A stretch of DNA of 64,000 nt, taken from assembly GCA_937877655.1 (NCBI GenBank), contig CALFJC010000176.1:4607-68606 (forward strand), written 5' to 3'. The number at the start of each line of letters is the position of its first letter. Positions within the stretch are counted from its first letter, which is position 1. The translations under genes and the position numbers were made by a program. This stretch comes from an uncultured Selenomonadales bacterium. Lineage in GTDB: Bacteria > Bacillota > Negativicutes > Selenomonadales > Selenomonadaceae. Positions 1 through 64,000 of this stretch are shown in pieces. The notes under the pieces were generated by a model. It searched no databases and was not told the origin of the DNA. It was given only the letters and a program-made list of their open reading frames with translations.

Positions 1-1
1 A

Positions 2-181
2 CATGTAAGCGAAAGTCAGCGAATCGCCGATAAAAGATTGGAAAAGGCAAAGGCGACGAACGAAAAATTACGCAAGGAACTCGCCGAACTTCAAGACATT
101 AACAACATTGAGAAATTGGCGCGTGAGGAATTGGGATTCACCAAAGAAGGCGAAATGCCCTATCAAACGACGCGACAGTAA
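2..181 (+). CDS. divIC: Septum formation initiator (FtsB/DivIC family), C-terminal fragment; the 5' end is outside the window
   Basis: Open frame from the window edge to TAA at 179-181. The translation ...EKAKATNEKLRKELAELQDINNIEKLAREELGFTKEGEMPY has the coiled-coil plus AREELG-type tail typical of FtsB/DivIC. It lies directly upstream of an S1-domain gene, as in Bacillus divIC-yabR. Confidence 0.55.
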   Translation, partial: HVSESQRIADKRLEKAKATNEKLRKELAELQDINNIEKLAREELGFTKEGEMPYQTTRQ

Positions 182-206
182 AAAAATTTTTTGGGAGGAC
201 AAAATT

Positions 207-632
207 TTGGCAATGGAAGCAGGTAACATTGTTGAAGGCAAGGTTACGCGAATTACGAACTTTGGTGCCTTCGTGGAGCTGGAAGAAGGAAAAGTCGGGC
301 TGATTCACATTTCGGAGGTCGCCGATGTCTATGTCAATGACGTTCACGATTTTTTGAGCGAGGGCGACAAAGTTCAAGTGAAAATCGTCAGCATTGACGG
401 CAACAAAATTGCCTTGTCGCTGAAACAGGCAAAGCCCAAGCCGCCCGAAAGTGAAGCGCAATCTTCAAAACAAAATCGGCGCGGCGACTTTCGCAAACCG
501 CAAAAACAACTGTCGGCATCGTTTGAAGATAAGCTGTCGAAATTCCTTAAGGACAGCGACGAACGCTTAACGGATTTAAAAAGAAAAACGGACTCCAAGC
601 GCGGCGGTCGCGGCTCGCGGCGGTCGGATTAA
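207..632 (+). CDS. yabR: S1 RNA-binding domain protein (YabR-like) with a basic C-terminal tail
   Basis: S1/OB motif GNIVEGKVTRITNFGAFVELEEGKVGLIHISEV. GGGAGG at 193-198 lies 8 nt before TTG 207 (ATG 213 is an alternative). The track start at 108 overlaps divIC and is an artefact. Confidence 0.8.
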   Translation: MAMEAGNIVEGKVTRITNFGAFVELEEGKVGLIHISEVADVYVNDVHDFLSEGDKVQVKIVSIDGNKIALSLKQAKPKPPESEAQSSKQNRRGDFRKPQKQLSASFEDKLSKFLKDSDERLTDLKRKTDSKRGGRGSRRSD

Positions 633-656
633 ATCGCGTCCCTTGCACTTTTTTTT

Positions 657-705
657 TAATTAGGAACCAGGAACTAAAACCTAAAACCTAAAACCTAAAA
701 CCTAT
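657..705. repeat. Tandem heptanucleotide array (AATTAGG AACCAGG AACTAAA then ACCTAAA x3, ACCTATC)
   Basis: Direct reading. Seven consecutive 7-nt units in the yabR-tilS spacer. Same family as the arrays at 2277, 17345, 43395, 46871 and 61914. Confidence 0.85.
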
Positions 706-718
706 CAGGAATGGAGAA

Positions 719-1711
719 TTGCCGTTGCTGAAAAAATTTGTTGACGTCTGCGCAACAGAAAAAATTTTCGACGGCGTCCGCAAAATTTTAATCGCGGTAT
801 CGGGCGGAGCAGATTCGCTTGCGTTGGCTGAACTGCTGATAAATTCTCGGCGAAGATTCGATTTAGAACTTTGCATTGCGCACTTTGAACACGGCTTGCG
901 CGGACAAGAATCGCTTGACGACGCGGCTTTTGTAAAAAATTTTGCCGAAGAACACGCCATAAAATTTGTCGGAGCCGGCGGCGACGTTAAAGCTTTCGCG
1001 GCAGAAAATAAAATTTCAATCGAGACGGCAGCGCGAATTCTTCGTTACGAATTTTTAAGCAAAGTCAAACGAGATTTAAATTTTGACGCGATAGCATTGG
1101 CGCATCATGCCGACGATCAAGCAGAGACAATTTTAATGCGGCTTCTGCGCGGTGCGACTTCGGAAGGTTTATCGGCGATGAAGTTCAGAACTTTTTCCGA
1201 AGAATACGGCTTGTTGATTCGCCCGCTGTTAAGATTCAGGAAAGTCGAGCTTGAAAATTTCTGCCGAGAAAAAAATTTACTGCCGCGCCTTGACGCAACC
1301 AATTTCGAGGCGGAAGCGACGCGCAATAAAATTCGCTTGGAACTTATCCCGACGTTGGAGAAATTTAATCCCGCGCTTGTCGAAACTCTCTGCAGACTCG
1401 GCGAAGTCACGGCGGAAGAATCGGACTTCATCTCCGCGCAGGCAGAAAAAATTTTCTCCGCCGTCGTCAAAGGAAATTGCATTATCCGCGCAGATTTTTT
1501 GAAACTCCATCCCGCACTTCAACGAGTCGTCATAAAAAAATTTCTCGCAAAAGTCACGGGCTCGACAAAAGATTTCGGCTTTGTGCACTTTGAAGGCGTC
1601 CGAAAAGTTTTGTTGAACAATTTGTCGGGTGTCGAGATCCCAAAAAATTTGCGGGCTGATTTAAGGAAAGGAAAACTTTACATAACCAAAAATTTTATCG
1701 GAAAGGGTTGA
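719..1711 (+). CDS. tilS: tRNA(Ile)-lysidine synthetase, short form
   Basis: PP-loop motif SGGADS (ILIAVSGGADSLALAEL). Conserved tilS-hpt-ftsH order. TTG start at 719 or 725 (GGAG at 714-717). Confidence 0.85.
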   Translation: MPLLKKFVDVCATEKIFDGVRKILIAVSGGADSLALAELLINSRRRFDLELCIAHFEHGLRGQESLDDAAFVKNFAEEHAIKFVGAGGDVKAFAAENKISIETAARILRYEFLSKVKRDLNFDAIALAHHADDQAETILMRLLRGATSEGLSAMKFRTFSEEYGLLIRPLLRFRKVELENFCREKNLLPRLDATNFEAEATRNKIRLELIPTLEKFNPALVETLCRLGEVTAEESDFISAQAEKIFSAVVKGNCIIRADFLKLHPALQRVVIKKFLAKVTGSTKDFGFVHFEGVRKVLLNNLSGVEIPKNLRADLRKGKLYITKNFIGKG

Positions 1712-2274
1712 TTGCTTTGAAAAGTAAGGAAGATTACATTGAACGCGTGCTGTACACCGAGGAAGAGATCGCCGCTCGTGTCAAGGAGCTCAGCGCGCAA
1801 ATCAGCGAGGATTACAAAAATATCGCCAAGCCGCTTTTGACGGTCGGCATTCTCAACGGCGCGGTTATGTTTTATACCGACGTTGTGCGGCGGCTGACCA
1901 TTCCCGTCCAATTCGATTTTCTTATCGCCTCCAGCTACGATGCCAATTCTCACACAAGCGGCAAAGTCAACATTCTTAAAAATCTCGACAACGATCCGAA
2001 GGGCAGAGATATTTTGCTTGTGGAAGACATTATCGACTCCGGCACTACGATGAATTTTCTTATCGAATATTTTCTTGACAAGAAGGCGAACAGCGTAAAA
2101 ATCTGTACGCTTCTCAACAAGCCGAGCCGCCGCAAAGTCGATGTCAAGATTGATTATTGCGGCTTTGAAGTTCCCGATGATTTTATTGTCGGCTACGGGC
2201 TTGACTTCGCGCAACATTATCGCAACCTGCCTTATCTGGGAATTCTGAAACGCAGTGTTTACGGTGGAAAATGA
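1708..2274 (+). CDS. hpt: Hypoxanthine-guanine phosphoribosyltransferase
   Basis: PRPP-binding motif LLVEDIIDSGTTM. TTG start overlaps the tilS stop (TTGA). Synteny with tilS and ftsH. Confidence 0.9.
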   Translation: MIALKSKEDYIERVLYTEEEIAARVKELSAQISEDYKNIAKPLLTVGILNGAVMFYTDVVRRLTIPVQFDFLIASSYDANSHTSGKVNILKNLDNDPKGRDILLVEDIIDSGTTMNFLIEYFLDKKANSVKICTLLNKPSRRKVDVKIDYCGFEVPDDFIVGYGLDFAQHYRNLPYLGILKRSVYGGK

Positions 2275-2276
2275 AA

Positions 2277-2318
2277 AGCAATTAGCAATTAGCAATTAGT
2301 AATGAGTAATGAGCAATG
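2277..2318. repeat. Heptad array, left arm (AGCAATT x3, AGTAATG x2, AGCAATG); its last ATG is the start codon of the next gene
   Basis: Direct reading. It starts 3 nt after the hpt stop. It is an imperfect inverted match (about 27 of 35 positions) to the array at 2679-2717. Confidence 0.85.
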
Positions 2319-2672
2319 AAAAAATTCAATGTGATAGTTGATAAGAGCATGGATTTTGCCGTAAGGATTGTGAAGCTGTATAAATTTTTGAAGGATACTC
2401 GTTCGGAATATGTTCTTTCAAAGCAAGTTTTGAGAAGCGGCACAAGTATAGGAGCCAACATCAAGGAAGCGACCTATGCTCAATCCAAAGCAGATTTTAA
2501 CGCGAAAATGTATATTGCCATGAAAGAAGCATCTGAAACCGAATATTGGATTGAACTTCTTGAAAGAACCGAATACATAACGAAAAAGCAAGCCGAGAGT
2601 TTGCTGACAGATTGTGTCGAGCTTATTAAAATTTTGACTGCCATTACAAAAACCGTAAAGAGTAATTCCTGA
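2316..2672 (+). CDS. Four-helix-bundle protein ('23S rRNA intervening-sequence protein' family)
   Basis: 118 aa. The sequence FAVRIVKLYKFL...SKQVLRSGTSIGANIKEA...KADFNAKMYIAMKEASETEYWIELL matches the family signature as I recall it. It interrupts the conserved hpt-ftsH pair. Confidence 0.8.
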   Translation: MKKFNVIVDKSMDFAVRIVKLYKFLKDTRSEYVLSKQVLRSGTSIGANIKEATYAQSKADFNAKMYIAMKEASETEYWIELLERTEYITKKQAESLLTDCVELIKILTAITKTVKSNS

Positions 2673-2678
2673 TTCCAA

Positions 2679-2717
2679 ATTCATTACTCATTACACATTG
2701 CTCATTACACATTAATT
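2679..2717. repeat. Heptad array, right arm (TTCATTA CTCATTA CACATTG CTCATTA CACATTA ATT)
   Basis: Direct reading. Inverted with respect to 2277-2318. Confidence 0.85.
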
Positions 2718-2732
2718 AAAGGGGCGTTTTGA

Positions 2733-4652
2733 TTGAACAGTTTTTTGCGCAACGTCGGGTTTTATTTGCTGGTGATTTTTATCGCGATAACTGCTTATGA
2801 CTATTTTTCCGTGAAGCCTCAACCTGTGGAAGAAACCGCTTATTCGCAATTTCTGGAGATGGTTGAAAAGGGCGAAGTCACGAAAGTTGTATTGGTAAAG
2901 AATACGATTAAAGTCACGAAAAAGGACGGCGGCGAGTTCACGACGATAGCACCCGACGAGCCGATTGGCGACGAAAATCTTGTCGGAAAACTCGAAGCCA
3001 AAGGAGTAGAAATAACTGCGCAGAATCCGAAAGATCCGCCGTGGTGGATGACGCTCCTTTCTTCTTTGTTGCCGATAGTAATTTTGATTGGCGCATGGTA
3101 TTTCATAATCATGCAAACTCAAGGCGGCGGCTCCAAAGTTATGTCTTTCGGGAAAAGCCGCGCAAAATTGATGGGCGGCGACAAAGTCAAAGTCACGTTT
3201 AACGACGTGGCGGGCGCGGATGAAGCCAAAGAAGAACTTCAAGAGGTCGTCGAGTTCCTTAAGCACCCGAAAAAATTTAATGATCTCGGCGCGAGAATTC
3301 CTAAAGGCGTTTTACTTTTCGGTCCGCCCGGCACGGGCAAAACTCTTTTGGCAAAAGCTGTCGCGGGAGAAGCGGGCGTTGCGTTTTTCTCTATAAGCGG
3401 CTCCGATTTTGTGGAAATGTTCGTGGGCGTCGGCGCGTCGCGAGTCAGAGATTTATTCGCGCAGGCGAAAAAAAATTCTCCCTGCATAATTTTTATTGAT
3501 GAAATTGATGCTGTCGGTCGTCAACGCGGAGTGAATGTCGGCGGCGGACATGATGAACGCGAACAAACTTTGAATCAGTTGCTTGTCGAAATGGACGGTT
3601 TCGCGCCCAACGAAGGGATAATCATAATTGCGGCAACGAACCGCCCCGACATTTTGGATCAAGCACTTTTGAGACCGGGACGCTTTGACAGACAAATTGT
3701 CGTCGATAAGCCCGATGTTGTGGGACGAATTGCGATTTTAAAAGTTCACACAAAAGGCAAGCCCATTGCGAAGGATGCCGACTTGGATATTTTGGCGCGG
3801 CGGACTCCGGGATTTACGGGCGCGGATTTGGCTAATCTTGTCAATGAAGCGGCACTTTTGGCGGCGCGCAGAAATAAACACGAAATTAACATGACGGAGC
3901 TTGAAGAATCGATTGAACGAGTTATGGCGGGTCCCGAAAGAAAATCCAAAGTCATGAGCGAGGACGAAAAAAAGTTGACGGCTTATCACGAAGGCGGACA
4001 TGCTTTGGTGGGCATGATGTTAAAGCACGCCGATCCTGTTCACAAAGTTACGATAATTCCTCGCGGCAGGGCGGGCGGTTATACTCTCATGTTGCCGAAA
4101 GAAGATCGAAGTTACGCCACGCGCTCGGAACTTTTGGACAGATTGAAAGTTGCAATGGGCGGGCGCGTCGCCGAAGAAATTGTTCTCAACGAAATTTCTA
4201 CGGGCGCATCTCAAGACATTCAGCAGGCGAGCCGCATTGTTCGCGCAATGATTATGCAATACGGCATGAGTGAACATTTGGGCTTTGTTTCTTACGGCGG
4301 CGATCCTTCTCAGCAATATTATTTCGGGCAGACGCAGAAAAATTATTCGGAGGAAGTTGCGGGCGAAATCGACAAAGAAATTCACAAGTACATGGAAGAA
4401 GCTTACGAGGCTTGCCGCACAATCATAAACGATAATCGCGACAGTCTTGAAAAAATCGCGCAGGCTTTGATGGACAAGGAGACGTTGACGGCGCAGGAAC
4501 TTAAAGATATTGTCTTCGGCGAAAAGAAAATTGATTTGGAAAAGCCGCCTGTCGACCCGCCGACTCCGCCGCCCGAACCCGTACCCGTCGAATTGGTTAA
4601 GGAAGTCGAACAACCGAAAATTCCCGACGGCTCGACGCCCGATCCCGTTTAA
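2733..4652 (+). CDS. ftsH: ATP-dependent zinc metalloprotease FtsH
   Basis: Two N-terminal TM segments, Walker A GPPGTGKT, Walker B IIFIDEID and zinc motif HEGGHAL. TTG start lies 8 nt after AAAGGGG. Confidence 0.95.
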
Positions 4653-4678
4653 AAAAAATTCAGCAGAACGATAGATTC

Positions 4679-4716
4679 AGGGAGGTTGAAGAAATTTTGA
4701 CCTTCCTAATTTTTTT
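4679..4716 (+). terminator. Intrinsic terminator after ftsH
   Basis: Stem AGGGAGGT (4679-4686) / ACCTTCCT (4700-4707), followed by a T-run at 4710-4716. Confidence 0.6.
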
Positions 4717-4733
4717 GCAGGGAGGAAAATTTT

Positions 4734-5018
4734 TTGCGTCACGAATATTTAAAGCTCGTCCCCGAAAATATAACCGTCACTTTTACGGACATTCATTTTT
4801 CAAAGCGGACGGGCGAAAGTATAACCGTTCATCTCGAACGCCCCAATGAAAACGGCTTTGACATTGCCGAATATGTTTTGCCCGTGTGCTACTGCAAAAA
4901 ATGTATGGGCTTTACCGAAGACGAGGAATATAAATTGCGGCAATTCGTGGCAAGACACAGCCCGTTGATTTGGGAAATTGCCCGCGAGGACGGTGAAATC
5001 GTTGCCGATATTATATGA
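4734..5018 (+). CDS. Hypothetical protein, 94 aa; first gene of a two-gene accessory cassette
   Basis: GGAGG at 4721-4725 lies 8 nt before TTG 4734. I recognise no family. It overlaps the next gene by 17 nt. Confidence 0.5.
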   Translation: MRHEYLKLVPENITVTFTDIHFSKRTGESITVHLERPNENGFDIAEYVLPVCYCKKCMGFTEDEEYKLRQFVARHSPLIWEIAREDGEIVADII

Positions 5019-5259
5019 GCTCTACGGTTACAAAATTTTCTTTTGGTCAAATGAAAACAACGAGCCCGTTCATGTTCATGTTGCAAAAGGAAAACAATCC
5101 GCCAATGCCACAAAAATTTGGCTTCCGCCGGAAAGTAATCCCGTTGTGGCGCACAATAAAAGTCGTGTTCCGCAAAAAGATTTGACGCGGCTTTTAAAAG
5201 CCATTGCGCTTGAACGAAACAATATCATTGCTCGTTGGTATGATTATTTCGGAAAATAA
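5002..5259 (+). CDS. DUF4160-family small protein
   Basis: With a TTG start at 5002 the N-terminus reads (M)PILYELYGYKIFFWSNENNEPVHVHVAKG. This resembles the DUF4160 pattern MPxIxxFxGxxIxxYxxDHxPPHFHxxY. Confidence 0.55.
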   Translation: MPILYELYGYKIFFWSNENNEPVHVHVAKGKQSANATKIWLPPESNPVVAHNKSRVPQKDLTRLLKAIALERNNIIARWYDYFGK

Positions 5260-5277
5260 TTTTTGGGAGGAATTTTT

Positions 5278-6273
5278 ATGAGTGAAATTGTTTTGCATTA
5301 CACCCGCGCAGGGCATGTTGAAAATATTCATCGCGGCGACGTTGCGGCGGTAAATTGCAAGGGCGAAGTCGTGGCGGCGGTCGGCAATGCGCATTTGCCG
5401 ATGTTTTGGCGTTCGGCGGCGAAACCTTTTCAAGCCTTGCCCTTCGTGAAAAACGGCGGGCTCGAAAAATATTCCATAACGGAAGAAGAACTTGCGCTTT
5501 TGGTCTCCAGTCACAGCGGCGAAGAAAATCACGTGGCACTTGTCAGAGAAATTTTGTCGAAACTCGGACTTGATGAGTCGGTTTTGGATTGCGGAATTGT
5601 TCGCCCGATGAGCGGCAAGGCTTTCAAAAAAATTATTGCGGCGGGAGAAAAAGTTTTGCCCGTCCACAATCCTTGTTCGGGAAAACATTCGCAGATAATC
5701 GCGCTGTCAATGATGCTCGGCATTCCCTACGAAGGCTATACTCAACCCGAACACGAAGCGCAGAAAATTATTTTTAAACATGTGGCAATGGCGTCGAAAA
5801 TGCCCGAAGACAAATTGGAAATAGGAATTGACGGTTGCGGCGTACCCGTATTTTATCTGCCGATTTATAACATGTCGCTTGCCTATGCAAGACTTTCAAC
5901 GCCTAGTAAAGGCGATTGGGGAGAATATGAAGACGCGGCAACAAAAATTCGCGACGCAATGAGTAAATATCCGCAAATAATTTCGGGGACGGGCAGAATC
6001 GATTTGGCGGTTTCTGAAGTCACGGGCGGAAGAATCATTGCAAAAATCGGCTCGGACGCGGTTTACTGCTTGGCTGTCAAAGACGGCGACTTGGGCATAA
6101 CTTTTAAAATTGAGGACGGCGATTATGCGGCGGTAACTCCAATGACAATCGCCGTGTTGAAAAAATTGGATTTGCTGACAAAAGACGAGGCGGCGGAGTT
6201 GGATAAAATTTTCCCGCCCGTTTTAAAAAATCATCGCGGAGAAATTATCGGCACGATTGAGGCTGTCTTTTGA
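5278..6273 (+). CDS. Asparaginase II family protein (PF06089-like)
   Basis: Motifs SHSGEENH and NPCSGKHS. GGGAGG lies 7 nt before ATG 5278. Confidence 0.7.
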   Translation: MSEIVLHYTRAGHVENIHRGDVAAVNCKGEVVAAVGNAHLPMFWRSAAKPFQALPFVKNGGLEKYSITEEELALLVSSHSGEENHVALVREILSKLGLDESVLDCGIVRPMSGKAFKKIIAAGEKVLPVHNPCSGKHSQIIALSMMLGIPYEGYTQPEHEAQKIIFKHVAMASKMPEDKLEIGIDGCGVPVFYLPIYNMSLAYARLSTPSKGDWGEYEDAATKIRDAMSKYPQIISGTGRIDLAVSEVTGGRIIAKIGSDAVYCLAVKDGDLGITFKIEDGDYAAVTPMTIAVLKKLDLLTKDEAAELDKIFPPVLKNHRGEIIGTIEAVF

Positions 6274-6395
6274 AAAAATTTTATTGGGCTAGCAATGCGC
6301 AGCGTTGCGTACAACCGCGGTTAGTTGCTCCGAAAATTTTTTAAGCAGGAGCGCGACCGCTGTTCTCCCGCTTTTAAAGCGGGGCTGTCTTTTGA

Positions 6396-6424
6396 TTGAA
6401 AAGTTAAATTTTCTATGCTAAAAT
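6396..6424 (+). promoter_or_regulatory. Sigma-70-type promoter for birA
   Basis: TTGAAA (6396-6401), 17-nt spacer, TAAAAT (6419-6424), about 20 nt upstream of the birA start. Confidence 0.5.
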
Positions 6425-6444
6425 TTTCTGCGAGGTGAATGAAT

Positions 6445-7413
6445 ATGCGAAAGACAATCGTTGAGATTTTGAAGAATGCGGGCGACAATTTTGTTTCGGG
6501 CGAGAGCATCGCCGGAGAGTTGGGCATTTCCCGTACTGCTATCTGGAAACATATTCAGAAACTTCGAGAGAGCGGCTACGAAATTATCAGCCGAGAAAGA
6601 TGCGGTTACAAATTAAAAGACGCGCCCGATCTTCTTTTGCCGAGTGAAATTCAAATCGGGCTTGAAACAGAAATTATCGGCAAGAACATGGAATATCATC
6701 CTTCGGTTGACTCGACAAATCGCGTTGCAAAAGCTCTTGCCTATAACGGCGCGGAAGAAGGAACAATCGTTGTTGCCGAAGAACAGGAAGTCGGCAAAGG
6801 GCGGCTTGACAGAAAATTTTTTTCGCCGCGAGGAAAAGGCATTTGGTTTTCCGTTATTTTGCGCCCTGAAATTTTGCCGAAAGATGCTCCGAAACTTACT
6901 TTGATGGCGGCGGTTGCGGTTGCCGAAGCAATGGCGCGTTTCAATCTCAAAGCCGAGATCAAATGGCCAAACGACATTATGTTTGAAGGAAAAAAACTCG
7001 TCGGCATTTTGACGGAGATAACGGGCGAAATCGGCAAGATAACTTATATCGTCGTCGGCGTCGGAATCAATGTAAATATCAGCCGCGAAGATTTTCCCGA
7101 AGAACTTCAAGACGTTGCGGCGTCGCTTTCCGAAATGAACGGCGAAATTTTATCTCGCGTGCAAATTTTCCGCGCAGTGCTTGAAGAATTCGACAAGCTT
7201 TATATCGAAGTCAAAAATTCGGGTTTTGATAAAGTCATTGAGAGTTGGAAAAAATATAATGTCACGCTCGGAAAAAATGTTCGCGTTATCTCGGCGGGCG
7301 AAGGCGAAGATTTTACGGGCAAAGCAGTTGATTTGAATTCGGACGGAGCACTTGTCGTCGAGACTAAAAACGGACGGCGGGCGGTTTATGCGGGTGATGT
7401 TTCAATCAGATAA
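6445..7413 (+). CDS. birA: Bifunctional biotin-[acetyl-CoA-carboxylase] ligase / biotin operon repressor
   Basis: N-terminal wHTH (ELGISRTAIWKHIQKLRESGYEI), ligase core (EEQEVGKGRLDRKFFSPRGKGIWFS) and a C-terminal SH3-like tail. Confidence 0.9.
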   Translation: MRKTIVEILKNAGDNFVSGESIAGELGISRTAIWKHIQKLRESGYEIISRERCGYKLKDAPDLLLPSEIQIGLETEIIGKNMEYHPSVDSTNRVAKALAYNGAEEGTIVVAEEQEVGKGRLDRKFFSPRGKGIWFSVILRPEILPKDAPKLTLMAAVAVAEAMARFNLKAEIKWPNDIMFEGKKLVGILTEITGEIGKITYIVVGVGINVNISREDFPEELQDVAASLSEMNGEILSRVQIFRAVLEEFDKLYIEVKNSGFDKVIESWKKYNVTLGKNVRVISAGEGEDFTGKAVDLNSDGALVVETKNGRRAVYAGDVSIR

Positions 7414-7645
7414 AAATTTTTCGGATAAAAAAATCCCTCAACCTGCGCGGGCGAGGGAATTTTTTTTTTGCGCGTCGTTGTGATATATTTTGATAAAGAT
7501 TTAAGAGTTTGAAAGATTTTTTGGGACGCGGCGGGCGATGTTTCAATCAGATAAAAATTTTTCGGATAAAAAAATCCCTCAACCTGCGCGGGCGAGGGAA
7601 TTTTTTTTTGCGCGTCGTTGTGATATATTTTGATAAAGATTTAAA
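7391..7645 (+). repeat. Tandem duplication (two copies of about 114 bp, 141-bp period) covering the last birA codons, its terminator and an extended -10 promoter
   Basis: Copy 1 (7391-7505) and copy 2 (7532-7645) are near-identical, with one T less in the T-run and C/T at position 5. Each holds a GDVSIR-stop, the hairpin CCCTC..GAGGG plus T-run (7435-7469 and 7576-7609), and TGATATATT (7481-7489 and 7621-7629). Confidence 0.9.
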
Positions 7646-7662
7646 GGTTTGGAGGCTTTTTT

Positions 7663-9009
7663 TTGAACGCAAGAGATATAGACATGTTGCACGGCTCGCT
7701 GTGGGACAAAATAATTATTTTCGCGTTGCCGCTGGCAATAACGGGCGGTATGCAACAATTTTTAAATGCGACGGACGTTTTCACATTGGGACAATTCGTC
7801 GGGAAAAATGCAATGGCGGCGGTCGGCAACAATACTTCGATGGTCGGATTAATCGTCAGCTTGATGATGGGCTTGAGTCTCGGCGCGAACGTCGTTATCG
7901 CCCAAAATATCGGCGCACAAAAAATTGATCGCGCACAATCGGCGGTGAGCACGGCTTTTATCTTGGCGGGCATTTGCGGAATTCTTTTCTGTATAATCGC
8001 GGAACTTTTGGTCGAGCCGATTTTTTATTTCTTGGAAGTGCCGTCAAGCGTCGTGGAAATGGCGGAAACTTATCTGCGAATTTTTCTGCTCGGCTTGCCC
8101 GCGATAAGTTTCTACAATTTTCAAGCGGCGATTTTCCGAAGCAAAGGCGACACGCGCACGCCGTTAATCGCATTGGTTTTTGCAAGCATTGCGAATATCA
8201 TTTTGAATTTAATTTTTGTCCTGCAATTCGATTTGGGAGTTGCGGGCGTGGCGGCGGCGACAGTCCTTGCCAATTTTTTAAGCGCACTGATTTTATTCCG
8301 AGAACTTTTGAAAGCCGAAGGAATTATAAAACTCCATCTCAACGCGCTGATTGTCGACAAGGAAGAGCTTTTTGAAATTGTCCGAATCGGTTTGCCGGCG
8401 GGCATTCAGGGAATGGTTTTTTCTCTGTCGAATCTTTTGATTCAAGCGGCGATAAATTCTTTGGGCGCGGACGCAATGGCGGCTTCGGCGGCGGCGTTTA
8501 CAATCGAAATAAATGTTTTCTGCGTGGTAAACGGCTTCGGGCAGGCGACAACAACTTTTGTCGGACAAAATTACGGCGCGGGAAATTTGCCTCGTTGCAA
8601 GCGGGCGACTTGGGTTTCAATGGGCTTGAGTGCATTTTTCACGCAGACGCTTTGCTTTATGATTTTATTTTTTGTGGAAGAAGTTTTGAGTCTCTTCAAC
8701 GAAGACCCCGAAGTCCTTCGGCTCGGCGCAATTCGGCTTTGGTATATCGTCGCGCCCGAAATGCTGAATGTAATTCTGGAAACTTTATCGGGAGCTCTGC
8801 GCGGCTACGGAATTTCAATGACGCCTGCCGTAATAACTTTGATTTGCGTTTGCGGCTTGCGGGTGACTTGGGTTTTCACGGCTTTTGAAAAAATCCCGAC
8901 CTACGAAACTTTGATGCTCGTTTATCCCCTAAGCTGGCTCCTCACGACGATCTGTTTAATCTTCGCATATTTTTATCACATAAAGAGATTGAAACCTGCG
9001 CGGAAATAA
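7663..9009 (+). CDS. MATE-family efflux transporter
   Basis: 448 aa, about 12 hydrophobic segments, MatE-like N-terminus (LWDKIIIFALPLAITGGMQQFLNATD). GGAGG lies 7 nt before TTG 7663. Confidence 0.85.
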   Translation: MNARDIDMLHGSLWDKIIIFALPLAITGGMQQFLNATDVFTLGQFVGKNAMAAVGNNTSMVGLIVSLMMGLSLGANVVIAQNIGAQKIDRAQSAVSTAFILAGICGILFCIIAELLVEPIFYFLEVPSSVVEMAETYLRIFLLGLPAISFYNFQAAIFRSKGDTRTPLIALVFASIANIILNLIFVLQFDLGVAGVAAATVLANFLSALILFRELLKAEGIIKLHLNALIVDKEELFEIVRIGLPAGIQGMVFSLSNLLIQAAINSLGADAMAASAAAFTIEINVFCVVNGFGQATTTFVGQNYGAGNLPRCKRATWVSMGLSAFFTQTLCFMILFFVEEVLSLFNEDPEVLRLGAIRLWYIVAPEMLNVILETLSGALRGYGISMTPAVITLICVCGLRVTWVFTAFEKIPTYETLMLVYPLSWLLTTICLIFAYFYHIKRLKPARK

Positions 9010-9014
9010 AACCG

Positions 9015-9043
9015 TTGAAAAAACTAAATCTTGATGTTATGAT
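9015..9043 (+). promoter_or_regulatory. Sigma-70-type promoter for the TadG-like gene
   Basis: TTGAAA (9015-9020), 17-nt spacer, TATGAT (9038-9043) preceded by TGT (extended -10). Confidence 0.5.
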
Positions 9044-9102
9044 CGCAATGGAAAAACTTCGGACACCGATTTTATAGTTTTTATATGGAGGAATCCTTGA
9101 AC

Positions 9103-11511
9103 ATGAAGAAAAATTATTTTAAAAACTTACCCCCCCCCGATTATCGAATTTTAAAATGTCGCGGACAAGTTGCCGTGCTTTTCGCTGTGCTCATTCCGAT
9201 TTTGTTTTTATTTCTCGGAGTGGCTCTTGATCTCGGTTGGTACTATGTGAATGTCTCGCGCTTGCAAAATGCGGCGGACGCGGCGGCGGTTGCGGGTGCT
9301 CAAACTATCATGGACAGTGAATATTTTTCGGGCTATAAAAGCATCACGCTCGTCGGCAAATATCCCGCCAAAGTCAGCAACGAATACCGCGTAACCAATA
9401 TTTACGAGTTGACGGCGGTTGAAAACGGTAACAGCGTTGCCGAAGAATATGTCAACAAAAATCTGTCGAGCGAAAGCCACAGTTCGCTGACCGATTCTTG
9501 GACAAAAGCGGAGATTCAATCCGAACAAAAACTTTATGAGAAAGATGACAATCTTTATTACGTCGTCCGCTTGAAGGAAGAGATCAAACATTTTATGTTG
9601 CCCGGCTGGTTTGACGATATGGCTGCGCCCGTGACGGCAGTCGCTCTGATTTCAAAGCGGGCAGTTGTGAATTCTGCAGATGAAGATGACGTTGTCATTC
9701 CCGATGTTCCCGAAATTCCTTCCGGGGTTGACACCTCTGACGTCCCCGATACTCCAACTTTACCTGAAAAGCCCGAAACACCCGAAACACCCGAAACACC
9801 CGAAACAAATAATGTGACTTTGATATTTAATGCAAACGGCGGCACACTGCCTGACGGAACTACAAAAACGATAACACTTCAAGAAGATGAAGACGGAAAA
9901 GTTAATTCGACGGTCAATCAGTCGGCTGAACGCGAAGAGCATATTTTTTTAGGTTGGAACACGGCGGCGGACGGCAGCGGCAAATCTTATCAAAACGGCG
10001 ATAAGATAACTGAACAAGATTTCAGCGGCGGCAGCCTCACGCTTTACGCACAATGGGCTGAAAATATCCCCGAAGACAACACGATACCCGAAGATGTAGA
10101 TACTGCCATTGAACCCGAAGTCGAAGGCAATTCGATTTACGCCGTCATGAGAAAAGGATATTATGCTGATCCGAACAACATAACCGGTTCCACGCCCGAC
10201 TATGAAGGTCACGAAATGACAAAGGTTTATAAAACTTGGATGAAAATTTATACTGAAGGCGGCTCAAGTCAATCGTATGCAGACGCTCGCTGTTTTTATC
10301 CCGATACCGGCGGCTCTGTTTACGACAGCGATTATATGCGCAAGGAAATAACTCACATAACTTCAAAAACGATTTACAAAGACAGATTCTTTCTCGATTT
10401 GGGCTCCGACTTAATGTATAATCACGGGCTGAGTGACACTGCCGGTGTAGGTCACGGCTTATTCGAGACGCGCTGGGATTTAAATTCCATTTTCAGCGAA
10501 GGCGGCGATACATTTACTTCGATAAAAAATCACGCCTACGCAAGCAGATATGACAGCAACAAAATAACTTTTAACTTTCAAAAGAAAACCACAACCACAC
10601 GTTGGGGACAAACTACGACTTCTTACAGTAAAATTTCCTCATCCGAAGGTAAGGAAGCAATTAAGCACAGAGTGCACACGCGATTTAATATCGACGGCGG
10701 TTTTTCGGGCACGAGTACCGATCCGCTTTGGTTCCGCATTGAGAGCGAGGAACTCAACGAAGGCGGCGGCGACAAACAAAATACAACAGTCCGACAAATT
10801 TTTATCAATGTGAACTTCGACAATACGAGCAACAGTTATCGTCCGCTGGTTATCTTTTACGACGGTCCCGACCGTGCGCAACTTGACGGCGATGTTGATG
10901 TAGGTAACAATCAAACGGCAAAAGAGAAATATCCGAATTTGAGAGTCCGCGATCCTCTGCCCGTAATTTTGAATCTCAACAAAGATTTCAAAGGAATTTT
11001 GTTCGCGCCGCACAGCCCCGTTGTTATTATCGGCAACGGACATAAAATGATTGGTTTTGTCGTCGCAAAAAGTTTCGTTCAGCTCGGCACGGCAGCAGGA
11101 AATAAAGTCAACGCAACGGGCAATGATCCTGAATTTTATGTCGACAGCTACGGAAATGTTTCTTTCGATACGTTGCCCACGAGCGTTATTCGCCGTCCTT
11201 ACAGCAAAGTTTTCAAGAATAAAGATAACGGAAGTTACACTGAAGAATATGACGAAAATACTTTGAATGCGGTTGAAGACAAATACAAGGAAGCGAATTT
11301 CGGTAACTTTGAATGGGTTTATAAATCTAAAGAAGCGTTCAATCTCAGCGAAAATTCTCGCTACGCCTCTTTTGGGATTCACGGCTTGAAAAGAAATATC
11401 TACGTATATCTGAACAGCTCGCAGGCAAGCGACACAACTTTAAGCGATCCGGGTTTCGGCAACTCTGTCGATATGTTCTTTACGACGGTACGTTCGAGAT
11501 GGGTTAAGTAA
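9103..11511 (+). CDS. TadE/TadG-like (Flp pilus-assembly N-terminal domain) large surface protein with a PET linker and a Listeria-Bacteroides repeat
   Basis: N-terminus VAVLFAVLIPILFLFLGVALDLGWYYVNVSRLQNAADAAAVAGA is a Tad-type hydrophobic segment. (PET)x4 at 9769-9805. NVTLIFNANGG...FLGWNTAADGSGKSYQNGDKI...LTLYAQWA is an Flg_new-type repeat. The C-terminal GILFAPHSPVVIIGNGHKMIGFVVAKSF is TadG-like. Confidence 0.7.
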   Translation: MKKNYFKNLPPPDYRILKCRGQVAVLFAVLIPILFLFLGVALDLGWYYVNVSRLQNAADAAAVAGAQTIMDSEYFSGYKSITLVGKYPAKVSNEYRVTNIYELTAVENGNSVAEEYVNKNLSSESHSSLTDSWTKAEIQSEQKLYEKDDNLYYVVRLKEEIKHFMLPGWFDDMAAPVTAVALISKRAVVNSADEDDVVIPDVPEIPSGVDTSDVPDTPTLPEKPETPETPETPETNNVTLIFNANGGTLPDGTTKTITLQEDEDGKVNSTVNQSAEREEHIFLGWNTAADGSGKSYQNGDKITEQDFSGGSLTLYAQWAENIPEDNTIPEDVDTAIEPEVEGNSIYAVMRKGYYADPNNITGSTPDYEGHEMTKVYKTWMKIYTEGGSSQSYADARCFYPDTGGSVYDSDYMRKEITHITSKTIYKDRFFLDLGSDLMYNHGLSDTAGVGHGLFETRWDLNSIFSEGGDTFTSIKNHAYASRYDSNKITFNFQKKTTTTRWGQTTTSYSKISSSEGKEAIKHRVHTRFNIDGGFSGTSTDPLWFRIESEELNEGGGDKQNTTVRQIFINVNFDNTSNSYRPLVIFYDGPDRAQLDGDVDVGNNQTAKEKYPNLRVRDPLPVILNLNKDFKGILFAPHSPVVIIGNGHKMIGFVVAKSFVQLGTAAGNKVNATGNDPEFYVDSYGNVSFDTLPTSVIRRPYSKVFKNKDNGSYTEEYDENTLNAVEDKYKEANFGNFEWVYKSKEAFNLSENSRYASFGIHGLKRNIYVYLNSSQASDTTLSDPGFGNSVDMFFTTVRSRWVK

Positions 11512-11533
11512 AAAATTTTTTTAAATCGAAGCA

Positions 11534-11568
11534 GCCGCAGGGAAAAAAATCCTTGCGGCGATTTTTTT
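11534..11568 (+). terminator. Intrinsic terminator after the TadG-like gene
   Basis: Stem GCCGCAGGG / CCTTGCGGC with an A-rich loop, then T7. Confidence 0.75.
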
Positions 11569-11591
11569 ATACGCTGAATAAAACCTGAATA

Positions 11592-11620
11592 TTGACTGGA
11601 AAAAAATGTTTTGTTACAAT
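11592..11620 (+). promoter_or_regulatory. Sigma-70-type promoter for the phosphatase-kinase operon
   Basis: TTGACT (11592-11597), 17-nt spacer, TACAAT (11615-11620). Confidence 0.6.
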
Positions 11621-11666
11621 CAACAAAAGCAACTCACTCGTCGGATTAATGAAGGGGAGAAAAATT

Positions 11667-12368
11667 TTGGCGAAGATATTTCAAGCGACGCACGTCGGAA
11701 AAGTTCGGCGTAACAATGAAGACTCGCTGATTGTCATAGAGCCGAAAATATTTGTTGTGGCGGACGGCATGGGCGGAGCCAAAGCGGGCGAAGTGGCAAG
11801 CCGCACGCTGGTCGAGACGGTTAAAAATTTCCTGTTGAAAACTCCGCCGCCTTGGAACGAAAAAATTTTGGCATCGGCGATTCTCACGGCGAACAAAAAA
11901 ATTTCAGATTTGGCACGGCAGAACGAAAATTATTCGGGCATGGGCACAACCGCGACAATTTTATCTCTGGACGAAAAGCTTGCTTACTTCGCGCACGTCG
12001 GCGACAGCAGACTTTATCGGCTGAGAAATAATTTTCTGGAGCAGATAACCGAAGATCATTCTTACGTTGAAACTTTGGTAAGGCGCGGCGATTTGACGCC
12101 CGAAGAAGCTCGCGTTCATCCGATGAAAAATGTTTTGATTCAAGCGGTCGGCGCGGTTGAGAAAATTTTTATCGATCAAGCAAATTTTCCCGTCGAAGGC
12201 GGCGACATGTTTTTACTTTGCACGGACGGCTTAACGAATATGGTTGACGATGAAAGCATTAAAAAAATTTTACAGACTGCGCAAAATCCTGCCGACGCGC
12301 TGATTGAAGCCGCACTTTCGGCGGGCGGCAAGGACAATGTTTCGGTTATCGTTGTCGGAGTTGATTAG
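11667..12368 (+). CDS. prpC: PP2C-family Ser/Thr protein phosphatase
   Basis: PPM motifs RRNNEDS, VADGMGG, CTDGLTN and GGKDNVSVIVV. GGGGAG lies 8 nt before TTG 11667. It precedes a PASTA kinase, as prpC-prkC does in Firmicutes. Confidence 0.85.
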   Translation: MAKIFQATHVGKVRRNNEDSLIVIEPKIFVVADGMGGAKAGEVASRTLVETVKNFLLKTPPPWNEKILASAILTANKKISDLARQNENYSGMGTTATILSLDEKLAYFAHVGDSRLYRLRNNFLEQITEDHSYVETLVRRGDLTPEEARVHPMKNVLIQAVGAVEKIFIDQANFPVEGGDMFLLCTDGLTNMVDDESIKKILQTAQNPADALIEAALSAGGKDNVSVIVVGVD

Positions 12369-12484
12369 TCATGTTTCGCGAAATTTTGAATTGCGTCATG
12401 AGTTTGTATTCAGCAATGAACACGGCTTTTCATTGCGCGTTGAGAATAGCTCACGACGCATTAATTTAAGGAGGACGAGGTTAA

Positions 12485-12631
12485 ATGATTCGGCAAGTCC
12501 TCAATCGGTGTTACGAATCGGAAAATTACTCGGCGCAAAAAATTCCTTGTCTGTCCTGCAACAACAAAAATTTTTTGCGGAGTAAAAAGAGCAGTGAATT
12601 TTATTTTCAATTTAAGGAGGGACGAGATTAA
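12485..12631 (+). CDS. 48-codon upstream ORF derived from a duplicated kinase start region (translation uncertain)
   Basis: AAGGAGG lies 7 nt before ATG 12485. The peptide MIRQVLNRCYESENYS parallels the kinase MIQRVLGGRYELEEKI. Its TAA (12629-12631) abuts the kinase ATG 12632. Confidence 0.3.
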   Translation: MIRQVLNRCYESENYSAQKIPCLSCNNKNFLRSKKSSEFYFQFKEGRD

Positions 12632-14590
12632 ATGATTCAGCGAGTCTTGGGCGGGCGTTATGAATTGGAAGAGAAAATCGGCAGCGGCGGCATGGCGGAA
12701 GTTTACAAAGCTCACGACAGACTCCTTTCTCGTCCCGTAGCGATAAAAATTTTACATGCGGAATATCGTTCGGACGTAGAATTTATTGAAAGATTTCATC
12801 GCGAGGCAAAAGCGGCGGCGCGCCTTTCGCATCCGAATATTGTCAGCATTTATGATGTCGGAGTTGCCGGCAACGATCATTATATCGTTATGGAGTATGT
12901 TAAGGGCGATACTCTCAAGAAAAAAATGCAGGACGAAGGACCGCTTGAGCTTTTGACGGCAACTTCAATCGCAAAAGACATTGCAAACGGCTTGACGCAC
13001 GCGCACGCAAATAATATCGTTCACTGCGACATCAAGCCGCACAACATTTTAATGACGGAAGACGATCACGCAAAAATTACAGATTTTGGAATTGCCCGCG
13101 CAGTCACGGAATCGACGCTGACTTACGGCGGGAGCGTTGTCGGCTCCGTTCATTATTTTTCGCCCGAACAAGCTCGCGGCGGCGCGATAACTCCCAAGTC
13201 CGACGTTTATTCTTTGGGGATTGTGCTTTATGAAATGTTGACAAATAAATTGCCGTTCACGGGCGACAATCCCGTTGCAATAGCGATGAAACACATTGAA
13301 GAGGATCCGATTACTCCGAGCCGTTATCGCCCGCAAATTCCGCCGATGCTTGAGGCTATCGTCTGTCGAGCAATGAGTAAAAGTCCCGAAATTCGCCCGT
13401 CGAGTTTTGAACTTGTCCAAGAACTTTCAAAAGTCGAATCGGCATTGAGTGTAACGCAGAGAAGCGACCCCGATGCCACAAAACGTTTGCCGCGAACAGA
13501 AATTCCCCCGCGCCGCACAGATCGTCAAGGTTTGGGAACTCAAGGCAACAATCAAGAAGAATCCAAAAAGCCCGAAGTCAAACAGAAACCTTTTTACAAG
13601 ACGAAAACTTTCATGGCGATGATGTTTTTCGTTTTGGTAATGGGCTTCGGCGTAGGGATTTTTGCGGCGTTCGGAAAAGTTTGGAACACGGAAAATGTCG
13701 TAACGGTTCCCGACGTAAAAGGCAAGCAACTTGCATTGGCGCGACAAATTTTGGAGGACGGACATCTTCGCGTGAACATTGCCGAAACTTACGACGCAAC
13801 TGTTCCTGCGGGGCAAGTTGTTTCGCAAGACCCCGACTTCGGCAAGACGGTTAAAAGCGACAGAGTTGTTACAATTTACGTCAGCAAGGGCGGCGAAGAA
13901 ATCGAAATGCCCGATCTTGCAGGTTTGGCGAAATCCGCCGCGCTTGAAAGACTGCAAAAGCTCGGCTTGAATGTGGGCAGTGTTTACGAAAAAGATTCTT
14001 CAAGCGAACCGGGAACTGTTTTATCTCATGACCCGACGACGGGCACGAAAATTATTCGCGGACAAGCGATTGATTTAATCGTTTCTCGCGGCGGCGGCGA
14101 ACCCGACAATAAATCTGATAATAAAACCGACAATAAATCCGACAATAAGTCTGACAATAAATCCGACAATAAAAAGGCTGACGAACCGAAATCCGAAAAA
14201 AAATTTGCTCGCGTCCCCGACGTTTACAGTTCGGGGCTCGGCTCGGCTGAAGACAGCATAGAAAATCGCGGGCTTTATGTCGGCTCCGTCACTTATCAAG
14301 AAAGTTCGCAGGCGGAAGGCACGGTTATTTCTCAATATCCCTCGCCCGACGTTGAAGTTGAAGTCGGATCTTATGTCGATTTGGTAATTGCAAGTCGTCC
14401 TGCTCCGCAACCCGAACCGGAGCCTGAACCTGTCCGTGAGCCCGAACCTTATCATGAACCGGAACCTTATCGCGAACCCGAACCTGTCCGCGAACTCGAA
14501 CCGCAACCGCAATCGAACGATTTTCCCGATATTCCCGTTCAAAATGATGTGCCGAGCCGCGAAGACAACGATCAATCTAAAGGGAGATAG
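12632..14590 (+). CDS. prkC: Ser/Thr protein kinase with three extracellular PASTA domains (PrkC/PknB type)
   Basis: Hanks motifs GSGGMAEVYKA, VAIK, HCDIKPHN, DFG and SPEQ. One TM segment (FMAMMFFVLVMGFGVGIFAAF). Three PASTA units. A (DNKS/T)x6 linker at about 14101-14172 and an EP-rich tail at about 14400-14520. Confidence 0.92.
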   Translation: MIQRVLGGRYELEEKIGSGGMAEVYKAHDRLLSRPVAIKILHAEYRSDVEFIERFHREAKAAARLSHPNIVSIYDVGVAGNDHYIVMEYVKGDTLKKKMQDEGPLELLTATSIAKDIANGLTHAHANNIVHCDIKPHNILMTEDDHAKITDFGIARAVTESTLTYGGSVVGSVHYFSPEQARGGAITPKSDVYSLGIVLYEMLTNKLPFTGDNPVAIAMKHIEEDPITPSRYRPQIPPMLEAIVCRAMSKSPEIRPSSFELVQELSKVESALSVTQRSDPDATKRLPRTEIPPRRTDRQGLGTQGNNQEESKKPEVKQKPFYKTKTFMAMMFFVLVMGFGVGIFAAFGKVWNTENVVTVPDVKGKQLALARQILEDGHLRVNIAETYDATVPAGQVVSQDPDFGKTVKSDRVVTIYVSKGGEEIEMPDLAGLAKSAALERLQKLGLNVGSVYEKDSSSEPGTVLSHDPTTGTKIIRGQAIDLIVSRGGGEPDNKSDNKTDNKSDNKSDNKSDNKKADEPKSEKKFARVPDVYSSGLGSAEDSIENRGLYVGSVTYQESSQAEGTVISQYPSPDVEVEVGSYVDLVIASRPAPQPEPEPEPVREPEPYHEPEPYREPEPVRELEPQPQSNDFPDIPVQNDVPSREDNDQSKGR

Positions 14591-14806
14591 TCCCCCTTTT
14601 TTCTAAAGTGGGCACGCAAAACCATCTCGGCGTCTCGGCAACTTTCAAGTTCATTTTTAACTTTGTGTATTGAACAAACTTTTCTTTTGCCGCCCCAAAA
14701 GAAAAGTTTGCAAAAGAAAAGGGGCTCCAACCGGCAAGAAAACATCCTGTTTTCGTTGCCGGCGGGCGCACATCCTTGTGCGCCCGTGTCTTCGCCACCC
14801 GCTGTA
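14591..14806 (-). repeat. Multi-hairpin intergenic repeat, copy A (short variant, minus orientation)
   Basis: It contains CCCCCTTTTTTCTAAAGTGGG (HP4), CAAACTTTTCTTTTG..CAAAAGAAAAGTTTG (HP3), CCGGCAAGAAAACATCCTGTTTTCGTTGCCGG (HP2) and GGGCGCACATCCTTGTGCGCCC (HP1). It is the reverse complement of copy D. Confidence 0.85.
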
Positions 14807-14814
14807 AGCTTTTT

Positions 14815-14841
14815 CATTACGCATTACGAATTACGCATTGC
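14815..14841. repeat. Heptad array (CATTACG CATTACG AATTACG CATTGC) between repeat copies A and B
   Basis: Direct reading. Confidence 0.7.
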
Positions 14842-14972
14842 AAAAAGAAAAGGCTCCTCGCAGGGGCGTTTGTCTCTCGTTATTCGGAGTAGCAAATAAC
14901 CTTTGCCGTGTGTGCCGGCAATAGAAACATCCTGTTTCTGTTGCCGGCGGAGCCGTCATCCATGACGGCTCC
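14840..14972 (-). repeat. Multi-hairpin intergenic repeat, copy B (long variant, minus orientation); the terminal hairpin has a replaced stem and doubles as a + strand terminator
   Basis: It is the reverse complement of copy C across about 110 nt, including the roughly 60-nt insertion. At the HP1 position it has GGAGCCGTCATCCATGACGGCTCC followed by T6. Confidence 0.85.
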
Positions 14973-15037
14973 TTTTTTCGTCCTTCATTGACTTTCTCCA
15001 AGTGACAAGCACTTTTTCGACAACTGTGATATAATTT

Positions 15038-15559
15038 TCAATCAAACAAACTCAACTGACCGCGAGGAATAGTTTTTTTCGGAGAAGAATTTTTTTGCAA
15101 CGGAGGATTTTTCAAAATACCGCGCTGAAATTTTTCTGCCGTCGAACGAGCAAGTTCATCGCAACGTTCATTGAAAAAATTTCCCGCATGCCCTTTCACC
15201 CAATTAAAATTCACATTGCGCGACGAAATTAATTCGTCAAGCGTAAGCCATAAATCTTTGTTGAGCACGGGATTTTTGGTTGAAGTTTTCCAGCCGTTTC
15301 TTTTCCATTTGACGAGCCAGCCGTTTGTAAAAGCATTTTTGAGATAACTGCTGTCCGTAAAAAGTTCCGCGCGGTCGCCCGCCGAAATTTTTTCCAAAGC
15401 TTTAATCGCCGCCGTAAGTTCCATGCGATTGTTGGTTGTATGTTCTTCGCCGCCGAAAAGTTCTTCGCGATTATTTTTTTCGTCAACGATAACTGCCGCC
15501 CAACCGCCCGCGCCCGGATTCCCCAAACATGAACCGTCCGTATAAATTTTAAAATTCAT
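15038..15559 (-). CDS. rnhA: Ribonuclease HI
   Basis: MNFKIYTDGSCLGNPGAGGWAAV, TNNRMEL, TDSSY and a C-terminal GHAGN..NERCDELA. GGAGG lies 8 nt before ATG 15559, so the track start at 15601 is too long. Confidence 0.9.
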   Translation of the reverse strand: MNFKIYTDGSCLGNPGAGGWAAVIVDEKNNREELFGGEEHTTNNRMELTAAIKALEKISAGDRAELFTDSSYLKNAFTNGWLVKWKRNGWKTSTKNPVLNKDLWLTLDELISSRNVNFNWVKGHAGNFFNERCDELARSTAEKFQRGILKNPPLQKNSSPKKTIPRGQLSLFD

Positions 15560-15586
15560 TTTCTCGCCTCCGAAAGGAAATTTGTA

Positions 15587-17365
15587 ATGGATATTCTCCA
15601 AGAAAAATTGAAAACGTTGCCCGCCGCGCCCGGCGTTTACCTCATGAAAGATATTCGCGGGAAAATTATTTATGTCGGCAAGGCTAAGGTTTTAAAAAAT
15701 CGCGTCCGCCAATATTTTCAATCGAATAAAAATCTCGGCGCGAAAGTCAAGGCAATGGTCGCCAAAATCGTCGACTTTGAAACAATCGTCACGTCAAACG
15801 AAGTCGAGGCTCTGATTTTGGAATGCAATTTGATTAAAAAATATCGCCCGCGCTACAATATCAGTCTCAAGGACGATAAAAGTTATCCTTATCTCAAAAT
15901 CACTGCCGAAGAATTTCCGCGAATAATTTTGACGCGGCGCGTGATTCATGACGGCTCGCGATATTTCGGACCTTACACGAACGGGCTTGCCGTCAAGGAA
16001 ACTCTTCAACTTTTAAGAAAAATTTTTCCGCTCCGAACTTGCAGAATTTTTTCAAAGCGTCCGTGTTTGGAGTTTCACATTAAACGATGCCTCGCGCCCT
16101 GTGCAAACAAAATTTCTCGCGAAGATTATATGCGCTTTGTCAATGCGGCAGAAAAATTTTTGGAAGGACACACCGCGCAGGTTGAACGCGAAATTTCTGC
16201 ACAGATGACGGCGGCGGCGGAGGCATTGAATTTTGAACAGGCGGCGAAGTTCAGAGATATTTTGTCGGCAATAAGAAAAGTTACGGAGAAACAAAAAATC
16301 GTAACCGATTTGGGCGACGCGGACGCAATAGGCTTGGCGCGGCTTGACAGCGAGACTTGCGCACAGATTTTTTTTATTCGAGACGGAAAAGTTGTCGGGC
16401 GCGAAAATTTTTTATTAAACGGCGCGGCGGACGAATCGGACGCGCAGGCAGTCACGGAATTTATAAAGCAATATTACAGTCGGGCGCAAATTTCGGCGAC
16501 AGAAATTTTATTGCCCGTCGCATTGGCGGAAGACGATTTAAAAATTTTGGCTGAATGGCTCGGCGCGAAAATTTTGGAGCCGAAACGCGGCGTGAAACGT
16601 TCGCTGGTTGAAATGGCGATTGAAAACGCGCAGAAATTTTTGTCGGAAGAATCTGCGCGGCGACAAATAAAAAATGCACAGACAAAAGGCGCGGTCGAGG
16701 AGCTGAAAAAATTTTTGAACTTGCCGAAACTCCCGCGCCGCATGGAGTGCTTTGACATTTCGCATATTCAAGGCGCGGAAACTGTAGCGTCAATGGTTGT
16801 GTTTGAAGACGGCGTGCCCGATAAAAAAAGTTATCGCCGCTTCAAAATTCGTTCGACGGAAGGCAAGCCCGATGATTTTTTGTCAATGCGCGAAGTCACG
16901 AGCCGCCGATATGAGAAACTTTCCGAAGAAAATTTGCCCGACTTAATAGTTATCGACGGCGGAATCGGGCAATTAAATTCTGCGCTTGAAATAATTCGCG
17001 GCGCGGGACATAAAGTGCCCGTCGTCGGCTTGGCAAAACAATTTGAATTGATTTTCGTTGAAGGCGCGTCAATCCCCGTCGAATTGCCCAAAGACAGTCA
17101 AGCGTTAAAACTTCTGCAGAGAATCCGTGACGAAGCCCATCGATTTGCGATAACTTATCACAGAAAACTTCGGCGGGCACGAAATTTGAAATCGGAATTG
17201 GACAATGTGGCGGGCATCGGAGCGAAAAGACGCGCCGAGCTGTTTAAAAAATTCGGGACGATAGAAAAAATAAAATCGGCAACGGTTGAGGAACTTGCCG
17301 CCGTGCCGAGCATGAATCGCGCCGCCGCCGAAGCCTTGAAAAGGCAATTAGGAATTATGAATTAG
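15587..17365 (+). CDS. uvrC: Excinuclease ABC subunit C
   Basis: GIY-YIG N-terminus (PGVYLMKDIRGKIIYVGKA...YF), UVR domain (FEQAAKFRD) and a C-terminal HhH pair. 592 aa. Confidence 0.95.
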   Translation: MDILQEKLKTLPAAPGVYLMKDIRGKIIYVGKAKVLKNRVRQYFQSNKNLGAKVKAMVAKIVDFETIVTSNEVEALILECNLIKKYRPRYNISLKDDKSYPYLKITAEEFPRIILTRRVIHDGSRYFGPYTNGLAVKETLQLLRKIFPLRTCRIFSKRPCLEFHIKRCLAPCANKISREDYMRFVNAAEKFLEGHTAQVEREISAQMTAAAEALNFEQAAKFRDILSAIRKVTEKQKIVTDLGDADAIGLARLDSETCAQIFFIRDGKVVGRENFLLNGAADESDAQAVTEFIKQYYSRAQISATEILLPVALAEDDLKILAEWLGAKILEPKRGVKRSLVEMAIENAQKFLSEESARRQIKNAQTKGAVEELKKFLNLPKLPRRMECFDISHIQGAETVASMVVFEDGVPDKKSYRRFKIRSTEGKPDDFLSMREVTSRRYEKLSEENLPDLIVIDGGIGQLNSALEIIRGAGHKVPVVGLAKQFELIFVEGASIPVELPKDSQALKLLQRIRDEAHRFAITYHRKLRRARNLKSELDNVAGIGAKRRAELFKKFGTIEKIKSATVEELAAVPSMNRAAAEALKRQLGIMN

Positions 17366-17424
17366 GAATTAGGAATTAGGAATGAAAAACCTATTCCCTA
17401 GTTCCTAGTTCCTAGTTCCTAATT
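17345..17424. repeat. Palindromic heptad array (AATTAGG-type arm / CCTAGTT-type arm) forming a hairpin between the convergent uvrC and nagA
   Basis: The left arm has five heptads and the right arm five, with a GAAAAA loop. The uvrC stop (17363-17365) and the nagA stop (17412-17414) both lie inside the arms. There is no canonical T-run. Confidence 0.85.
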
Positions 17425-18542
17425 AAATTCCCGTTTACAAAAGTCTTCTTAATGTTAAAGTCGTCGTCAAAGATTGTGATGTCCGCCGCCTTGCCGACTT
17501 CCAAAGAGCCCGTCTTGTCGAAAATACCGAGTTCGACGGCGGGATTTTTTGTTACGAGTTCGACGCCCGCCGCAATATCGGTTGAAGTGTTTTCGCAGAA
17601 ATTTTTTAAAACGTTGTTCAAAGTTGCGACACTGCCCGCAAGTGTTCCGTCTTCCAACGTTGCGACATTTCCTTTGACGAAAACTTTTTGTCCGCCCAAT
17701 TCGCTTAAACCGTCGCCCAAGCCGCAAGCCCGCAATGAATCTGTTATCAAAATAATTTCACTGCGCGGCTTGACTTTGGCAACAATTCTCTGCGCGGCGG
17801 GGCAGACGTGAACATTATCGGCAATGAGTTCGACAATCGCGCTTGAATCAAAAGCCGCGCCGACGACGCCGGGTTTTCTGTGATGAAGTCCGCTTTGGGC
17901 GTTGAAAAGATGCGTTATGTGATTTGCGCCGCGAGCAATCGCCGCCATTGCAATTTCGTAAGTAGCCGCGCTGTGACCGATTGAGACGATGATATTTTTT
18001 TCGCGACAACGATCGATAAAATCAAAATCAATTTCTTCAGGCGCAACGGTAATGATTTTAATCACGTCGAAGAAATTTTTTATCAAAGAAAAATCTGCGC
18101 GGATAATATTTTCTTCAGCCTGCGCGCCTTTAAATTTTTTGCTGATAAAGCCGCCTTCCATATTGGCTCCGAGAATTTTTGCGCCTTGAGAAAAATTTTT
18201 CCCGATTCTGATTCTCTTCAAAGCCCGATAAATTTTTTCAAGCGGCATGGTCATTGTGGTTGGCAAAAAACTTGTGACGCCCGTCGAAGGCAAAAACTCT
18301 GCAAAATTTTTCAAAGCGTTGATGTTTTCGTCCATAGTATCGAAACCTGCCGCGCCGTGAATGTGAATGTTTATGAAACCCGGCGACACGAAATTATTTT
18401 CCGCGTCGATAATCTCCGCGCCTTCAATCGGCTTGCCGACGGAAATAATTTTCTCATCGAAATTCAAAGCCGAGCCCGCGCAGATTTTAAAATTACCATT
18501 CGAGTCGGGCAGAATCAATCGCCCGTTAATCAAAGTCATCAT
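17412..18542 (-). CDS. nagA: N-acetylglucosamine-6-phosphate deacetylase
   Basis: Amidohydrolase HxH (FINIHIHGAAGFD) and NagA-like core (ITHLFNA, HHR). GGAGG (18555-18551) lies 8 nt before ATG 18542. Confidence 0.85.
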   Translation of the reverse strand: MMTLINGRLILPDSNGNFKICAGSALNFDEKIISVGKPIEGAEIIDAENNFVSPGFINIHIHGAAGFDTMDENINALKNFAEFLPSTGVTSFLPTTMTMPLEKIYRALKRIRIGKNFSQGAKILGANMEGGFISKKFKGAQAEENIIRADFSLIKNFFDVIKIITVAPEEIDFDFIDRCREKNIIVSIGHSAATYEIAMAAIARGANHITHLFNAQSGLHHRKPGVVGAAFDSSAIVELIADNVHVCPAAQRIVAKVKPRSEIILITDSLRACGLGDGLSELGGQKVFVKGNVATLEDGTLAGSVATLNNVLKNFCENTSTDIAAGVELVTKNPAVELGIFDKTGSLEVGKAADITIFDDDFNIKKTFVNGNLIRN

Positions 18543-18575
18543 AAAAATTTCCTCCATAAAAAATTATCAAAAACA

Positions 18576-18846
18576 GCGGTGAAAAAAGGGCGCACAGGAC
18601 GTGCGCCCGCCGGCAACAGAAACAGGATGTTTCTATTGCCGGCACACACGGCAAGGGTTATTTGCTACTCCGAATAATGAAGAACAAACGCCCCCGCGAG
18701 GTGCCCTTTCTTTTGCAACTTTTCTTTGGGCAAGCAAAGAAAAGTTGATCCTATAAATAAAAAATTATTTTCAAACTCAATCGAAGTGGCGAGCCGCCGA
18801 CAATGACGAAGGTTTTGCGAACCCACTTTTTAGAAAAAAGGGGGGC
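18576..18846 (+). repeat. Multi-hairpin intergenic repeat, copy C (long variant, plus orientation)
   Basis: GCGGTG...GGGCGCACAGGACGTGCGCCC, CCGGCAACAGAAACAGGATGTTTCTATTGCCGG, a roughly 60-nt insertion, CAACTTTTCTTTGGGCAAGCAAAGAAAAGTTG, a spacer, then CCCACTTTTTAGAAAAAAGGGGGG. Confidence 0.85.
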
Positions 18847-18986
18847 AATAATTCTTCAGGTAAAAGGATTTTTCGACGCAAGGTTGAAATTTCTTTTTGA
18901 AAACAGCAGAAAAGTTCTTTATTTTTTTTTCGGCGGCAATTATAATGCGAAAAGCTTTGCAAATAACATTCGAGGTGATTTTTTTC

Positions 18987-19355
18987 ATGGAACATTCTCC
19001 GGTAACGACGAACCCGTTGATTATCATGATGATAAACATGACGGTCGTCTTCATTGTACTTGTATCATTAATGTTTTTGATTAAGTTGATTCACATGGTC
19101 GATCCGACAAAAAAACCCGAAGTTCCCGAGCCGGTCGAAGAAGAAGAACCGCTTGTAGCCGTAAAATCGGAATCGGCTCCCGCTCCCGCGCCCGAACCTG
19201 TCGAGCAGGGAGTTTCTCCCGAAATAATCGCGGCAATCTCGGCGGCAATTTCGGCTTACGGTTTTTCGGGACAAGTTCGGGCAGTGCGAATCCTCAATCA
19301 CGAAGGCACACCTTGGCGCGCCTCCGCAAAATTTAACAATCTGCAACGCAAATAG
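18987..19355 (+). CDS. oadG: Na+-translocating decarboxylase gamma subunit (OadG family)
   Basis: A single N-terminal TM segment (LIIMMINMTVVFIVLVSLMFLI), a Pro/Ala/Glu-rich linker and EIIAAISAAISAY. GAGGTG lies 8 nt before ATG 18987. Confidence 0.7.
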   Translation: MEHSPVTTNPLIIMMINMTVVFIVLVSLMFLIKLIHMVDPTKKPEVPEPVEEEEPLVAVKSESAPAPAPEPVEQGVSPEIIAAISAAISAYGFSGQVRAVRILNHEGTPWRASAKFNNLQRK

Positions 19356-19370
19356 GAAGGAGTGATTTTT

Positions 19371-20504
19371 TTGGAAGCGTTAAATGCATTTTCCGTGTCG
19401 CTCCAAGCAGTTTGGAATGACAGCGGCTTTTCGGCGTTCACGGTCGGCAACGGCATTATGATTTTGGTCGGACTCATTCTTTTGTACATGGCATTTGTAA
19501 AAGAATTCGAGCCGCTCCTGCTCGGACCAATCGCCTTTGGTTGTATCTTGGCAAATTTCCCGAACACGGGATTTTTCGGCGAAGAAATGAACGTCATGAA
19601 GGCAATCAATTACGGCATAACCTATGAAATTTTCCCGCCGCTGATTTTCTTGGGAATAGGAGCAATGACAGACTTCAGCCCGTTGCTCGCCAGACCTTCG
19701 ACGTTGCTTTTGGGTGCGGCGGCGCAAATCGGCGTTTTCGTTGCATTGGGCGGCGCAATGCTTGTCGGCTTTAACGTCCACGAGGCGGCGGCAATCGGAA
19801 TTATCGGCGGCGCGGACGGTCCCACGTCAATTTATCTTTCAACAAAACTTGCGCCGCATTTGCTCGGAGCAATCGCGGTTGCGGCGTATTCATACATGTC
19901 GCTTGTCCCCATGATTCAGCCGCCGATTATGAAACTCATGACGACGCAAGCCGAAAGAGAAATTGTCATGAAAGATTTGCGGCAAGTCACGAAATTTGAA
20001 CTTATCGTTTTCCCGATTGTCGCAACGATTTTTATCAGCTTGCTTCTCCCGCCAATCGCGGCACTTTTGGGTTGTTTGATGCTCGGAAATCTTTTCAGAG
20101 AATCGGGCGTTACGGATCGTCTTTCCGACACCGCGCAGAACGCTTTGATTAATATCGTTACGATTTTCTTGGGAACAGGTACAGGAATGACGATGAACGC
20201 CGAAAGTTTCTTGAGAACAGATACTTTGCTGATAATCGGGCTCGGACTTGTCGCATTTATGGGCGGCACGGCAGGCGGCTTGATTTTCGGAAAAATCATG
20301 TGCAAAATGACGGGCGGCGCAATTAATCCGCTTATCGGCTCGGCGGGCGTCTCGGCAGTTCCAATGGCGGCTCGCGTAAGTCAACTCGTCGGCATGAAAT
20401 CAAAACCCGGCAATTATCTTTTAATGCACGCAATGGGACCGAATGTTGCGGGTGTTATCGGCACGGCGGTTGCGGCAGGTACCATGCTCGCCATGCTGAA
20501 ATAA
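19371..20504 (+). CDS. oadB: Na+-translocating decarboxylase beta subunit (OadB/GcdB/MmdB family)
   Basis: Polytopic membrane protein with FEPLLLGPIAFG and GGADGPTSIY motifs. Start is TTG 19371 (SD GGAAGGAG) or GVG-less GTG 19362. No alpha subunit in the window. Confidence 0.85.
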   Translation: MEALNAFSVSLQAVWNDSGFSAFTVGNGIMILVGLILLYMAFVKEFEPLLLGPIAFGCILANFPNTGFFGEEMNVMKAINYGITYEIFPPLIFLGIGAMTDFSPLLARPSTLLLGAAAQIGVFVALGGAMLVGFNVHEAAAIGIIGGADGPTSIYLSTKLAPHLLGAIAVAAYSYMSLVPMIQPPIMKLMTTQAEREIVMKDLRQVTKFELIVFPIVATIFISLLLPPIAALLGCLMLGNLFRESGVTDRLSDTAQNALINIVTIFLGTGTGMTMNAESFLRTDTLLIIGLGLVAFMGGTAGGLIFGKIMCKMTGGAINPLIGSAGVSAVPMAARVSQLVGMKSKPGNYLLMHAMGPNVAGVIGTAVAAGTMLAMLK

Positions 20505-20525
20505 ATCGTTTGACCGCGAAAATTC

Positions 20526-20561
20526 AACCGAACATTCAACGCCTTGTTCGGTTATTTTTTT
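20526..20561 (+). terminator. Intrinsic terminator after oadB
   Basis: AACCGAACA..TGTTCGGTT stem followed by T7. Confidence 0.75.
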
Positions 20562-20593
20562 AACGAAATATTAACAATCCCTGTTGACTTGAC

Positions 20594-20602
20594 TGATATA
20601 AT
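20594..20602 (+). promoter_or_regulatory. Extended -10 promoter (TGATATAAT) upstream of the giant gene
   Basis: Exact TGnTATAAT at 20594-20602. It would give a leader of about 180 nt. Confidence 0.45.
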
Positions 20603-20789
20603 GAAGGGCAGAATTAAGGAAGAACAAATTTCGTTCGATTAATTTTTTGTAAGAAACAAGGACAAAATTTTTCGGAGGTGAAGTTCATGAGGGAATCTGT
20701 AAAATTTTTTTAGGAGAGAAAATGCGGTTGAAAAATTTTTTACTCACGAAACCTTGACCTCCGCAAACTCAAGGAAAGGAGATAAATTT

Positions 20790-23700
20790 ATGAGGAATGA
20801 ATTCAGTTTCGACTTGCAACGTTTTGACGGCGTTTGGAAAATCGCGGACGAAATTTATTCGACCTTTACCGACGCGCTCGCCGTCATTGCGGGCAACTCG
20901 ACAATAAGTTTAACGACAGATTCTTCCGAAAAAGTGAACGGCACAATCCCCGCCGACACCGTAATAGATTTGGGCGGCAACACCTGCACAATCACGGACG
21001 GAGCTTTGACGCTTGGAGATAATGTCACTTTCACGAACGGCACTTTAAATATCGAAGGCGGCATTTTCACGGGCAATTTGAATTTCGGCGCGGGAATGAC
21101 TGTTTCAATAACGGGCGGCAATTTTTCCAATGATGTTTCGGCTTATCTTGCCGAAAATTTTTCGCTCTATCAAATTGACGAGACTTATACCGTTATCGAA
21201 AATGCCGTGCTGAATCTCGACTTGCCCGTTTCCTCCGCACGGGAAACCGCCACTTCGTATCCTATAACAATTCCTGCCGGCGGCAAAAGCGCAGTCATTG
21301 AAATCGGCGGTGTATCAAAAACCATCATATCAGGCGCGACAAATGCCATAACTGTTTCCACAGTTTCGGGCGGCGCGGTTGTAACGCTTTCAAATCCCGG
21401 CGAAGATTTTTATGTAAATGACGATACTTACAGAACTTATAAGCTGAACACTGCCGGCAGTAACGGAATAGTTTTAACGCTCGGTTCGGGCTCGGCGGTA
21501 ACAGTCGGTTCGCTCGATAAAAATGATGTCTTTTCGATTAACGACGAAAAATTTTCAATAACTGCTCTGGGAGTTTTTTCGGGTTATGACAGCGTCAACA
21601 CTGCCGACAAAATGATTTTAGGATCGTTGCCTTCAACTTTGGCTTTGACAGGTTCGACGCCCGACAATTTATCTTCCGCCTCAACTACTGATTGGTATAA
21701 AATTGTTGAAGTTGACAAAGGCGTGCTCAACATTACCGGCGCGAGCGATTTTGATACTTTGGCAGATTCTTCTTATTATAAAGGAGTTATCGCCGTCGAC
21801 ACCGACGGAGATACGGACGCCACACGCATTTTTTATGCCGAGCTCTCCACAACCGCCATAAAAGGTCAAAAATATATGATCTCGTCGATTACAAGTGCTT
21901 CGGTCGACAGTTCACTTGAAGGTACACTTTCAAACATTTATATTGCTTCAGATGTTTTGAGCGGCGGCGTTGTTTTTACGGAAAATTTTGCGGCTTCGTC
22001 AGCTTCTGCTCCGACAATAACGACGGATAACGCAACTTTTCACGTAGACAGTTCTGAAGGCTATTTCGTTTTGTCGGGCGGCACGACCATTCCCGTTTCT
22101 TTGAACAGTTCGGCTAAAGAAATTTCTTTAATCAGAGGTTCTTTGACTGCCGCCGTCACGGATCAAACTGTCACGACAGACAAATACACAATTTCTTCTT
22201 ATACGGGCGGCACTTCGGGCGACGGCATAGAATTAAACAGCGACAGCAACGGCAACGTTACTTTGGGCGATTTGGATGTCGGCGAATCTTTTTATTTGAC
22301 AAACGGATCTGTTTCCTCAACCTACACGATGACAAAAATCGGTTTGGTAAACAACGACGGCGAACTTTTGTTAAGACGGGGAACTTACAGCGGAATTAAA
22401 GAAAGTATCTTGCCCGTTTCTCTAATCACCAACGCAACGGAATACACTCCGCTTTATGCCTCCGAAGACATTGTCTCGATAACGGGAAATTACTCTTCAA
22501 ACCCTACGCTCATTTCCTGCGCAAATAATGCTCTGGCATCTCTTACTTACAACTCAAGCAGAAACATTTACAATCTGTCCACAGATTACGATACCGACGA
22601 ACTCGATTTGGGAAATTGGGCGGGAATTTACTTAAGCAACAGTGCAACGGTAAGTTTAAGCAAAGCCTTTATTGATGATGAAGAACCTTTGAGAATTACA
22701 ACGGGCAATTCATCGGGAACCATTGCCAATTTTGCCATTACCTCTCTTAAATCCGGTTCTGCAACGGGCACTACCTTAACCGGAAGTTCCACTTCTCTTC
22801 AAACCCTTTCTACCGACGCGGGAATAGCGGAAGTTCGTTTGTTCGGCGGCAGTTTTGTTTCTTCAAACTCAACCAAAGTCAATGTTTCGCTTAGTAATTC
22901 CGAAGATATAGACGTTACATCATCCTATTACACTGTGACGATATCCTCTGATTTAAATGGGGCAACCATGATCTCCGATCCTCGCAGTAATTTCGCGGTT
23001 GGAAGAGCTTCGCTCAGAAGTTCGGCGACATTGATAACAGACAGCGACGGCACTACAAGCATTGTTTCGGGAAAATATTTCAACATTTACGATTCGGCAG
23101 GTTTCTCCGATTCGGATTCACATGCCGAATATTCTTCGATAAGCGGCAATGTGACTTTCATATACGATACGACCAACGGCGGCGACGTATACGCTACGGA
23201 TTTGCAATACAATTCCACAACCTCAAACAACGATGTATTTCAATGCATCAAAGATGGCGACACCATTACCTACACAATGGTGAACAGGAAATTGCAATAT
23301 GAAAGTAAAAATACCGGCGGCAAAAAAGTTTGGATTAATGACGAAGGCAACAGCAATATTCGTTCCGGAACTCATGTAAATCTGAACGACGATTACTTCA
23401 GAAAAATAATTTCCTCTTCGGGCAAACTCACCATTCCTTCTGCCGCTTCCGATATGGATGACGGAGAAACCGTTCTTATTGTCGCCGAAGATCTCGATCT
23501 CGATAAAAGTTACGGCACTTTGACAAAGACGGATGAAACTCATTACAATCTTAATCAAAGTGATTCGGATAATTACGATTTGAGCGACATTGTAATTACC
23601 GACAGCTCTACCGTAAATTTCAGCGAAGATTTTTACAAAACCAACATTAATCTTTACGTCAGCAATAAAAAACAAACTTCCTTGCGCTCCGAAACTGCAG

Positions 23701-26700
23701 GCATGAGTTTTGCCGTAAGCGGCAGTGACGGCGTGGCTTACGTCACGGGCGCAAATGAAGTCAGCTTGATTAGCGGCACAATTTTAACCGACGATTCTTC
23801 TCAAACGATTTGGATGGGAAATTATTCAGTTTCAGCCAACCCGAACGATACGGTATCCGACGGCTTAAATGTAGTTGTGACAACTCTTCAAGGAAGTGTC
23901 GGCACATTTCAAATTGTCAATGACATTGATTACAACGAATCATTCATTGTAAACGGTATTGAATATAATCGCGGCGCATTGGGCTTGACTTTTGATGAAA
24001 CCGTTTCGGGCACAACCGTAACCAAATTTTATAAAGGCGATTTAATTCTTTCGGGAAGTGAAACCGTCACTACTGAAAGCCAAGCCGTCGGCGTAATTTT
24101 GGATGATTTGTTTACTGACAGCTTGTCGGGAATTTTGGCGGCGGCAGAATCGGGAATATACACGGAAGATCCTTCAAAATATGTTTTTGCAATCGGCGGC
24201 GAGCACAGCGTAAATGCTCTGGTTGTTGACGATTTGGACAAACGTTCAAAGAGACATGCAGATCTTCAAGTTTCAAGCGGAAAGTATGTCTTGACTACGG
24301 TTGACAACAGCGAATCTTGGGCTAATCTCGACGCAATTTCTGTTGTGAGCGGCGTAACAACTATTTCCAGCGTTTTCACTTCCAATGCCGACGGCGAACT
24401 TGTTACGATTATGACGGCGGGCAGTTCCCAAAATTCTTTGGGAGCCTCCTTCTTCGTCACCAAATCAAAAAGAGATATTTTCACGTTAAACGGTCAAGAT
24501 GATCGACCGACAATCGGCAACGCAACGGCATTAACTCTTTTGGACGGCGTGATAACTGCGACAAATACTCAAACCATAACGATCGGCGAGGGAGATACTA
24601 CCTTTCACTCGGCGGCGAATATGGGAATTTCCTTCGACAAAGAAAACTCGGAGGCGAGTTTAACCGCTGCCACAGGAAATGCCTTTACAGTCGACGGCGA
24701 CACTTACAGCGTTGTTTCGGGCAACGGAATGGACTTTTTCGTCGGAGAAGACGGCGGAGTTACCGTTGAAGGTTTGACTTATGCCGGCGGAGACGTTTTC
24801 ACTTACAACGACTCAACTTATTATCTGAAATCGACGGGCTTCGTGAAAAAAGATGCCTCAAATTATTTGTATCGTTGGGATAAAACCGATGATCATTCTT
24901 TGGCAGGCGGCTCGGTTGCAATTTCTGATCTCGAAACAAGCGGTAACTGGCAAGGTATTGTTACAATAACAAACGATACCGCTACAGTTGTTCCCTCCAG
25001 ATTCCACAGCCCGACGACAACTTTGATGGATAAAAATTTCAAAAATACCTACGGCACTTTGGAATTTGTCACGAACGGAATTTACAGCTTGTCGAAGGAC
25101 GCCGACGACTCCGCTACTCTCTCGGCAATTAATATCACATCAAAGAATATAAACACTCTTTCTGTTGACGAAGATTTTGAAGGCTTGACAATCTCTTACA
25201 ACAATTCATCCGTTAAAGTCGGAGATCTGAAAGCCGACAGCGACGATTTTTATCAAGTCTCCATTTCCGGCGGCATAATGGGTCTTTCGGGCGTGGCAAC
25301 TGCCTCGCTGATAAGCGGTTCGTTGCTGGCGGACAGCAATGTCGGAGTTTCTGTTTCCGTCAACAGTACTTACGGCACAGAATATATCAGAGCAGGCGGC
25401 TCGGCAGTAATAACTTTGATGGGCGGAACTGCCGCTGTCATTTTGGATCAAGACGATTATTTCTCCATAGGTACGGAATCCTACACTTTAGGCAAGCTGG
25501 GCTTGGCAAATGAGGATAAACAACTTTTAGTCAACGTTGACAGCAACGGCAAAAAATTTGTAGTAACAACAGCTTCAGGGCAAAATGAAACAATCGGCTT
25601 TGCTACCATTGCAAATCAAGATAATTGGTGTGATCTCCTCGCTCCCGAAAACGGAGTTTTGACAATAAGTTCTGCGCTTGAACTTACATCTTCACTTGAT
25701 CATTTTGTTATTGTCAATGATGACAAGACTCCCGATTATTATTACGGAAAACTTACTCAAGATACTTCTTCGGGCGGCTATTCCTTAGAAACAATGACAG
25801 GTGCCGATTCTGCTCTTTGGCCTACAAGCGATACTATTTTGGTTGACAGCTCGGTTGTCACGCTCAGCAGTGATTTCCAAAAGAGAAATATTGCGGGCGT
25901 AAGGTCGGAAGCTGCTTTCGTCGTCAATGACAGCGGAAATAATTCCTTTACCGTAGCCGATACAAGAAACGGCGCGATTATAAATGATGCAACAAAAATT
26001 TCTCAGACAGACGGCACAATCATTGCAAGTGCAAGAACTCAGACTATTACGGCGGGCAGCGCGCAAATTTCAAACTACAACACCGGCGACAGCATAAAAG
26101 TTGTTGTCGACGGTGACGACGCCAGCATTGCCGCTTTGAACAACGGAGATATTTTCCTTGTCAACGGCACGCGCCACACAATGGCAACGGATCAAAAACT
26201 CAGAACTGCAAACGAATTGTTCAGAGAAACTATTTCCGGCAGTGTTGCAGTCTCCGATTTGGTAAACGACGATTATTGGTACAAAATTATCAGCACGGAT
26301 ACCGAAGGTGCTCTTACGATCAGTTCTTCGACAACAAGCATTTTGTCCGACGGAGATTCGGCTTACATAATCAACGGAAGCGACATCGATACAATTTACG
26401 GATCACTTACAAGAACGACGCTCGGCGGCTACAGCTTGAGCAGAAATGACGATTTGAGTCAAAGCAGTAAGTCAACCTTAACGAGCATAGTTTTGGATGA
26501 ATTCCCCTTGAGTTTGACTTCCGATTTTAAAAATATCCCAATCATTTCGGGCAAAACAACTTTGCAGGCGACGACAACCGATGATGTCTTTGCTTTGGAT
26601 TATGATAATTATGTTGAAGTTTTCAATGCCGACGGAGTTTCTTTGGGCGGCGGCACGCTGAAAACTTCCGATTCAAATCAGACAATCCGCGCAGGCAGTT

Positions 26701-29700
26701 ATCGAATTCACGGCTTGAGTTTCACGGGCTCGGACAGCGCAATTACCGTCATAAGGAGCGGAAGCGTTGTCAAAGTCGGGGAACTTAATGTCGGCGAAAG
26801 ATTTGTTGTCGGCAAAAAAACTTACAGAGCTACTGCCGTAGGTTTGATTGAAGAAGATTCTTGGAAAATCTGCGACGATGACGGATATGATATTGGTTCG
26901 GGCGTTTTTACTGTCGATTCAAATTTTGAAAGAGATATTATCGGCGTTGAAGAAAAAGAACTCAATCTTTCCTCTCAAGCGGGCGCGGCGGTTATCGTTG
27001 ACGACATAAATGCTCCGACAGCCAGAATTGCCGATTTGGATTACGATTCGACGAGCGGCTTTACCGTCACGAGAAATTATGACGATTCGCTTACTTCAAT
27101 CGCGCTGGGCACAAATACAATCGGTCTCACGACAAAATTTAATACGACGGTTAGGACGACGCAAAGCGGCAACAATCCTACTTTCACTGTGAATAAAGAT
27201 CGTTACAAGTCGGCAAATGCCGCGCTGACGATTCAATCGGGCTCAAGCGACAATAATTCTTCGTTAATAAGCGGCGCGGTTGTTCTCGATACGGATACAA
27301 GCGCAGTCAAAACTTCCGACGGAGTAATTTCTTCCGTAAGCGGCGGCGAATTGATTTTCACGGCGGCGGCAGGTTCCGTCGCAACACTTTCCGGCTTAAA
27401 CAACGGAGATAAATTTGCCGTCAACGGCGCGTCCTACAGCGTGACGGGAGCAGGTTTGCTGACCGAAACTCAAATTTGGACGCCCTCAACTTATGAAAGC
27501 GTTTTGCTCGACGAAAACACAACCAACGGCTTGTTGAATACTGAAGACAACTGGGATTATATTGTTGCAGTTTCAAACGGCGCACTTGCAATTCCGCCGA
27601 CGGGATATCCGCAAAATGTGGAAGAATGGATTATTTTAAGCGAAGATTTGAATTCCAGATGCGGCACTTTGAAAGGCTCGGACGCCGCCGGCTATACTCT
27701 CGCCGCAAGTTCTTGGGATACAATCAACGCAATAAGCATTAACAAGGGCGGAATTTCTGTTGCTTTCCCGTCAAAGAGTTTCCGCAACGTCACAATCGAA
27801 GGAGCAGATTCGGGCGCGACGTTCAGAATCACGGACAATAAATCTTTCACCGTGACTGACGGCATAAACGGCGCGAGCATAACCAACGCAACAAGAATTT
27901 CTCAGTCAAGCGGCACAATCGCTTTAACCGATACAAATCAGACAATCACGACTTCCGCAAAGCACAGCATAAACGCCGGCAACGAAGGCGACGGAATAAC
28001 TGTCATTATCGATTCCGAAGGAGAAAAAGTCGGCGCGTTGAGCATCAAGGACACGCAGGACACTTTCACAATCGATAACACAGTTTATGAAATGCTCCCC
28101 AACGGAAGCATTCATCGCCCGACGGTAAGCAAATTCTGGACGAAAAGCATTTTGGAAGACGACAGCTCCATTTTGATTGATGATCTGCAGAACGAAAGTT
28201 ATTGGGGCGGCTATATCACAATCAGCGGCGGCGTGTTGAAAATTACAAGAGATGTTCTCGGCTCTTGGTCTTCGGCTTTTGTTGTCGATGAAAATGTTTC
28301 GACAAAAATTTACGGCACACTCAGCAAATCAAGCACGGGCTACACTTTGAACGGCGCGACTGCGATTTTGAGTCTCAGCAGTATCGAAGTTTTGACGGAA
28401 GCCCAGCCTGTAAGTTTGACTTCGGATTATGTGGACGTTTCGATTAAAGCGGGCAGTACCTACTTCAAAGCGACGGAAGCCGCGAGCGGTTTCAAAATCA
28501 ATTACACGTCCTCCGAACTCACTGCAGATGATGCAACGGCAATTACTTTGCTTGAGGGCGATTGGACATTGAAAGATGCCAATCAAGTTCTTACGGCGGA
28601 CGGACAGGTAATTCAAGTCGGCGGAACGAGTTCAACCATTTCCGTAAATTACGACGGCGCAAATATTGTAAACGTCACGGGCATTGACGCGGCGGGAGAG
28701 ATCGTCTCAATCAGCGGCAAAAAATATGAACTCACGGCGGGCGACGGAATCAGCGTCAACATTAACGACAGCATTCAAACCGTCAACGACATTTCGGAAG
28801 ACGATGATTTTTCAATCGCGAACGACAGATTTATCAAGAAAGAACCCGGTTTCATAAAATCCAACTCGAAAAACTATCTGTGGACGGCGGACGGAGATGT
28901 CACGGCAGGAATTTCTGTCGCCGAACTCAGCGATAATGACGAAAATTGGTCGGCGGTCGCAACGGTTGCAAGTGATGAAATTGTTATCGATAAAAATTCT
29001 TCGACGGCAATTCTTATCGACAGCGTAACCGATTTAAGCAAAATTTACGGCTCGTTGACTGTCGAAAATGACACTTACACTTTGACGAACGATAAAAATA
29101 ACGGAGCAGACCCCGCTTTAATTTCGATTAATAATGTTGTCGCGAGTCTCACTTCCGATTTTGCAAAAGTTCCGATTAACGCGGCGGGAGCATCTTTTGC
29201 CGTAACCGCTTTGACTTCCGGAAATAAATTTTCTGTCGACGCAACGGATACTTTTGCTGTTGTCGGCAACGCATCTAAAGTCAGTTTGACTTCGGGAACT
29301 CTGGCTGATTTGACGAAGGCAACGACCGTAACCGTTGATTCTCAAAGTGTTGCGGCAGGAAAAAATTCCACAATCAATGTCGGCTTTGACGGCTCGGAAA
29401 TTACTTTCAGCGAACTCGATAACGGCGAAAGTTTTTCCTTCGACAAAAACACTTACACTTATAAAAATGTCGGCGTCGTCAAGGGCGGCAGAACTCTCTT
29501 TGTAAACGATACACTTGACGGCTCCGTTACGGATACAATCCTTGAAGACTCAACCAATTTCAAAACAATGTTTTCTTCCGACGGCGCAACTCTCACGCTC
29601 CAAAGCAAAGCAAGCGGAGTTTTTGTCGACAGCGCGAGCACAGCTGTTTCAGCAGTTTATGCCATACAAGATTATGACAGCGCAAATAAAATTTATTCCT

Positions 29701-32700
29701 TCGCGCAGATTGCCGACGCAGATTTCACAATCGACGCCGCAACTTTGACTTCGGGCGGAAGTATCAGCGCGCCTTTCGAGGCAAAAGTTCTCACGCCTTC
29801 AACGGGAACTTTCAACGTCAACGGAAGAGATTATATCGCCGCCGCCGATTTGACGATTGACACAACCGAAGATTCTTCCACTTTGAACAAAGGAACCGTT
29901 TCGCTTAAGTCGGGCGGCTTTGTCGACATGACAAATGTTGATAATGATGTTTCCGTTGTAAGCGGCGACGGCTTGAAAGTTTCTGTTGAAAACGGCAGTT
30001 ATACTCTCGGCGGACTCAATAAAAATGACGTTTTCGCAATCGGCGGCTACAGCTACACGATGAAGAGCAACAATTTCATTGTTCGCGAAGATGCCGGCGG
30101 CAACGAAGAAATTTATATCTCCTCCGTTGTCGGCGGAGCACTTGCACAGGAAATTATTGACGAGCCGGATTATTGGAATGCATATGTTACCCTTGATTCA
30201 AGCAATAATCTCAATCTCAACAGCACAATCACGGGCGGCATAGTCATTTCAAAAGATTTCTTGGAAATGTTCGCGGATCTCACCGTCAACAGCACAAATA
30301 ATTTTAATGTCAACGCTCTTGACGGCGCGGATACTTCGGGAATTAAAGCGATTAATCTTACTGAAGAAAATTCTACTCTGACGACAGATTTTGCGGCGAC
30401 AGTCAAAACCGCTTCGGGCTCCAACACTTACACGATAAACGATAATCCTTACACCGCAAAAAATTCCGCGCTTGAAATTTCTGCGACAAAAGATTCTTCT
30501 ACGATAACGAAGGGCATAATCACTCTTAATGATTCAACGGTAATGACGACGAGCAATCACACAATCAGCGGCTCGGTCGATGAAATTAATGTTGCGTCAA
30601 TGAAATTCACTCCTTCAATCAACGAAGTTTTCTCGGTTGACGGTCAAAGTTACACGATGACGGCTGTCGGTTTGACGAAGGGCGGAGCATCCATTTGGAC
30701 GAAGGAAAGCGATACTTCATACATTTTGCCCGATGATGATGCTTGGTCGAATATGGCGAGTTTGAGTTCCGAAGGCGTCCTCAATTTGAGAAACGGAGCC
30801 GCCGAAGGCAGTACCGTTATCATCAACAGCGACGGAACCAAACGCATGGCTTCACTCATTCGCAGCGACAACACTTATACATTAAATGCTGTCGGCGGAA
30901 ATTCGATAGCTGCGATTCAACTCGGCGACTCGACAACCGACACTTTGACGCTTACCGCAGATTTTGATTCTGATGTTAAGACGGGCAACGGCGTTTATAA
31001 AGTCAACGGCTTAACCTACAAAGGCAACGGGCTTACGATAAAGTCGGAAAATAATTCTTCCGCACTTTACGGCGGCACAGTCAATCTTTCTGCCGACGAA
31101 GATTATAATTCTGTCATTGACTACACGAACGGTTACAACGTCACGGCGACGGGCGGCGACGGAATTAATGTTGCGGCATCGGAAGGCACAATCACAAATT
31201 TAACCAACCTTAACTCCGGCGACACTTTCATAATCGACAATGTTTATTATAAAGTTCTCGCCAATCAAACTTTTGTTCAAACCGAAACCGACGGCACTCC
31301 TTCAAAGCTCTACGAGAATTTAATTTCGGGCAGTTCCTTGAAATACTCCGACATTGTCAACGAAGATAATTTTGTAAATCTTATCGGGCTTGAGGACGGC
31401 GTACTGGATCTTACACAGCTTTACGGCGAGGACGGTTGGTCTGCCGTTATCGTAGCCGACAAAACCAATCCGATTAATCGCGTTGCCAAAGTCAGCTACA
31501 GCGACGCCGAAGGTTATAAACTCGAAACAACTTATAACGGCGACGACACCAAAATAACTTCAATCAAACTCGGCTCGGCGGTAACAAGTTTCTCGACAAC
31601 GCTCGATAAAAATGTTAATACAACGGCGACGGTTACTTACACCATTAATGATAAATTGTTCACCGCGCAGGATGATTTGACGATAGTAACGGCTGACGGC
31701 GGAGCAATTCTCACGAACGGAACGGTAAGCATTCCCGAAGGTGAAAATTATTCCGTAACGACTCGCAGAATAAACAGCGGCACTCAAACCAATGAAACAA
31801 TTCAATCGACTTCGGGAACAGTTACAGTCAATGTCGACAACACTTCGGGCACAGTAACAATCGGCGGGCTTAATGCAAATGAAACTTTCACCGTCGACGG
31901 CACGGAGTACACTGTAACAAATATTGGCTTGCTGAACGAAGACAAAGATTCTCTCAATGCTTCCGTTGCCGACACTTGGACTGTCGCAACCACAGATTTA
32001 AGCGGCTCGAATTGGAGAACGATTCTTTCCGTAACAAACGGCGCATTGGATTTAACCTCAAACACTCCTTTAAATGTTTCGGTCGTCGATATTTCTTCCT
32101 ATACAAATGCTTTCAAGTACGGCTTCTTGACTTACTCCGGCGGCACTTACACTTTAACGCAGGACGAGAACGAGTCTGCACTTTCAAGCATTACGATAAC
32201 GGGCACAAATGCAACTTTCGGCGCGAAGGCTTCGGGCGTTCCCATTACTTCCAACGGCGCAACTTTCAGCGTTACGGCGACAGATAATTTCACAATCAAT
32301 GCGGCGTCGACTTCAAATCCGCCTGCCGTAAGCGATACAACTTCCGTAACAGGAATTTATCTCAGCGCGGGAACAATTTCGGCTCCCGCCGACATTCCGA
32401 TAACGGCGAACGGAAAATCTGTTACTGCGACTTCAGGCGATATGACCGTTACCAATTCAAGCGGCACAATCACGGTTGAAGGATTAAATTCCGGCGAAAC
32501 ATTCACTGTCGACGGCGTAAATTACAAAGTTACGACGGCGGAAAAACTTTTCGACATAACCGATGAAGATGAACCGCAAGAAGTCATTACGGGTTTTGCG
32601 GACGGAATTTTCACGATAGACAACGCCGAGTTCATGAGAATAATTACGCTTAACGGCTCGGAACTTGATCTTAAGGAACAAACTTCAGACGCTTATGTTT

Positions 32701-35700
32701 ATGACAATCTGACTGACCCGACGGTAAAATATGCCGCCTTGACCGTAACGGGCGGCAAAACCAAAACTCTCACGGGCGAAACCGACACCACAACCATTCA
32801 AACCATAAACATTGCCGAAAACGATAATTTGACTGTCGACTTTGATACGCGAGTTCATTCGGAAATTGGAAATGTCATCGTCAACACAAAATCTTATTCG
32901 GGAACAACCGAGCTCGTGATTGATACCGACGGCACAACCACAAATTCCACGCTTTACAACGGAACGATTAATCTCAACACGACCTATTCTTCCGCAACAG
33001 ATTTCAGAAACAATACTTTGGAGAGAACAAGCGGCAAAGCTTTCACGGCAACCGCAACCAACGGACGATTCACCGAAATAAACAATCTCGACAACGAAGC
33101 GGCATTCACTTACGGCGGAAAAACTTATACGCAGAGCATTCCCGGTTTGATTATCGCGGACGAAAAAGTTATTTGCACCGATATTCTCGCGAACGAAACC
33201 ATTGCACTTGCCGATTTGACTTCCGAAACTTGGATTGACTTCCGTGCTCCCGTCAGCGGCGTGCTCGACATCTCCGCGCTCGATGACACTTACATTATTT
33301 ATGACGATGAAAATAATCCCACAAAACAACTCGCAACCTTTACCGTTGCAAGCGACGGCAAAAAAACTCTAGCCGACCACGAAAATAATGCCGCGTCCGA
33401 AATTGAGGCGGTTGAAATTGCGGCGGGCGACGTTTTGGCTGTCGACTTCGTCACAAAAATTAATTCGCCGATTGGAGAAGTCACCGTCAACGACAAAACT
33501 TATTCGGGAACAACCGCGCTTGTGATTGACAGTGCAACCGACAGCGAAGGCGAATACACTTCGACACTTTATAACGGGACAATTACTCTCGACAGAATAA
33601 ATTCTTCCGCAACGGATTCAAAAGAAAATACTTTGACAAGAGAAGGCGGCGCGTCTTCGGACGCGGACGGAACATTTACCGCGACGGCGGAGAACGGACG
33701 GTTCACGATAATTGAAGGGCTCGACCCGACCGAAAGTTTCACTTATCGCAATGTTACCTACGTCCAGAGCGAGCAGGGCTTGAGGAACGGAGCTTTTATT
33801 CGCAAAGACCTCGCGGGCACAACAATTAATCTTTCCGATTTAAGCGGCGCATGGAGTAATATCCTCGCGCCCGTCAAAGGCGTGCTCGACATTTCAGAAG
33901 TTACTGAAGATGCTCTTGTTTATGACAGTGCAACAAATCCGACGACGCAACTTGCAACTTTCACCGTTGACAGCGGCAAAAAAACTCTCGAAGATTATGA
34001 AGGCAATTCTTCTGCCATAACAAAAGTTGAACTTGCGGCGGGCGATGATTTGACGATTGATTTCGCAACGAAAATTTCTTCGCCGATTGGAACAGTTGCC
34101 GTCAACGGAAATTCTTATGTCGGCACAACCGCGCTTGAAATTGATTCCGTGATTAACTCGGACGATACAAAAGATTCAACTTTGACGAACGGCACGGTTT
34201 CTTTGGCTGAAGAAGATGATTTTGTTAAAACGACGGGCGGCTCCACAATCACTTACACAACCGCCGGCGACGGAATGACGGTTAAAGTCGACAATTCAGA
34301 CGAGACGGAAGCAATAACTTTTGACGGCTTGACTTTGGGCGATACTTTCTCTGTCGGAGAAATTTCTTACAGAATTTCCGAAATCGGTCCCGTAAATTCC
34401 GAAGGCAAATTGTGGCACGGAAATTCTTACACGGAAGGAATAACTCTCGCCGCGATTGAAACGGAAAGTAATTGGACGTCCATGTTGGCGGCGACGAATG
34501 GAGCTCTTTCAATCAGCGAGAACACATTGGAGGACGGCGGAGAATTTATTGTCGTCGATAACCTCAACGACCCGACGAAAATTTACGGCGACTTAACCAA
34601 GAGCGGCGACACTTACAAATTAACGAGACCGACCAACGCAAACGATAATTTGTCTTCGATAAATGCGAGCGGCATTGAAATTGAACTTGCAAATAACTTT
34701 GCGGGCGTCAATCTTGTTGCAAACATCTCCGAAATTTCCGATACAACTTTGATCAATGCAAACAGATCTTTCACGCTCGATGCAACGGATACAACGCCGA
34801 GCCTTTCAAATATCAGTTCACTCACTTTGAACGCGGGAACAATTTATGCCGCCGTCAATCAAACCGTTACGGCAGGAAATAATGTAATCACTCCTTCAAC
34901 GATTAACGGCGATATGATTATCGGGCTCGACACAATCAGCGGCATTGTCGAAGGCGATATTTTCACACTCGGCGAAGACACTTATAAAATGACGCCGATA
35001 GGTTTGGTCAACGATACCGATTCTTCCAAAACTTTGGTAACGAACGGAATTGAAAACGGAACTTTGACTGTCGCCGATATTGAAGAGACTCCGCTTATCG
35101 CGGTAAGTTCTGCAGGCATGCTCAATTTGTCGAATGCAGTTGCGGGAGATTCAATCGTTGTCGACAGTTTGACTTCGCCCGAAAATATTTACGGCGCACT
35201 TAACAAAGCCGAAAATATTTATACGCTTTACGAAGACGGAACGGCAGACGGAATTAAATTTATCGCAATGCCTGACGCCGATTCAACTTTGACAACGGAT
35301 ATTGCCGCCGAAGTCGATACAAACTCCGGCTCGAACACTTATATTGTCAACAGCAAAAAATATATCGCGGCTGATTCTTCACTTGCTATTGATACCGACG
35401 GCACAACCACCAATTCAACTTTAACCGACGGAAAAATTTCTTTGGCTGAAGAAAATGATTCCGTAGAAACAACGGGCGGCACTTCGATCACTTACACAGC
35501 CGACGGCGACGGGATGACGGTTGCGGTTGACGGCACGGGCGAGACTGAAGAAATAACTTTCGACGGCTTGACTTTTGGCGATACCTTTACAATCGGAGAA
35601 ATTTCTTACAAAGTCTCTGCAGTCGGTCCGATAAATTCAGACGGCAAACTTTGGAACGGAAATGTTTACACGGAAGGAATCACACTCGCAGCGATTAACA

Positions 35701-38700
35701 CGGAAAGTAATTGGACGCCGATGCTCGTTGCAACGAACGGAGCACTTACCGTCAACGCGAACACTTTAGTCGACGGCGATGAATATGTTCTTGTCGACAG
35801 CACAACCGACCCGACAAAAGTTTACGGCGACTTAGCGAAGGAAGACGGCAAATACACTCTGACGAAACCTTCTTCAGCCACAGATGATTTGTCTTCAATC
35901 AGCGTAAGCGGCATTTCGATTGAAATTGCTCCCGATTATGCGGGCATTCCGCTTCTTGCAAATGATTCAAATTTCTCTGACATAACCTTAAGTGATGAAG
36001 AAGAAACTTTTACTCTCGACGCGACAAATACAACGCCGAGTCTTTCAAATGTCAGTTCGCTCACTTTGAATGCGGGAACGATTTATGCCGCCGAAAATCA
36101 AACCGTCACAGTTGGCGAAAATGTAATTCTTCCTACCGCGATTAATTCCGAAGAATCCGAGAGCGAAACTTACGGCAAAATGACAATCGGGATGTCGACA
36201 ATCAGCGGCATTGACGAAGGCGAATCGTTCACTGTCAACGGAACAATTTACAAGATGCTCAACACGGGCTTATTCAACGATACCGACAATAAACTTGTGA
36301 CGGAAGGATTTGACGCGGGCGAATTTACCTTCGGAGACTTTGGCGAAATTCAACTTATCGAAGTAAGTTCTTCGGGCGCACTCAATTTGTCAAATGTTTT
36401 TGTGGGAGATTCAATCGTTGTTGATAAAGTTGAAAGTCCGGCAAATATTTACGGCTCGCTGAACAGAAACGGAAATGCTTACACGCTTGAAAAAGAAGGC
36501 GACTCGGACGGAATAAAATTTATCGCAATGCCCGACGCCGATTCTACATTGACAACGGACATTTCTGCGACAGTCAACACGCCGTCAAGCTCGAACACTT
36601 ACACAGTCAACGGAAAAGAATATTCGGCGGCTAACTCCGCGCTTGTGATTAACAGCGAAGGCACAACTTCAACTTTGACGGACGGAAAAATTTCTCTGGC
36701 TGAAGAAAATGATACAGTTACGACGACGGGCGGCAATGTGATAACTTACACCACCGACAGCGACGGAATGACTGTTGCAGTCGACGGCACAGGCGAGACG
36801 GAAGCAATAACTTTCGACGGCTTAACTTTGGGCGATACCTTCAAAGTCGGAGAAAATTCTTACAAAGTTTCGGCAGTCGGACCGATAAATTCGGACGGCG
36901 AACTTTGGAATGGAAATGCTTACACGGAAGGAATCACACTCGCGGCGATTGACACGGAGAGTAATTGGACGCCGATGTTTGTTGCAACGAACGGAGCACT
37001 TACTGTCAACGCTGAAACTCTTGCTGACGGCGAAGAATTTATTGTTGTCGACAACCTCAACGACCCGACGAAGATTTACGGCGACTTGACCAAAACGGAC
37101 GGCAAATACACTTTGACGAGACCGACCAACGCCACAGATGATTTGTCTTCAATCAGCGTGAGCAATATTGAAATTGAACTTGCGAATGACTTTGCGGGCG
37201 TCGATCTCGTTGCAAATGCCTCCGAAATTTCCGACACGGTTTTGACTAACGAAAATAAATCTTTCACACTTAACGCGACGAATACCACGCCGAGCCTTTC
37301 AAATGTCAGTTCGCTCACTTTGAACGCGGGAACGATTTATGCCGCCGAAAATCAAACAGTCACGGTTGGTGAAACGACAATTCTTCCGACTTCGATTAAC
37401 GCCGAAGACTCCGAAGCTGAAGAATACGGGAAAATGACAATCGGGCTTGACAAAATCAGCGGCATTGACGAAGGCGAATCGTTCACCGTCGACGAGACAA
37501 TTTACAAGATGCTCAACACAGGCTTATTCAACGACACCGACAACAAACTTGTGACGGAAGGATTTGACGCGGGCGAATTTACCTTCGGAGACTTTGGCGA
37601 AATTCAACTTATCGAAGTAAATTCTGCGGGCATGCTCAATTTGTCAAATACACTTGCGGGAAATTCTCTTGTTGTCGATAAAGTTGAAAGCCCGGCAAAT
37701 ATTTACGGCAAACTTAATCGCAACGGAAATGTTTACACGCTGGACAAAGAAGGCGACTCGGACGGAATAAAATCTGTGACGATGCCGAATTCAACTTCGA
37801 CTTTGACAACAGATATTTCCGCGACAGTCAACACGCCTTCAAGCTCGAATACTTACACCGTCAACGGCAAAGATTATTCGGCGGCTGATTCCGCACTTGT
37901 GATTAACAGCGACGGCACAACTTCAACTTTGACGAACGGAAAAATTTCTCTGGCAGAAGAAAATGATTCTGTTACGACGACGAGCGGTTCTATCATTACC
38001 TATAAAACTGTTGACGGCGACGGAATGACTGTTCAGGCGCGGACAAGCGGCAACGTAACTTTGGGCGGCTTGACTTCGGGCGACGCTTTCAAAGTCGGAG
38101 ATGATTCTTACAGAGTAACAGATCTCGGCTTCCACAACGGCAACGATTATCTGTGGACGAGCAATTCCAATTTCAAAAACGGAGTCTCCATTTCCGACAC
38201 GGGCACTGACGGCTTAAATAACTCCGACAACTGGACAAGAACCGTTGTTGCCGAAGACGGAGCACTTTCCGTCAAAGCCAATACTCTTGGCGACGGCGAA
38301 TCCGCAATTATCATTAACAGTTCGGCAAATGCGACGGCGACGCTCGGCACTTTGACAAAAACTTCCGACGGCTACACTTTAACCACCGATTCCGACGACG
38401 AAAAACTTTCAAGCATTTCTGTTGCCGGTACAAAACTCACAATCGCCGAAACCCTCGCCGATGTTCCCGTCTCGGCTCTCAAGGCGACGTTCACGGTTAC
38501 GGCTGAAGATCCTTTCACTGTCGACGCGACGGGCGATAATGTTTCAATCAGCGAAGACGCAACCGCCATTGAAATTTCCAAAGGCACAATCACTGCGACG
38601 ACCGCGCAGACCGTCACGGCAACCGAAGATTCGGGCAGTACAAAAGTTATCGTTCAGGATAACGGCACTTTCAATATCGGCGGCGAAGAATTCCTTGTTG

Positions 38701-41700
38701 CGGATAATCAAGATGATTTAACTTTCGGCATGACAAACGGCGTCCCCGATTCTGTCGACAAGCTTGAAAAAGATGCAAAAGTTACGATTGACGGAATAAC
38801 TTACACCGCGCCCGAAGACGGCTCGACTTTGAAATTTGCCGAAGAAGACGGCTGGTATTTCGACGGCTACATTCCTTCGGGCAACAAATATAATTTGACT
38901 GTCGACGGCAACGGAAATATCACGGTTGACGCGGGAGTAAAATTCACCGACGTTGTGGCGAGCGGAAAAACTTTGCCGTCCGACGGCGTGATAAAACTCG
39001 CGGCGGACATTAACAACGTTGCAGTCAACGTCACAAACAACGGCTCAACGCCAATCGCCATCAACGACAAAGATAATAATCCTCTCGTCGAAAATCTCGG
39101 CAGAGTCAAAAACGTTACCTTTGACGAAGCGGGCGTTATGGTTGAAAAAACTTCCGACGTTGCGGGCGCATTGTTCACAATCGATGTCGGAAAGAGTCTC
39201 GAAACCGAAACGGCAACGGTTACTTCAAATGCAAACGATTGCGAAGTCGGAATTGGTTCGAACGGAACTTCTTTCAGCATAGAAAAATCTGCGACGGTTG
39301 ATGCTCCCGTTAATACCGCGCTGACTCTCGGCAAGGCAAATTACACGGTCAACGGCGTAGAATTTTCTGCAAGCGGCACCGCGCAGGCAAGTATCACTTC
39401 GGCGGGCGTTAAAGTCGATTTGGTTTTAAGCGACGTGATAACTTATGAACAAACAGACTTCGACGGCACGGGCACTGCAACTGCCGACATTGACAAAGAA
39501 GGCGGCGTAAGTTTGACGAGCGGCGCAAGTGTTGCAGGCGCGGCGGGTAAAGCTCTCAACATTTCCGGAACAATCACTCTCGAAGCAAATACGATTGAGG
39601 CGGCGACTGCAACCGACGTTACGGCGAAAGCCGCCGGAATTGCCGTTGCCAATGATGATGTAACAGTTACGGGCGACGACAACGGCTATAAAGTCAACAT
39701 TGCCGAAGGGAAAATCACGGGGCTTGAAAAAATCGGCGGCTCGGACGGCGTCACGCTCGGCGGACTTTCAAACGGCACGATTAAAACCGATAAAGTCGGC
39801 GCGTTCACTGTGGCGGACAGAACTTTCACGGCGATTGGAGATGCCTCCGTCACTTACGGCATTGAAGACGGAAAAATTTCTTACGTCAACGACGTTGACA
39901 GCATTTTAAGCGGCGATTTCTCCGACGGCTTGGAAGTCAACGGCGGCGAAATTAAAATTACGGGCGAAAATGTAAGTCTCCGCGCAGATTCCGACACCGA
40001 CAGAGAAATTCTCGGCATGAAGAATAATTCGACGCTTACGACGGCGGAAGGCGTTACGAAAGTCGAACCGATTGGCGCGGGCAAATTCACTTTCGGAGAT
40101 CATACTTTTGAAACAGACGATTCAACAATTTCTTTCAATCTCTTAAACAGTTCGGTAAGAGGAATTGACAGCCTTGAAAGCGGCAACTTAATAATTTCTC
40201 AAGACGAAAATAATCTTGCCGTCAACGACGAAAATATTTCTTTGGAAGATATAAATTCGCCCGTGACGCTCGGCATTTCCGACAGCGATATTTCTTCGAT
40301 TTACGGGCTTAACGGCGGAATTGCGGGGCTTGATAATGCAACTGTCTTCGGACTTTCGACGGCGACCGTCAACGGAAAATTCTTCGACATAGAAGGCGAC
40401 GTTGTCAACGCAATTATTGTCGACGGAGATGTTCCGAGTCTTTACGGCTTGGACAGCGGCGCGACAGTCAAGAGTGCTCCGAATATCAACGCCCGCACAA
40501 CCGCGAACGGAACTTTCATTTTCCGCGACGACAAATACAATATCAACGACACGCTGGACGGAGTTGTTGTCTTCAGCACAAACATTAACAGCTACGTTAC
40601 GAATATCGGCGAGTTTGAAGGCTCAATCAGCGGCAATTTGGAAGAGATAAAACTCAACGATAAAGATTTCAATTCGTCAAGCGACAAAGTCACGGTTGCA
40701 AACGACGGCACGGACGTTATCGCGATTCACGGCTTGTCGAACGGCGACACAATCAGCGGCAGTCTTTCCTACGCAACTTATCTCATGCCCGAAGGAACTT
40801 TGACAGTCAATGAACAAGTTTTCATTCTGCGCGGCGATGATAACGGCGTAAGCATTTCGGGCGACGGACAAATTATTCTCGGCTTGGATAAAGACGCCAG
40901 CTTGACGGTTGCGAAGGGCGGAGACTTCAGCGTAAACAGCAACACTTTCGACGACGCTCCCGACGGCACAACCTTTATTGCGGGGCGCGACGGAGTTTAT
41001 ATCTACGATCCGAATAACAAACCGATTCACGAAATAACTCCCACCGACGACATAATTAAAAATCTTATCGGCGAGGCAGAGCCGGGCACGATAAGTTTAA
41101 GCGGCGATTCGGCGGCGTCCGTAATTGCAAGCGGCGAACTTGATTCTCCGATGGCTTTGACTTTGGACAACGCGACGGGCGCAAGCGTCCAAGTTGCCGA
41201 CTTCAGCAACAGCAAATATGCAAAACGCGTTACGCTTCTCGGCGGAGATCAAGATATTAAATTCAATGACGAAGGCAAAAATGCGGCGCATGTTGCCCCC
41301 GACGCGACTGGCAGAAAAAATATCGAGCTCGGCGACGGCGGCGATGTTGCGGTTAATGACAGCCCCTACGCAAAAGTTTCAATCAAGACGGGCAAAGGCG
41401 CAGATACAATCGTTAATCGCAAAGGCGCGAGCAGTACCGTTGACGTTAAGGAAAACGGCGATACAACGATTGTTCCGACTTCGGGCAGAGTGACGCTCCA
41501 GAATTACGACGAGAAAAATAACGCCAAGATCAGAAGCTTTGAATATGTCGACATGATCGGCGCGATTAAGAGCAATGAAATAAAATTCGGCGACGGCTTA
41601 ATGACTTTGGGAGATGCGGTTGTTGTCTTTGATCCCGAAGCCAAAGAAAAGGGCGGCACTTTTGCAAACCTTGTCGATTATGCGGGCGAAGAACACCGCG

Positions 41701-43328
41701 TAGGATTTACTCACACGGACGGCGGCGTCCTCAACGCGAGCACTTCGGGCGACGATCTGATTCTGAAAGGCAATTACGCCGAAAAATCTTCCGACACCAC
41801 AAAGAGCGGTGCTTCAACTCTTATCGGCGGGCGCGGCGATGATACAATTCTTGCCGGCGAAGGCGATTACATAAGAGCAGGCGCGGGCGACAATCAAATT
41901 TATCTCACGGATGAAAATCTGCGCGGAACGGACGGCGCAATAATCGTTCTCGGCGACAGGGGCAGAAATACCGTCCACAACTTCAACGACGGCTATACAA
42001 CGGGCGATGCGGTTCTTGTAAGCGACATTTCGGCACTGAAATTTACTTACGACTCGGACGAAGGGCTCGTCATGCGGTCGGGCAATGCTTGGATAACCTT
42101 TGACGGCTTGGAGCCCGCCGAAGAATTGGTTACCTTTGAAGACTCCGACACTGCCGCGCCTTACGAACTGAAAATTACCGACGGCAAGAATGAATACAAC
42201 GTTGCTGTTGCGCAGGAAGACAGAGATATCGGCGTTGACGACTTCAGCGAGGCAAATGTTTTCTACGGCAACAAAGACGGCGGCAACGGCTTGAACTTCA
42301 GCGAATACTCCGGCACTGTCGAAGTCAATATGAATCTTGACGCGGGACGTCTGAACGGCGAAGATATTTTCCTTTACAACATAAACAAATTGCAAGCGGG
42401 CAACGGCGATTCAACGCTTATCGGCAAGGCGGGCGAGAAAAATACTCTTCTTGCCGGCGAAGGAAACGGCAGTATGTGGTCGGCGGCGGGCAGAGATCTT
42501 ATGGTCGGCAACACTTCCGACGAAAAAGACGGCTCGACAATGTTCTACTTTATGGCGGGCGACGGACGCGACACAATCGAAGGCTTCAATTACATGTCCG
42601 ACGCGAACGATTACAATGCGGATGTTATCAGCTTGCCCGCAGGAAATATCGTCACGAACGTTCTCATGCAAGGCGATGATATTGTCATGCAGATTAACGC
42701 CAGCACGAGCGATTATCTGCGCTTGCAAGACGCTGTCGGCAACAACTTTAAACTCAATGACCGCGTTGCAAAAGTTGATACTCAAGGCGAGTTTGATAAT
42801 CTGGTTGACTTCTATGTTGTCGCCGAGAGAAATGCCACAATGAATGTCGGAGCAGATGTCGGCAACGCGCAAGTCTGGCTTGACGACAAAGAGACGGGCG
42901 AACACGGCATCATTTACAAAGGCGAAATTAAATATCTCGACGCCTCCAACGCAACGGGCAACAGTACGCTTGTCGGAAATGATTTGGACAATGTCATTTA
43001 CGGCGGCGAAGGTTCCAACAGTATCTGGGGCGGCTTCGGCGCGAACAACGATACACTTATCGGCGGCAACGGACACAATGTATTCTTCTTCGGCTTGGAG
43101 AACGGCAGAGATACAATCACTTCGATTAATTCGGGCGACATTGTTTATCTGGCGAACGGGATTGAACAAATTGCCGCGACCACGATAACTTCCGGCGGCA
43201 CGAAGATTGAATTGACGGACGGTTCCTCGCTTGAAATTATGGGCAATGCTGAAGGCATCGAATATCACTTGCAAGACGGAAGCAAATACACCGCAGATCA
43301 CGGCGCGGGACAATGGAATAAGAAATAA
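20790..43328 (+). CDS. Giant (7,512 aa) repetitive RTX-type secreted/surface protein, probable type I secretion substrate
   Basis: A single open frame of 22.5 kb. GGAAAGGAG lies 8 nt before ATG 20790. It is T/S/N/D/G-rich, acidic and almost free of Cys, with no signal peptide. It has at least 25 recurring modules and C-terminal GGxGxD nonapeptide blocks. Terminators lie upstream (20526) and downstream (43353). Confidence 0.9.
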   Translation: MRNEFSFDLQRFDGVWKIADEIYSTFTDALAVIAGNSTISLTTDSSEKVNGTIPADTVIDLGGNTCTITDGALTLGDNVTFTNGTLNIEGGIFTGNLNFGAGMTVSITGGNFSNDVSAYLAENFSLYQIDETYTVIENAVLNLDLPVSSARETATSYPITIPAGGKSAVIEIGGVSKTIISGATNAITVSTVSGGAVVTLSNPGEDFYVNDDTYRTYKLNTAGSNGIVLTLGSGSAVTVGSLDKNDVFSINDEKFSITALGVFSGYDSVNTADKMILGSLPSTLALTGSTPDNLSSASTTDWYKIVEVDKGVLNITGASDFDTLADSSYYKGVIAVDTDGDTDATRIFYAELSTTAIKGQKYMISSITSASVDSSLEGTLSNIYIASDVLSGGVVFTENFAASSASAPTITTDNATFHVDSSEGYFVLSGGTTIPVSLNSSAKEISLIRGSLTAAVTDQTVTTDKYTISSYTGGTSGDGIELNSDSNGNVTLGDLDVGESFYLTNGSVSSTYTMTKIGLVNNDGELLLRRGTYSGIKESILPVSLITNATEYTPLYASEDIVSITGNYSSNPTLISCANNALASLTYNSSRNIYNLSTDYDTDELDLGNWAGIYLSNSATVSLSKAFIDDEEPLRITTGNSSGTIANFAITSLKSGSATGTTLTGSSTSLQTLSTDAGIAEVRLFGGSFVSSNSTKVNVSLSNSEDIDVTSSYYTVTISSDLNGATMISDPRSNFAVGRASLRSSATLITDSDGTTSIVSGKYFNIYDSAGFSDSDSHAEYSSISGNVTFIYDTTNGGDVYATDLQYNSTTSNNDVFQCIKDGDTITYTMVNRKLQYESKNTGGKKVWINDEGNSNIRSGTHVNLNDDYFRKIISSSGKLTIPSAASDMDDGETVLIVAEDLDLDKSYGTLTKTDETHYNLNQSDSDNYDLSDIVITDSSTVNFSEDFYKTNINLYVSNKKQTSLRSETAGMSFAVSGSDGVAYVTGANEVSLISGTILTDDSSQTIWMGNYSVSANPNDTVSDGLNVVVTTLQGSVGTFQIVNDIDYNESFIVNGIEYNRGALGLTFDETVSGTTVTKFYKGDLILSGSETVTTESQAVGVILDDLFTDSLSGILAAAESGIYTEDPSKYVFAIGGEHSVNALVVDDLDKRSKRHADLQVSSGKYVLTTVDNSESWANLDAISVVSGVTTISSVFTSNADGELVTIMTAGSSQNSLGASFFVTKSKRDIFTLNGQDDRPTIGNATALTLLDGVITATNTQTITIGEGDTTFHSAANMGISFDKENSEASLTAATGNAFTVDGDTYSVVSGNGMDFFVGEDGGVTVEGLTYAGGDVFTYNDSTYYLKSTGFVKKDASNYLYRWDKTDDHSLAGGSVAISDLETSGNWQGIVTITNDTATVVPSRFHSPTTTLMDKNFKNTYGTLEFVTNGIYSLSKDADDSATLSAINITSKNINTLSVDEDFEGLTISYNNSSVKVGDLKADSDDFYQVSISGGIMGLSGVATASLISGSLLADSNVGVSVSVNSTYGTEYIRAGGSAVITLMGGTAAVILDQDDYFSIGTESYTLGKLGLANEDKQLLVNVDSNGKKFVVTTASGQNETIGFATIANQDNWCDLLAPENGVLTISSALELTSSLDHFVIVNDDKTPDYYYGKLTQDTSSGGYSLETMTGADSALWPTSDTILVDSSVVTLSSDFQKRNIAGVRSEAAFVVNDSGNNSFTVADTRNGAIINDATKISQTDGTIIASARTQTITAGSAQISNYNTGDSIKVVVDGDDASIAALNNGDIFLVNGTRHTMATDQKLRTANELFRETISGSVAVSDLVNDDYWYKIISTDTEGALTISSSTTSILSDGDSAYIINGSDIDTIYGSLTRTTLGGYSLSRNDDLSQSSKSTLTSIVLDEFPLSLTSDFKNIPIISGKTTLQATTTDDVFALDYDNYVEVFNADGVSLGGGTLKTSDSNQTIRAGSYRIHGLSFTGSDSAITVIRSGSVVKVGELNVGERFVVGKKTYRATAVGLIEEDSWKICDDDGYDIGSGVFTVDSNFERDIIGVEEKELNLSSQAGAAVIVDDINAPTARIADLDYDSTSGFTVTRNYDDSLTSIALGTNTIGLTTKFNTTVRTTQSGNNPTFTVNKDRYKSANAALTIQSGSSDNNSSLISGAVVLDTDTSAVKTSDGVISSVSGGELIFTAAAGSVATLSGLNNGDKFAVNGASYSVTGAGLLTETQIWTPSTYESVLLDENTTNGLLNTEDNWDYIVAVSNGALAIPPTGYPQNVEEWIILSEDLNSRCGTLKGSDAAGYTLAASSWDTINAISINKGGISVAFPSKSFRNVTIEGADSGATFRITDNKSFTVTDGINGASITNATRISQSSGTIALTDTNQTITTSAKHSINAGNEGDGITVIIDSEGEKVGALSIKDTQDTFTIDNTVYEMLPNGSIHRPTVSKFWTKSILEDDSSILIDDLQNESYWGGYITISGGVLKITRDVLGSWSSAFVVDENVSTKIYGTLSKSSTGYTLNGATAILSLSSIEVLTEAQPVSLTSDYVDVSIKAGSTYFKATEAASGFKINYTSSELTADDATAITLLEGDWTLKDANQVLTADGQVIQVGGTSSTISVNYDGANIVNVTGIDAAGEIVSISGKKYELTAGDGISVNINDSIQTVNDISEDDDFSIANDRFIKKEPGFIKSNSKNYLWTADGDVTAGISVAELSDNDENWSAVATVASDEIVIDKNSSTAILIDSVTDLSKIYGSLTVENDTYTLTNDKNNGADPALISINNVVASLTSDFAKVPINAAGASFAVTALTSGNKFSVDATDTFAVVGNASKVSLTSGTLADLTKATTVTVDSQSVAAGKNSTINVGFDGSEITFSELDNGESFSFDKNTYTYKNVGVVKGGRTLFVNDTLDGSVTDTILEDSTNFKTMFSSDGATLTLQSKASGVFVDSASTAVSAVYAIQDYDSANKIYSFAQIADADFTIDAATLTSGGSISAPFEAKVLTPSTGTFNVNGRDYIAAADLTIDTTEDSSTLNKGTVSLKSGGFVDMTNVDNDVSVVSGDGLKVSVENGSYTLGGLNKNDVFAIGGYSYTMKSNNFIVREDAGGNEEIYISSVVGGALAQEIIDEPDYWNAYVTLDSSNNLNLNSTITGGIVISKDFLEMFADLTVNSTNNFNVNALDGADTSGIKAINLTEENSTLTTDFAATVKTASGSNTYTINDNPYTAKNSALEISATKDSSTITKGIITLNDSTVMTTSNHTISGSVDEINVASMKFTPSINEVFSVDGQSYTMTAVGLTKGGASIWTKESDTSYILPDDDAWSNMASLSSEGVLNLRNGAAEGSTVIINSDGTKRMASLIRSDNTYTLNAVGGNSIAAIQLGDSTTDTLTLTADFDSDVKTGNGVYKVNGLTYKGNGLTIKSENNSSALYGGTVNLSADEDYNSVIDYTNGYNVTATGGDGINVAASEGTITNLTNLNSGDTFIIDNVYYKVLANQTFVQTETDGTPSKLYENLISGSSLKYSDIVNEDNFVNLIGLEDGVLDLTQLYGEDGWSAVIVADKTNPINRVAKVSYSDAEGYKLETTYNGDDTKITSIKLGSAVTSFSTTLDKNVNTTATVTYTINDKLFTAQDDLTIVTADGGAILTNGTVSIPEGENYSVTTRRINSGTQTNETIQSTSGTVTVNVDNTSGTVTIGGLNANETFTVDGTEYTVTNIGLLNEDKDSLNASVADTWTVATTDLSGSNWRTILSVTNGALDLTSNTPLNVSVVDISSYTNAFKYGFLTYSGGTYTLTQDENESALSSITITGTNATFGAKASGVPITSNGATFSVTATDNFTINAASTSNPPAVSDTTSVTGIYLSAGTISAPADIPITANGKSVTATSGDMTVTNSSGTITVEGLNSGETFTVDGVNYKVTTAEKLFDITDEDEPQEVITGFADGIFTIDNAEFMRIITLNGSELDLKEQTSDAYVYDNLTDPTVKYAALTVTGGKTKTLTGETDTTTIQTINIAENDNLTVDFDTRVHSEIGNVIVNTKSYSGTTELVIDTDGTTTNSTLYNGTINLNTTYSSATDFRNNTLERTSGKAFTATATNGRFTEINNLDNEAAFTYGGKTYTQSIPGLIIADEKVICTDILANETIALADLTSETWIDFRAPVSGVLDISALDDTYIIYDDENNPTKQLATFTVASDGKKTLADHENNAASEIEAVEIAAGDVLAVDFVTKINSPIGEVTVNDKTYSGTTALVIDSATDSEGEYTSTLYNGTITLDRINSSATDSKENTLTREGGASSDADGTFTATAENGRFTIIEGLDPTESFTYRNVTYVQSEQGLRNGAFIRKDLAGTTINLSDLSGAWSNILAPVKGVLDISEVTEDALVYDSATNPTTQLATFTVDSGKKTLEDYEGNSSAITKVELAAGDDLTIDFATKISSPIGTVAVNGNSYVGTTALEIDSVINSDDTKDSTLTNGTVSLAEEDDFVKTTGGSTITYTTAGDGMTVKVDNSDETEAITFDGLTLGDTFSVGEISYRISEIGPVNSEGKLWHGNSYTEGITLAAIETESNWTSMLAATNGALSISENTLEDGGEFIVVDNLNDPTKIYGDLTKSGDTYKLTRPTNANDNLSSINASGIEIELANNFAGVNLVANISEISDTTLINANRSFTLDATDTTPSLSNISSLTLNAGTIYAAVNQTVTAGNNVITPSTINGDMIIGLDTISGIVEGDIFTLGEDTYKMTPIGLVNDTDSSKTLVTNGIENGTLTVADIEETPLIAVSSAGMLNLSNAVAGDSIVVDSLTSPENIYGALNKAENIYTLYEDGTADGIKFIAMPDADSTLTTDIAAEVDTNSGSNTYIVNSKKYIAADSSLAIDTDGTTTNSTLTDGKISLAEENDSVETTGGTSITYTADGDGMTVAVDGTGETEEITFDGLTFGDTFTIGEISYKVSAVGPINSDGKLWNGNVYTEGITLAAINTESNWTPMLVATNGALTVNANTLVDGDEYVLVDSTTDPTKVYGDLAKEDGKYTLTKPSSATDDLSSISVSGISIEIAPDYAGIPLLANDSNFSDITLSDEEETFTLDATNTTPSLSNVSSLTLNAGTIYAAENQTVTVGENVILPTAINSEESESETYGKMTIGMSTISGIDEGESFTVNGTIYKMLNTGLFNDTDNKLVTEGFDAGEFTFGDFGEIQLIEVSSSGALNLSNVFVGDSIVVDKVESPANIYGSLNRNGNAYTLEKEGDSDGIKFIAMPDADSTLTTDISATVNTPSSSNTYTVNGKEYSAANSALVINSEGTTSTLTDGKISLAEENDTVTTTGGNVITYTTDSDGMTVAVDGTGETEAITFDGLTLGDTFKVGENSYKVSAVGPINSDGELWNGNAYTEGITLAAIDTESNWTPMFVATNGALTVNAETLADGEEFIVVDNLNDPTKIYGDLTKTDGKYTLTRPTNATDDLSSISVSNIEIELANDFAGVDLVANASEISDTVLTNENKSFTLNATNTTPSLSNVSSLTLNAGTIYAAENQTVTVGETTILPTSINAEDSEAEEYGKMTIGLDKISGIDEGESFTVDETIYKMLNTGLFNDTDNKLVTEGFDAGEFTFGDFGEIQLIEVNSAGMLNLSNTLAGNSLVVDKVESPANIYGKLNRNGNVYTLDKEGDSDGIKSVTMPNSTSTLTTDISATVNTPSSSNTYTVNGKDYSAADSALVINSDGTTSTLTNGKISLAEENDSVTTTSGSIITYKTVDGDGMTVQARTSGNVTLGGLTSGDAFKVGDDSYRVTDLGFHNGNDYLWTSNSNFKNGVSISDTGTDGLNNSDNWTRTVVAEDGALSVKANTLGDGESAIIINSSANATATLGTLTKTSDGYTLTTDSDDEKLSSISVAGTKLTIAETLADVPVSALKATFTVTAEDPFTVDATGDNVSISEDATAIEISKGTITATTAQTVTATEDSGSTKVIVQDNGTFNIGGEEFLVADNQDDLTFGMTNGVPDSVDKLEKDAKVTIDGITYTAPEDGSTLKFAEEDGWYFDGYIPSGNKYNLTVDGNGNITVDAGVKFTDVVASGKTLPSDGVIKLAADINNVAVNVTNNGSTPIAINDKDNNPLVENLGRVKNVTFDEAGVMVEKTSDVAGALFTIDVGKSLETETATVTSNANDCEVGIGSNGTSFSIEKSATVDAPVNTALTLGKANYTVNGVEFSASGTAQASITSAGVKVDLVLSDVITYEQTDFDGTGTATADIDKEGGVSLTSGASVAGAAGKALNISGTITLEANTIEAATATDVTAKAAGIAVANDDVTVTGDDNGYKVNIAEGKITGLEKIGGSDGVTLGGLSNGTIKTDKVGAFTVADRTFTAIGDASVTYGIEDGKISYVNDVDSILSGDFSDGLEVNGGEIKITGENVSLRADSDTDREILGMKNNSTLTTAEGVTKVEPIGAGKFTFGDHTFETDDSTISFNLLNSSVRGIDSLESGNLIISQDENNLAVNDENISLEDINSPVTLGISDSDISSIYGLNGGIAGLDNATVFGLSTATVNGKFFDIEGDVVNAIIVDGDVPSLYGLDSGATVKSAPNINARTTANGTFIFRDDKYNINDTLDGVVVFSTNINSYVTNIGEFEGSISGNLEEIKLNDKDFNSSSDKVTVANDGTDVIAIHGLSNGDTISGSLSYATYLMPEGTLTVNEQVFILRGDDNGVSISGDGQIILGLDKDASLTVAKGGDFSVNSNTFDDAPDGTTFIAGRDGVYIYDPNNKPIHEITPTDDIIKNLIGEAEPGTISLSGDSAASVIASGELDSPMALTLDNATGASVQVADFSNSKYAKRVTLLGGDQDIKFNDEGKNAAHVAPDATGRKNIELGDGGDVAVNDSPYAKVSIKTGKGADTIVNRKGASSTVDVKENGDTTIVPTSGRVTLQNYDEKNNAKIRSFEYVDMIGAIKSNEIKFGDGLMTLGDAVVVFDPEAKEKGGTFANLVDYAGEEHRVGFTHTDGGVLNASTSGDDLILKGNYAEKSSDTTKSGASTLIGGRGDDTILAGEGDYIRAGAGDNQIYLTDENLRGTDGAIIVLGDRGRNTVHNFNDGYTTGDAVLVSDISALKFTYDSDEGLVMRSGNAWITFDGLEPAEELVTFEDSDTAAPYELKITDGKNEYNVAVAQEDRDIGVDDFSEANVFYGNKDGGNGLNFSEYSGTVEVNMNLDAGRLNGEDIFLYNINKLQAGNGDSTLIGKAGEKNTLLAGEGNGSMWSAAGRDLMVGNTSDEKDGSTMFYFMAGDGRDTIEGFNYMSDANDYNADVISLPAGNIVTNVLMQGDDIVMQINASTSDYLRLQDAVGNNFKLNDRVAKVDTQGEFDNLVDFYVVAERNATMNVGADVGNAQVWLDDKETGEHGIIYKGEIKYLDASNATGNSTLVGNDLDNVIYGGEGSNSIWGGFGANNDTLIGGNGHNVFFFGLENGRDTITSINSGDIVYLANGIEQIAATTITSGGTKIELTDGSSLEIMGNAEGIEYHLQDGSKYTADHGAGQWNKK
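32700..34175 (+). repeat. Intragenic tandem repeat, about 2.4 units of 600-621 nt (200-207 aa)
   Basis: Unit landmarks are YVYDNLTDPTVKYAALTV (32700), IIYDDENNPTKQLATFTV (33300) and LVYDSATNPTTQLATFTV (33921). Confidence 0.8.
34176..37922 (+). repeat. Intragenic tandem repeat, three units of 1239, 1254 and 1254 nt (413-418 aa), highly similar
   Basis: Units start at the in-frame STLT(N/D)G(T/K)(V/I)SLAEE(D/N)D codons at 34176, 35415 and 36669. A diverged fourth unit starts at 37923. There are long identical DNA runs between units 2 and 3, for example 36303-36365 versus 37557-37620. Confidence 0.9.
41820..43118 (+). repeat. C-terminal RTX-like Ca2+-binding nonapeptide blocks within the giant ORF
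   Basis: LIGGRGDDTILAGEGDYIRAGAGDNQIYL (41820-41906), LIGKAGEKNTLLAGEGNGSMW (about 42413-42512) and LVGNDLDNVIYGGEGSNSIWGGFGANNDTLIGGNGHNVFFFG (42969-43118). Confidence 0.75.
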
Positions 43329-43352
43329 AATTTAAAGCACCAAAAATTTTTA

Positions 43353-43385
43353 AGAGCCTCGACTTTTGTCGAGACTCTTTTTTTA
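43353..43385 (+). terminator. Intrinsic terminator after the giant gene
   Basis: AGAGCCTCGAC tttt GTCGAGACTCT followed by T7. Confidence 0.8.
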
Positions 43386-43394
43386 TTTCAAAAT

Positions 43395-43426
43395 TCATTC
43401 CTAATTCCTCATTCCTAATTCCTAAT
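43395..43426. repeat. Heptad array, single arm (CATTCCT AATTCCT CATTCCT AATTCCT AATT)
   Basis: Direct reading. Its last unit runs into the -35 box of the valS promoter. Confidence 0.8.
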
Positions 43427-43454
43427 TGACTTTAAGGCGGCGGCAGTTTATTAT
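43426..43454 (+). promoter_or_regulatory. Sigma-70-type promoter for valS-folC
   Basis: TTGACT (43426-43431), 17-nt spacer, TATTAT (43449-43454). Confidence 0.6.
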
Positions 43455-43487
43455 TGAAAACACTTTCACAAACAGGAGGAACAAATT

Positions 43488-46127
43488 TTGAGCAACATTC
43501 CTAAAACATACGAGCCGCAAAATTTTGAGAAAGAAATTTACGCGACTTGGGAACGAGATAAAAATTTTCATACAACAGCCGACGCGAAAGGCGAGCCTTA
43601 TTGTATCGTGATACCGCCGCCGAACGTCACGGGGCAACTTCACATGGGGCACGCGCTGGACGAAACTTTGCAAGATATTTTGATTCGCTATCACCGTATG
43701 AAAGGCAACAATACTCTTTGGATGCCCGGCACGGATCATGCGGGCATTGCCACTCAAGCAAAAGTTGAAGAACAACTGCGCGGCGAAGGCACAAACCGTT
43801 ACGAACTCGGCAGAAAAAAATTTTTGGAGCGCGTCTGGCAGTGGAAAGAAAAATTCGGCAACAGAATTTCTTATCAGCTTCGGACGCTCGGCTCCAGTTG
43901 CGATTGGGAGCGCGAACGTTTCACTATGGACGAAGGATGCTCCGCCGCCGTCCGAAAAGTTTTTGTCACGCTTTACAACGAAGGTTTGATTTATCGCGGC
44001 ACGAGAATTACTAATTGGTGTCCGAAATGCAACACTGCCCTTTCCGACATTGAAGTTGAGCACGAAACCGAGCAGGGGCATCTTTGGCATATTCGATACC
44101 CTTTCAAAGACGGCAGCGGTTATGTCGAAGTTGCAACGACGCGTCCCGAAACAATGTTGGGCGATACGGGCGTTGCAGTTCATCCCGATGACGAACGCTA
44201 TAAAAATCTTGTCGGCAAAACTTTAATCTTGCCGCTTGTCAACCGCGAAATTCCTTTGTTCGCAGATTCTTATGTAGATAAAAATTTCGGGACGGGCGCG
44301 GTTAAAGTTACTCCTGCGCACGATCCAAACGATTTTGAAATGGGACTTCGTCACAATTTGGAGCAGGTAAAAGTTATCGAAAACAACGGCACAATGTCCG
44401 AAGGGCTCGGCAAATACAGCGGGCTTGATCGTTACAAGTGCAGAGAAATTATCGTTGAAGATTTGCAGACGGGCGGCTTTTTGGTTAAGGTTGAAAATCA
44501 TGAACACGCCGTCGGACATTGTCACCGTTGCCACACGACGATTGAGCCGCTTATCAGCAAGCAATGGTTTGTTAAAATGGAGACGCTTGCCGCGCCCGCG
44601 ATTGAGGCGGTTAAGTCGGGCGAATTGAAATTTGTTCCCGAACGTTTTACAAAAATTTATATCAACTGGCTTGAAAATATTCGCGATTGGTGTATAAGTC
44701 GCCAGCTGTGGTGGGGACATCAAATTCCCGCGTGGTATTGCGAAGATTGCGGAGAAATGATTGTTTCGGAAGAAGACGTTCAGGAATGTCCGCATTGTCA
44801 CGGAAAAAATTTGCGGCGTGATGAAGACGTTTTGGATACTTGGTTTTCAAGTGCGCTGTGGCCTTTCTCGACGCTCGGTTATCCCGAAGAGACGCCCGAA
44901 CTCAAAAAATTTTATCCGACAAGCGTCCTCGTCACGGGCTACGATATAATTTTCTTTTGGGTTGCCCGCATGGTTATGATGGGCTTGAAATTTCGCGGCG
45001 AAGTTCCTTTCCGCCACGTTTTTATTCACGGTTTGGTTCGCGATGAATTCGGGCGCAAAATGTCCAAGTCGCTCAATAACGGCGTTGATCCGGTTGAAGT
45101 TATCGAAAAATACGGCGCGGACTCCTTGCGATTTATGCTCGTCACAGGCAACACGCCCGGCAACGATTTAAGATTTTATTGGTCGAAGGTTGAATCTGCG
45201 CGGAACTTTGCAAACAAAATTTGGAACGCATCAAGATTTTTGCTCATGAACTTGGAAGGCTTCGACAAAAACTTTAAGCCGACAAATTTTGAACTCGCCG
45301 ATAAATGGATATTTAGTCGCCTTGAAAAAACCCGCGCAGATGTCACGAAAAATCTCGACCGATTTGAGTTGGGCGAGGCGGCGCGGCTTCTCTACGAGTT
45401 CATTTGGTTTGAATACTGCGATTATTACATTGAACTGACAAAATCGCGGCTTTACGGCTCCGACGCGCAGGCGAAGGCAACTGCATTGTTTGTTTTGACG
45501 ACGGTTTTGGAAAAGGCATTGAGATTGTTGCATCCTTTCATGCCGTTCTTAACCGAAGTTATTCGACAAAAACTCCCGAACGCCGAAGGCTCGATTATGC
45601 TCGCCGATTGGGTCACGGAAAACGAAATGCGCGAATTTGTTCCCGAAGATACAGACGACATTAAAAAATTCGCCAATCAGATTCTGGAAATTGTAAAAAC
45701 CATTCGCAACTTGAAATCGGAAATCGGAATTGACTCGCGCAAAAAAACTAAGATTATCCTCCGCACAGCGGCTGATAAAAAGATTTTGCGGGAACATGCG
45801 AATTATATTTCTGAACTTGCTTTTGCCGAGCCGATAATTTTTTCCGACGAAAAACCTTCCCATGCAATGAGCGGCGTAATTGAGGGCGTCGAAATTTTCC
45901 TGCCGCTTGAAGGTTTAATCGATACCGAAAAAGAAATTGCCCGCTTGACAAAGGAACTTGAAAAAATTCGCAAGGGCGCGGCGGCAACGGAAGGCAAACT
46001 CAACAACGAAAGATTTTTAAGCAAAGCCCCCGCCGAAGTTGTACAATCGGAGCGCGAAAAACTCGCCGCCTTCAACGAAAAAATTTCTTCACTCGAACAG
46101 AGGATTAATCAGCTTGAAAATTTATGA
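43488..46127 (+). CDS. valS: Valine--tRNA ligase
   Basis: HIGH-type motif (PNVTGQLHMGHAL), KMSKS and a C-terminal coiled coil. AGGAGG lies 9 nt before TTG 43488. Confidence 0.95.
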   Translation: MSNIPKTYEPQNFEKEIYATWERDKNFHTTADAKGEPYCIVIPPPNVTGQLHMGHALDETLQDILIRYHRMKGNNTLWMPGTDHAGIATQAKVEEQLRGEGTNRYELGRKKFLERVWQWKEKFGNRISYQLRTLGSSCDWERERFTMDEGCSAAVRKVFVTLYNEGLIYRGTRITNWCPKCNTALSDIEVEHETEQGHLWHIRYPFKDGSGYVEVATTRPETMLGDTGVAVHPDDERYKNLVGKTLILPLVNREIPLFADSYVDKNFGTGAVKVTPAHDPNDFEMGLRHNLEQVKVIENNGTMSEGLGKYSGLDRYKCREIIVEDLQTGGFLVKVENHEHAVGHCHRCHTTIEPLISKQWFVKMETLAAPAIEAVKSGELKFVPERFTKIYINWLENIRDWCISRQLWWGHQIPAWYCEDCGEMIVSEEDVQECPHCHGKNLRRDEDVLDTWFSSALWPFSTLGYPEETPELKKFYPTSVLVTGYDIIFFWVARMVMMGLKFRGEVPFRHVFIHGLVRDEFGRKMSKSLNNGVDPVEVIEKYGADSLRFMLVTGNTPGNDLRFYWSKVESARNFANKIWNASRFLLMNLEGFDKNFKPTNFELADKWIFSRLEKTRADVTKNLDRFELGEAARLLYEFIWFEYCDYYIELTKSRLYGSDAQAKATALFVLTTVLEKALRLLHPFMPFLTEVIRQKLPNAEGSIMLADWVTENEMREFVPEDTDDIKKFANQILEIVKTIRNLKSEIGIDSRKKTKIILRTAADKKILREHANYISELAFAEPIIFSDEKPSHAMSGVIEGVEIFLPLEGLIDTEKEIARLTKELEKIRKGAAATEGKLNNERFLSKAPAEVVQSEREKLAAFNEKISSLEQRINQLENL

Positions 46128-47424
46128 AGACGCTTTAAAATATCTGGATTGGCTTTGCATTTTCGGAGTAAAAGAAGGGCTCGAAAGAATCAAGGAATTG
46201 ACAGCCGCATTGGGCGAACCGCAAAATTTTTATCGGACGATTCACGTTGCGGGCACAAACGGCAAAGGCTCCGTCTGCGCGATGCTCGCCGAAATGTTGA
46301 AGGCTTCGGGCTTGAAAGTCGGCTTGTTTACTTCGCCGCATTTGGAAAGTTATTGCGAACGAATCCGTATTTATAACGGAAAAAATTTTGATGCTAGAAA
46401 TGCGCAGGCATTTCGTACCGACGCGGCAAATGACTACGATAATTTTCAAAATCCGAGCGCGACCGCTGTTTGCGCACTTTTTAAAAGTGGTGATAGAAAT
46501 ATTTCCGAAAAAGATTTTGCCGAGATGATTTTCCGCGTGAAAAATTGCAACGTAAATGCGACACATTTTGAGGTTTTGACTGCCGCCGCCTTTCTGTATT
46601 TTAAAGAACAAGCGGTTGACATTGCGGTTATCGAAGTCGGGCTCGGCGGAACTTTTGATTCTACGAACATTATCACGCCCGAAATTTCTGTTATTACGAA
46701 TGTCGCGCTTGATCACGAAAATATTTTGGGCGATTTGGAAAATATTGCGCGGAATAAGGCGGGCATTATCAAGGAAAATGTTCCTGTCGTGACAGGGGCG
46801 ACCGGCAAGCCGCTTGAGATTATCAAAAAAGTTGCCGCCGAAAAAAATTCTCCGCTATATGAAATAAATCCCTATAACCTAAAACCTATAACCTGTAACC
46901 TGAACCTGCGCGGCGATTATCAAAAATTTAATGCGGCGGTAGCGATAAAGGCGGCGGAGATTCTAAAGCTTGACAAGGCGGCGATTGAAAAAGGTTTGGC
47001 TGAAGTCGAATGGGCGGGACGTTTTGAAGTCGTCGAAACTTCGGACGGAGTTTTTGTGATTGACGGGGCGCACAATCCGCATGGCGCAAAGGCATTGCGT
47101 CAAGCTCTCGACAAAAATTTTCCGAGCGGCAAAAGAATTTGGGTTTTCGGCGCACTTAAGGACAAAAATTTTTCCGAGATGATAAAGATTTTATTCCGCG
47201 CAGATGATTTTGTTATCGTGACGCCGCCCGATTCTGAACGTGCCGCCTCAACCGAAATGCTTTGCAAATGTCTGCATGAAAATAAAATTCCCTGCGCGGC
47301 AGTCGAAAATAATTTTGATGCAGTCGAACTCCTGAAAAAATCTTCGGGCGACGTGAAAATAATCGCGGGTTCGTTGTATCTGATTGGTACGCTAAGGAAA
47401 TACATTGCGCTTGAGAAGAAGTAG
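46114..47424 (+). CDS. folC: Folylpolyglutamate synthase / dihydrofolate synthase
   Basis: Mur-ligase P-loop VAGTNGKGSV. valS-folC synteny. TTG 46114 gives an N-terminus (M)KIYEDALKYLD, typical of FolC. It overlaps the valS end by 14 nt. The track start at 46039 is too long. Confidence 0.88.
   Translation: MKIYEDALKYLDWLCIFGVKEGLERIKELTAALGEPQNFYRTIHVAGTNGKGSVCAMLAEMLKASGLKVGLFTSPHLESYCERIRIYNGKNFDARNAQAFRTDAANDYDNFQNPSATAVCALFKSGDRNISEKDFAEMIFRVKNCNVNATHFEVLTAAAFLYFKEQAVDIAVIEVGLGGTFDSTNIITPEISVITNVALDHENILGDLENIARNKAGIIKENVPVVTGATGKPLEIIKKVAAEKNSPLYEINPYNLKPITCNLNLRGDYQKFNAAVAIKAAEILKLDKAAIEKGLAEVEWAGRFEVVETSDGVFVIDGAHNPHGAKALRQALDKNFPSGKRIWVFGALKDKNFSEMIKILFRADDFVIVTPPDSERAASTEMLCKCLHENKIPCAAVENNFDAVELLKKSSGDVKIIAGSLYLIGTLRKYIALEKK
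46871..46908. repeat. Heptad array inside the folC reading frame (CCTATAA CCTAAAA CCTATAA CCTGTAA CCTGAA CCTG)
   Basis: Direct reading. It is translated as PYNLKPITCNLNL. Confidence 0.75.
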
Positions 47425-47582
47425 CGGTTGGCGAGTTCACGGGCGCACAGGACGTGCGCCCGCCGGCAACGAAAACAGGATGTTTTCTTGCCGGTCAAAC
47501 GCCCTTTTCTTTTGGCAACTTTTCTTTTGGGCGCAGCAAAAGAAAAGTTGTAAATCCTTCCACTTTTTGGAAAAAAAGGGGG
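47424..47582 (+). repeat. Multi-hairpin intergenic repeat, copy D (short variant, plus orientation)
   Basis: GCGGTTGGCGAGTTCAC, GGGCGCACAGGACGTGCGCCC, CCGGCAACGAAAACAGGATGTTTTCTTGCCGG, CAACTTTTCTTTTGGGCGCAGCAAAAGAAAAGTTG and CCACTTTTTGGAAAAAAAGGGGG. The last hairpin supplies the SD for the next gene. Confidence 0.85.
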
Positions 47583-47589
47583 CGAGAAA

Positions 47590-49176
47590 ATGAACAGAGT
47601 CAACGTCTTTGTGAGGCGGCGGCGAATAAAAAATCTGGAGCAGTGGACGCTTTACGCCATTTTGACCGAAGCATTTTTCCTCGCGCTCTCGGAAACTGTG
47701 GCGGCGGCGGCAGTCATGTTCGGCGTCATGACATGGTTTTTGCGCAGTCAAATCGATTCAAAATACAAAATTCGCTCGTTGCCCTTTGATGTGCCCGTTT
47801 CGATTTTCCTTTTAATCGGCGCGGCAAGCGTTTTGCTGTCTTCGGCGCGAAGTCTCATGCTGATTTACAATTACTGTACACTTGTCGGCATTTACGCCTT
47901 GACTTATCTAATCGTCGGACAAACAATCCGCACTCCCGCGCAGGTTAAGCAAGTCGCACAGGCACTCGGAGCTTCGGCAATTTTGGTCGTGTTATGGGGA
48001 TTTTTCCAATTCATCTTCGGAATAGACCCGGCGGACGTGAAATGGACTGATCCCGACGCCTTCCCCGAACTTAAAAAACGAATCTTCTCGACGCTGGAAA
48101 ATCCAAATGTGCTGGCGGGCTATCTGAACATTTTTATTTGCTTGTCGCTCGGCTTTTTGTCGAAGGCGGAAAAACGCTCGCAGAAATTAATTTTAATCGG
48201 CGCGATAATTTTACTCGGTACATGTTTGATAATGACTTACTCACGCGGCGCATTCCTGACATTGGCGATAGTTTTGGCGATTTACGGCTTGTGGCAGGAT
48301 TGGCGAGTTTTAATTTTGTTCGCGGCAGTCACGGCTTTAATCGGCTACAGCGACTCCGCCTTTATGAACAGAATTTTATCGACATTTACAATGAGTGATT
48401 CTTCCGAAGGCGTCAGAATAGGAATTTGGGTTAGCACAAGCGCAATGATTTCAGATCATCCCTTCGCAGGTATCGGCTGGGGAGCTTATCAATTCGTTTA
48501 TCCGCAATACAACTACTACATTTCCGATCCGAACATTATTATCTATCACGCGCACAACATTTATCTGAATTTCGCCGCCGAAACAGGGATTGTCGGGGCT
48601 TTGGCTTTTTTCTGGTACTTTTTCGGGACAATGTTTGTTTCTTTCGGCGTGAGCCAACGCGGCGCGGAAAAATGGTTTGCCGAACGCTTGGAAAAAATTT
48701 TTGCGTCAAATAATTTTTTGCAGGAAATGGCAACCATTTTTAATGAAAAGCTCGCCGTTTTCTCAAATCTGTTCTTAAATCTCTTCGCTGGGGAGAAAAA
48801 GCCGCTTAAACTTAAAAAAATTCGTCGTTCCAATGTGATTCATAACGAAGAAATGAATTTCAGCGAACATACCCGCAAAAAATTCGCCGAAACCGAAATT
48901 TCCGACGAAAAAACTTCCGAAGAAACTTCAAACGAAGAAATTTCCGACGAAAAAATTTTTACAGAATCGGAGAGAAAATCACCACTCGCTTTGAAGGACG
49001 CAATGAATATTGACGATAAAAAATTTCTCGACGGATTCAGGCTCGGTATCGGGCTGGCGTTTTTGTCAATGGCTTTGAACGGCTTTACCGACGATTTACT
49101 GTTTAATATCCCGACCTCAATGTTAATGTGGATGCTCGGTGCATTGAGCGCGGCTATTAACTTAATTAAAGAATAA
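47590..49176 (+). CDS. O-antigen ligase (Wzy_C) family membrane protein with an acidic Ser/Glu-rich insert
   Basis: Ten or more hydrophobic segments, a YSRGAFLTLAIV loop region and an acidic stretch ETEISDEKTSEETSNEEISDEK before the last TM segments. Confidence 0.7.
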   Translation: MNRVNVFVRRRRIKNLEQWTLYAILTEAFFLALSETVAAAAVMFGVMTWFLRSQIDSKYKIRSLPFDVPVSIFLLIGAASVLLSSARSLMLIYNYCTLVGIYALTYLIVGQTIRTPAQVKQVAQALGASAILVVLWGFFQFIFGIDPADVKWTDPDAFPELKKRIFSTLENPNVLAGYLNIFICLSLGFLSKAEKRSQKLILIGAIILLGTCLIMTYSRGAFLTLAIVLAIYGLWQDWRVLILFAAVTALIGYSDSAFMNRILSTFTMSDSSEGVRIGIWVSTSAMISDHPFAGIGWGAYQFVYPQYNYYISDPNIIIYHAHNIYLNFAAETGIVGALAFFWYFFGTMFVSFGVSQRGAEKWFAERLEKIFASNNFLQEMATIFNEKLAVFSNLFLNLFAGEKKPLKLKKIRRSNVIHNEEMNFSEHTRKKFAETEISDEKTSEETSNEEISDEKIFTESERKSPLALKDAMNIDDKKFLDGFRLGIGLAFLSMALNGFTDDLLFNIPTSMLMWMLGALSAAINLIKE

Positions 49177-49191
49177 GGAGGCGCGTCATTC

Positions 49192-49815
49192 TTGAAAAAA
49201 ATAATTTCGCAGGCAACGATTGACCGATTGCCGCTGTATTTTCGGACGTTGCGGCTCGTCGAGGATGAAGAAATGCAAATAATTTCCTCTGAAGAGCTCG
49301 GCAGACGTTTAGACATCACGCCGGAACAAATTCGCAAGGATCTGGCGACTTTCGGGCAATTCGGCAGAAAAGGTATCGGTTACGACGTTCATACTTTGAA
49401 AAATAATATCGGAAATATTCTCGGCTTGCAGAATAAATGGCGGCTTGCGATTGTCGGCGTGGGACATTTGGGCGGCGCGCTTGCAAATTACGTTAATTTT
49501 GCCCCGATGGGCTTTTCCGTCGTCGCTTTGCTCGATATTAATGAAAAAATCGTCGGAAATGTGATTAACGGCGTTGAAATTGACGATTCAAGCCGCATGA
49601 ACGAAGTTATTTTGAAAAAATCTGTCGATATTGGCGTTATTACCGTGCCCGCAAGTGAGGCGCAAGGTGTCGCCGAGCAATTAATTGCGGCGGGCGTCAA
49701 GGGTATTTGGAACTTTGCGCCGATAAAATTAAATGTTCCGCCCGATATTCCGCTTGTAAATGAAGATTTATCTGTCGGTTTGAGTGCTTTAAGCTATCAT
49801 ATGTCACAAAATTAA
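49192..49815 (+). CDS. rex: Redox-sensing transcriptional repressor Rex
   Basis: N-terminal wHTH (ATIDRLPLYFRTLRLV..ISSEELG), Rossmann GVGHLGGALANY and a C-terminal swap helix. Confidence 0.9.
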   Translation: MKKIISQATIDRLPLYFRTLRLVEDEEMQIISSEELGRRLDITPEQIRKDLATFGQFGRKGIGYDVHTLKNNIGNILGLQNKWRLAIVGVGHLGGALANYVNFAPMGFSVVALLDINEKIVGNVINGVEIDDSSRMNEVILKKSVDIGVITVPASEAQGVAEQLIAAGVKGIWNFAPIKLNVPPDIPLVNEDLSVGLSALSYHMSQN

Positions 49816-49831
49816 GGAGTTACGATTAAAA

Positions 49832-50059
49832 ATGATGACTGTTTTAATGATTTTGGACGCGATAATCTCAATCGCGTTGATTTTGGTAATTTTGGGGCAG
49901 GAAGCCAAGTCCGGCGGCATGGGCGGCATGGACGGCGGCTCCGATACCGTTTTTTCCGGCAAAGCTCGCGGTATGGACGCTCTTTTAGCCCGTTTAACCG
50001 TGATTTTGGGCGTTTTATTCGCGATTATCACTCTGATTATCGCTAAACTAAGCATGTAG
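49832..50059 (+). CDS. secG: Preprotein translocase subunit SecG
   Basis: 75 aa, two TM segments and a central GQEAKSGGMGG motif. Confidence 0.85.
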   Translation: MMTVLMILDAIISIALILVILGQEAKSGGMGGMDGGSDTVFSGKARGMDALLARLTVILGVLFAIITLIIAKLSM

Positions 50060-50071
50060 GAGGAAATTATT

Positions 50072-50806
50072 TTGATTCAAGGCGGAGAATCTTTCTTTAT
50101 GAAAGGCGGCGCAAGCGGCGTGTTGCTTATTCACGGCTTCACTGGGCTTCCCGCCGAACTTTTTTTGTTGGGAACTTTCCTTAACCGCGCAGATTTCACT
50201 GTTCTTTGTCCGCGTTTGGCAGGGCACGCCACTGACGAAGATAATTTAATGCGCACAACCAAAAATGATTGGTTTTACTCGGTTTTGGACGCTTTTTCCG
50301 TCCTGAGCGGCGCGTGTGATGAAATTTTTGTCGTCGGACACTCTATGGGCGGGCTTTTAACCTTAAAACTCGCCGCCGAACGTAAAATTTCTAAAATTGT
50401 CACGCTCGCCGCGCCGATTTTTATTGATGAAGGGCTCGGATTAAAAAATTTGCCGCCAAAAGAGTTTTGCGGCAATGCCTGCATTATTCAGCCGCGCAGA
50501 AAATTGTTTGATGTCCCGCCCGCCGCCAACGAAGTTTATAAAAAAACGCCGCTTATCAGCGTTCACGAATTGATTTCTTTGATTGATGACGTAAAAAAAC
50601 TCCTTCCGACCGTAAAAACTCCGATTTTAATTCTGCACGGCGAAGAAGATCATACCGCGCAGCCGCGAAGTGCCCGTTTTATCATGGATAATGTCGGCTC
50701 GGCGGTAAAAAAAGTTATTACCGTGCCGAATTCGGGACATTTATTGCCGCTTGATGAAAATCGAGAGCTTGTTTTCGAGGAAGTTTTAAATTTTTTTAGG
50801 AGCTGA
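50072..50806 (+). CDS. Carboxylesterase / alpha-beta hydrolase (YvaK/Est-like)
   Basis: HGFTG oxyanion motif and nucleophile elbow GHSMGG. It sits in the secG-est-rnr position, as in Bacillus. Confidence 0.8.
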   Translation: MIQGGESFFMKGGASGVLLIHGFTGLPAELFLLGTFLNRADFTVLCPRLAGHATDEDNLMRTTKNDWFYSVLDAFSVLSGACDEIFVVGHSMGGLLTLKLAAERKISKIVTLAAPIFIDEGLGLKNLPPKEFCGNACIIQPRRKLFDVPPAANEVYKKTPLISVHELISLIDDVKKLLPTVKTPILILHGEEDHTAQPRSARFIMDNVGSAVKKVITVPNSGHLLPLDENRELVFEEVLNFFRS

Positions 50807-50811
50807 TTACA

Positions 50812-51666
50812 TTGCAAACCAAGCAAAGCAAGTTGAGATTCGCTTTGGAAATGGCTGACGGCACTCAAGTTCGCGATATTGACGCGCTCAAAGAACATTT
50901 CGACCTTGATTCCGTTAAAAAATATTTTTCGGACGGAACTTTGCTTAAATGGCTCGAAGATCGTTATTACGAGGACGAATTGGAAGAAATTGAAAAAATT
51001 TCCCCGTTTGATAACGATTTGGGGCAAAAACTCTGCGATATTTTCGGAATAGAGTCCGAAGAAGACATTTCGCGCCGCCTTGAACGCCTTAATCGTCTTA
51101 AAACCTTCACAAACGACGAAAATATTTTGGAAAACGTCGACCAAGTCGCTTTTGACCAAGAAGATTTGGCTGATTTGCTCGATAAAGGCATTCGCGAAAT
51201 TTATCTCTGCAATAACAGATTTTCCATTCCTCTCCGCGTCAAAAATAAAATTTATATCGGCGTCGGTAAGTCTGTTGCCGTCATTCGCAGTGATAAAATC
51301 GTTGATTTCGAGACTTTGAACATCGTTTTTAGAAATATTTCCTTCAATAACGAGTATCTTAAGCTTTTAGCCGATAAAAATCCCGCAAAAATTCTCGGCG
51401 GTACCGCTGAAATTACTACTACTATCATAAATCGCGCCGGTATTCACGATAAACTCGCCTCCGCCTTCGTAAAAAAGGCTTGTTCTTTTAAATCCGATAT
51501 TAAAATCAGCGCGAAAGGCAAAAGTGTTGACGCAAAAAGTCTAATGATGCTTATGACTATCGGGCTCGCGCCCAATTTGGAAGTTACAATCGTTGCTAAG
51601 GGCGAAGATTCCCAAAAAGCCGTCGAGGAATTGAAAAATTTCATTGATTCGGGCTTTTCCGAGTGA
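50812..51666 (+). CDS. Fusion protein: unknown N-terminal domain of about 190 aa plus a C-terminal HPr-like domain
   Basis: The C-terminal 90 aa align by eye to HPr: RAGIHDKLAS versus SGIHARPA (His15 kept, Arg17 lost) and GKSVDAKSLMMLMTIG versus GKTVNLKSIMGVMSLG (Ser46 kept). AGGAG lies 9 nt before TTG 50812. Confidence 0.65.
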   Translation: MQTKQSKLRFALEMADGTQVRDIDALKEHFDLDSVKKYFSDGTLLKWLEDRYYEDELEEIEKISPFDNDLGQKLCDIFGIESEEDISRRLERLNRLKTFTNDENILENVDQVAFDQEDLADLLDKGIREIYLCNNRFSIPLRVKNKIYIGVGKSVAVIRSDKIVDFETLNIVFRNISFNNEYLKLLADKNPAKILGGTAEITTTIINRAGIHDKLASAFVKKACSFKSDIKISAKGKSVDAKSLMMLMTIGLAPNLEVTIVAKGEDSQKAVEELKNFIDSGFSE

Positions 51667-51685
51667 TTTTTAAGGAGTTGATTGC

Positions 51686-52084
51686 ATGAATGATGATTTT
51701 TGCTTCGCTTGCGGCGAAAATAATCCTTTCGGCTTGCATTTAACCTTTAATTTCGACGGAGAACGCATTTTTTCCAAAAAAATCCTGCCAAAAGAGTTTC
51801 AAGGCTATGAAGGCGCGGTTCACGGCGGAATTATTTCGACAATGCTTGATGAAACTATGTGCAAGTTCATTTCCGCCAAATATCACGAAAAATCTTTAAC
51901 GGCGCGGCTCGAAGTGCGATTTAAATACCCGACGCCGATAAATCAGGAGGTGAAAATTACTGCATGGCAAGAAAATCAGCGAAAAAACATAATAACAATG
52001 CGTTCGACGGTCGAAACGGCGGACGGCACGATAACGGCGGAGGCAACGGCAAAATTCGCGCTCTTATCGGCAAAATCAGCGTGA
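51686..52084 (+). CDS. PaaI-family hotdog-fold thioesterase
   Basis: N-terminal CFACGENNPFGLHL and GAVHGGIISTMLDETM motifs. Confidence 0.75.
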   Translation: MNDDFCFACGENNPFGLHLTFNFDGERIFSKKILPKEFQGYEGAVHGGIISTMLDETMCKFISAKYHEKSLTARLEVRFKYPTPINQEVKITAWQENQRKNIITMRSTVETADGTITAEATAKFALLSAKSA

Positions 52085-53919
52085 ATCTTAAAGGTTTCGG
52101 CTTTTTTGCGCCCGAAAAAGGCGGTTCCGACGTATTTATTGCCGCCGAAAACCTGCGCGGAGCCATAAACGGCGATAAAGTCAGAGTAAAAATTATCGAC
52201 GATTGGCACGGGCGGCGCGAAGGACAAATTATTGAGATTTTGGAGCGCGCAAAGGACATTTTCGTCGGAACTCTCAATAAAATCGGCAAAAAAACCGTCT
52301 TCATACCCGATGATAAGCGCATTACGCAAAAAATAATCCTGCCGAATCAAAAATTTCTGCCGAATACAAAGGTAGTTGTAAAAATAACGTCGTGGGAGCC
52401 TCTGCGCGGACAAATTACAGAGATTTTGGGCAAAGAAAATGCACCCGGCGTAGAAATACGCGGGATTTTGCGAAGTCACGGCGTGGAAGAAGAATTTCCG
52501 CCCGAAGTGCAAGCCGAAGCCGCCAAAATCGAACTTTCACCGAGTAAAATTGAAATTTCTTGTCGAATCGACCGCCGAAACTTAAAAATCGTGACGATTG
52601 ACGGCGAGGACGCAAAAGATTTGGATGACGGAGTGTTCGCCGCAGAAATTGACGGCGGATTTTTTTTGGGCGTGTACATTGCCGACGTGAGCCACTACGT
52701 GAAGCGGAATTCTGCGCTGGATCGAGAGGCTTTTGAACGCGGAACGAGTATTTATCCCGTCGATAGGGTCGTTCCCATGTTGCCGAAAGAATTATCCAAC
52801 GGAATTTGCAGTTTAAACGCGGGAGTAGACCGTTTGGCGATGGCTTGCGAGATGAAATTGGATTTTTCGGGCGAAGTCGTCGATTATTCGATATTTCCGA
52901 CGGTTATTCACGTTTTCAGGCGATTAAGTTATAAGGAAGTGAATAAATTCTTTGACGGCGATAAAAATTTGTCGGATTGCGCGGAAAATCTCCGAGTTTT
53001 GAAGAAAATACATGACTTGCGGAAAAAAATTCGAGAAAAACGCGGCGCGATAGACTTCGACTTACCCGAAATGAAAATATTGCTGAATTCGGCGGGAAAA
53101 CCGCTCGAAATAACCAAAAGAATACAAACATTGGGCGAATCGATAATCGAAGAGTGCATGTTATTGGCGAATGAGACGGTGGCTGAACACACAATCAAGA
53201 AAAAAATCGCGAGTTTGTATCGAATACACGAATTGCCGACGCCCGAAAAGGTTTTGACGCTGAATAATTTGCTTGCACACTTCAATTTACACATAAACAA
53301 GGGAAAAGAGCCGTCAGAATTCCAAAAAATCTTATCGAAGGCAAAAAACATGCCTGCAGAGAAAATAATAATGAGTTATGCGTTAAGAACGATGCAACAA
53401 GCGCGATATTCGCCAGAAAATCTCGGACATTTCGGGTTAGCGGCGGAATTTTATACACATTTCACGTCACCGATAAGGCGATACCCCGATTTAATGGTTC
53501 ACAGGGCGTTGAAAGGTGAAATTTTGAAGAATTTGGAAGAAACGGCGCGAAAAAGTTCGGAAAGAGAGCGACGAGCGACGGAAATAGAGCGCGAGGCATT
53601 GGATTTAAAAGCAGTTGAGTATATGCAACGATTTGTCGGACAAAATTTTGACGGAGTGATAGAAAGTGTGACGAATTTTGGGTTTTTCGTTGAGTTGGAT
53701 AACGGAGTAGACGGCTTGGTAAGGATTTCGGAGCTTGGCGGCGATTATTATGAATATGTGGAGCGGGAATTTGCGATAATCGGGCAGGCAACGGGAAAAA
53801 TGTTCAAAATTGGCGATGAAGTGCGGGTGAAATTGATTGAGGCGAACGAAAAGTTGCGGCAACTGACATTTCGGCTTATAAGCGGGGTGTCGAGCCGCGA
53901 ATTGATAGCGAAAATGTAA
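51964..53919 (+). CDS. rnr: Ribonuclease R
   Basis: N-terminal OB (LKGFGFFAPE..DVFI..GDKVRVKI), RNB domain (IDGEDAKDLDDGVFA) and a C-terminal S1 domain. The start is uncertain. It is either ATG 51964 (AGGAGG 13 nt upstream, 121-nt overlap with the thioesterase) or GTG 52081 (GTGA overlap). Confidence 0.88.
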   Translation: MARKSAKKHNNNAFDGRNGGRHDNGGGNGKIRALIGKISVNLKGFGFFAPEKGGSDVFIAAENLRGAINGDKVRVKIIDDWHGRREGQIIEILERAKDIFVGTLNKIGKKTVFIPDDKRITQKIILPNQKFLPNTKVVVKITSWEPLRGQITEILGKENAPGVEIRGILRSHGVEEEFPPEVQAEAAKIELSPSKIEISCRIDRRNLKIVTIDGEDAKDLDDGVFAAEIDGGFFLGVYIADVSHYVKRNSALDREAFERGTSIYPVDRVVPMLPKELSNGICSLNAGVDRLAMACEMKLDFSGEVVDYSIFPTVIHVFRRLSYKEVNKFFDGDKNLSDCAENLRVLKKIHDLRKKIREKRGAIDFDLPEMKILLNSAGKPLEITKRIQTLGESIIEECMLLANETVAEHTIKKKIASLYRIHELPTPEKVLTLNNLLAHFNLHINKGKEPSEFQKILSKAKNMPAEKIIMSYALRTMQQARYSPENLGHFGLAAEFYTHFTSPIRRYPDLMVHRALKGEILKNLEETARKSSERERRATEIEREALDLKAVEYMQRFVGQNFDGVIESVTNFGFFVELDNGVDGLVRISELGGDYYEYVEREFAIIGQATGKMFKIGDEVRVKLIEANEKLRQLTFRLISGVSSRELIAKM

Positions 53920-53924
53920 AAAAA

Positions 53925-53957
53925 GCCTCTCGGACGAAAGTTTGAGAGGTTTTTTTA
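53925..53957 (+). terminator. Intrinsic terminator after rnr
   Basis: GCCTCTC..GAGAGGT stem followed by T7. Confidence 0.75.
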
Positions 53958-54072
53958 TTGCTCGAAAGGAAATTTTCGATTTAAAAAACATTGACAGAAT
54001 CATTTTTTTTTATAATGCTTGCGAAGTTTTTGAGGCGGCATTGTTTCTTGATTTAAGAGAGGATGATGTTTT

Positions 54073-54435
54073 ATGAGGAAAATTGCGGTGCTGTTCATGA
54101 TTTTGTCGGGCATTATGTTCGCTTACATTCCTCAAGTTTCGGCGCAAGAAGTTTATGCAGTGACCGAAAAGAACGGCGGGAAAATCAATGATTATTACGT
54201 TGTAACCGAGTCGATTCAGCAAGAAGGTCAAGCGTTCGGGGTAACAATTCATGTTGTCGGTCAAAATCATTCGTATAATAACTATTCAAATTGGTTTTAT
54301 GCTTACATGAACGGAGCGTGGCATTTTGTTCCTGGCGGACAGCTTGCGGCGGCAATGCGAATCGACAGAATTGAAGACCCGATGTTTCGTAGCGTGATAT
54401 ACGGCGTCTTTAGTACGGCTCGCCAATACATGTGA
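54073..54435 (+). CDS. Small secreted hypothetical protein (signal peptide)
   Basis: MRKIAVLFMILSGIMFAYIPQVSA/QE is a Sec-type signal. I recognise no family. Confidence 0.55.
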   Translation: MRKIAVLFMILSGIMFAYIPQVSAQEVYAVTEKNGGKINDYYVVTESIQQEGQAFGVTIHVVGQNHSYNNYSNWFYAYMNGAWHFVPGGQLAAAMRIDRIEDPMFRSVIYGVFSTARQYM

Positions 54436-54456
54436 AAGTTTATATTGAAACAAAAG

Positions 54457-54488
54457 CCCTTCGGCAAGTGCCGGAGGGAATTTTTTTT
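54457..54488 (+). terminator. Intrinsic terminator
   Basis: CCCTTCGG caagtg CCGGAGGG followed by T8. Confidence 0.7.
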
Positions 54489-54534
54489 GAGTTTTGGGCG
54501 TTGAAATGGTAAAATCAGCGCGGGAGTTGATAAA

Positions 54535-55911
54535 ATGGAATTGGCAAAAAAATTATTGGAAAAAAATCGTCCGTCGGAGGCATTGGAGCGATTGAAAGAA
54601 CTTTTGCCTGTCGCGCAGGAAGAGTGGCGAGTTCATGAGCTGATAGGCGCGTGTTTCCACGATTTGTGCGACGCAGAGGGAGCCGTGCAGGCTTATTTGA
54701 ACGCGGCAATGACAGATAAATATTTGCGCAGCCAGCGAATGCATTTCTCAAATTATCTGTTCGCGTTGCATTATCTGCCGCAACTTGACGCGAAAATTTT
54801 AAAAAATGAACTCGCAATTTACAATTCGCTGTATCGTGACGCAGAAAAATTTCCGCCGATAAAAAAATCTGCCGAAAAAATATCTGTGGCTTATTTATCT
54901 CCGAATTTTTGTGATTCTTCGGCGGCGCGATTTTATGAAGCACTTTTAACAGATTATAATCGCGAAAAATTTTCCGTGACGGCGTGGAGTTTATCTAAGG
55001 AAGAAGATTTATTCACGAAAAAGATTCGGCGCAACGTCGACGGCTATTTTGAAATTGCGGAGACGAGTTTTGAAGAAGCGGCGGAGCAAATTCGCGACGC
55101 GGGCGCAGATATTTTAATCGATTTGGGCGGACACACCGAAGGCGGCTCGACTTTGCAAATTGCGGCGTATCGACCTGCGCGGATTCAGATTTGCGGCATA
55201 GGATATTTTGATTCGACGGGCGCAGATTTTATTGATTATTTTATCGGCGACAATTTCTTGACTCCGGACGAAAAAATTTTTACCGAAAAGATTTTGCGGC
55301 TGAAAAATGCGTTTGCCTTCCGTCCGAGTGAAAAAATGATTCGCGAAAAAAATATTCGTTGCCCGTTTTCATACAAAAAATTTGTATTCGGCAGTCTGAA
55401 CAATTTCATGAAAATCACCGATGATTATCTTTTGGCTGTGAAAAAAATTTTGGACGCCGTGCCCGAATCGATGATTATTTTCCGTGATACTACGCCGTTA
55501 AAAAGTCGGCAAGAATCTCTGCTTTATCGGGTCAGACGATTTGGCATTTATCCTCATAAAATTTGCGCAGGAACTGATGATTTTTTCTCGGATTATTCCA
55601 AGATTGATTTGATTTTGGACACATTTCCTTATCCCGGCGGCATGATGACGGCTTTAGCGTTGTATATGGGCGTTCCTGTATTAAATTTATGCGGAAAATT
55701 GCCGCACACGCGGACGGGCGCAGATATTTTGCGAATTGCCGACGTTGAAGAGCTGATTGTAGAAAATATTGACGATTACATAAAAAAAGCCGTCGAAATG
55801 GCGAATAATCGAGCAAAACTCGCGGCGTTGACAGAAAAAATTTCTGTTGATAAACTGACCGACACGAAAAGTTTTGTCGAAGATTTTTATAAAAGTTTGG
55901 AGGCGATTTAA
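54535..55911 (+). CDS. TPR plus GT41-type (SPINDLY/O-GlcNAc-transferase-like) glycosyltransferase
   Basis: ISVAYLSPNFCDSSAARFY..DYNREKFSVTAWS, FGSLNNFMKITDDYL..ILDAVPESMIIF and DTFPYPGGMMTALALYMGVPVL match COG3914-type motifs. Confidence 0.7.
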   Translation: MELAKKLLEKNRPSEALERLKELLPVAQEEWRVHELIGACFHDLCDAEGAVQAYLNAAMTDKYLRSQRMHFSNYLFALHYLPQLDAKILKNELAIYNSLYRDAEKFPPIKKSAEKISVAYLSPNFCDSSAARFYEALLTDYNREKFSVTAWSLSKEEDLFTKKIRRNVDGYFEIAETSFEEAAEQIRDAGADILIDLGGHTEGGSTLQIAAYRPARIQICGIGYFDSTGADFIDYFIGDNFLTPDEKIFTEKILRLKNAFAFRPSEKMIREKNIRCPFSYKKFVFGSLNNFMKITDDYLLAVKKILDAVPESMIIFRDTTPLKSRQESLLYRVRRFGIYPHKICAGTDDFFSDYSKIDLILDTFPYPGGMMTALALYMGVPVLNLCGKLPHTRTGADILRIADVEELIVENIDDYIKKAVEMANNRAKLAALTEKISVDKLTDTKSFVEDFYKSLEAI

Positions 55912-56502
55912 ATGGCAACCGAGATTCTCAATGAACGTTTGCTCTATCCGTCTTACGAAATTATTGGAGGTAAAAAAATTATGGCACCTGCGGCAAATCC
56001 GACTCACGGTAGCATTATCGGAAGACTTTATGCATTTTTTTTCAGTTATTTGGATGCGAAAAACGCCGGTTACGTGTTCGTAGATGATGTTGACGTTTAT
56101 CTCAAGGACGGTCCTCTTTTCAAGCCGGATTTAATCGTTGTTTTGGAAGAAAATTCATCAATTATCGATTGGAACAAGGGAATTTACGGCGCACCGGATA
56201 TGCTCGTCGAAGTTTTATCCCGCTCTACCAAAAAAAGAGATGTTACAATTAAAAAAGACACTTACGAGGCAAACGGCGTGCGAGAATATTGGATTATCGA
56301 CCCGTGGATTAAAAGTGTGACGGTTTATCTTCTGCGCGACGGTAAATATTTTCTCGACGACGAGTATATTTTGTTCGACGATAAAGATTTGGAACTGATG
56401 ACGGACGCTGAAAAAGCCGAAATTAAAAATGAAGTGCCCGTTTCTATTTTGGAAGGTTTGACAGTTCCTTTGAAATTTATTTTTAAGTGGGGTTACAAAT
56501 AA
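55912..56502 (+). CDS. Uma2 (DUF820) family endonuclease
   Basis: PDLIVV, PDMLVEVLSRSTKKRDVTIKKDTYEANGVREYWIIDP (a PD-(D/E)xK-like core). The ATG abuts the upstream stop. Confidence 0.75.
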   Translation: MATEILNERLLYPSYEIIGGKKIMAPAANPTHGSIIGRLYAFFFSYLDAKNAGYVFVDDVDVYLKDGPLFKPDLIVVLEENSSIIDWNKGIYGAPDMLVEVLSRSTKKRDVTIKKDTYEANGVREYWIIDPWIKSVTVYLLRDGKYFLDDEYILFDDKDLELMTDAEKAEIKNEVPVSILEGLTVPLKFIFKWGYK

Positions 56503-56503
56503 A

Positions 56504-57340
56504 ATGATTGATAATGACGAGCGACGCGGGCTTTTACAGTTCGTTTCGCCTGATTTTTTGCCGATAAATATACTTTTAGTAGAAAATGAGCAGTTTTTAT
56601 CGGCGTTGCGAGAAATTTTGCCCGCCGCGCAGATTGCTTTGCTGAAAAAGGAGTTTTCGCCCGAAATAAAAGAGCTTTGCAACGAATTTCGCGCAGATTT
56701 AACGGAAGAATTGCCGACTGCACCGAAAATTTTTGAAATAATCATTGCGGAAGACGTTTTGACGGTCGGAGAAAATTTTTATTCAATGTTGATGGCGTAT
56801 AATCACTTGCTGAAGGATTCGGGCTTTTTGTTGACGCAATTTTATAACGTTCGATTTATAAAAGTGCTTGAAAATCTGAGATGCGGACGATTTTTGAGCA
56901 ACGAGCGGAGATTTTGGGCAAAATCGGACGTTGTAAAGCTGTTGGACGATGCGATTTACAAAGAAATTCACTTTTTGCCGGGCGAGAGAGAAAAAATTTC
57001 GGTAACGGATTGGGAAAAGTTCGGATTTGAAAATTTCAGTGAGGATTTGACGACAAAAATTTGGTTGGTGAAAGCTTGCAAGTGCACAGCGGAAGTTGCC
57101 GCGCTGAAAAATTTATTTACGCCCGAAATCCGCGCAGATTTATCGCGACTTCTCCACAGAATCGAATATGATCTTGACGCGGAAGAAAATTTTCAGCGAT
57201 TGATGGAACTTTGCGAGCGCGAAGAAATTTTTGATGAATATCTGAGCGATTTTATAAACCAAGTCGTGATTCACGAGGCGGCGAAAGATTTTATCAAGGC
57301 GCGGGCTGAAAATTTCGGGCGAAACATTTCTTTCGATTAA
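56504..57340 (+). CDS. Hypothetical protein with a degenerate methyltransferase-like fold segment
   Basis: FEIIIAEDVLTVGENFYSMLMAYNHLLKDSGFLLTQFYN resembles the class I MTase motif II-III region, but there is no GxGxG motif I. It is co-operonic with the GT41 and Uma2 genes. Confidence 0.45.
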   Translation: MIDNDERRGLLQFVSPDFLPINILLVENEQFLSALREILPAAQIALLKKEFSPEIKELCNEFRADLTEELPTAPKIFEIIIAEDVLTVGENFYSMLMAYNHLLKDSGFLLTQFYNVRFIKVLENLRCGRFLSNERRFWAKSDVVKLLDDAIYKEIHFLPGEREKISVTDWEKFGFENFSEDLTTKIWLVKACKCTAEVAALKNLFTPEIRADLSRLLHRIEYDLDAEENFQRLMELCEREEIFDEYLSDFINQVVIHEAAKDFIKARAENFGRNISFD

Positions 57341-57343
57341 AAA

Positions 57344-57377
57344 ATCTGCTCTTCGACGCGGGGAGCGGATTTTTTTT
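57344..57377 (+). terminator. Intrinsic terminator
   Basis: ATCTGCTC..GAGCGGAT stem followed by T7. Confidence 0.65.
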
Positions 57378-57443
57378 GTGCGTTGTAAAAAATTTCCTTA
57401 ATCGTGTATAATGACTTTGAAAATTTTACAGCGAGGGATTTTG

Positions 57444-58571
57444 ATGAATCGCAGGAATTTTATCAGGAATTTTCTAATCGGCGCGGCGGGCTTGACGGCG
57501 GCGGCGGGCGGCGGAATTTTTTATTACATAAATCGTCCGGAATTCGGAAGGTTGCCGACGGGTTCGCGGCTTGAAAAGATTTTATCTTCGCCGCATTACT
57601 TCAAAGATCATTTCGAGTGCTTGACGCCCGTAAAAGTCATGAGCGAAGAAATTCAAGATAAAGAAAATCGGATTGTGGCGACGTGGAAATTTTTATTCGG
57701 CGATAAAGCGGGACTTGTGCCGCCGAAGCCCGTTCCGACAATCAAAACCGATTTAAATTCGCTCGGCAACGAAGACTGCGCGGTTTGGATGGGGCATTCG
57801 ACGATTTATCTTCAGCTCGGCGGACGAAAAATTTTGCTTGACCCGGTATTTTCTCCGTATGCCTCGCCGATTTTTTTTGTCAACCGCGCTTTTGAAGGCA
57901 GCAATATTTATTCCGCCGAAAATTTCCCGCCGATTGATATTTTGGCGATAACACACGACCATTGGGATCATCTCGATTATCCTACGATTATTTCTCTCAA
58001 GCCGAAGATAAAAACCGTGCTTTGTCCGCTGGGTGTCGGAGAATATTTTGAGCAATGGGGCTTTGACGCGGAAAAAATCATTGAGGAAGATTGGGATTCG
58101 GTTATCGACTTCGGACGCGGCTTGACGGCGCACATTTTACCGAGCCAGCATTTTTCGGGGCGCATGTTGACGCAAAATCCAACCGAATGGTGCGCCTTTG
58201 CCTTCGTGACATCTGCGCGGAAAATTTTTTGTTCCGGCGACGGCGGCTACTCGGAGCATTTCAAAGACATTGGAAAAAAATTCGGCGACTTCGATTTGGC
58301 ATTTATGGAAAACGGGCAGTATAATTTGGCATGGCACGCGATTCACATGTTGCCGAACGAAACCGCGCAGGCTTCGGAAGATATTCGCGCCAAAAAAGTT
58401 GTGCCGATTCATTCGGGAAAATTTGCATTGGCGCGGCACATGTGGAATGAACCTTACAAAGATTTGCTTGCCGAGAGTGCGGGAAAAAATTACGAGCTTT
58501 TGACTCCGAAAATCGGCGAATTGATAACTTTTGGCGGCGAACAAAATTTTTCGCGGTGGTTTGAATTATGA
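57444..58571 (+). CDS. MBL-fold metallo-hydrolase with a Tat-type signal
   Basis: MNRRNFIRNFLIGAAGLTAAAGG is a twin-arginine signal. Metal motif ITHDHWDHLD. GAGGG lies 6 nt before ATG 57444. Confidence 0.75.
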   Translation: MNRRNFIRNFLIGAAGLTAAAGGGIFYYINRPEFGRLPTGSRLEKILSSPHYFKDHFECLTPVKVMSEEIQDKENRIVATWKFLFGDKAGLVPPKPVPTIKTDLNSLGNEDCAVWMGHSTIYLQLGGRKILLDPVFSPYASPIFFVNRAFEGSNIYSAENFPPIDILAITHDHWDHLDYPTIISLKPKIKTVLCPLGVGEYFEQWGFDAEKIIEEDWDSVIDFGRGLTAHILPSQHFSGRMLTQNPTEWCAFAFVTSARKIFCSGDGGYSEHFKDIGKKFGDFDLAFMENGQYNLAWHAIHMLPNETAQASEDIRAKKVVPIHSGKFALARHMWNEPYKDLLAESAGKNYELLTPKIGELITFGGEQNFSRWFEL

Positions 58572-59197
58572 TTGCATTAATTTTAATCGCGGCGGTCGTG
58601 ACGATGGCATTTCTTTACAAATTTTCGCCGACGAAAAAAACTTTCATGATAATCTGCGCGGTTTTGGTAATTGTATTCGGCACAAGCGCGTTTATTCGCG
58701 GTCAGCAAGTTCAACAGGAAAAAATTTCGCGGGCGCAACTTGAAGAACTGCTGGAGCAACAAAAAATTTTCGGCGAGTGGTACGCGGCTTATCAAAAGGA
58801 TATTGATCGTCTTGACAGAAATTGGCAATCATACCACAACATAATTGAGGGTTTGAATTCGATTGACGCGCAAAATTTCAATGCCGATGCGTTGCACATG
58901 CGATTTTTGATTTTGGAGCAGGATTCGATTGAGGAGCAGATAAAAATTCGGATGCTTTACGCGCCGCCGGAATTGAGCAGAGAAAGTCGGGCATTGGTCG
59001 AGACAGTCATTTACAAAACTCAGCAATACGTTGACGCGCAGACGAAAACAATAATTTTATCGGAGGCGGCGGCAAAACCTCCCGTCGAATTGGAGGATTT
59101 GAAACTGAAACTTCATGACATAATGATTCGCGAATCGCCCGAAGGATTATTTACGGCGCAAGAAATTTCGGCAATACGCTCTGCTTTGAGAGATTAA
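58568..59197 (+). CDS. Membrane-anchored hypothetical protein
   Basis: ATGA overlap with the upstream gene. Two N-terminal TM segments, then a helical region. I recognise no family. Confidence 0.5.
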
Positions 59198-59214
59198 AGA
59201 ACGGAGGAAATTTT

Positions 59215-61014
59215 TTGAACGACAAGATAAGGAATTTTTCAATCATAGCGCACATAGATCACGGCAAATCGACGCTCGCCGACAGGTTAATTGAAATGAC
59301 GGGCACGGTTGAAAAGCGCGATATGAACGAACAATTTTTGGACAACATGGAGCTTGAACGCGAGCGCGGCATTACGATAAAGGCGCAGACTGTTCGTTTG
59401 AAATACACGGCGCGGGACGGCGAAACTTATCAGCTGAATTTAATCGACACGCCCGGTCACGTCGATTTTACTTACGAAGTTTCGCGAAGTCTTGCCGCTT
59501 GCGAAGGAGCACTTTTGGTTGTCGATGCCACTCAAGGCGTCGAGGCACAAACTTTGTCGAATGTTTATCTGGCGTTGGAACATGATTTGGAAATTGTTCC
59601 CGTCATCAACAAAATCGATTTGGCGAGTGCCGACGTTGAAAGAGCCCGCGCAGAAATTGAGGAGGCAATAGGGCTTGACGCAAGCGACGCGGTTAAATGT
59701 TCCGCGAAAACCGGCGAAGGCGTCGAGGAAATTTTGGAAGCGATTGTAAAAAAAATCCCGCCGCCCGAAGGTGACGAGTCAAAACCTTTGCAAGCACTGA
59801 TTTTCGATTCTTATTTTGATTCCTACAAAGGCGCGGTTGCGCATGTCAGAATTTTTGACGGAAAAGTTCGTAAGGGCGATACGTTGAAACTTTTGGCGAC
59901 GGGCAAAGAATTTGAGGCAACGGAAATAGGAATTTTTTCTCCCGCAATGACTGAACTTGAGGAACTCTGCGCGGGCGAAGTCGGATACATTTGCGGCAGT
60001 TTGAAAGATGTTCGCGACGTTCGGGTAGGCGACACAATCACGACTTCAAAAAATCCCGCCGAAGCATTGGCGGGGTATCGTGCGCCGGTCTCAATGGTTT
60101 TTTGCGGGCTTTACCCGACGGACAGCGTTGACTATGACAATTTAAAAGACGCGCTTGAAAAACTTCAGCTGAACGACGCCGCACTTGTTTACGAGCCCGA
60201 AACTTCAGCCGCATTGGGATTCGGATTTCGTTGCGGCTTTTTGGGTTTGTTGCATATGGATGTTATTCAAGAGCGTTTGGAGCGCGAATACAAATTAAAA
60301 CTCGTGACGACTGCGCCGAGCGTCGTTTACAAAGTTCATAAGACGGACGGAAAAATTTTCACGATTGACAATCCCGCCGCGTTGCCGCCCGTCACCGAAA
60401 TTAAATTTATTGAAGAACCGATGGTTAAGGCGACCGTGATTGTTCCGAGCGAATTTATCGGCGCGGTTATGGAACTTTGTCGCGATAAGCGCGGCACTTA
60501 TCGGAGCATGGATTATATCGACAAAACTCGCGTCATGATCGTTTACGAAATGCCGCTCAACGAAATTATCTATGATTTTTTCGACAAACTCAAATCGATG
60601 ACTCGCGGTTATGCCAGCCTTGACTATGAACTTTCCGAATACAAGCAGAGCGATCTTGCGAAGTTGGACATTCTTTTGAACGGCGATTTGATTGACGCGC
60701 TGAGTTCGATTGTTCATAAAAGTCGTGCCGCAAAAATCGGACGGATTCTCGCGCTGAAACTCAAAAGGATTATTCCCGAACAACTTTTTGATATTCCCGT
60801 CCAAGCGGCTATCGGCGGACGAATTATCGCCCGCGAAACCGTCAAGGCGCGGCGCAAAGACGTTTTGGCGAAATGTTACGGCGGCGACGTTTCGCGCAAG
60901 CGCAAACTTCTGGAGAAACAAAAGGCGGGCAAAAAACGCATGAAAGCCGTTGGCAGTGTCGAATTGCCGCAGGAAGCTTTTATGGCAGTTTTGACCGTCG
61001 GCGACGAGGAATAA
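59215..61014 (+). CDS. lepA: Elongation factor 4 (LepA)
   Basis: G1 [10 protein letters not shown]3 DTPGHVDF, G4 NKIDL and a LepA-specific C-terminal domain. GGAGG lies 8 nt before TTG 59215. Confidence 0.95.
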
Positions 61015-61092
61015 TTTCATGGCAAAAAATAAAAGAATCATTTCTTTGAACATTAAAAGAAAAAAATGTCAAAAGGCTCAAGGAATGAAAAA

Positions 61093-61127
61093 AACCGCTC
61101 AAAATTTTTGGGCGGTTAATTTTTTTT
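61093..61127 (+). terminator. Intrinsic terminator after lepA
   Basis: AACCGCTC..GGGCGGTT stem followed by T8. It lies inside the track ORF 61019-61711, which argues against that long start. Confidence 0.65.
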
Positions 61128-61204
61128 CAAAATATTTTTTTGGAACTGTTGACAAACGGCAAATAAAATCTCCTGCAAAGATCAAATCTATATTCACTCA
61201 AAAA

Positions 61205-61711
61205 ATGGACGAAATTTATTCCGAGCAGATGATCACCGACAAATTGCAAGTCTCTCGAACTCCCGTTCGCGAAACAATTTTGCAGTTGCGTTTTGAAAAT
61301 CTTGTGGACGTTTTCAGCGGGCGCGGTTTCAGCGTCAGACTGATTCATTTTTTCGACGTGCAACAGATAATCCAAGCGCGAACTGCGATTGAGAGCGCGA
61401 GTCTTCGCGCTTTGATAATCGGATTGGATACACGCGAAGGACAAGAAATTCTTAAGCAAATGGAAATTTGCGTAAAACAGGACATGCCGGCGGCAATCTC
61501 TGACGAAAATAATTATAACTTCATGCGGACACAACAGGAACAGGCGATTGTCAGTTCACTGAAAAAACAAAATCGAACACTCGCCGCGATTGACGAACAC
61601 GAAAAAATTTTTTCCGCAGTTAAACGACGCGATACCGACGGCGCGATAAGAGCACTTGTCGATCATATGAACATGACGGAAAATATCTTGCACGAAATGA
61701 TGGCGGATTAA
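61205..61711 (+). CDS. GntR/FCD-family regulator, shortened and possibly degenerate
   Basis: wHTH core KLQVSRTPVRETILQLRFENLVDVFSGRGFSV and an FCD-like tail (DEHEKIFSAVKRRDTDGAIRALVDHM). At about 168 aa it lacks the usual first helix and the middle of the FCD domain. Confidence 0.5.
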   Translation: MDEIYSEQMITDKLQVSRTPVRETILQLRFENLVDVFSGRGFSVRLIHFFDVQQIIQARTAIESASLRALIIGLDTREGQEILKQMEICVKQDMPAAISDENNYNFMRTQQEQAIVSSLKKQNRTLAAIDEHEKIFSAVKRRDTDGAIRALVDHMNMTENILHEMMAD

Positions 61712-61913
61712 TTTTTGATTTGCATTGGCTGTTTAAGGAGACTAATTTTTTTCAAAAGTTTTAGTTGTATACTGCGTGTTACACGTGACACTCCCCACGC
61801 CTAAAGGCAGGGGCTTCTTATTTTAAATTAAATAATTTTGGTTTGGCTTTTGCCGCAAGGTCTGATGAACACTCGTTGCCCGGACATTAAAAAAAATCAG
61901 CAACGCGACGAAA

Positions 61914-61977
61914 CAATTAGCAATGTGCAATTAGTAATGAAAATTCATTGCTAATTACTCATTACTCATTACTAATT
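61914..61977. repeat. Palindromic heptad array (AATTAGC/AATTAGT arm versus CATTACT arm)
   Basis: CAATTAGCAATGTGCAATTAGTAATG aaaatt CATTGCTAATTACTCATTACTCATTACTAATT. Same unit type as the arms flanking the four-helix-bundle gene. Confidence 0.85.
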
Positions 61978-62168
61978 AAGAAGTCGCGGCTGGTGCCTCA
62001 GCTACTATTACTTTGAAGTTATCGCCGTAGATACTGACCGAACCCATTGGTTGGCTTTCAGAAATCAACACAAGGGAATTATAACAACAGTTTTTTCAAA
62101 AACCAATAACGCCGCTTAATATCTTTCGAGACACGTTTTCGATAAAAAATATTTTGGAGGAATGCATT

Positions 62169-62510
62169 ATGAGGAAAGTCGATTTTATCGAGCCGGGAAT
62201 TATGGGAAAACCTATGGTTCGCAATTTGCTCAAGGCGGAATTGAAGTTAAGGTTTACGACATTAACGCCGCCGCCGTCGAATAAATGATTAGGGCGGGCG
62301 CGAAGTCTGCTACAACGCCCAAAGAAACTTTTGCGGGACAAGACGTTGTCATTACGATGGTTCCGAATGGAAAAATTGTTGAATCGCTTTTGACGGGCAC
62401 GGACGGAATTTTGGCTGGCGTCAACGAAGGAATGATTATCGCCGATATGAGTTCCGTTACTCCGACGCAGTCAAAACATTTCACGGAACTTGCGGCAACT
62501 CCGAAGAAAA
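62169..62510 (+). pseudogene. 3-hydroxyisobutyrate / tartronate-semialdehyde dehydrogenase-like gene (GarR/HIBADH family), frameshifted and truncated
   Basis: MRKVDFIEPGIMGKPMVRNLLKA (Rossmann loop altered), then a frame change to GIEVKVYDINAAAVE-stop-MIRAGAKSATTPKETFAGQDVVITMVPNG..ADMSSV. Similarity ends at about residue 115 of an expected 290 or so. Confidence 0.7.
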
Positions 62511-62531
62511 AACTCTCGAAGAACATAAAAA

Positions 62532-63283
62532 ATTGCCGAACGGATCTGCGTCGGCGGCGACATTGAAAAAATCTCTGCGCGGCGCGAAAATGTTTACGAC
62601 TTCAATAAAGTTATCGTCAATGCCGTTGATTATGTCGACGTGGAAATTTTTGCGCTTGCGCTGATAAAGTCGGGAAAAAATTTCATGTTCAGAACGGCGG
62701 CGGCGTTCACAAAAATTATCGGCGGCGAAGATAAATCGCTTTTAACCCGCGCAGAACTTGATGACTAAAAAAATCCCAACGGCGGCTTGATAATTGCAGG
62801 CTCTCACGTCAAGAAAAACACCGCGCAACTTGATGAACTTAAGGAAATTTCTTCGGTTGCGTTCATTGAGTTTGATGTTTCAGATTTGGGCGCAGTCGAT
62901 AAAATTATTCGGCAGGCGAAAGAAAATATTTCTCGCGGACAGACGACGGCGATTTATACCGGCAGAAAAGTTTTGGACGTCGGCAATGCGGAAAAAAATC
63001 TTGCGGCGTCCGTGAATATCTCCGAAGCTTTGACAAGCATTGTCAATCGAATAAATGTTCGCCGAAATTTTTAATCGCGAAGGGCGGAATTACTTCTTCT
63101 GACGTTGGAACAAAAGGTTTAAGCGTCAAAAAAGCTTTGGTACTCGGTCAAGTGGCGGCGGGCATTCCCGTTTGGAAAATAGGCGCGGAAAGTAAATTCC
63201 CTGTCATGATTTACATAATTTTTCCCGGCAACGTCGGCAACGTCGACACTTTGAAAAGTATCGTTGAAATGCTCGGCGCATAA
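62532..63283 (+). pseudogene. Four-carbon acid sugar kinase (DUF1537, OtnK/YgbK-like), N-terminally truncated with an in-frame stop and a frameshift
   Basis: VIVNAVDYVDVEIFALALIKSGKNFMFRTAAAF..stop(62766-62768)..GGLIIAGSHVKKNTAQLDEL.., then a +1 shift near 63055-63062 into PKFLIAKGGITSSDVGTKGL..GIPVWKIG..FPGNVG. Confidence 0.7.
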
Positions 63284-63322
63284 AAAAATTGGTTTGCTCG
63301 ACGTTCCTCCGTTAAGCAAACC
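63282..63322 (-). terminator. Intrinsic terminator that works only on the minus strand
   Basis: Minus strand reads GGTTTGCT..AGCAAACC followed by AATTTTTTT. On the + strand the run is A-rich and precedes the stem. Confidence 0.65.
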
Positions 63323-63626
63323 ACAAATAAACCCACTAAAATATTTTAGACTAAAATTTTTGCAGTGACAAATTTTTTCGTGCGGCGATTTGCCTCCGCA
63401 GGACGATGCCCCGCCCTGTGTTCTTACAAACTTTTGCTTTAGTCTGTCTGTCCTACGCCGGAGTGCTGATTTTACCCTTAACTTTGCCCCTCCATCCGGG
63501 CGTTGTGGTGGGCGACAGGGGTCAAAGGGCTCGGGCACTGCTACAGTAGTTTTGAGGGCATATTTGAACTGCCTTTTACACCGGGTCTGTCCAAAATTTT
63601 TACTTTTCACCTCTCACTAATATTTT
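63285..63626 (-). ncRNA. Candidate unclassified structured ncRNA (about 340 nt) delimited by its own promoter and terminator
   Basis: A minus-strand TTGCCA-17-TATAAT promoter lies upstream and an intrinsic terminator downstream. The core (about 63380-63600) is clearly more GC-rich than its surroundings. There is no SD-led ORF. Possible helices include CTTTGACCCCT/AGGGGCAAAG and TGCCCGAGCCC/GGGCGGGGCA. Confidence 0.4.
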
Positions 63627-63632
63627 TTTTAC

Positions 63633-63661
63633 ATTATAGAACGCAAAAAGTGTTTTGGCAA
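63633..63661 (-). promoter_or_regulatory. Sigma-70-type promoter on the minus strand
   Basis: Minus strand: TTGCCA (63661-63656), 17-nt spacer, TATAAT (63638-63633). Confidence 0.6.
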
Positions 63662-63715
63662 TTTTTTGTGCGGCTTATATCCCCATAGCTAAAGCCGGGG
63701 ATTTTACGCCGCCTT

Positions 63716-64000: not shown

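Follow-up and report, generated by a model that had tools for sequence, protein, structure and literature searches.

What are the tandem heptanucleotide arrays that recur along a 64,000-nucleotide stretch of DNA from an uncultured Selenomonadales bacterium (the window), and where do they come from? A sequence-only reading had placed them at eight loci, and TRF together with direct reading finds period-7 arrays at all eight, with TRF copy numbers of 3.6-5.9. These arrays, and the one gene that two of them enclose, are listed here.

657-705, unstranded: solo array, AATTAGG/AACCAGG units, then (AAAACCT)x4 (TRF CTAAAAC x4.4), predicted unstructured
2277-2318, + strand: left arm of a cassette, AGCAATT x3, AGTAATG x2, AGCAATG (TRF AGCAATT/AGTAATG x5.9)
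2316-2672, + strand: cassette gene of 357 nt for a 118-aa PF05635 / TIGR02436 four-helix-bundle protein (23S rRNA IVS protein, Avd-like)
2679-2717, + strand: right arm of the cassette, CATTACT/CATTACA/CATTGCT units (TRF TCATTAC x4.9)
14815-14841, unstranded: solo array, CATTACG x3.6, no fold
17345-17424, unstranded: gene-less hairpin, AATTAGG, AATTATG, AATTAGG x3, a 13-nt loop, then inverted CCTAGTT x3.6 (TRF AATTAGG x5.4)
43395-43427, unstranded: solo array, ATTCCTA x4.4
46871-46908, + strand: array inside the folC coding sequence, CCTATAA/CCTAAAA/CCTGTAA units (TRF CCTATAA/CCTGTAA x5.6)
61914-61977, unstranded: gene-less hairpin, AATTAGC, AATGTGC, AATTAGT, AATG, a short loop, then CATTGCT, AATTACT, CATTACT x2, AATT (TRF right arm TCATTAC x4.9)

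The host is Selenomonadaceae-like, of gut or rumen type, and not cyanobacterial, as had been judged from gene order: the order tilS-hpt-ftsH is of Firmicutes type, as is the PASTA kinase, close homologues carry the name Selenomonadaceae bacterium, and the best named FtsH match (74%) is to an Anaerovibrio sp. MAG. Below, G000 is the genome of the window and other G numbers are comparison genomes. The settings of the arrays are diverse, and the claimed overlaps with a stop codon, a coding sequence and a -35 box all hold. Array 657-705 lies between an S1-domain gene (stop at 632) and tilS, an intergenic site that holds arrays of other units (AATGCGT type) in G058 and G016 and no array in G013, G043, G074 and G017. 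That at 14815-14841 occupies the convergent gap between the PASTA kinase and RNase H genes, and its units are of the AATGCGT/AATTACG class, which in G062 and G064 makes up the arms of type-2 cassettes. The hairpin at 17345-17424 gives uvrC its last five codons and TAG stop and abuts the stop of a convergent amidohydrolase gene; at this point G058 has a hairpin of different, still complementary units, and G013, G074, G016 and G017 have no hairpin and a longer uvrC C-terminus. Past the terminator of a 7,524-aa gene, the last unit of array 43395-43427 enters the -35 hexamer TTGACT (43426) of the valS promoter; the array stands in the same place in G043 (5 units), is degenerate in G013 and is displaced in G074. 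Within folC array 46871-46908 reads in frame as PYNLKPITCNLNL, and the segment is periodic and of equal length in G058 and G043, of equal length but non-periodic in G013. The hairpin at 61914-61977 lies downstream of a GntR-family gene. That paired inverted arrays can fold was likewise borne out, for 17340-17430 (-38.6 kcal/mol, z = -8.4), for 61908-61982 (z = -4.4 on the + strand and -4.3 on the - strand) and for the pair 2277/2679, which makes a closing stem; the four solo arrays of the window show no fold (z about 0).

Nor are the arrays a local oddity, an outcome that the first reading had allowed for. A relaxed scan of the whole 3.03-Mb genome gives 359 period-7 arrays, one per 8.4 kb and so in line with the estimate of about one per 8 kb, against 3-41 arrays for other periods. 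A strict scan gives 89 against 0-3 for each other period from 4 to 14, and zero in shuffled genome sequence. The arrays cover 0.38% of the genome and 256/359 (71%) are intergenic, for which the yardstick is a non-coding share of about 9% that comes from a crude gene call; coding sequences and sites downstream of convergent gene ends are occupied too. A typical array has 4-5 units. Inverted pairs occur at 44 loci, roughly half of all arrays are solo with no predicted structure, and a start codon is provided by only about 14-17 of 210 array ends. Relative to the flanking genes the arrays favour neither strand (102 vs 84). Many hairpins lie 5-10 nt upstream of GGAGG, and the 1-kb repeats that surround some array copies are C-terminal regions of RTX-like paralogues. 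The unit is lineage-specific: (AATTAGG)x3 is present in 16/25 genomes of the genus and in 0/16 other families, and the G024 unit is GGATTAA in place of AATTAGG. With at least three units of 7 nt, the excess of period 7 and the mostly intergenic placing, this puts the arrays in the bacterial heptameric tandem-repeat class. They are a real, STRR-like, spreading family of elements.

Could they be ordinary SSRs made in place by slippage, their nearness to four-helix-bundle genes being incidental? Heptamer SSRs are over-represented in many bacteria and polymerase slippage has been proposed for them (Mrazek 2007, as cited in passages of PMC4692102 and PMC4679880), and at the valS site copy number does differ among species by whole units. 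Against this, the exact 31-mer AATTAGGAATTATGAATTAGGAATTAGGAAT has 55 identical copies in the genome, with the second unit fixed as the variant AATTATG, and its pure-repeat counterpart only 11, and array length has a sharp peak at 31 nt (110/359 arrays) with no decay. The earlier preference for a spreading or recruited element over simple slippage gains from both, as it does from the hairpin copies and empty sister genomes considered below.

Arrays 2277 and 2679 bracket a four-helix-bundle gene that the sequence-only reading had overlooked and that is the key to the family. The left arm begins 3 nt past the hpt stop and its final ATG is the start codon of the gene, the right arm extends from 7 nt past the gene's stop to 15 nt short of the ftsH start, and in MFE and centroid folds of 2262-2732 the arms close as a stem around the gene. 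The product matches Pfam PF05635 (E = 1e-30), TIGR02436 and PDB entries 2RLD (E = 1e-41) and 2GSC, both of which have five chains per entry, and the 2GSC protein is a homopentamer (PMC4990558). Low dN/dS values, 0.05-0.06 for 2316-2672 against its homologues and 0.05-0.15 for the PF05635 protein overall, show purifying selection on the protein. Five PF05635 genes occur in the genome, in the gaps hpt|ftsH (window), atpG|atpD and cheB|cheA, upstream of murG and at one more site, and 5/5 lie between inverted period-7 arrays whose unit differs from cassette to cassette, which again tells against slippage. The complete cassette is a PF05635 gene of about 120 codons enclosed by two runs of four to five heptamers in inverted orientation, and it is lodged between two host genes that are putatively co-transcribed. 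A diversity-generating retroelement (Avd plus reverse transcriptase) was considered and rejected, since PF00078 has no match in the array-rich G000, G016 and G053; G018 has 14 PF00078 matches, yet zero PF05635 genes and zero (AATTAGG)x3 matches.

The design was surveyed in 76 cassettes. This genome provided 5 of them, its genus 41 and other families of the phylum 20, and the remaining 10 lie on plasmids from other phyla. Period 7 is present on at least one flank in 53/76 and on both in 31/76, periods 5, 6, 9 and 10 in none and period 8 in 6, and there are zero arrays within the genes themselves. Four of the cassettes (L189, L190, L194, L204) sit in LSU rRNA at model positions of about 1025-1415, in three genomes of the phylum and on an Azospirillum plasmid, and PF05635 genes of cyanobacterial plasmids have heptamer arrays on their flanks too, the gene-between-arrays layout recurring from phylum to phylum with units that are unrelated in sequence. 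Orthologous cassettes that share a host junction differ in their units from species to species, and the arms co-vary: the mean duplex energy is -41.9 kcal/mol for cognate arm pairs vs -28.8 for non-cognate ones, and the cognate arm ranks first in 16/44 cases and in the top four in 27/44.

As to the arrays without a gene, 86% of 352 carry a unit that also occurs in the arms of the five cassettes of this genome, a figure that falls to 0-6% for the cassettes of most other genomes, and about 45 gene-less 77-nt hairpins match both arms of the AATTAGG-armed cassette, variant units included. In some of these the loop retains the cassette's ATG-GAG-AAA start fused to the AAAACA that precedes the right arm, and some gene-less hairpins are visibly deletion products of a cassette. 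Overall the arrays appear to be the arms, and gene-less arm copies, of small hairpin cassettes with a four-helix-bundle gene. Empty and filled sites, which were to be sought in relatives, are both found: at hpt|ftsH G000 has the loaded form and G058 the hairpin alone (the gene is missing from this site in six other species as well), at C166:5907 it is G000 that has the hairpin alone and G058 the loaded form, and the alternation at shared sites runs in both directions. The sister genomes G003, G071 and G054, which lack PF05635 and have their housekeeping genes in a similar order at hpt-ftsH, hold 0 period-7 arrays in 1.04 Mb, and 15/15 orthologous sites found in gene-less genomes are empty, whereas PF05635-bearing genomes have 39 arrays in 278 kb (G058), 13 in 400 kb (G053) and 359 in 3.03 Mb (G000). 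Slippage accounts neither for these empty sisters nor for the shared arm units, and is strongly disfavoured. The correlation of gene and arrays fits three cases alike, a protein that drives the arrays, arrays that are cassette remnants, or a gene that lands in arrays. Of nine sites occupied in G000, 8 are occupied too in the closest relative, so that what looks like spread could in large part be homogenisation of existing arrays and not new insertion. In G132, from another family of the phylum and with five PF05635 copies, the arm unit is confined to the cassette, and amplification of gene-less arrays is thus not a general cassette property.

The hairpins might also be elements of MITE or REP type that an unrelated transposase mobilises, with the four-helix-bundle genes as captured passengers. 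They are short, palindromic, multicopy and intergenic, as REP/BIME and MITEs are, and genes other than PF05635 are occasionally bracketed by inverted arrays. However Y1 (RAYT/IS200) transposase is found in 0/9 genomes of the genus, no target-site duplication was found at the 44 hairpin copies examined, no transposase adjoins the repeated copies, where the 1-kb repeats are the RTX-like C-termini, and random capture would not predict the gene-between-arrays layout across phyla with unrelated units. Such an origin is very improbable.

The reading that we favour, and hold to be probable, is that the eight arrays and the family of about 360 copies are arms or gene-less derivatives of IVS-type cassettes, which would work and arise as follows. 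In the operon transcript the two arms would pair as an imperfect stem of about 25-35 bp, and this stem would enclose the cassette gene and hide its start codon. RNase III, the gene for which is present in the genome, probably cuts the stem, to judge from the identically built 23S rRNA intervening sequences, and after the cut the cassette could be tolerated in essential operons or rRNA with the flanking RNA unharmed. Loss of the gene would leave a 60-80-nt hairpin behind, and hairpins and single arms would have multiplied to hundreds of intergenic sites through a copying process in which the protein might take some part. Copies may have overwritten older arrays via gene conversion, and some have been recruited locally as a stop codon, -35 box, start codon or protein loop. 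The likely role is to provide a stem, cleavable by RNase III, through which cassettes are insulated and operon mRNAs punctuated, although for the solo arrays, about half of the total and predicted to be unstructured, the stem cannot be the function.

It has also to be asked whether the arrays are putative sites for a sequence- or shape-specific nucleic-acid binder, most plausibly the four-helix-bundle pentamer, and make up a post-transcriptional regulon, in which case hairpins and cassettes would be by-products of the protein-RNA relationship and not RNase III substrates. The unstructured single strands of solo arrays would suit such a binder, as would the 4-5 units per array set beside the five chains of 2RLD and 2GSC, the strong purifying selection, the hairpins just upstream of GGAGG and the pairing of type-2 proteins with AATNNNN-type units and of type-1 proteins with others; a similar role was proposed for TAACTGA repeats by MacGregor (PMC4679880). 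Yet the three very similar type-1 proteins of G000 have arm units that differ widely (AAAGGGA, TATAGCT, AGGAACT), and the even strand distribution relative to flanking genes, like the arrays in coding sequences and past convergent gene ends, fits a regulon poorly, which makes binding an unlikely explanation for the family. A further idea, to be entertained tentatively and as a whole, is that the PF05635 pentamer is a trans-acting factor that maintains, homogenises and propagates the arrays, protein and arrays being one self-propagating system, and that cyanobacterial STRRs, the Xanthomonas GGGAATC repeats and the AATTAGG of this genus are footprints of it. If this were true, the overwriting of a loop in frame and at equal length would point to patch replacement (templated conversion) and not insertion.

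Dispersed heptamer repeats have reportedly been on record for cyanobacteria since 1990 and were found afterwards in Xanthomonas and Beggiatoaceae, and we know of no accepted origin or function for them; nor, to our knowledge, do ORF-bearing rRNA IVSs and the very large 'four helix bundle protein' family have a settled purpose. This genome links all three in one place and turns a vague resemblance into testable hypotheses, of operon punctuation by RNase III, of protein-array binding and of copying without a known transposase, and natural presence/absence contrasts within the genus allow these to be tested. In-frame replacement of protein loops, together with the donation of stop codons, start codons and -35 boxes, also shows a repeat family that is actively reshaping genes.

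Among known systems, IVSs of 23S rRNA helix 45 encoding S23p/PF05635 were reportedly described in Leptospira by Ralph and McClelland in 1993. In Coxiella burnetii helix 45 of the 23S rRNA has an ORF-bearing IVS of the same S23p/PF05635 family (Warrier et al. 2016, PMC4990558), RNase III excision of which has been shown experimentally; its stem has tandem GACAGAT heptamers of variable copy number, and the RNase III 5' cut falls at the first repeat (PMC4990558). The cassettes share with 23S IVSs the protein family in the loop and the complementary termini that form a closing stem. They differ in that the window cassette lies between the protein genes hpt and ftsH of an operon and not in helix 45 or 25 of 23S rRNA, that purifying selection acts on the protein whereas the Coxiella ORF is in decay, and that about 350 gene-less arrays or hairpins accompany them in this genome, which are not described for IVSs.

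With the STRR heptamers of heterocystous cyanobacteria, reportedly described by Mazel and colleagues in 1990 and cited in PMC4692102, the suspected resemblance is real: both are tandem 7-nt units, lineage-specific, in hundreds of mostly intergenic copies and with several unit families per genome, and PF05635 genes on cyanobacterial plasmids likewise lie between heptamer arrays. No link of STRRs to a four-helix-bundle gene was found in the literature searched. The host differs, cyanobacterial there and Selenomonadaceae-like here, so that these are not STRRs in the strict sense, and the units differ, CCCCAGT, TTGGTCA and CAACAGT there against A+T-rich ones (AATTAGG) here.

STRRs had been taken for the only comparable class, which was too narrow, given the Coxiella IVS (PMC4990558) and two further groups. 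The genus-restricted, intergenic GGGAATC arrays of Xanthomonas and GGGGA(C/T)T arrays of Nostoc (Rehm et al. 2015, PMC4692102) resemble those here in that some are inverted pairs between convergent genes and that length and sequence vary among close species at conserved sites (PMC4692102), and Xanthomonas has a PF05635 pentamer, XCC0516 (PDB 2GSC). They are however G-rich and studied as G-quadruplex formers, which the units here cannot be, and no cassette gene is noted for them in PMC4692102. The TAACTGA direct repeats of marine Beggiatoaceae, some cyanobacteria and Bacteroidetes (MacGregor 2015, PMC4679880) also come as two to six copies in about 170 mostly intergenic sets per genome, which often stop just ahead of a start codon and include 'split' sets with a related variant unit. 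Those sets are strongly oriented to the downstream start codon and almost never inverted, in contrast to the lack of strand bias, the 44 inverted-pair loci and the few start codons given by array ends here.

REP/BIME with RAYT and MITEs are alike in being short, palindromic, multicopy and intergenic, with gene-less copies that far outnumber the gene-carrying parent. The arrays belong to neither, PF01797 being absent from G000 and 8 further genomes of the genus, and the hairpins having no target-site duplication and a parent cassette that codes for the four-helix-bundle protein only, a small helical-bundle protein and no known recombinase; the arms here are moreover tandem repeats of cassette-specific sequence. 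The element is an STRR-like family, of a known type, in a new variant form.

The genome under study is dense in heptamer arrays throughout. The eight arrays that the sequence-only reading had described in the window are real, period 7 being returned by TRF at each of the eight places and the sequences matching on direct reading. It had also raised the possibility that they are a local oddity in a genome otherwise free of them, and this fails, since scanning the entire assembly by self-shift (G000; 3.03 Mb in 181 contigs, 45% G+C, the window being C176:4607-68606) shows the rest of the genome to be rich in arrays. Under strict criteria 89 arrays have period 7, each other period from 4 to 14 gives 0-3, and locally shuffled sequence gives zero; under relaxed criteria there are 359 period-7 arrays, one per 8.4 kb, with periods 5, 6, 8 and 9 yielding 41, 21, 7 and 3. 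AATTAGG is the commonest unit (182 arrays in the relaxed scan) and is accompanied by a dozen further units, related or unrelated (AACTAGG, AACCTAT, AAAACCT, AAGCTAT, AATGAGT, AAAAGGG and others). The arrays make up 0.38% of the genome, and 71% of them are intergenic against about 9% of the genome being non-coding by a crude gene call.

Inverted pairs of arrays occur at 44 loci genome-wide. The hairpins proposed for paired arrays hold up for the two local pairs of the window, whose folds are much more stable than those of shuffled sequence (−38.6 kcal/mol, z = −8.4 for one and z = −4.4 for the other), and for the solo arrays no structure is predicted. The whole window gives zero Rfam matches at the gathering threshold. 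An association with tRNA genes was rejected, none having been found in the window, as was a CsrA-type GGA sponge, because the abundant units AAGCTAT and AATGAGT lack GGA on both strands.

The mutually inverted arrays at 2277-2318 and 2679-2717 bracket a 118-codon gene at 2316-2672 that belongs to PF05635, the 23S rRNA intervening-sequence (IVS) protein family (E = 1e-30), and also matches TIGR02436, "four helix bundle protein". Structural matches are to PDB 2RLD (E = 1e-41) and 2GSC, both entries with five chains, and the 2GSC protein is a homopentamer (PMC4990558). When 2262-2732 is folded, MFE and centroid structures alike show the two arms paired as the closing stem, with the start codon within it. 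The arms of the cassettes, as we call such a gene between inverted arrays, have nothing meaningful in Rfam at E up to 10, and so a Gut-1 match is absent too. There are five PF05635 genes in the genome, and all five have inverted heptamer arrays on both flanks, each cassette with its own unit.

The five cassettes of the genome under study and their arm units
Between cheB and cheA: AAAGGGA
Upstream of murG: TATAGCT
Between atpG and atpD: AGGAACT
Between hpt and ftsH (in the window): AGCAATT/AATGAGT
Fifth cassette, followed by a terminator: AATTAGG

That five of five genes are armed with arrays that cover so small a part of the genome is not chance. The co-occurrence fits three cases, with the gene as driver of the arrays, as a remnant, or as an arrival at a landing pad. 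Genes bracketed by more distant inverted arrays (31 pairs) are not clearly above chance given how abundant AATTAGG is.

The layout of a gene between arrays was followed in 76 cassettes, comprising the 5 of G000, 41 belonging to other species in the genus, 20 representing other families in the phylum and 10 borne on plasmids, the last found by tblastn (26 of 30 hits cyanobacterial, with Gemmatirosa and Azospirillum besides). A protein homologue search returned close homologues from the genus as its best 120 matches. A flank was counted when it held three consecutive units at an identity of at least 85%.

Repeat arrays on the flanks of 76 cassettes
Period 7: at least one flank in 53/76, both flanks in 31/76
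Period 8: at least one flank in 6/76, both flanks in 2/76
Periods 5, 6, 9 and 10: one flank in 0/76, both flanks in 0/76

No arrays were seen inside the cassette ORFs of these 76. Four cassettes lie inside LSU rRNA (model positions about 1025-1415) and so are classical IVSs. Within the genus certain host junctions recur, namely atpG-atpD, cheB-cheA, carA-carB, secY-adk and the sites upstream of murG, argC, glmU and the NiFe-hydrogenase large subunit, and there the arm units vary by species while left and right arms are still complementary. Mean duplex energy is −41.9 kcal/mol for cognate arm pairs against −28.8 for non-cognate ones, the cognate partner ranking first in 16 of 44 cases and no lower than fourth in 27 of 44. 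The cassette proteins, with dN/dS of 0.05-0.15, are under purifying selection.

The period of seven is not absolutely fixed, as the atpG-atpD cassette of the genome G053 (L137) has arms of period 8, GGAATAGT and ACTATCCC. Three cyanobacterial plasmid loci (L196, L197, L201) have their four-helix-bundle genes within CRISPR-cas operons, between cas6 and cas4 in Pseudanabaena, upstream of cas4 in Anabaena sp. 90 and between cas10 and cmr3 in Picosynechococcus; the Pseudanabaena gene is flanked by (AAAGCTA)x15 and (AAAGCCA)x9, which are direct and not inverted.

A single site can be loaded in one genome and empty in another, and the difference runs both ways. Between hpt and ftsH, G000 has the gene, its closest relative G058 (87% DNA identity) has a hairpin only, a further genome (G004) has a hairpin with an unrelated unit, and six other species are empty; at contig C166, position 5907, G000 has a hairpin and G058 a loaded cassette at the orthologous site. 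The hpt-ftsH junction is a hot spot of gain and loss. The same gap (window 2274-2733) holds in seven species of the genus (L116, L118, L120, L123, L126-L128) a gene of some 220 codons whose start, MLKKIFS..., resembles a signal peptide; G000 and other species do not have this gene.

PF05635 genes and period-7 arrays by genome
G003: 0 genes, 0 arrays, 323 kb sampled, at least 99% complete
G071: 0 genes, 0 arrays, 328 kb sampled, at least 99% complete
G054: 0 genes, 0 arrays, 390 kb sampled, 80% complete
G058: 5 genes, 39 arrays, 278 kb sampled
G053: 2 genes, 13 arrays, 400 kb sampled
G000: 5 genes, 359 arrays, 3.03 Mb sampled

In the comparison of empty with filled sites in relatives, proposed earlier as a check, all 15 of the 15 orthologous sites located in the gene-less genomes are empty. 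Across 25 genus genomes PF05635 copies and (AATTAGG)x3 matches are correlated (rho = 0.47, p = 0.017); (AATTAGG)x3 is present in 16 of these 25 and in 0 of 16 other families of the class, and one genus member uses GGATTAA instead. Where orthologous sites were located in G058, 8 of 9 are also occupied, often with other units. The insertion point at the uvrC 3' end is common to G000 and G058, the arm sequences differing and still being complementary, and the site between the S1-domain gene and tilS has arrays of differing units in three species and none in four. Occupancy is thus older than the present sequences, and the arrays are overwritten or homogenised within each genome, that is, they undergo concerted evolution. 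Truly new insertion of arrays may also occur.

Simple slippage had been judged the less likely origin, and the array sequences bear this out. The 31-mer AATTAGGAATTATGAATTAGGAATTAGGAAT, with a fixed variant as its second unit, has 55 exact copies in the genome and 87 at no more than one mismatch, with 11 copies of the pure (AATTAGG)4AAT; array length peaks sharply at 31 nt (110 of 359), with lesser peaks at 24 and 27 nt; and a hairpin of about 77 nt, laid out as AATTAGGAATTAGGAATGAGGAAT, a loop of about 20 nt and then ATTCCTAATTCCTAATTCATAATTCCTAATT, recurs in about 45 copies in both orientations. Arrays and hairpins are therefore copies of defined elements rather than independent local expansions. 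No target-site duplication was seen at 44 hairpin copies, and RAYT/IS200 mobilisation was rejected because nine genus genomes contain no Y1 transposase. Spread by a retroelement or DGR was rejected too, the array-rich G000, G016 and G053 having no reverse transcriptase and G018, of the same genus, having 14 reverse-transcriptase matches but zero PF05635 genes and zero (AATTAGG)x3 matches. Mobile-element load is thus very unequal between species of the genus.

The 77-nt hairpin also stands directly 3' of the stop codon in several large RTX-like repeat protein genes (C130:60209, C96:13024, C180:31938, C69:1191). These paralogues have in common a C-terminal region of about 300 residues (DNA identity 88-92%), so the hairpin has been duplicated along with the gene ends. 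A transposase inside the repeats of about 1 kb around some hairpins was rejected, as these are the conserved C-terminal parts of the same paralogues.

As to where the arrays without a gene come from, 86% of 352 have a consensus unit that also occurs in arms of the five cassettes of this genome, against 0-6% for most other genomes' cassettes. About 45 gene-less hairpins have both arms in common with the AATTAGG-armed cassette on contig C177, including the diagnostic units AATGAGG (left arm) and TTCATAA (right arm). In some of them the loop reads TAGGAATGGAGAAACA, the cassette's ATG-GAG-AAA start fused to the AAAACA that stands before its right arm, a junction such as ORF deletion between short direct repeats would leave. 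On balance it seems that the roughly 350 gene-less arrays and hairpins derive from cassettes whose paired arms form stems. Such arrays are no universal companion of the cassette, since in G132, from another family, the arm unit is found at the cassette and nowhere else; their mass amplification thus belongs to some lineages only.

The host context is of Firmicutes type, the window running through an S1-domain gene, tilS, hpt, ftsH, a PP2C phosphatase, a PASTA kinase, uvrC, valS and folC. The best named match of FtsH is an Anaerovibrio sp. MAG (74%), and near-identical homologues of one gene are assigned to a Selenomonadaceae bacterium. Locally the arrays have been put to use: the hairpin at 17345 is the source of uvrC's last codons and TAG stop, the array at 43395 extends into the valS promoter's −35 hexamer, and in about 14-17 cases a real gene takes its start codon from an array. 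An ...AGGAATG end is common among the arrays and would suit a portable 5' leader with SD and ATG, but of 210 such ends just 17 begin an ORF of 100 codons or more, and so this is occasional co-option rather than the main role. Arrays also lie in frame within real coding sequences, folC (window 46871-46908) and, elsewhere, hisD-like, purL-like and M16 peptidase-like genes, where they mostly substitute for a loop of equal length in array-free relatives and encode ELGIRNE-type peptides.

In-frame coding arrays elsewhere in the genome under study
C108:13258-13293
C44:9056-9087
C152:14535-14565
C101:33894-33920

Other features of the window lie apart from the heptamers. An ORF of 7,524 codons at 20754-43328 takes up 35% of it and is followed by a strong terminator (43352-43379). 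Another dispersed repeat, intergenic, about 130 nt long and without relation to the heptamers, lies at 47419-47548 (also about 14591-14972 and 18576-18846); G016, a genome of the genus, has more than 15 copies of it and G058 has several. A tandem duplication of 141 bp (2.0 copies at 92% identity) spans 7390-7670, where birA has its 3' end and the MATE transporter region starts.

The Coxiella IVS carries a PF05635 ORF and has tandem GACAGAT heptamers, variable in copy number, in its closing stem region; it has been excised by RNase III experimentally, the 5' cut falling at the first repeat (PMC4990558). The G000 cassettes have the same architecture, a PF05635 ORF with heptamers in the closing stem. 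Because of this excision, and since an RNase III gene is present in G000, we infer by analogy that the paired arms in operon transcripts may be RNase III sites. Cleavage at the arms would insulate the cassette and punctuate the mRNA.

Cyanobacterial STRRs, the short tandemly repeated repetitive heptamers, are known heptamer arrays, and a heptamer excess was reportedly described by Mrazek. G-rich heptamer repeats are found in Xanthomonas and Nostoc (PMC4692102) and TAACTGA repeats in the Beggiatoaceae (PMC4679880). Heptamer arrays as such are an already known but unexplained kind, and for an ORF-bearing IVS whose stem contains heptamers there is one known case (PMC4990558). A full-text literature search found no paper connecting PF05635 genes with dispersed heptamer arrays. 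Overall the finding of the sequence-only reading is real and its interpretation largely right: the array family consists of STRR-like heptamers in a Selenomonadaceae-like genus and is linked to four-helix-bundle cassettes of the IVS type.

Follow-up and report, generated by a model that had tools for sequence, protein, structure and literature searches.

The locus lies within a 64,000-nucleotide window, the whole stretch of DNA analysed here, from an uncultured Selenomonadales bacterium, where a tilS-hpt-(cassette)-ftsH run is encoded on the forward strand. The run opens with a tilS-like open reading frame (719-1711), whose orthologue upstream of the same site on the metagenome contig L144 belongs to PF01171, and continues with a hypoxanthine phosphoribosyltransferase-type gene, hpt (1708-2274, stop codon TGA at 2272-2274; PF00156, E-value 4.1e-29), whose product is 92-96% identical in the nearest congeners. 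Between hpt and ftsH lie a left (5') arm of six tandem heptads (2277-2317), a cargo gene of 118 codons (2316-2672) and a right (3') arm of five heptads (2680-2717), all read on the forward strand. The ftsH gene (2733-4652; PF06480, PF00004, PF17862 and PF01434) has a TTG start and a ribosome-binding site, AAAGGGG, at approximately 2718-2724, immediately 3' of the right arm; the sequence AAAGGRGCGTTTTGATTGAA before ftsH is kept in congeners both with and without a cassette. The cassette is sense-oriented, with the hpt stop codon before it and the ftsH ribosome-binding site after it, and its stem is made by two inverted tandem-heptad arrays. A sequence-only reading of the window had described a 118-codon four-helix-bundle gene bracketed by inverted heptad arms at this place, and TRF, the inverted match of the arms and profile matches to PF05635/TIGR02436 confirmed this description.

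The left arm (TRF period 7, 5.9 copies, 91% matches) is built from the units AATTAGC, AATTAGC, AATTAGT, AATGAGT, AATGAGC and AATGAAA in this order, and extends, as first read, from 3 nt past the hpt stop into the start codon of the cargo gene (ATG, 2316-2318), which is supplied by the last unit. G-rich relative to its partner, it faces a C-rich right arm of TTCATTA, CTCATTA, CACATTG, CTCATTA and CACATTA (TRF period 7 at 2681-2714, 4.9 copies, 81% matches), which ends in ATTAA before the ftsH Shine-Dalgarno sequence. The presence of this five-heptad arm had been called correctly, but it starts 8 nt, not 7 nt, after the TGA of the cargo gene (2670-2672). Similarly, the arms had been said to match at about 27 of 35 positions; the inverted match is genuine, with measured values of 27 of 34 nt (79%) between the left arm and 2680-2713, or 33 nt at 82%, and an alternative register is 95% complementary over 19 nt. 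In the predicted RNA fold of 2268-2735 the two arms pair in both the MFE and the centroid structure (MFE -104.7 kcal/mol versus a shuffle mean of -92.3, z -2.35), so the stem proposed for the intergenic transcript is supported by folding. No terminator-like site was found at either window arm; both are rich in A+T and lack a following T run, and the intrinsic terminator criterion of a G+C-rich stem with a U tract is thus not met. No convincing promoter was found just upstream of the cargo gene, and a promoter-like match directed toward ftsH, which is a prediction only, lies inside the 3' end of the cargo gene (2604-2632).

The cargo open reading frame matches the four-helix-bundle families PF05635 (E-value 1e-30, 106.5 bits, cut-off 33.8) and TIGR02436 (E-value 3.3e-34, 117.4 bits, cut-off 24). 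The PF05635 family is characterized by the motif G-x2-R-x3-S-x3-N-x2-E (Lin 2006; Zhang 2013, PMC3936711), and the residues R40-x3-S44-x3-N48-x2-E51 of the cargo protein, where the window sequence reads LRSGTSIGANIKEA, are invariant in a mixed-subfamily alignment (A1). When compared with solved structures, the family profile matched 2RLD (E-value 2.6e-41) and 2GSC/Xcc0516 (E-value 1.4e-31). Xcc0516 reportedly adopts a four-helix-bundle fold and forms a pentameric ring. All five PF05635 proteins of this genome are basic (pI 8.6-9.3). The dN/dS of the cargo gene versus its relatives is 0.08-0.22, and ratios of 0.06-0.32 among PF05635 orthologues and close paralogues imply that the cassette protein is maintained; judged by these substitution ratios, it is under purifying selection.

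The expectation that paralogues would also be flanked by inverted heptad arms was met, with all five PF05635 genes of the genome being bracketed by inverted tandem heptad arrays. In addition to the window cassette at hpt|ftsH (C176; AATTAGC/AATGAGT), such cassettes lie between cheB and cheA (C136; GGGAAAA), between murD and murG (C3; TTATAGC) and between atpG and atpD (C9; TAGGAAC), and a fifth (C177; AATTAGG) is located 3' of an unidentified co-oriented gene and 5' of a terminator-like hairpin. The five cassettes of this one genome therefore comprise five different unit types, and all adjoin protein-coding genes, four lying between two genes and C177 after one; none is situated in a 23S rRNA helix. 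Across the genus, inverted arms with a score of at least 24 (shuffle 95th percentile 17, shuffle maximum 26) were present at 23 of 30 assessable PF05635 genes. In other phyla, 48 of 79 assessable PF05635 loci reached a score of at least 24, and 38 a score of at least 30. This cross-phylum sample, seeded with a subfamily alignment (A2), spans Oscillospiraceae, Bacteroidales, Verrucomicrobia, Chlorobium, Nitrosomonas, Acidobacteriota, Planctomycetota, CPR and others; period 7 was dominant, being clear in both arms at 23 of the 79 loci and in one arm at 17 more. As a control, heptad arrays were found on both sides of only 45 of the 2366 genes of this genome (1.9%); relative to this background, PF05635 genes are approximately 30-fold enriched in two-sided arrays. 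Packaging of the open reading frame between inverted arms is the norm for the PF05635 family, and the stem-loop architecture inside an mRNA operon that had been read from the window is real and typical of it.

The two arms of each cassette copy co-vary. Cognate arm pairs had a mean score of 39.7, compared with 16.5, the background level, for non-cognate pairs, and for 17 of 26 cassettes the left arm had its best partner in the cognate right arm. Cassettes are also placed in a consistent manner: in the genus, 26 of 28 point the same way as the genes on either side, and of those in other phyla 44 have both neighbours co-oriented, 15 stand at an operon end and 2 lie antisense between co-directional genes. 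The gap from the cassette gene to the upstream stop or the downstream start is approximately 40-60 nt, barely beyond the arms themselves, and the open reading frame fills the loop exactly, starting in or adjoining the left arm and stopping at the right arm. Several simple rules for the arms were considered and rejected. Five units per arm, matching the pentamer, is not supported by a median arm length of about 3-4 strictly scored units, which shows no clear five. A strict cognate specificity of one heptad class per paralogue is not supported: five classes do fit the five cassettes, but the AATGCGT class (11 arrays) has no resident gene, and orthologous genes that are 76-79% identical carry different units. 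The provision of stop codons in all frames does not hold universally as the reason for heptads, as GGGAAAA- and CAGTGGT-type units contain none. Other cargo between arms was sought by inspecting 14 of 44 inverted array pairs spaced 160-3000 nt, picked by eye; apart from the C177 cassette, most represented ordinary genes flanked by separate hairpins, and two were short spacers poor in open reading frames (C169, C139).

Heptad arrays are not restricted to the cassettes. The genome contains 393 of them, versus 1 in a block-shuffled genome; 320 are mostly intergenic, and AATTAGG is the dominant unit (191 arrays). Close inverted pairs account for 160 arrays, which form 80 gene-less hairpins, and 233 arrays are unpaired. 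Two gene-less hairpins in the window, at 61914-61977 (AATTAGC/AATGTGC/AATTAGT and ACTCATT/ACTAATT around the loop GAAAA, the same unit class as the window cassette arms) and at 17345-17424 (AATTAGG/CCTAGTT class), had previously been noted as cargo-less palindromes. Both are real and predicted to fold as RNA, with -17.7 kcal/mol on the forward strand (z -3.6) and -23.4 kcal/mol on the reverse strand (z -4.3) for 61905-61985, and -38.6 kcal/mol (z -8.4) for 17340-17430. Their interpretation as empty versions of the cassette is supported, as hairpins without a gene that belong to these unit classes are abundant. The window also contains a composite array (657-705; TRF 674-704) between an S1-domain gene and tilS, in which TAGGAAC-type units are followed by four AAAACCT units; its G-rich half comes first, the halves lack complementarity, and orthologous congener spacers are either free of arrays or contain a different one or just a single unit.

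The polarity of paired arrays is fixed, with the G-rich arm located 5' on either strand in 80 of 80 gene-less hairpins and 18 of 18 genus cassettes, and in 34 of 39 cross-phylum left arms. Gene-less hairpins take up the spacer between a stop codon and the ribosome-binding site that follows, and their distribution over co-directional, convergent and divergent spacers (32:9:6) roughly matches the background (1681:328:346). Many AATTAGG hairpins carry signature variant units of the C177 cassette arms, and the TTATAGC class of the murD|murG cassette forms 17 arrays in this genome. No RNA-strand signature was detected: mismatches in cassette stems were uninformative (12 G.U versus 12 A.C), and among 32 gene-less hairpins between co-directional genes the sense strand was the more stable in 16 and the antisense strand in 16.

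Across genomes, the arrays follow the gene family. In sampled DNA of 16 congeners, array density rose with the PF05635 gene count (Spearman rho 0.74), six of eight PF05635-free congeners had no array in the sampled 25-92 kb, and an out-group contrast pointed in the same direction. A whole-genome count of (TAGG-N3)x4, for which the reversed-pattern control gave counts near zero, found arrays in 15 of 17 PF05635-positive and 4 of 24 PF05635-negative genomes among all 41 (Fisher p 6e-6, not phylogenetically corrected), and in 14 of 16 and 4 of 9, respectively, within the genus alone (rho 0.58). Arrays were thus absent from 20 of the 24 PF05635-negative genomes, and the four exceptions are metagenome-assembled genomes (MAGs) of 70-89% completeness; in congeners that are at least 90% complete, arrays occurred in all eight with PF05635 and not in the one without. 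Unit classes are genome-specific and common to cassette arms and dispersed arrays. The only cassette of the congener G017, for example, has AAAGCTC/AAAGCTT arms, and the same class recurs at three or more further sites within 72 kb sampled from that genome; the AAAGCTC class has zero occurrences in the genome studied here, whose orthologous murD|murG cassette uses TTATAGC. On this comparison of genomes, without phylogenetic correction, heptad arrays are largely confined to genomes with PF05635 genes.

The hpt|ftsH junction records some of the history of the cassette. None of the 23 congeneric species representatives with a recovered junction has the cassette there. The spacer is gene-free and 26-155 nt long in eleven of them, including three (L018, L026, L027) with gene-less heptad or palindromic hairpins; eight others have a gene for a secreted protein of approximately 200 amino acids, and one has a radical-SAM-like gene. 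The cassette had been described as splitting a conserved hpt-ftsH pair; the split holds, but adjacency is not constant, given that 9 of 23 congeners have another gene in between. The closest homologues of the window protein (86-92% identical) are encoded on metagenome contigs at the same tilS-hpt|cassette|ftsH site, and no relative was found to carry the gene there without repeats. These orthologous cassettes vary in arm unit number and type: one (L147) has four left-arm units, another (L144) mixes AATGAGC, AATTAGC and AATTAGG, and in a third (L143) all units of both arms have changed in concert from AATGAGT/ACTCATT to AATGCGT/ACGCATT. Among the junctions compared, a cassette at hpt|ftsH is present in one sub-lineage only, and this presence/absence pattern together with the unit differences indicates that it was acquired once in that sub-lineage and that its arms were later turned over in situ. 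AAAG occurs on both sides of the window cassette, and no consistent target-site duplication was visible when filled and empty junctions in relatives were compared. Synteny past ftsH was too weak for the arrays at 14815 and 17345 to be compared with congeners.

A design of this type is already known from the intervening sequences (IVS) of 23S rRNA, where open reading frames of the same family, PF05635, are encoded in Coxiella burnetii, Leptospira, Brucella and Xanthomonas (Warrier et al. 2016, PMC4990558); here it is found inside an mRNA operon, the hpt-ftsH spacer, and not in helix 25 or 45 of 23S rRNA. As in the rRNA elements, the window open reading frame occupies the loop of a long stem formed by terminal inverted repeats, with heptamers before its start codon. 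In the S23p IVS of Coxiella, tandem heptamers directly precede the start codon, their copy number varies between strains as it does between the cassettes compared here, and the stem is cut by RNase III (PMC4990558), a cleavage that can be inferred for the window stem by analogy only. Elements of this kind with an open reading frame have been regarded as selfish, and the Coxiella reading frame is reported to be decaying, in contrast to the purifying selection on the window protein (PMC4990558). A further difference from the 23S rRNA elements is the presence of hundreds of gene-less heptad arrays in this genome.

These arrays resemble bacterial heptamer repeats in being intergenic tandem 7-nt units, with a lineage-specific unit sequence and often in convergent inverted pairs. 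Cyanobacterial STRR are one such group of heptamer repeats. Over-represented heptamers have also been described as GGGAATC in Xanthomonas and GGGGAYT in Nostoc (Rehm et al. 2015, PMC4692102) and as TAACTGA (MacGregor 2015, PMC4679880). The Xanthomonas repeats occur as 70-75 convergent inverted pairs in which the G-rich member comes first (PMC4692102), the same polarity as that of the hairpins in this genome. Unlike the described repeats, the arrays reported here flank PF05635 genes and, from genome to genome, follow the presence of these genes. A term search of PMC4692102 and PMC4679880 for S23, 'four helix' and intervening sequence was negative; in the literature searched, heptamers were linked to S23p only within the Coxiella intervening sequence, and the heptamer-repeat papers were silent on PF05635.

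Likenesses to other repeat and cassette systems are partial. With REP/BIME-RAYT elements and MITEs the arrays share the many-copy, short, palindromic and intergenic character, and gene-bearing and gene-less heptad copies resemble autonomous and non-autonomous elements; unlike in these systems, the arms are copy-specific tandem heptads, no target-site duplication was seen and no Y1/RAYT is present. A REP/RAYT system is ruled out by the lack of a Y1/RAYT transposase match (PF01797) in this genome, and none was found in the heptad-rich congeners G016 and G017 either. A MITE or TIR transposon with conserved terminal inverted repeats is not consistent with five unit types in five cassettes and non-cognate arms at background. 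Similar to integron cassettes, the element is a promoter-less single open reading frame, inserted in sense, transcribed from outside and accompanied by an imperfect inverted repeat that folds; unlike them, its arms flank the reading frame on both sides, its insertions are scattered in housekeeping operons and not arrayed, and no integrase gene adjoins the window cassette (only the neighbours hpt and ftsH were examined). For the cassette, the analysis identified neither an insertion mechanism nor a recombinase nor a target-site duplication.

We therefore interpret the region, with a probability of roughly 0.55, as an intervening-sequence-type cassette, that is, a promoter-less PF05635 gene in the loop of an approximately 35-bp stem, which is gained and lost and whose arms loop it out. 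In this interpretation, the cassette would be transcribed by read-through from tilS-hpt, and the arms would zip in the RNA, looping the cargo out of the mRNA; both steps are inferred, in the absence of transcript data. The zipped arms might hold the hpt stop codon near the ftsH ribosome-binding site, as in cassette-free relatives, and would occlude the start codon of the cargo gene. The stem could also serve as a long double-stranded RNase III substrate, and the arms probably offer such a site because the homologous stem of the Coxiella intervening sequence is cut by this enzyme; for the window, the assignment rests on this analogy alone, without transcript data. An insertion of this kind would leave the host operon structurally undisturbed and would probably be open to processing. 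The alternative suggestion made from the sequence, that the stem marks the footprint of a mobile cassette, receives indirect support from presence/absence at orthologous sites and from arrays tracking the gene family, although mobility itself is inferred. Cassettes and gene-less heptad hairpins may then constitute one system spreading and decaying within genomes, with the basic four-helix-bundle protein as the likeliest trans-acting component.

Several observations count against the intervening-sequence interpretation. Read-through, pairing and cleavage are all inferred without transcript evidence, the window arms are only about 80% complementary, the mismatch and strand-stability counts show no RNA-strand signature, and hairpins in all spacer types are as compatible with an element at the DNA level as with one at the RNA level. 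Four incomplete PF05635-negative MAGs have arrays, and the co-occurrence statistics are not phylogenetically corrected. It is possible, if on balance unlikely, that the cassette is primarily a mobile element at the DNA level, in which the inverted heptad arrays serve as terminal repeats or provide a hairpin/cruciform target, the cargo protein mobilises or maintains the element that encodes it, gene-less hairpins are non-autonomous and MITE-like, and any RNA stem arises only as a side effect. Such an account shares ground with the intervening-sequence interpretation and differs in the level that is selected. Presence/absence at orthologous sites, hairpins in all spacer types, the signature mismatches shared with the C177 arms, the genome-specific unit classes common to cassettes and dispersed arrays and the tracking of the gene family are all consistent with it, and the lack of G.U or sense-strand bias together with the fixed polarity favours a DNA-level component. 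However, no transposase, integrase, reverse transcriptase or Y1/RAYT is linked to the cassette, the last two being absent genome-wide, and there is no clear target-site duplication; within one genome the arms vary from copy to copy, which is not expected of inverted repeats that a transposase recognises, and to our knowledge a 118-amino-acid helical bundle has no catalytic activity. The strong sense-orientation bias moreover shows selection through transcription, and favours a constraint at the level of RNA or expression.

That the arrays are ordinary repeats made by slippage, or host hairpins acting as mRNA stabilisers, attenuators or in translation coupling, near which a PF05635 gene survives without a functional tie, appears improbable to us. 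Heptamer repeats are over-represented in bacterial spacers without a link to a gene (PMC4692102; PMC4679880), unit number varies between orthologous cassettes, and the 233 unpaired arrays and the four PF05635-negative MAGs with arrays would be accommodated. It does not account for the enrichment of two-sided arrays at PF05635 genes, the reading frame filling the loop from arm to arm, the matching of cognate arms and the absence of arrays from most genomes without the family. Finally, the basic four-helix-bundle cargo protein is homologous to Avd, the accessory protein of diversity-generating retroelements (DGR). Avd acts on nucleic acid in concert with a partner enzyme. A true pair of Avd and reverse transcriptase genes, 517 nt apart, is present in a distant relative (G035, contig C20), but the Avd-like gene there has no arms (score 10). 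The window cargo gene has hpt and ftsH as neighbours and no adjoining reverse transcriptase gene, and no reverse transcriptase (PF00078) was matched in this genome, nor in G016, G017 and G002, three congeners rich in heptads; as the genome is 100% complete, a DGR/Avd identity is scarcely credible and was ruled out.

A broader and tentative proposal, which we would not expect to hold without further support, is that PF05635 proteins are the trans-acting part of a repeat system that lacks a transposase or reverse transcriptase. The proteins would recognise tandem heptad arrays of fixed inward G-rich polarity and drive their formation, homogenisation or spread; cassettes would be the autonomous elements, hairpins and single arrays their progeny, and the 23S rRNA intervening sequence one landing site. 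If this were true, bacterial genomes would owe their excess of heptamer repeats, long without an explanation, largely to the PF05635 system, whose footprint the repeats would be. Three loose ends, the function of S23p/PF05635, the origin of rRNA intervening sequences with an open reading frame and the excess of 7-base tandem repeats, may thus be one. For annotation, the cassette would explain the occurrence of PF05635 genes inside unrelated operons without membership in them, e.g. in cas operons, where the scattered genes have been interpreted as functional partners (PMC3936711), and the heptad repeats would explain assembly breaks in such genomes. The genus provides a good test bed, since close relatives differ in PF05635 genes and repeats and the hpt|ftsH junction is known in empty, hairpin-only and cassette-filled states, as well as with arms switched in concert.

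The hpt-ftsH junction, which carries the four-helix-bundle (PF05635) cassette in the window, is a hot spot of gene turnover. In 8 of 23 congeners (loci L008-L010, L012, L015, L022, L024 and L025) the spacer is filled by a gene for a protein of about 190-215 amino acids, which has a signal-peptide-like N-terminus and matched no NCBIfam family, while at congener locus L019 the spacer holds instead a 378-aa ORF, cysteine-rich and radical-SAM-like. The hpt stop codon is TGA in all cassette bearers (metagenomic relatives L143-L149) and TAA in the nearest cassette-free relatives (L007, L011, L014), a difference that may reflect either lineage history or a consequence of insertion.

The distant relative G035 (C20:37385-38794, locus L052) also has a weak PF05635 match, with a reverse transcriptase following 517 nt downstream. 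The two genes are a probable true Avd-reverse transcriptase pair of a diversity-generating retroelement and, unlike the armed PF05635 cassettes, this Avd-like gene has no inverted arms.

Outside the window, two ORF-poor stretches of the genome from which the window comes are flanked by heptad repeats. On contig 169 (C169:6655-7020), inverted AATTAGG-type arms surround a core of 192-286 nt, in which neither a convincing ORF nor a PF05635 remnant was found; this locus may represent a decayed cassette or non-coding cargo. On contig 96 (C96:22787-23113), an ORF-poor stretch of 269 nt (CTTGACGGTAAGGATGAAAAGGCAGGG...) lies between two heptad hairpins and looks, from its sequence alone, like a structured RNA. 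Since several contigs of this genome begin or end in heptad arrays (e.g. C19:3-55, C109:13-36, C124:95-127, C138:97-124, C146:107-134), such arrays probably break the assembly, and counts of PF05635 cassettes may consequently be too low where a metagenome-assembled genome is fragmented.

Within the window, a composite heptad array (657-705) occupies the spacer between an S1-domain gene and tilS. Its TAGGAAC-type half is G-rich and its other half (AAAACCT, four copies) C-rich, keeping the usual order of G-rich arm 5' and C-rich arm 3', and the halves show no complementarity to each other. The orthologous spacer of congeners contains a rho-independent-looking hairpin, another array, a single unit or nothing. 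Additional tandem repeats of the window comprise an intergenic 141-nt unit in two copies with 92% matches (7390-7670), with A/T runs and a hairpin-like core that is G+C-rich, and a 12-nt repeat (CCGACAATAAAT, 5.9 copies, 36-nt super-period; 14103-14173) that is not related to the heptad families.

Finally, the cassette gene contains, in its 3'-terminal part, a promoter-like match (CTGACA, 17-nt spacer, TAAAAT; 2604-2632) that is directed toward ftsH and rests on consensus similarity alone. If the match is a genuine promoter, the cassette would itself drive ftsH, which lies downstream of it.

Follow-up and report, generated by a model that had tools for sequence, protein, structure and literature searches.

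The stretch of DNA analyzed here (64 kb, referred to below as the window) carries between positions 14591 and 14972, and again at two other places, intergenic sequences that share an unusual succession of hairpins. Their presence raises the question of what kind of element this is, how it came to occupy these sites, and whether its hairpins are maintained for the sake of an RNA or of the DNA itself. An initial annotation had described a composite element in four copies, made of a box, two hairpins (HP1 and HP2), an insert found in two of the copies, a trio of CT and GA tracts (HP3) and a distal hairpin (HP4). Inspection of the window sequence located the four copies at about the positions given there, and all of these parts were found. 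The boundaries had to be moved in two cases: copy A extends at its 5′ side into an array of 7-nt repeats (14815-14841), and copy B is truncated at its 3′ side at the first CT tract, where it abuts that array. The features are as follows.

14583-14846, minus strand: copy A, full-length form, about 225 nt plus a 5′ heptamer array (nhmmer positions 2-228, E 4.6e-73)
14815-14841, minus strand: 7-nt tandem array of copy A, AATGCGT AATTCGT AATGCGT AATGAAA as read on the element strand
14792-14802, minus strand: GCGGGTGGCGA box of copy A
14764-14785, minus strand: HP1 of copy A, stem GGGCGCAC / GTGCGCCC, loop AAGGAT
14731-14762, minus strand: HP2 of copy A, two-part stem of 14-15 bp, apex CAGGATG
14675-14724, minus strand: HP3 module of copy A, hairpin at 14675-14710 and upstream CT tract at 14711-14724 (plus-strand numbering)
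14583-14613, minus strand: HP4 of copy A (CCCACTTTAGAAAAAAGGGGG) and terminal hairpin GGGGGA-CTA-TCTCC
14842-14978, minus strand: copy B, insert-bearing form, box absent
14949-14972, minus strand: alternative HP1 of copy B, GGAGCCGTCAT GG ATGACGGCTCC, apex CATGGATG on the element strand
14915-14947, minus strand: HP2 of copy B, variant CAGAAACA / TGTTTCTA
14868-14912, minus strand: insert of copy B, common to copy C, adding two more small hairpins
18574-18848, plus strand: copy C, insert-bearing long form
18588-18608, 18610-18642, 18643-18689 and 18690-18704, plus strand: HP1, HP2, insert and GNRA mini-hairpin of copy C
18705-18747 and 18822-18845, plus strand: 3′ half of copy C, CT tract with HP3, and HP4
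47422-47583, plus strand: copy D, short form
47422-47434, 47441-47461, 47463-47494, 47502-47550 and 47558-47583, plus strand: box, HP1, HP2, CT tract with HP3, and HP4 with the Shine-Dalgarno sequence (SD) of copy D

Copies B and C have 108 nt in common at 93% identity, including the insert of about 45-60 nt, and copies A and D have 83 nt in common at 90% identity. RNA folding of copy A gave z-scores of -5.4 for the element strand and -5.9 for its complement. The HP3 module of this copy is a mirror-plus-inverted repeat of the symmetric 4+4 variant, and the loop of its terminal hairpin contains the TAG stop codon of a convergent PknB-like kinase gene (12632-14590). Copy D takes up all of the intergenic DNA that separates a Mur-ligase-family gene from a Wzy_C gene, and its box includes the TAG stop codon of the upstream gene. 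An amidohydrolase gene adjoins copy C; a search for contigs encoding it returned no record.

The multi-hairpin family proposed from these four copies proved to be real and far larger. A search of the 3.03-Mb draft genome gave 203 nhmmer matches, and the merged loci, 183 in number, add up to 26,781 nt, or 0.88% of the genome DNA. Contig ends hold 56 of the 183 loci, and the repeat explains many contig breaks of the assembly as well as some rearrangement breakpoints. Within-genome BLAST E-values reached 1e-117 to 1e-39, a similarity well outside what chance would give, and nearest-neighbour copies were 88-96% identical, from which the copies are not very young. On the element strand the order from 5′ to 3′ is GAAAAGC, two to six heptamers AATKNGY, a GCGGGTGGYGA box, HP1 with loop A(N)GGAY and HP2 with apex CAGGAUG, followed by an optional insert, a small GNRA hairpin, the CT tract and then HP3, an optional AT-rich middle, and HP4 ending in AAAAAAGGGGG. 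Of 148 5′ ends of the element, 54 carried an array of at least three units of the 7-nt repeat. The family includes long, short and insert-bearing forms, and relatives carry sub-modules alone.

The wholly replaced but still self-complementary HP1 stem of copy B had been taken as a sign of selection on the fold. The replacement is genuine and is one recurrent module variant, found again on contigs C34, C131, C86 and C6; at least six HP1 stem types exist, all with the loop CA(N)GGA(Y)G. Since whole-element RNAalifold on a MAFFT alignment gave hairpin fragments only, the hairpins were analyzed one by one. Covariation extended beyond copy B: 13 of the 23 stem pairs of HP1 and HP2 showed compensatory change on both sides, 93.9% of the cells were paired, and double-change cells numbered 75 against 17 in shuffles, a value matched by 0 of 500 shuffles (slid controls paired at about 40%). 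The loops stayed the same while complete stems were replaced, keeping CA(N)GGA(Y)G in both hairpins. GGA was found in 143 of 149 HP1 loops, even where the entire stem was swapped, and in 138 of 146 HP2 apexes, 129 of which read exactly CAGGATG. The spacing of the two GGA hairpins is about 28 nt, and each has a stability of -17 to -20 kcal/mol. We infer that the hairpins, rather than the stem sequences, are the maintained feature, with a protein as the most likely partner of the invariant loops. Compensatory change preserves the stems throughout the genome, but this does not show selection on the fold as RNA. As DNA, the stems come close to perfect palindromes (3,920 Watson-Crick pairs), G·U pairs (38) are not above A·C pairs (39), leaving no strand asymmetry, and one-sided (G·U) changes amounted to only 2 cells in the formal covariation count. 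The minimum-free-energy fold of copy A also joins the 5′ box and the mid region in a long-range basal stem, which is not backed by covariation: variants of the box and of the mid region followed no compensatory pattern.

Which protein might contact the loops is suggested by comparison with described RNA families. At gathering thresholds Rfam returned nothing in the window. The initial annotation had recognized no described family, a view that needs revision in the light of two matches below threshold in a permissive search. The best was TwoAYGGAY (RF01731) in copy B (14915-14972, 30.7 bits against a cut-off of 43), and a weak match to Bacillaceae-1 (RF01690) was found on the opposite strand of copy C (18591-18654, 22.3 bits against a cut-off of 35, E = 0.73). 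Both families were published as proposed CsrA binders; for Bacillaceae-1 the proposal concerns the reverse strand, as an sRNA that would bind CsrA in Bacilli (PMC4333381). An extended form of TwoAYGGAY from Pseudomonadota, multi-copy and with 5′ short tandem repeats, has been described (bioRxiv 10.64898/2026.09.22.753630), and the traits given in that preprint (multiple copies, strong copy-number variation and a 5′ short-repeat array; 10.64898/2026.09.22.753630) are also those of the present element. Genome-wide, the TwoAYGGAY model gave a single match with E ≤1, at 30.8 bits (1 of about 200 copies), none above the cut-off, and it gave no match in relatives and other genera. Rfam clan CL00106 groups TwoAYGGAY with RsmV; the RsmV model reached 13.8 bits against a cut-off of 100, which falls short of membership in the clan by cut-off. 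The genome encodes CsrA (84.5 bits). Strict AYGGAY was present in 60 of the 149 HP1 loops (40%) and in 2 of the 146 HP2 loops, the remainder being AGGAY, ARGGAY or AGGAU. The flagellin leader, examined for a native CsrA site that could calibrate the motif, had no comparable GGA-loop hairpin and was uninformative.

HP3 had been read as a trio of tracts with mutually exclusive pairings, and the arrangement of these tracts argues otherwise. Run lengths of T or A were counted around the single C or G of each tract and are given here for the first CT tract, the second CT tract and the purine arm. They were (3,5)/(5,3)/(3,5) in 31 copies, (4,5)/(5,3)/(3,5) in 21, (3,4)/(4,3)/(3,4) in 19, (4,3)/(3,4)/(4,3) in 2, and symmetric (4,4) in 30. 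Wherever the tracts are asymmetric, the first CT tract mirrors the second instead of repeating it, and a direct-repeat arrangement was found in 0 copies here and likewise in relatives and other genera. An HP3 arranged in this way is more compatible with a triplex, or H-DNA, than with alternative pairing, and its sequence has what a Y·R·Y triplex requires (a homopyrimidine third strand parallel to the purine strand and the order Y-Y-R). Like H-DNA and the ENE-type U·A-U triplexes, HP3 has the order Y (Hoogsteen)-short linker-Y (Watson-Crick)-loop-R, with a first tract that, whenever the variant is asymmetric, matches the purine arm in parallel (T for A, C for G). Unlike them, its halves are just 9-11 nt long, and the covarying basal 4-5 bp (CTAC/GTAG) leave a 1-nt linker unless opened. 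We know of no bacterial repeat with such a triplex module. Judging from base order, HP3 might be a true pyrimidine-motif triple helix (about eight U·A-U or T·A-T triples plus one C+·G-C) on a mobile repeat with two CsrA-docking hairpins, a structure that we consider unlikely. If it did form, as RNA it would be an ENE-type clamp stabilizing the transcript, and as DNA it would be H-DNA that helps the element to be copied or to recombine. In that case the family would amount to a mobile, self-stabilizing cassette for CsrA binding, by which operon junctions across Selenomonadaceae are rewired.

Of the copies that lie between co-directional genes, 41 were antisense and 33 sense. Full-length copies occupied 20 convergent versus 9 divergent settings, and the stop codon of the convergent downstream gene fell within 20 nt of the HP4 end in 32 of 46 full-length copies, compared with 3 of 27 for the start of a same-direction gene. 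In tight operons the element sits exactly at the stop/start junction, usually antisense, with the HP4 end facing the upstream stop codon and a new SD for the downstream gene at the heptamer end. Alignments of filled and empty sites showed that ancestral overlapping genes (TAATG, TTGCTTGA) were split by the element. The suggestion that HP4 supplies the SD of the O-antigen ligase gene in copy D agrees with its placement, as the 3′ end of the copy, AAAGGGGG, lies 6 nt upstream of the ATG (47590) of the Wzy_C (O-antigen-ligase family) gene. A role of HP1 as a terminator had also been proposed. The terminator scan agreed for copy B on the plus strand, where HP1 reads GGAGCCGTCAT-CC-ATGACGGCTCC followed by a T-run (14973-14978), and for copy C on the minus strand, but the property is rare rather than general, since the A-rich 5′ flank that makes an opposite-strand terminator accompanies only 4 of 90 HP1 copies. 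A scan for promoter-like sites in or before the copies found none. The sequence CTCC follows the 3′ end in 26% of the copies versus 3% in the background; as a part of a terminal hairpin it was rejected, for in at least some copies the empty-site alignments identify it as the downstream gene's ancestral SD, which stayed behind in the tail of the upstream gene.

Comparison with relatives showed that the element comes and goes. At least five copies of this genome (G000) are missing at the orthologous sites of one to five relatives each (C18:16545, at a nifS/nifU-like pair, C106:13384, C63:11531, C38:32838 and C134:2311), and in the reverse case the site is filled in the relative G006 and empty on contig C142 of G000. 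The element is gained or lost at individual intergenic sites and has multiplied to about 200 copies here. It was found in 61 of 76 genomes of the genus (15 were without it), with copy numbers from 0 to at least 45; the three nearest relatives carry 4, 3 and 1 copies. Beyond the genus, weaker full-length matches within the order were confined to four additional Selenomonadaceae genera, and in several of these genera the HP2 apex is GUGAUG or GUGA, not GGA. An exact 21-mer scan of genome contigs gave mostly chance matches outside Selenomonadales. For copies A and B an empty site is not definable, because in the relatives used no kinase gene lies beside rnhA-uvrC.

The usual signatures of a transposable element were sought as well. 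Terminal inverted repeats are absent, the 5′ end scoring 5 in its best local alignment with the reverse complement of the 3′ end and shuffles averaging 6.2 (sd 1.1). The five filled/empty comparisons, made with relatives that are 15-25% diverged, gave no exact target-site duplication and only loose SD-to-start resemblances. A search for Y1/RAYT transposases (PF01797) gave 0 matches at E ≤0.01 in a genome estimated to be 100% complete, with control hits in 6 of 14 genomes, and no ORF family of at least 150 aa exceeded 4 copies in the genome. The lack of an autonomous partner is weak evidence, because draft metagenome-assembled genomes can lose insertion sequences. Collections of plasmids and phages contained no matches to the element. 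A multi-copy gene lies beside three copies (C1, C89 and C136); by eye, its C-terminal sequence looks like restriction-modification, not like a transposase.

Taken as a whole, the element is probably a lineage-specific repeat of Selenomonadaceae of the rumen type, modular and non-autonomous, which resembles mobile DNA and is the Negativicutes counterpart of the TwoAYGGAY-type elements, with predicted CsrA-type hairpins. A trans-acting enzyme would spread it. The GGA strand, where transcribed, would offer CsrA a pair of binding hairpins in close succession, and these could titrate CsrA or bring a neighbouring gene under CsrA control. Counting against CsrA are the Rfam scores below cut-off, the HP2 apex without GGA elsewhere, the equality of G·U and A·C, the mixed orientation and the lack of a promoter; counting against mobility are the lack of terminal inverted repeats, of a clear target duplication, of a candidate enzyme and of plasmid or phage matches, and the fact that the copies are not very young. 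A rival explanation is confined to DNA. In it, hairpins extruded when the DNA is single-stranded or supercoiled, together with the 7-nt arrays as iterons, would be recognized by a DNA enzyme such as an HUH-type nickase or recombinase that copies or moves the element, HP3 would form H-DNA, and the GGA loops would be the recognition sequence of that enzyme, unrelated to CsrA. Near-perfect Watson-Crick palindromes with one-sided changes in 2 cells, two strands that fold equally well, the mirror-repeat covariation of HP3 and the established insertion polymorphism all fit it, and short tandem repeats beside an invariant-loop hairpin are the layout of rolling-circle and HUH origins. However, the genome has neither a Y1 (HUH) transposase gene nor a multi-copy candidate enzyme, the loop motif fits the published CsrA consensus and matches no nick site known to us, and mirror halves of 9-11 nt are short for stable H-DNA. 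We see this explanation as possible, if somewhat unlikely.

The preference for gene ends (20 convergent versus 9 divergent settings, and the proximity of HP4 to stop codons in 32 of 46 copies) could instead reflect a domesticated cis element of the REP/BIME or Correia kind, one that blocks 3′ exonucleases, terminates or insulates transcription and resupplies stop codons and SDs, its likeness to CsrA sites being incidental. The hairpin-plus-T-run terminators of copies B and C, the stop codon and SD given by copy D, the new SDs at the heptamer end in split operons and the stability of the hairpins are in line with such a role. Nonetheless, it does not account for invariance that lies in the loops and not in the stems, nor for the extreme differences in copy number among sister species; moreover, terminator-like HP1 hairpins are few (4 of 90), and RAYT, the defining partner of REPs, is absent. 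This makes a purely domesticated cis element quite unlikely. Hardly probable at all is that the copies are independently transcribed sRNA genes, acting as CsrA sponges and multiplied by ordinary duplication without being mobile. Two GGA hairpins about 28 nt apart would suit that function, since spacings of 10-63 nt work for CsrA dimers, and the genome has a CsrA gene, while TwoAYGGAY and RsmV belong to one clan (CL00106). Yet no promoter-like site exists in or before the copies, about 200 of them are dispersed, in either orientation, over gene ends and the junctions of operons, comparison with the empty sites of congeners shows precise insertion, and the G·U signature of an RNA strand is missing.

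The probable assignment to a mobile-like repeat of TwoAYGGAY type has several consequences. Multi-copy elements of this type are widespread. The present family adds a new host lineage, the diderm Firmicutes (Negativicutes), and has weaker relatives elsewhere in Selenomonadaceae. Among the other-genus genomes, several are complete or near-complete assemblies and may belong to cultured strains, so that the idea of CsrA binding could be addressed at the bench. Sister species with 0 to about 200 copies constitute a natural experiment in which the enzyme could be found by presence/absence profiling. Insertions exactly between overlapping genes, with the SD replaced, show how repeats can enter operons without killing them, and the mirror-repeat module predicts a triple helix, which is testable.

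Among known classes of bacterial repeats, the BOX, BIME and REP sequences resemble the element in their modular optional sub-units, their intergenic location, often just 3′ of stop codons, their stable hairpins, their hundreds of copies and the assembly breaks that they cause. The element has no sequence relation to them and no RAYT in its genome, and its invariant part is the loop, whereas that of REPs is the stem plus a GTAG foot. Like the MITEs Correia and RUP, it is small, non-coding and insertion-polymorphic and can give regulatory signals to its neighbours; unlike them, it has no terminal inverted repeats, clear target-site duplication or recognizable parent insertion sequence. With Bacillaceae-1 it shares a two-hairpin unit, CsrA-like loops and a host among the Firmicutes, and the match lies in copy C opposite the GGA strand, as PMC4333381 predicts; Bacillaceae-1, in contrast, has not been reported as a high-copy dispersed repeat. 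The closest likeness is to TwoAYGGAY (PMC2864571), which also has a neighbouring pair of GC-rich hairpins separated by 1 nt and with loops centred on GGA (CAUGGAUG / CAGGAUG), multiple copies whose numbers differ strongly between related genomes, additional lineage-specific hairpins, a 5′ short tandem array, a proposed binding to Csr/Rsm proteins and a suspected mobile-like spread. The present element departs from it in the 5-nt AGGAU loop of HP2, the unsupported basal stem, 5′ repeats that are 7-mers (AATKNGY) rather than 5-6-mers (GMTBT), a 3′ part without counterpart (mirror-repeat HP3, AT-rich region and HP4 with SD) and a host in a Negativicutes family. Since its hairpin tips resemble CsrA docking sites, it is probably best placed within the TwoAYGGAY class, as a novel form specific to its lineage, and not regarded as an element of an entirely new kind.

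Re-reading the sequence bore out the four copies of a repeat that the initial annotation had placed at 14591-14972, 18576-18846 and 47424-47582. The copies and their neighboring genes, as defined by ORF calls and Pfam, are:

12632-14590 (+), PknB-like PASTA kinase gene, one flank of copies A and B
14583-14846 (-), copy A
14842-14978 (-), copy B
15038-15601 (-), RNase H gene (rnhA), other flank of copies A and B
17412-18557 (-), amidohydrolase gene, with copy C upstream
18574-18848 (+), copy C
47422-47583 (+), copy D, flanked by a Mur-ligase-family gene and a Wzy_C gene

All four copies sit between real genes. A repeat finder matched B to C over 108 nt (93%) and A to D over 83 nt (90%), and alignment of the four copies showed a common order of parts.

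Parts of the repeat, 5′ to 3′ on the element strand (HP, hairpin)
1, GAAAAGC at the 5′ end
2, 2-6 tandem 7-nt units (AATGCGT, AATTCGT, AATGAGT, AATTAGT and others), the last being AATGAAA
3, AAGATTTACAGCGGGTGGYGAAGACAC, the box of the initial annotation
4, HP1
5, a lone G between HP1 and HP2
6, HP2
7, an optional insert
8, mini-hairpin GCCCC-GCGA-GGGGC
9, CT tract
10, HP3
11, optional AT-rich and mid region, ~60 nt
12, HP4, CCCAC-TTT-AGAAA-AAAGGGGG

Copy B ends at its own first CT tract, which is the exact start of the 7-nt array of copy A, and similar head-to-tail composites were found repeatedly in the genome. The insert of copies B (14868-14912) and C (18643-18689) starts with CACACACGGCAA, complementary to the HP2 3′ arm (TTGCCGG) and thus a possible competitor of the HP2 lower stem; it also contributes an additional GTTATT/AATAAC hairpin. 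Arrays of at least three 7-nt units were present at 54 of 148 element 5′ ends. Counted over both strands, the genome has 657 such arrays, mostly (AATTAGG)n, compared with roughly 12 per Mb after shuffling; most stand alone. In the window, tandem 7-nt arrays are seen at 2276-2320, 2681-2713, 17340-17427, 43386-43433 and 61911-61977. At one orthologous site (L011 of a relative versus contig C111) the array is alone in this genome and the relative has element pieces.

The 3′ end of the kinase gene contains 12-nt and 18-nt in-frame tandem repeats (14100-14183 and 14398-14506) that encode a low-complexity protein tail rich in Pro/Glu and Asp/Asn/Lys; a PEPEP-type repeat region resembling it precedes the element at C106:13384. 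On the other side, the divergent rnhA-uvrC pair is kept genus-wide and the gene downstream of rnhA varies in nearly every relative (loci L025-L036). The kinase-rnhA junction that holds copies A and B seems to be unique to this genome.

The window corresponds to C176:4607-68606 of a genome (3.03 Mb, 181 contigs, 45% G+C) in which this modular, structured repeat is present in very many copies. BLAST with the four window copies identified 183 merged loci that together cover 26,781 nt (0.88%). Of these, 56 are located at contig ends, which makes the repeat a main cause of assembly breaks. An iterated nhmmer profile found 203 matches, about 55-73 of them, depending on the cut-offs, in the full-length form (~225 nt, like copy A). 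There are also a short form without the AT-rich middle (~180 nt, like copy D), about 7-8 insert-bearing copies (~270 nt, like copy C) and numerous partial or composite copies. Local clusters or near-identical tandem duplicates occur at C139:51580-52447, where two identical 238-nt copies are 381 nt apart, C73:9872-10280 and C101:68489-69175. Paralogous genes with ...FIE(E/D)KV..ME* ends, two of them with identical flanks, each lie directly against the HP4 end of an element (C1:~45707, C89:~5750, C136:~5583); judged by eye, the tail resembles that of a restriction-modification gene and not of a transposase. At C157:1266-3000 a sense-oriented, 3′-truncated element lies directly upstream of a small prepilin-like gene followed by a flagellin gene, whose leader has GGA motifs within a GAAAAATTTTTC palindrome and not in hairpin loops.

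The stems covary while the GGA loops stay invariant. The majority HP1 stem is GGGCGCAC/GTGCGCCC; other types are GACCGCCC/GGGCGGTC, GGGGCGGC/GCCGCCCC, AGGCGCAC/GTGCGCCT, GGGCACAC/GTGTGCCC and that of copy B, GAGCCGTCA/TGACGGCTC, which is also present on C34, C131, C86 and C6. Every one of them is a perfect helix. HP2 varies in its lower (CCGGCAA, CCCGCAA, CGCCGC) and upper stem (GAAAACA, AGAAACA, TGAAACA, CGCCGC, TTGAACA). Including the closing pair, the HP1 loops are CAGGACG (57), CATGGACG (49), CAGGGATG (11), CATGGATG (11) and CAAGGATG (9), and the HP2 loops CAGGATG (129) and CAGGAAG (6); GGA is found in 143/149 and 138/146 loops, respectively. In a formal count on 32 distinct copies, 93.9% of cells were paired versus ~40% with slid partners, 13 of 23 pairs were altered on both sides, and the 75 double-change cells, versus 17 in shuffles, were reached by none of 500 shuffles. 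Given this count, the replaced stem with a conserved fold that the initial annotation had seen in copy B reflects a family-wide rule, but it is an alternative module and not a one-off compensatory event, because the same stem recurs on other contigs. The suggestion that HP1 doubles as a terminator fits copies B and C, but terminator-like HP1 is rare (4/90 copies).

Over their best ungapped stems, HP1, HP2 and HP3 had 3,920 Watson-Crick, 38 G·U and 39 A·C pairs. An RNA selected on one strand is expected to tolerate G·U, not A·C, and these stems had no such asymmetry. For copy A, each strand folds much more stably than its shuffled versions (z = -5.4 and -5.9). The stems act like palindromes of DNA, with strand-specificity of sequence confined to the loops; this pattern is neither proof nor exclusion of an RNA role.

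HP3 contains a mirror repeat. In 132 HP3 loci, the lengths of the T runs on either side of the lone C, and of the A runs flanking the lone G, were measured. Written as first CT tract/second CT tract/purine arm, the arrangements were (3,5)/(5,3)/(3,5) in 31 copies, (4,5)/(5,3)/(3,5) in 21, (3,4)/(4,3)/(3,4) in 19, (4,3)/(3,4)/(4,3) in 2 and the symmetric (4,4) in 30; probably only three or four independent changes underlie them. The purine arm has the second tract as its Watson-Crick partner. The first tract mirrors the second and corresponds to the purine arm read in parallel, with T for A and C for G. The direct repeat required by an alternative hairpin was found in none of the 132 loci, which speaks against the mutually exclusive pairings suggested for the three tracts in the initial annotation. 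The mirror rule holds likewise in relatives and other genera. The order Y–short linker–Y–loop–R reportedly allows an intramolecular pyrimidine-motif triplex in designs of the Sklenar-Feigon type. The segment order of HP3 would allow one as well, with the caveat that its tracts are short, and in duplex DNA its two CT tracts, 5 bp apart, make up a mirror repeat of the H-DNA type. A covarying stem base of 4-5 bp (CTAC/GTAG, CAAC/GTTG, CTTAC/GTAAG) would have to open before a single-strand triplex could form.

The repeat has been gained and lost at specific sites. The joined flanks of eight copies were searched against six close relatives; for five, single alignments ran straight over the junction, and the retrieved sites were confirmed to be empty. 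At C106:13384 the stop TAA overlaps the ATG in relatives (...AAAGGAAGAAACTAATGCTAGAAAAA...), and here the element lies between TAG and a new GAGGAG-N9-ATG. At C18:16545 it splits two overlapping genes (TTG start inside ...GCTTGA); the upstream gene kept its length with a changed tail (…RLE*) and the downstream gene gained AAGGAG. At C63:11531 the ancestral Shine-Dalgarno sequence (SD, AAGGAGGA) inside the upstream gene decayed to TTGCGGCG and a new TAGGAGG is beside the heptamer array. In the reverse case, a relative (G006) has a mosaic element that includes a GGCCGTCATGGATGACGGCC hairpin and HP3, where C142 has only a 13-nt gap between the aligned flanks. In two relatives the flanks of one element map to separate contigs of this genome, each beside a copy (L008 of G022 versus C176:~23148 and C113:~69392; L009 of G023 versus C58:~6478 and C24:~7345), which suggests rearrangement by recombination between copies, or else unjoined contigs.

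Crude ORF calls gave two flanking ORFs for 73 full-length copies. The element was antisense to co-directional genes in 26, between convergent genes in 20, sense to co-directional genes in 18 and between divergent genes in 9. Where the downstream gene converges on the element, 32/46 genes stop no more than 20 nt from the HP4 end and 27/46 no more than 10 nt; where it runs in the element's direction, only 3/27 start within 20 nt of that end. The fit was tight on both sides in 10/26 antisense operon settings and 2/18 sense settings, copy D being one of the latter. 'CTCC' just past the 3′ end (26% of copies versus 3% background) is, in some copies at least, the former SD of the downstream gene that was displaced. 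No promoter-like site was found within the copies.

BLAST detected repeat pieces in 17 of 41 genomes, namely this one and 16 of the 24 relatives from its genus. The 16 other families of the class that were searched had none. A covariance model built from the box, HP1, HP2 and HP3 matched 61 of 76 genus genomes, and counts ranged from 0 to at least 45, the scoring cap; the nearest relatives by uvrC identity (82-85%) had 4, 3, 1 and 8, and G062 had 42. Across the order, 5 of 31 genera matched, all within the same family. These other genera keep the HP1 loop A(N)GGA(Y) and an almost unchanged HP3, and their HP2 has a long, different stem and an apex that may be CGGAUG, UGGAUG, GUGAUG or GUGA; therefore, only one GGA loop is universal. 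Chance hits aside, the public contigs that match the HP2 core exactly belong to records with the titles uncultured Selenomonadales, Selenomonadaceae or Mitsuokella.

The initial annotation did not recognize a described family. Rfam had indeed no match in the window at gathering thresholds, but a permissive search gave TwoAYGGAY (RF01731, clan CL00106) as the top match, its two hairpins aligning with HP1 and HP2 of copy B at identical 1-nt spacing (14915-14972 (-), 30.7 bits versus a cut-off of 43). Bacillaceae-1 (RF01690) matched the opposite strand of copy C (22.3 bits versus 35). Searching the whole genome with RF01731 gave one match of 30.8 bits and none above the cut-off, and loci from relatives gave none, so the repeat is not formally a TwoAYGGAY member. 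A published description (PMC2864571) presents TwoAYGGAY as a probable RNA found in human gut bacteria, Gammaproteobacteria and Clostridiales, and Gardner and Eldai proposed it and the reverse strand of Bacillaceae-1 as CsrA-binding sRNAs (PMC4333381).

On balance, we favor a mobile-like repeat of the TwoAYGGAY class. It would spread through an activity provided in trans; the repeat has no terminal inverted repeats, no convincing target duplication was found at sites compared filled and empty, the genome yielded neither a Y1/RAYT transposase nor a family of ORFs of at least 150 aa with more than 4 copies, and no plasmid or phage matched the repeat. The loops may be where a protein binds, CsrA on RNA being the most plausible candidate in view of the matching motif, the proposals in print and the csrA gene in this genome (84.5 bits); the CsrA step itself we regard as tentative and rather doubtful. 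A DNA-level explanation, in which iteron-like arrays and hairpin loops are recognized by a DNA enzyme together with H-DNA, accounts for the perfect palindromes at least as well as CsrA on RNA does.

A 2026 preprint reported Pseudomonas genomes with up to 202 TwoAYGGAY copies that have extra hairpins and a 5′ array of 5-6-nt tandem repeats, and Bacillota versions without the extension; mobile-like expansion was suspected and the function left unresolved there (10.64898/2026.09.22.753630). Compared with the Pseudomonas elements, the Selenomonadaceae repeat has the same overall logic built from different parts. New features are the host lineage, the arrays of 7-nt units, the insertions at operon junctions that replace the SD, and the mirror-repeat module.
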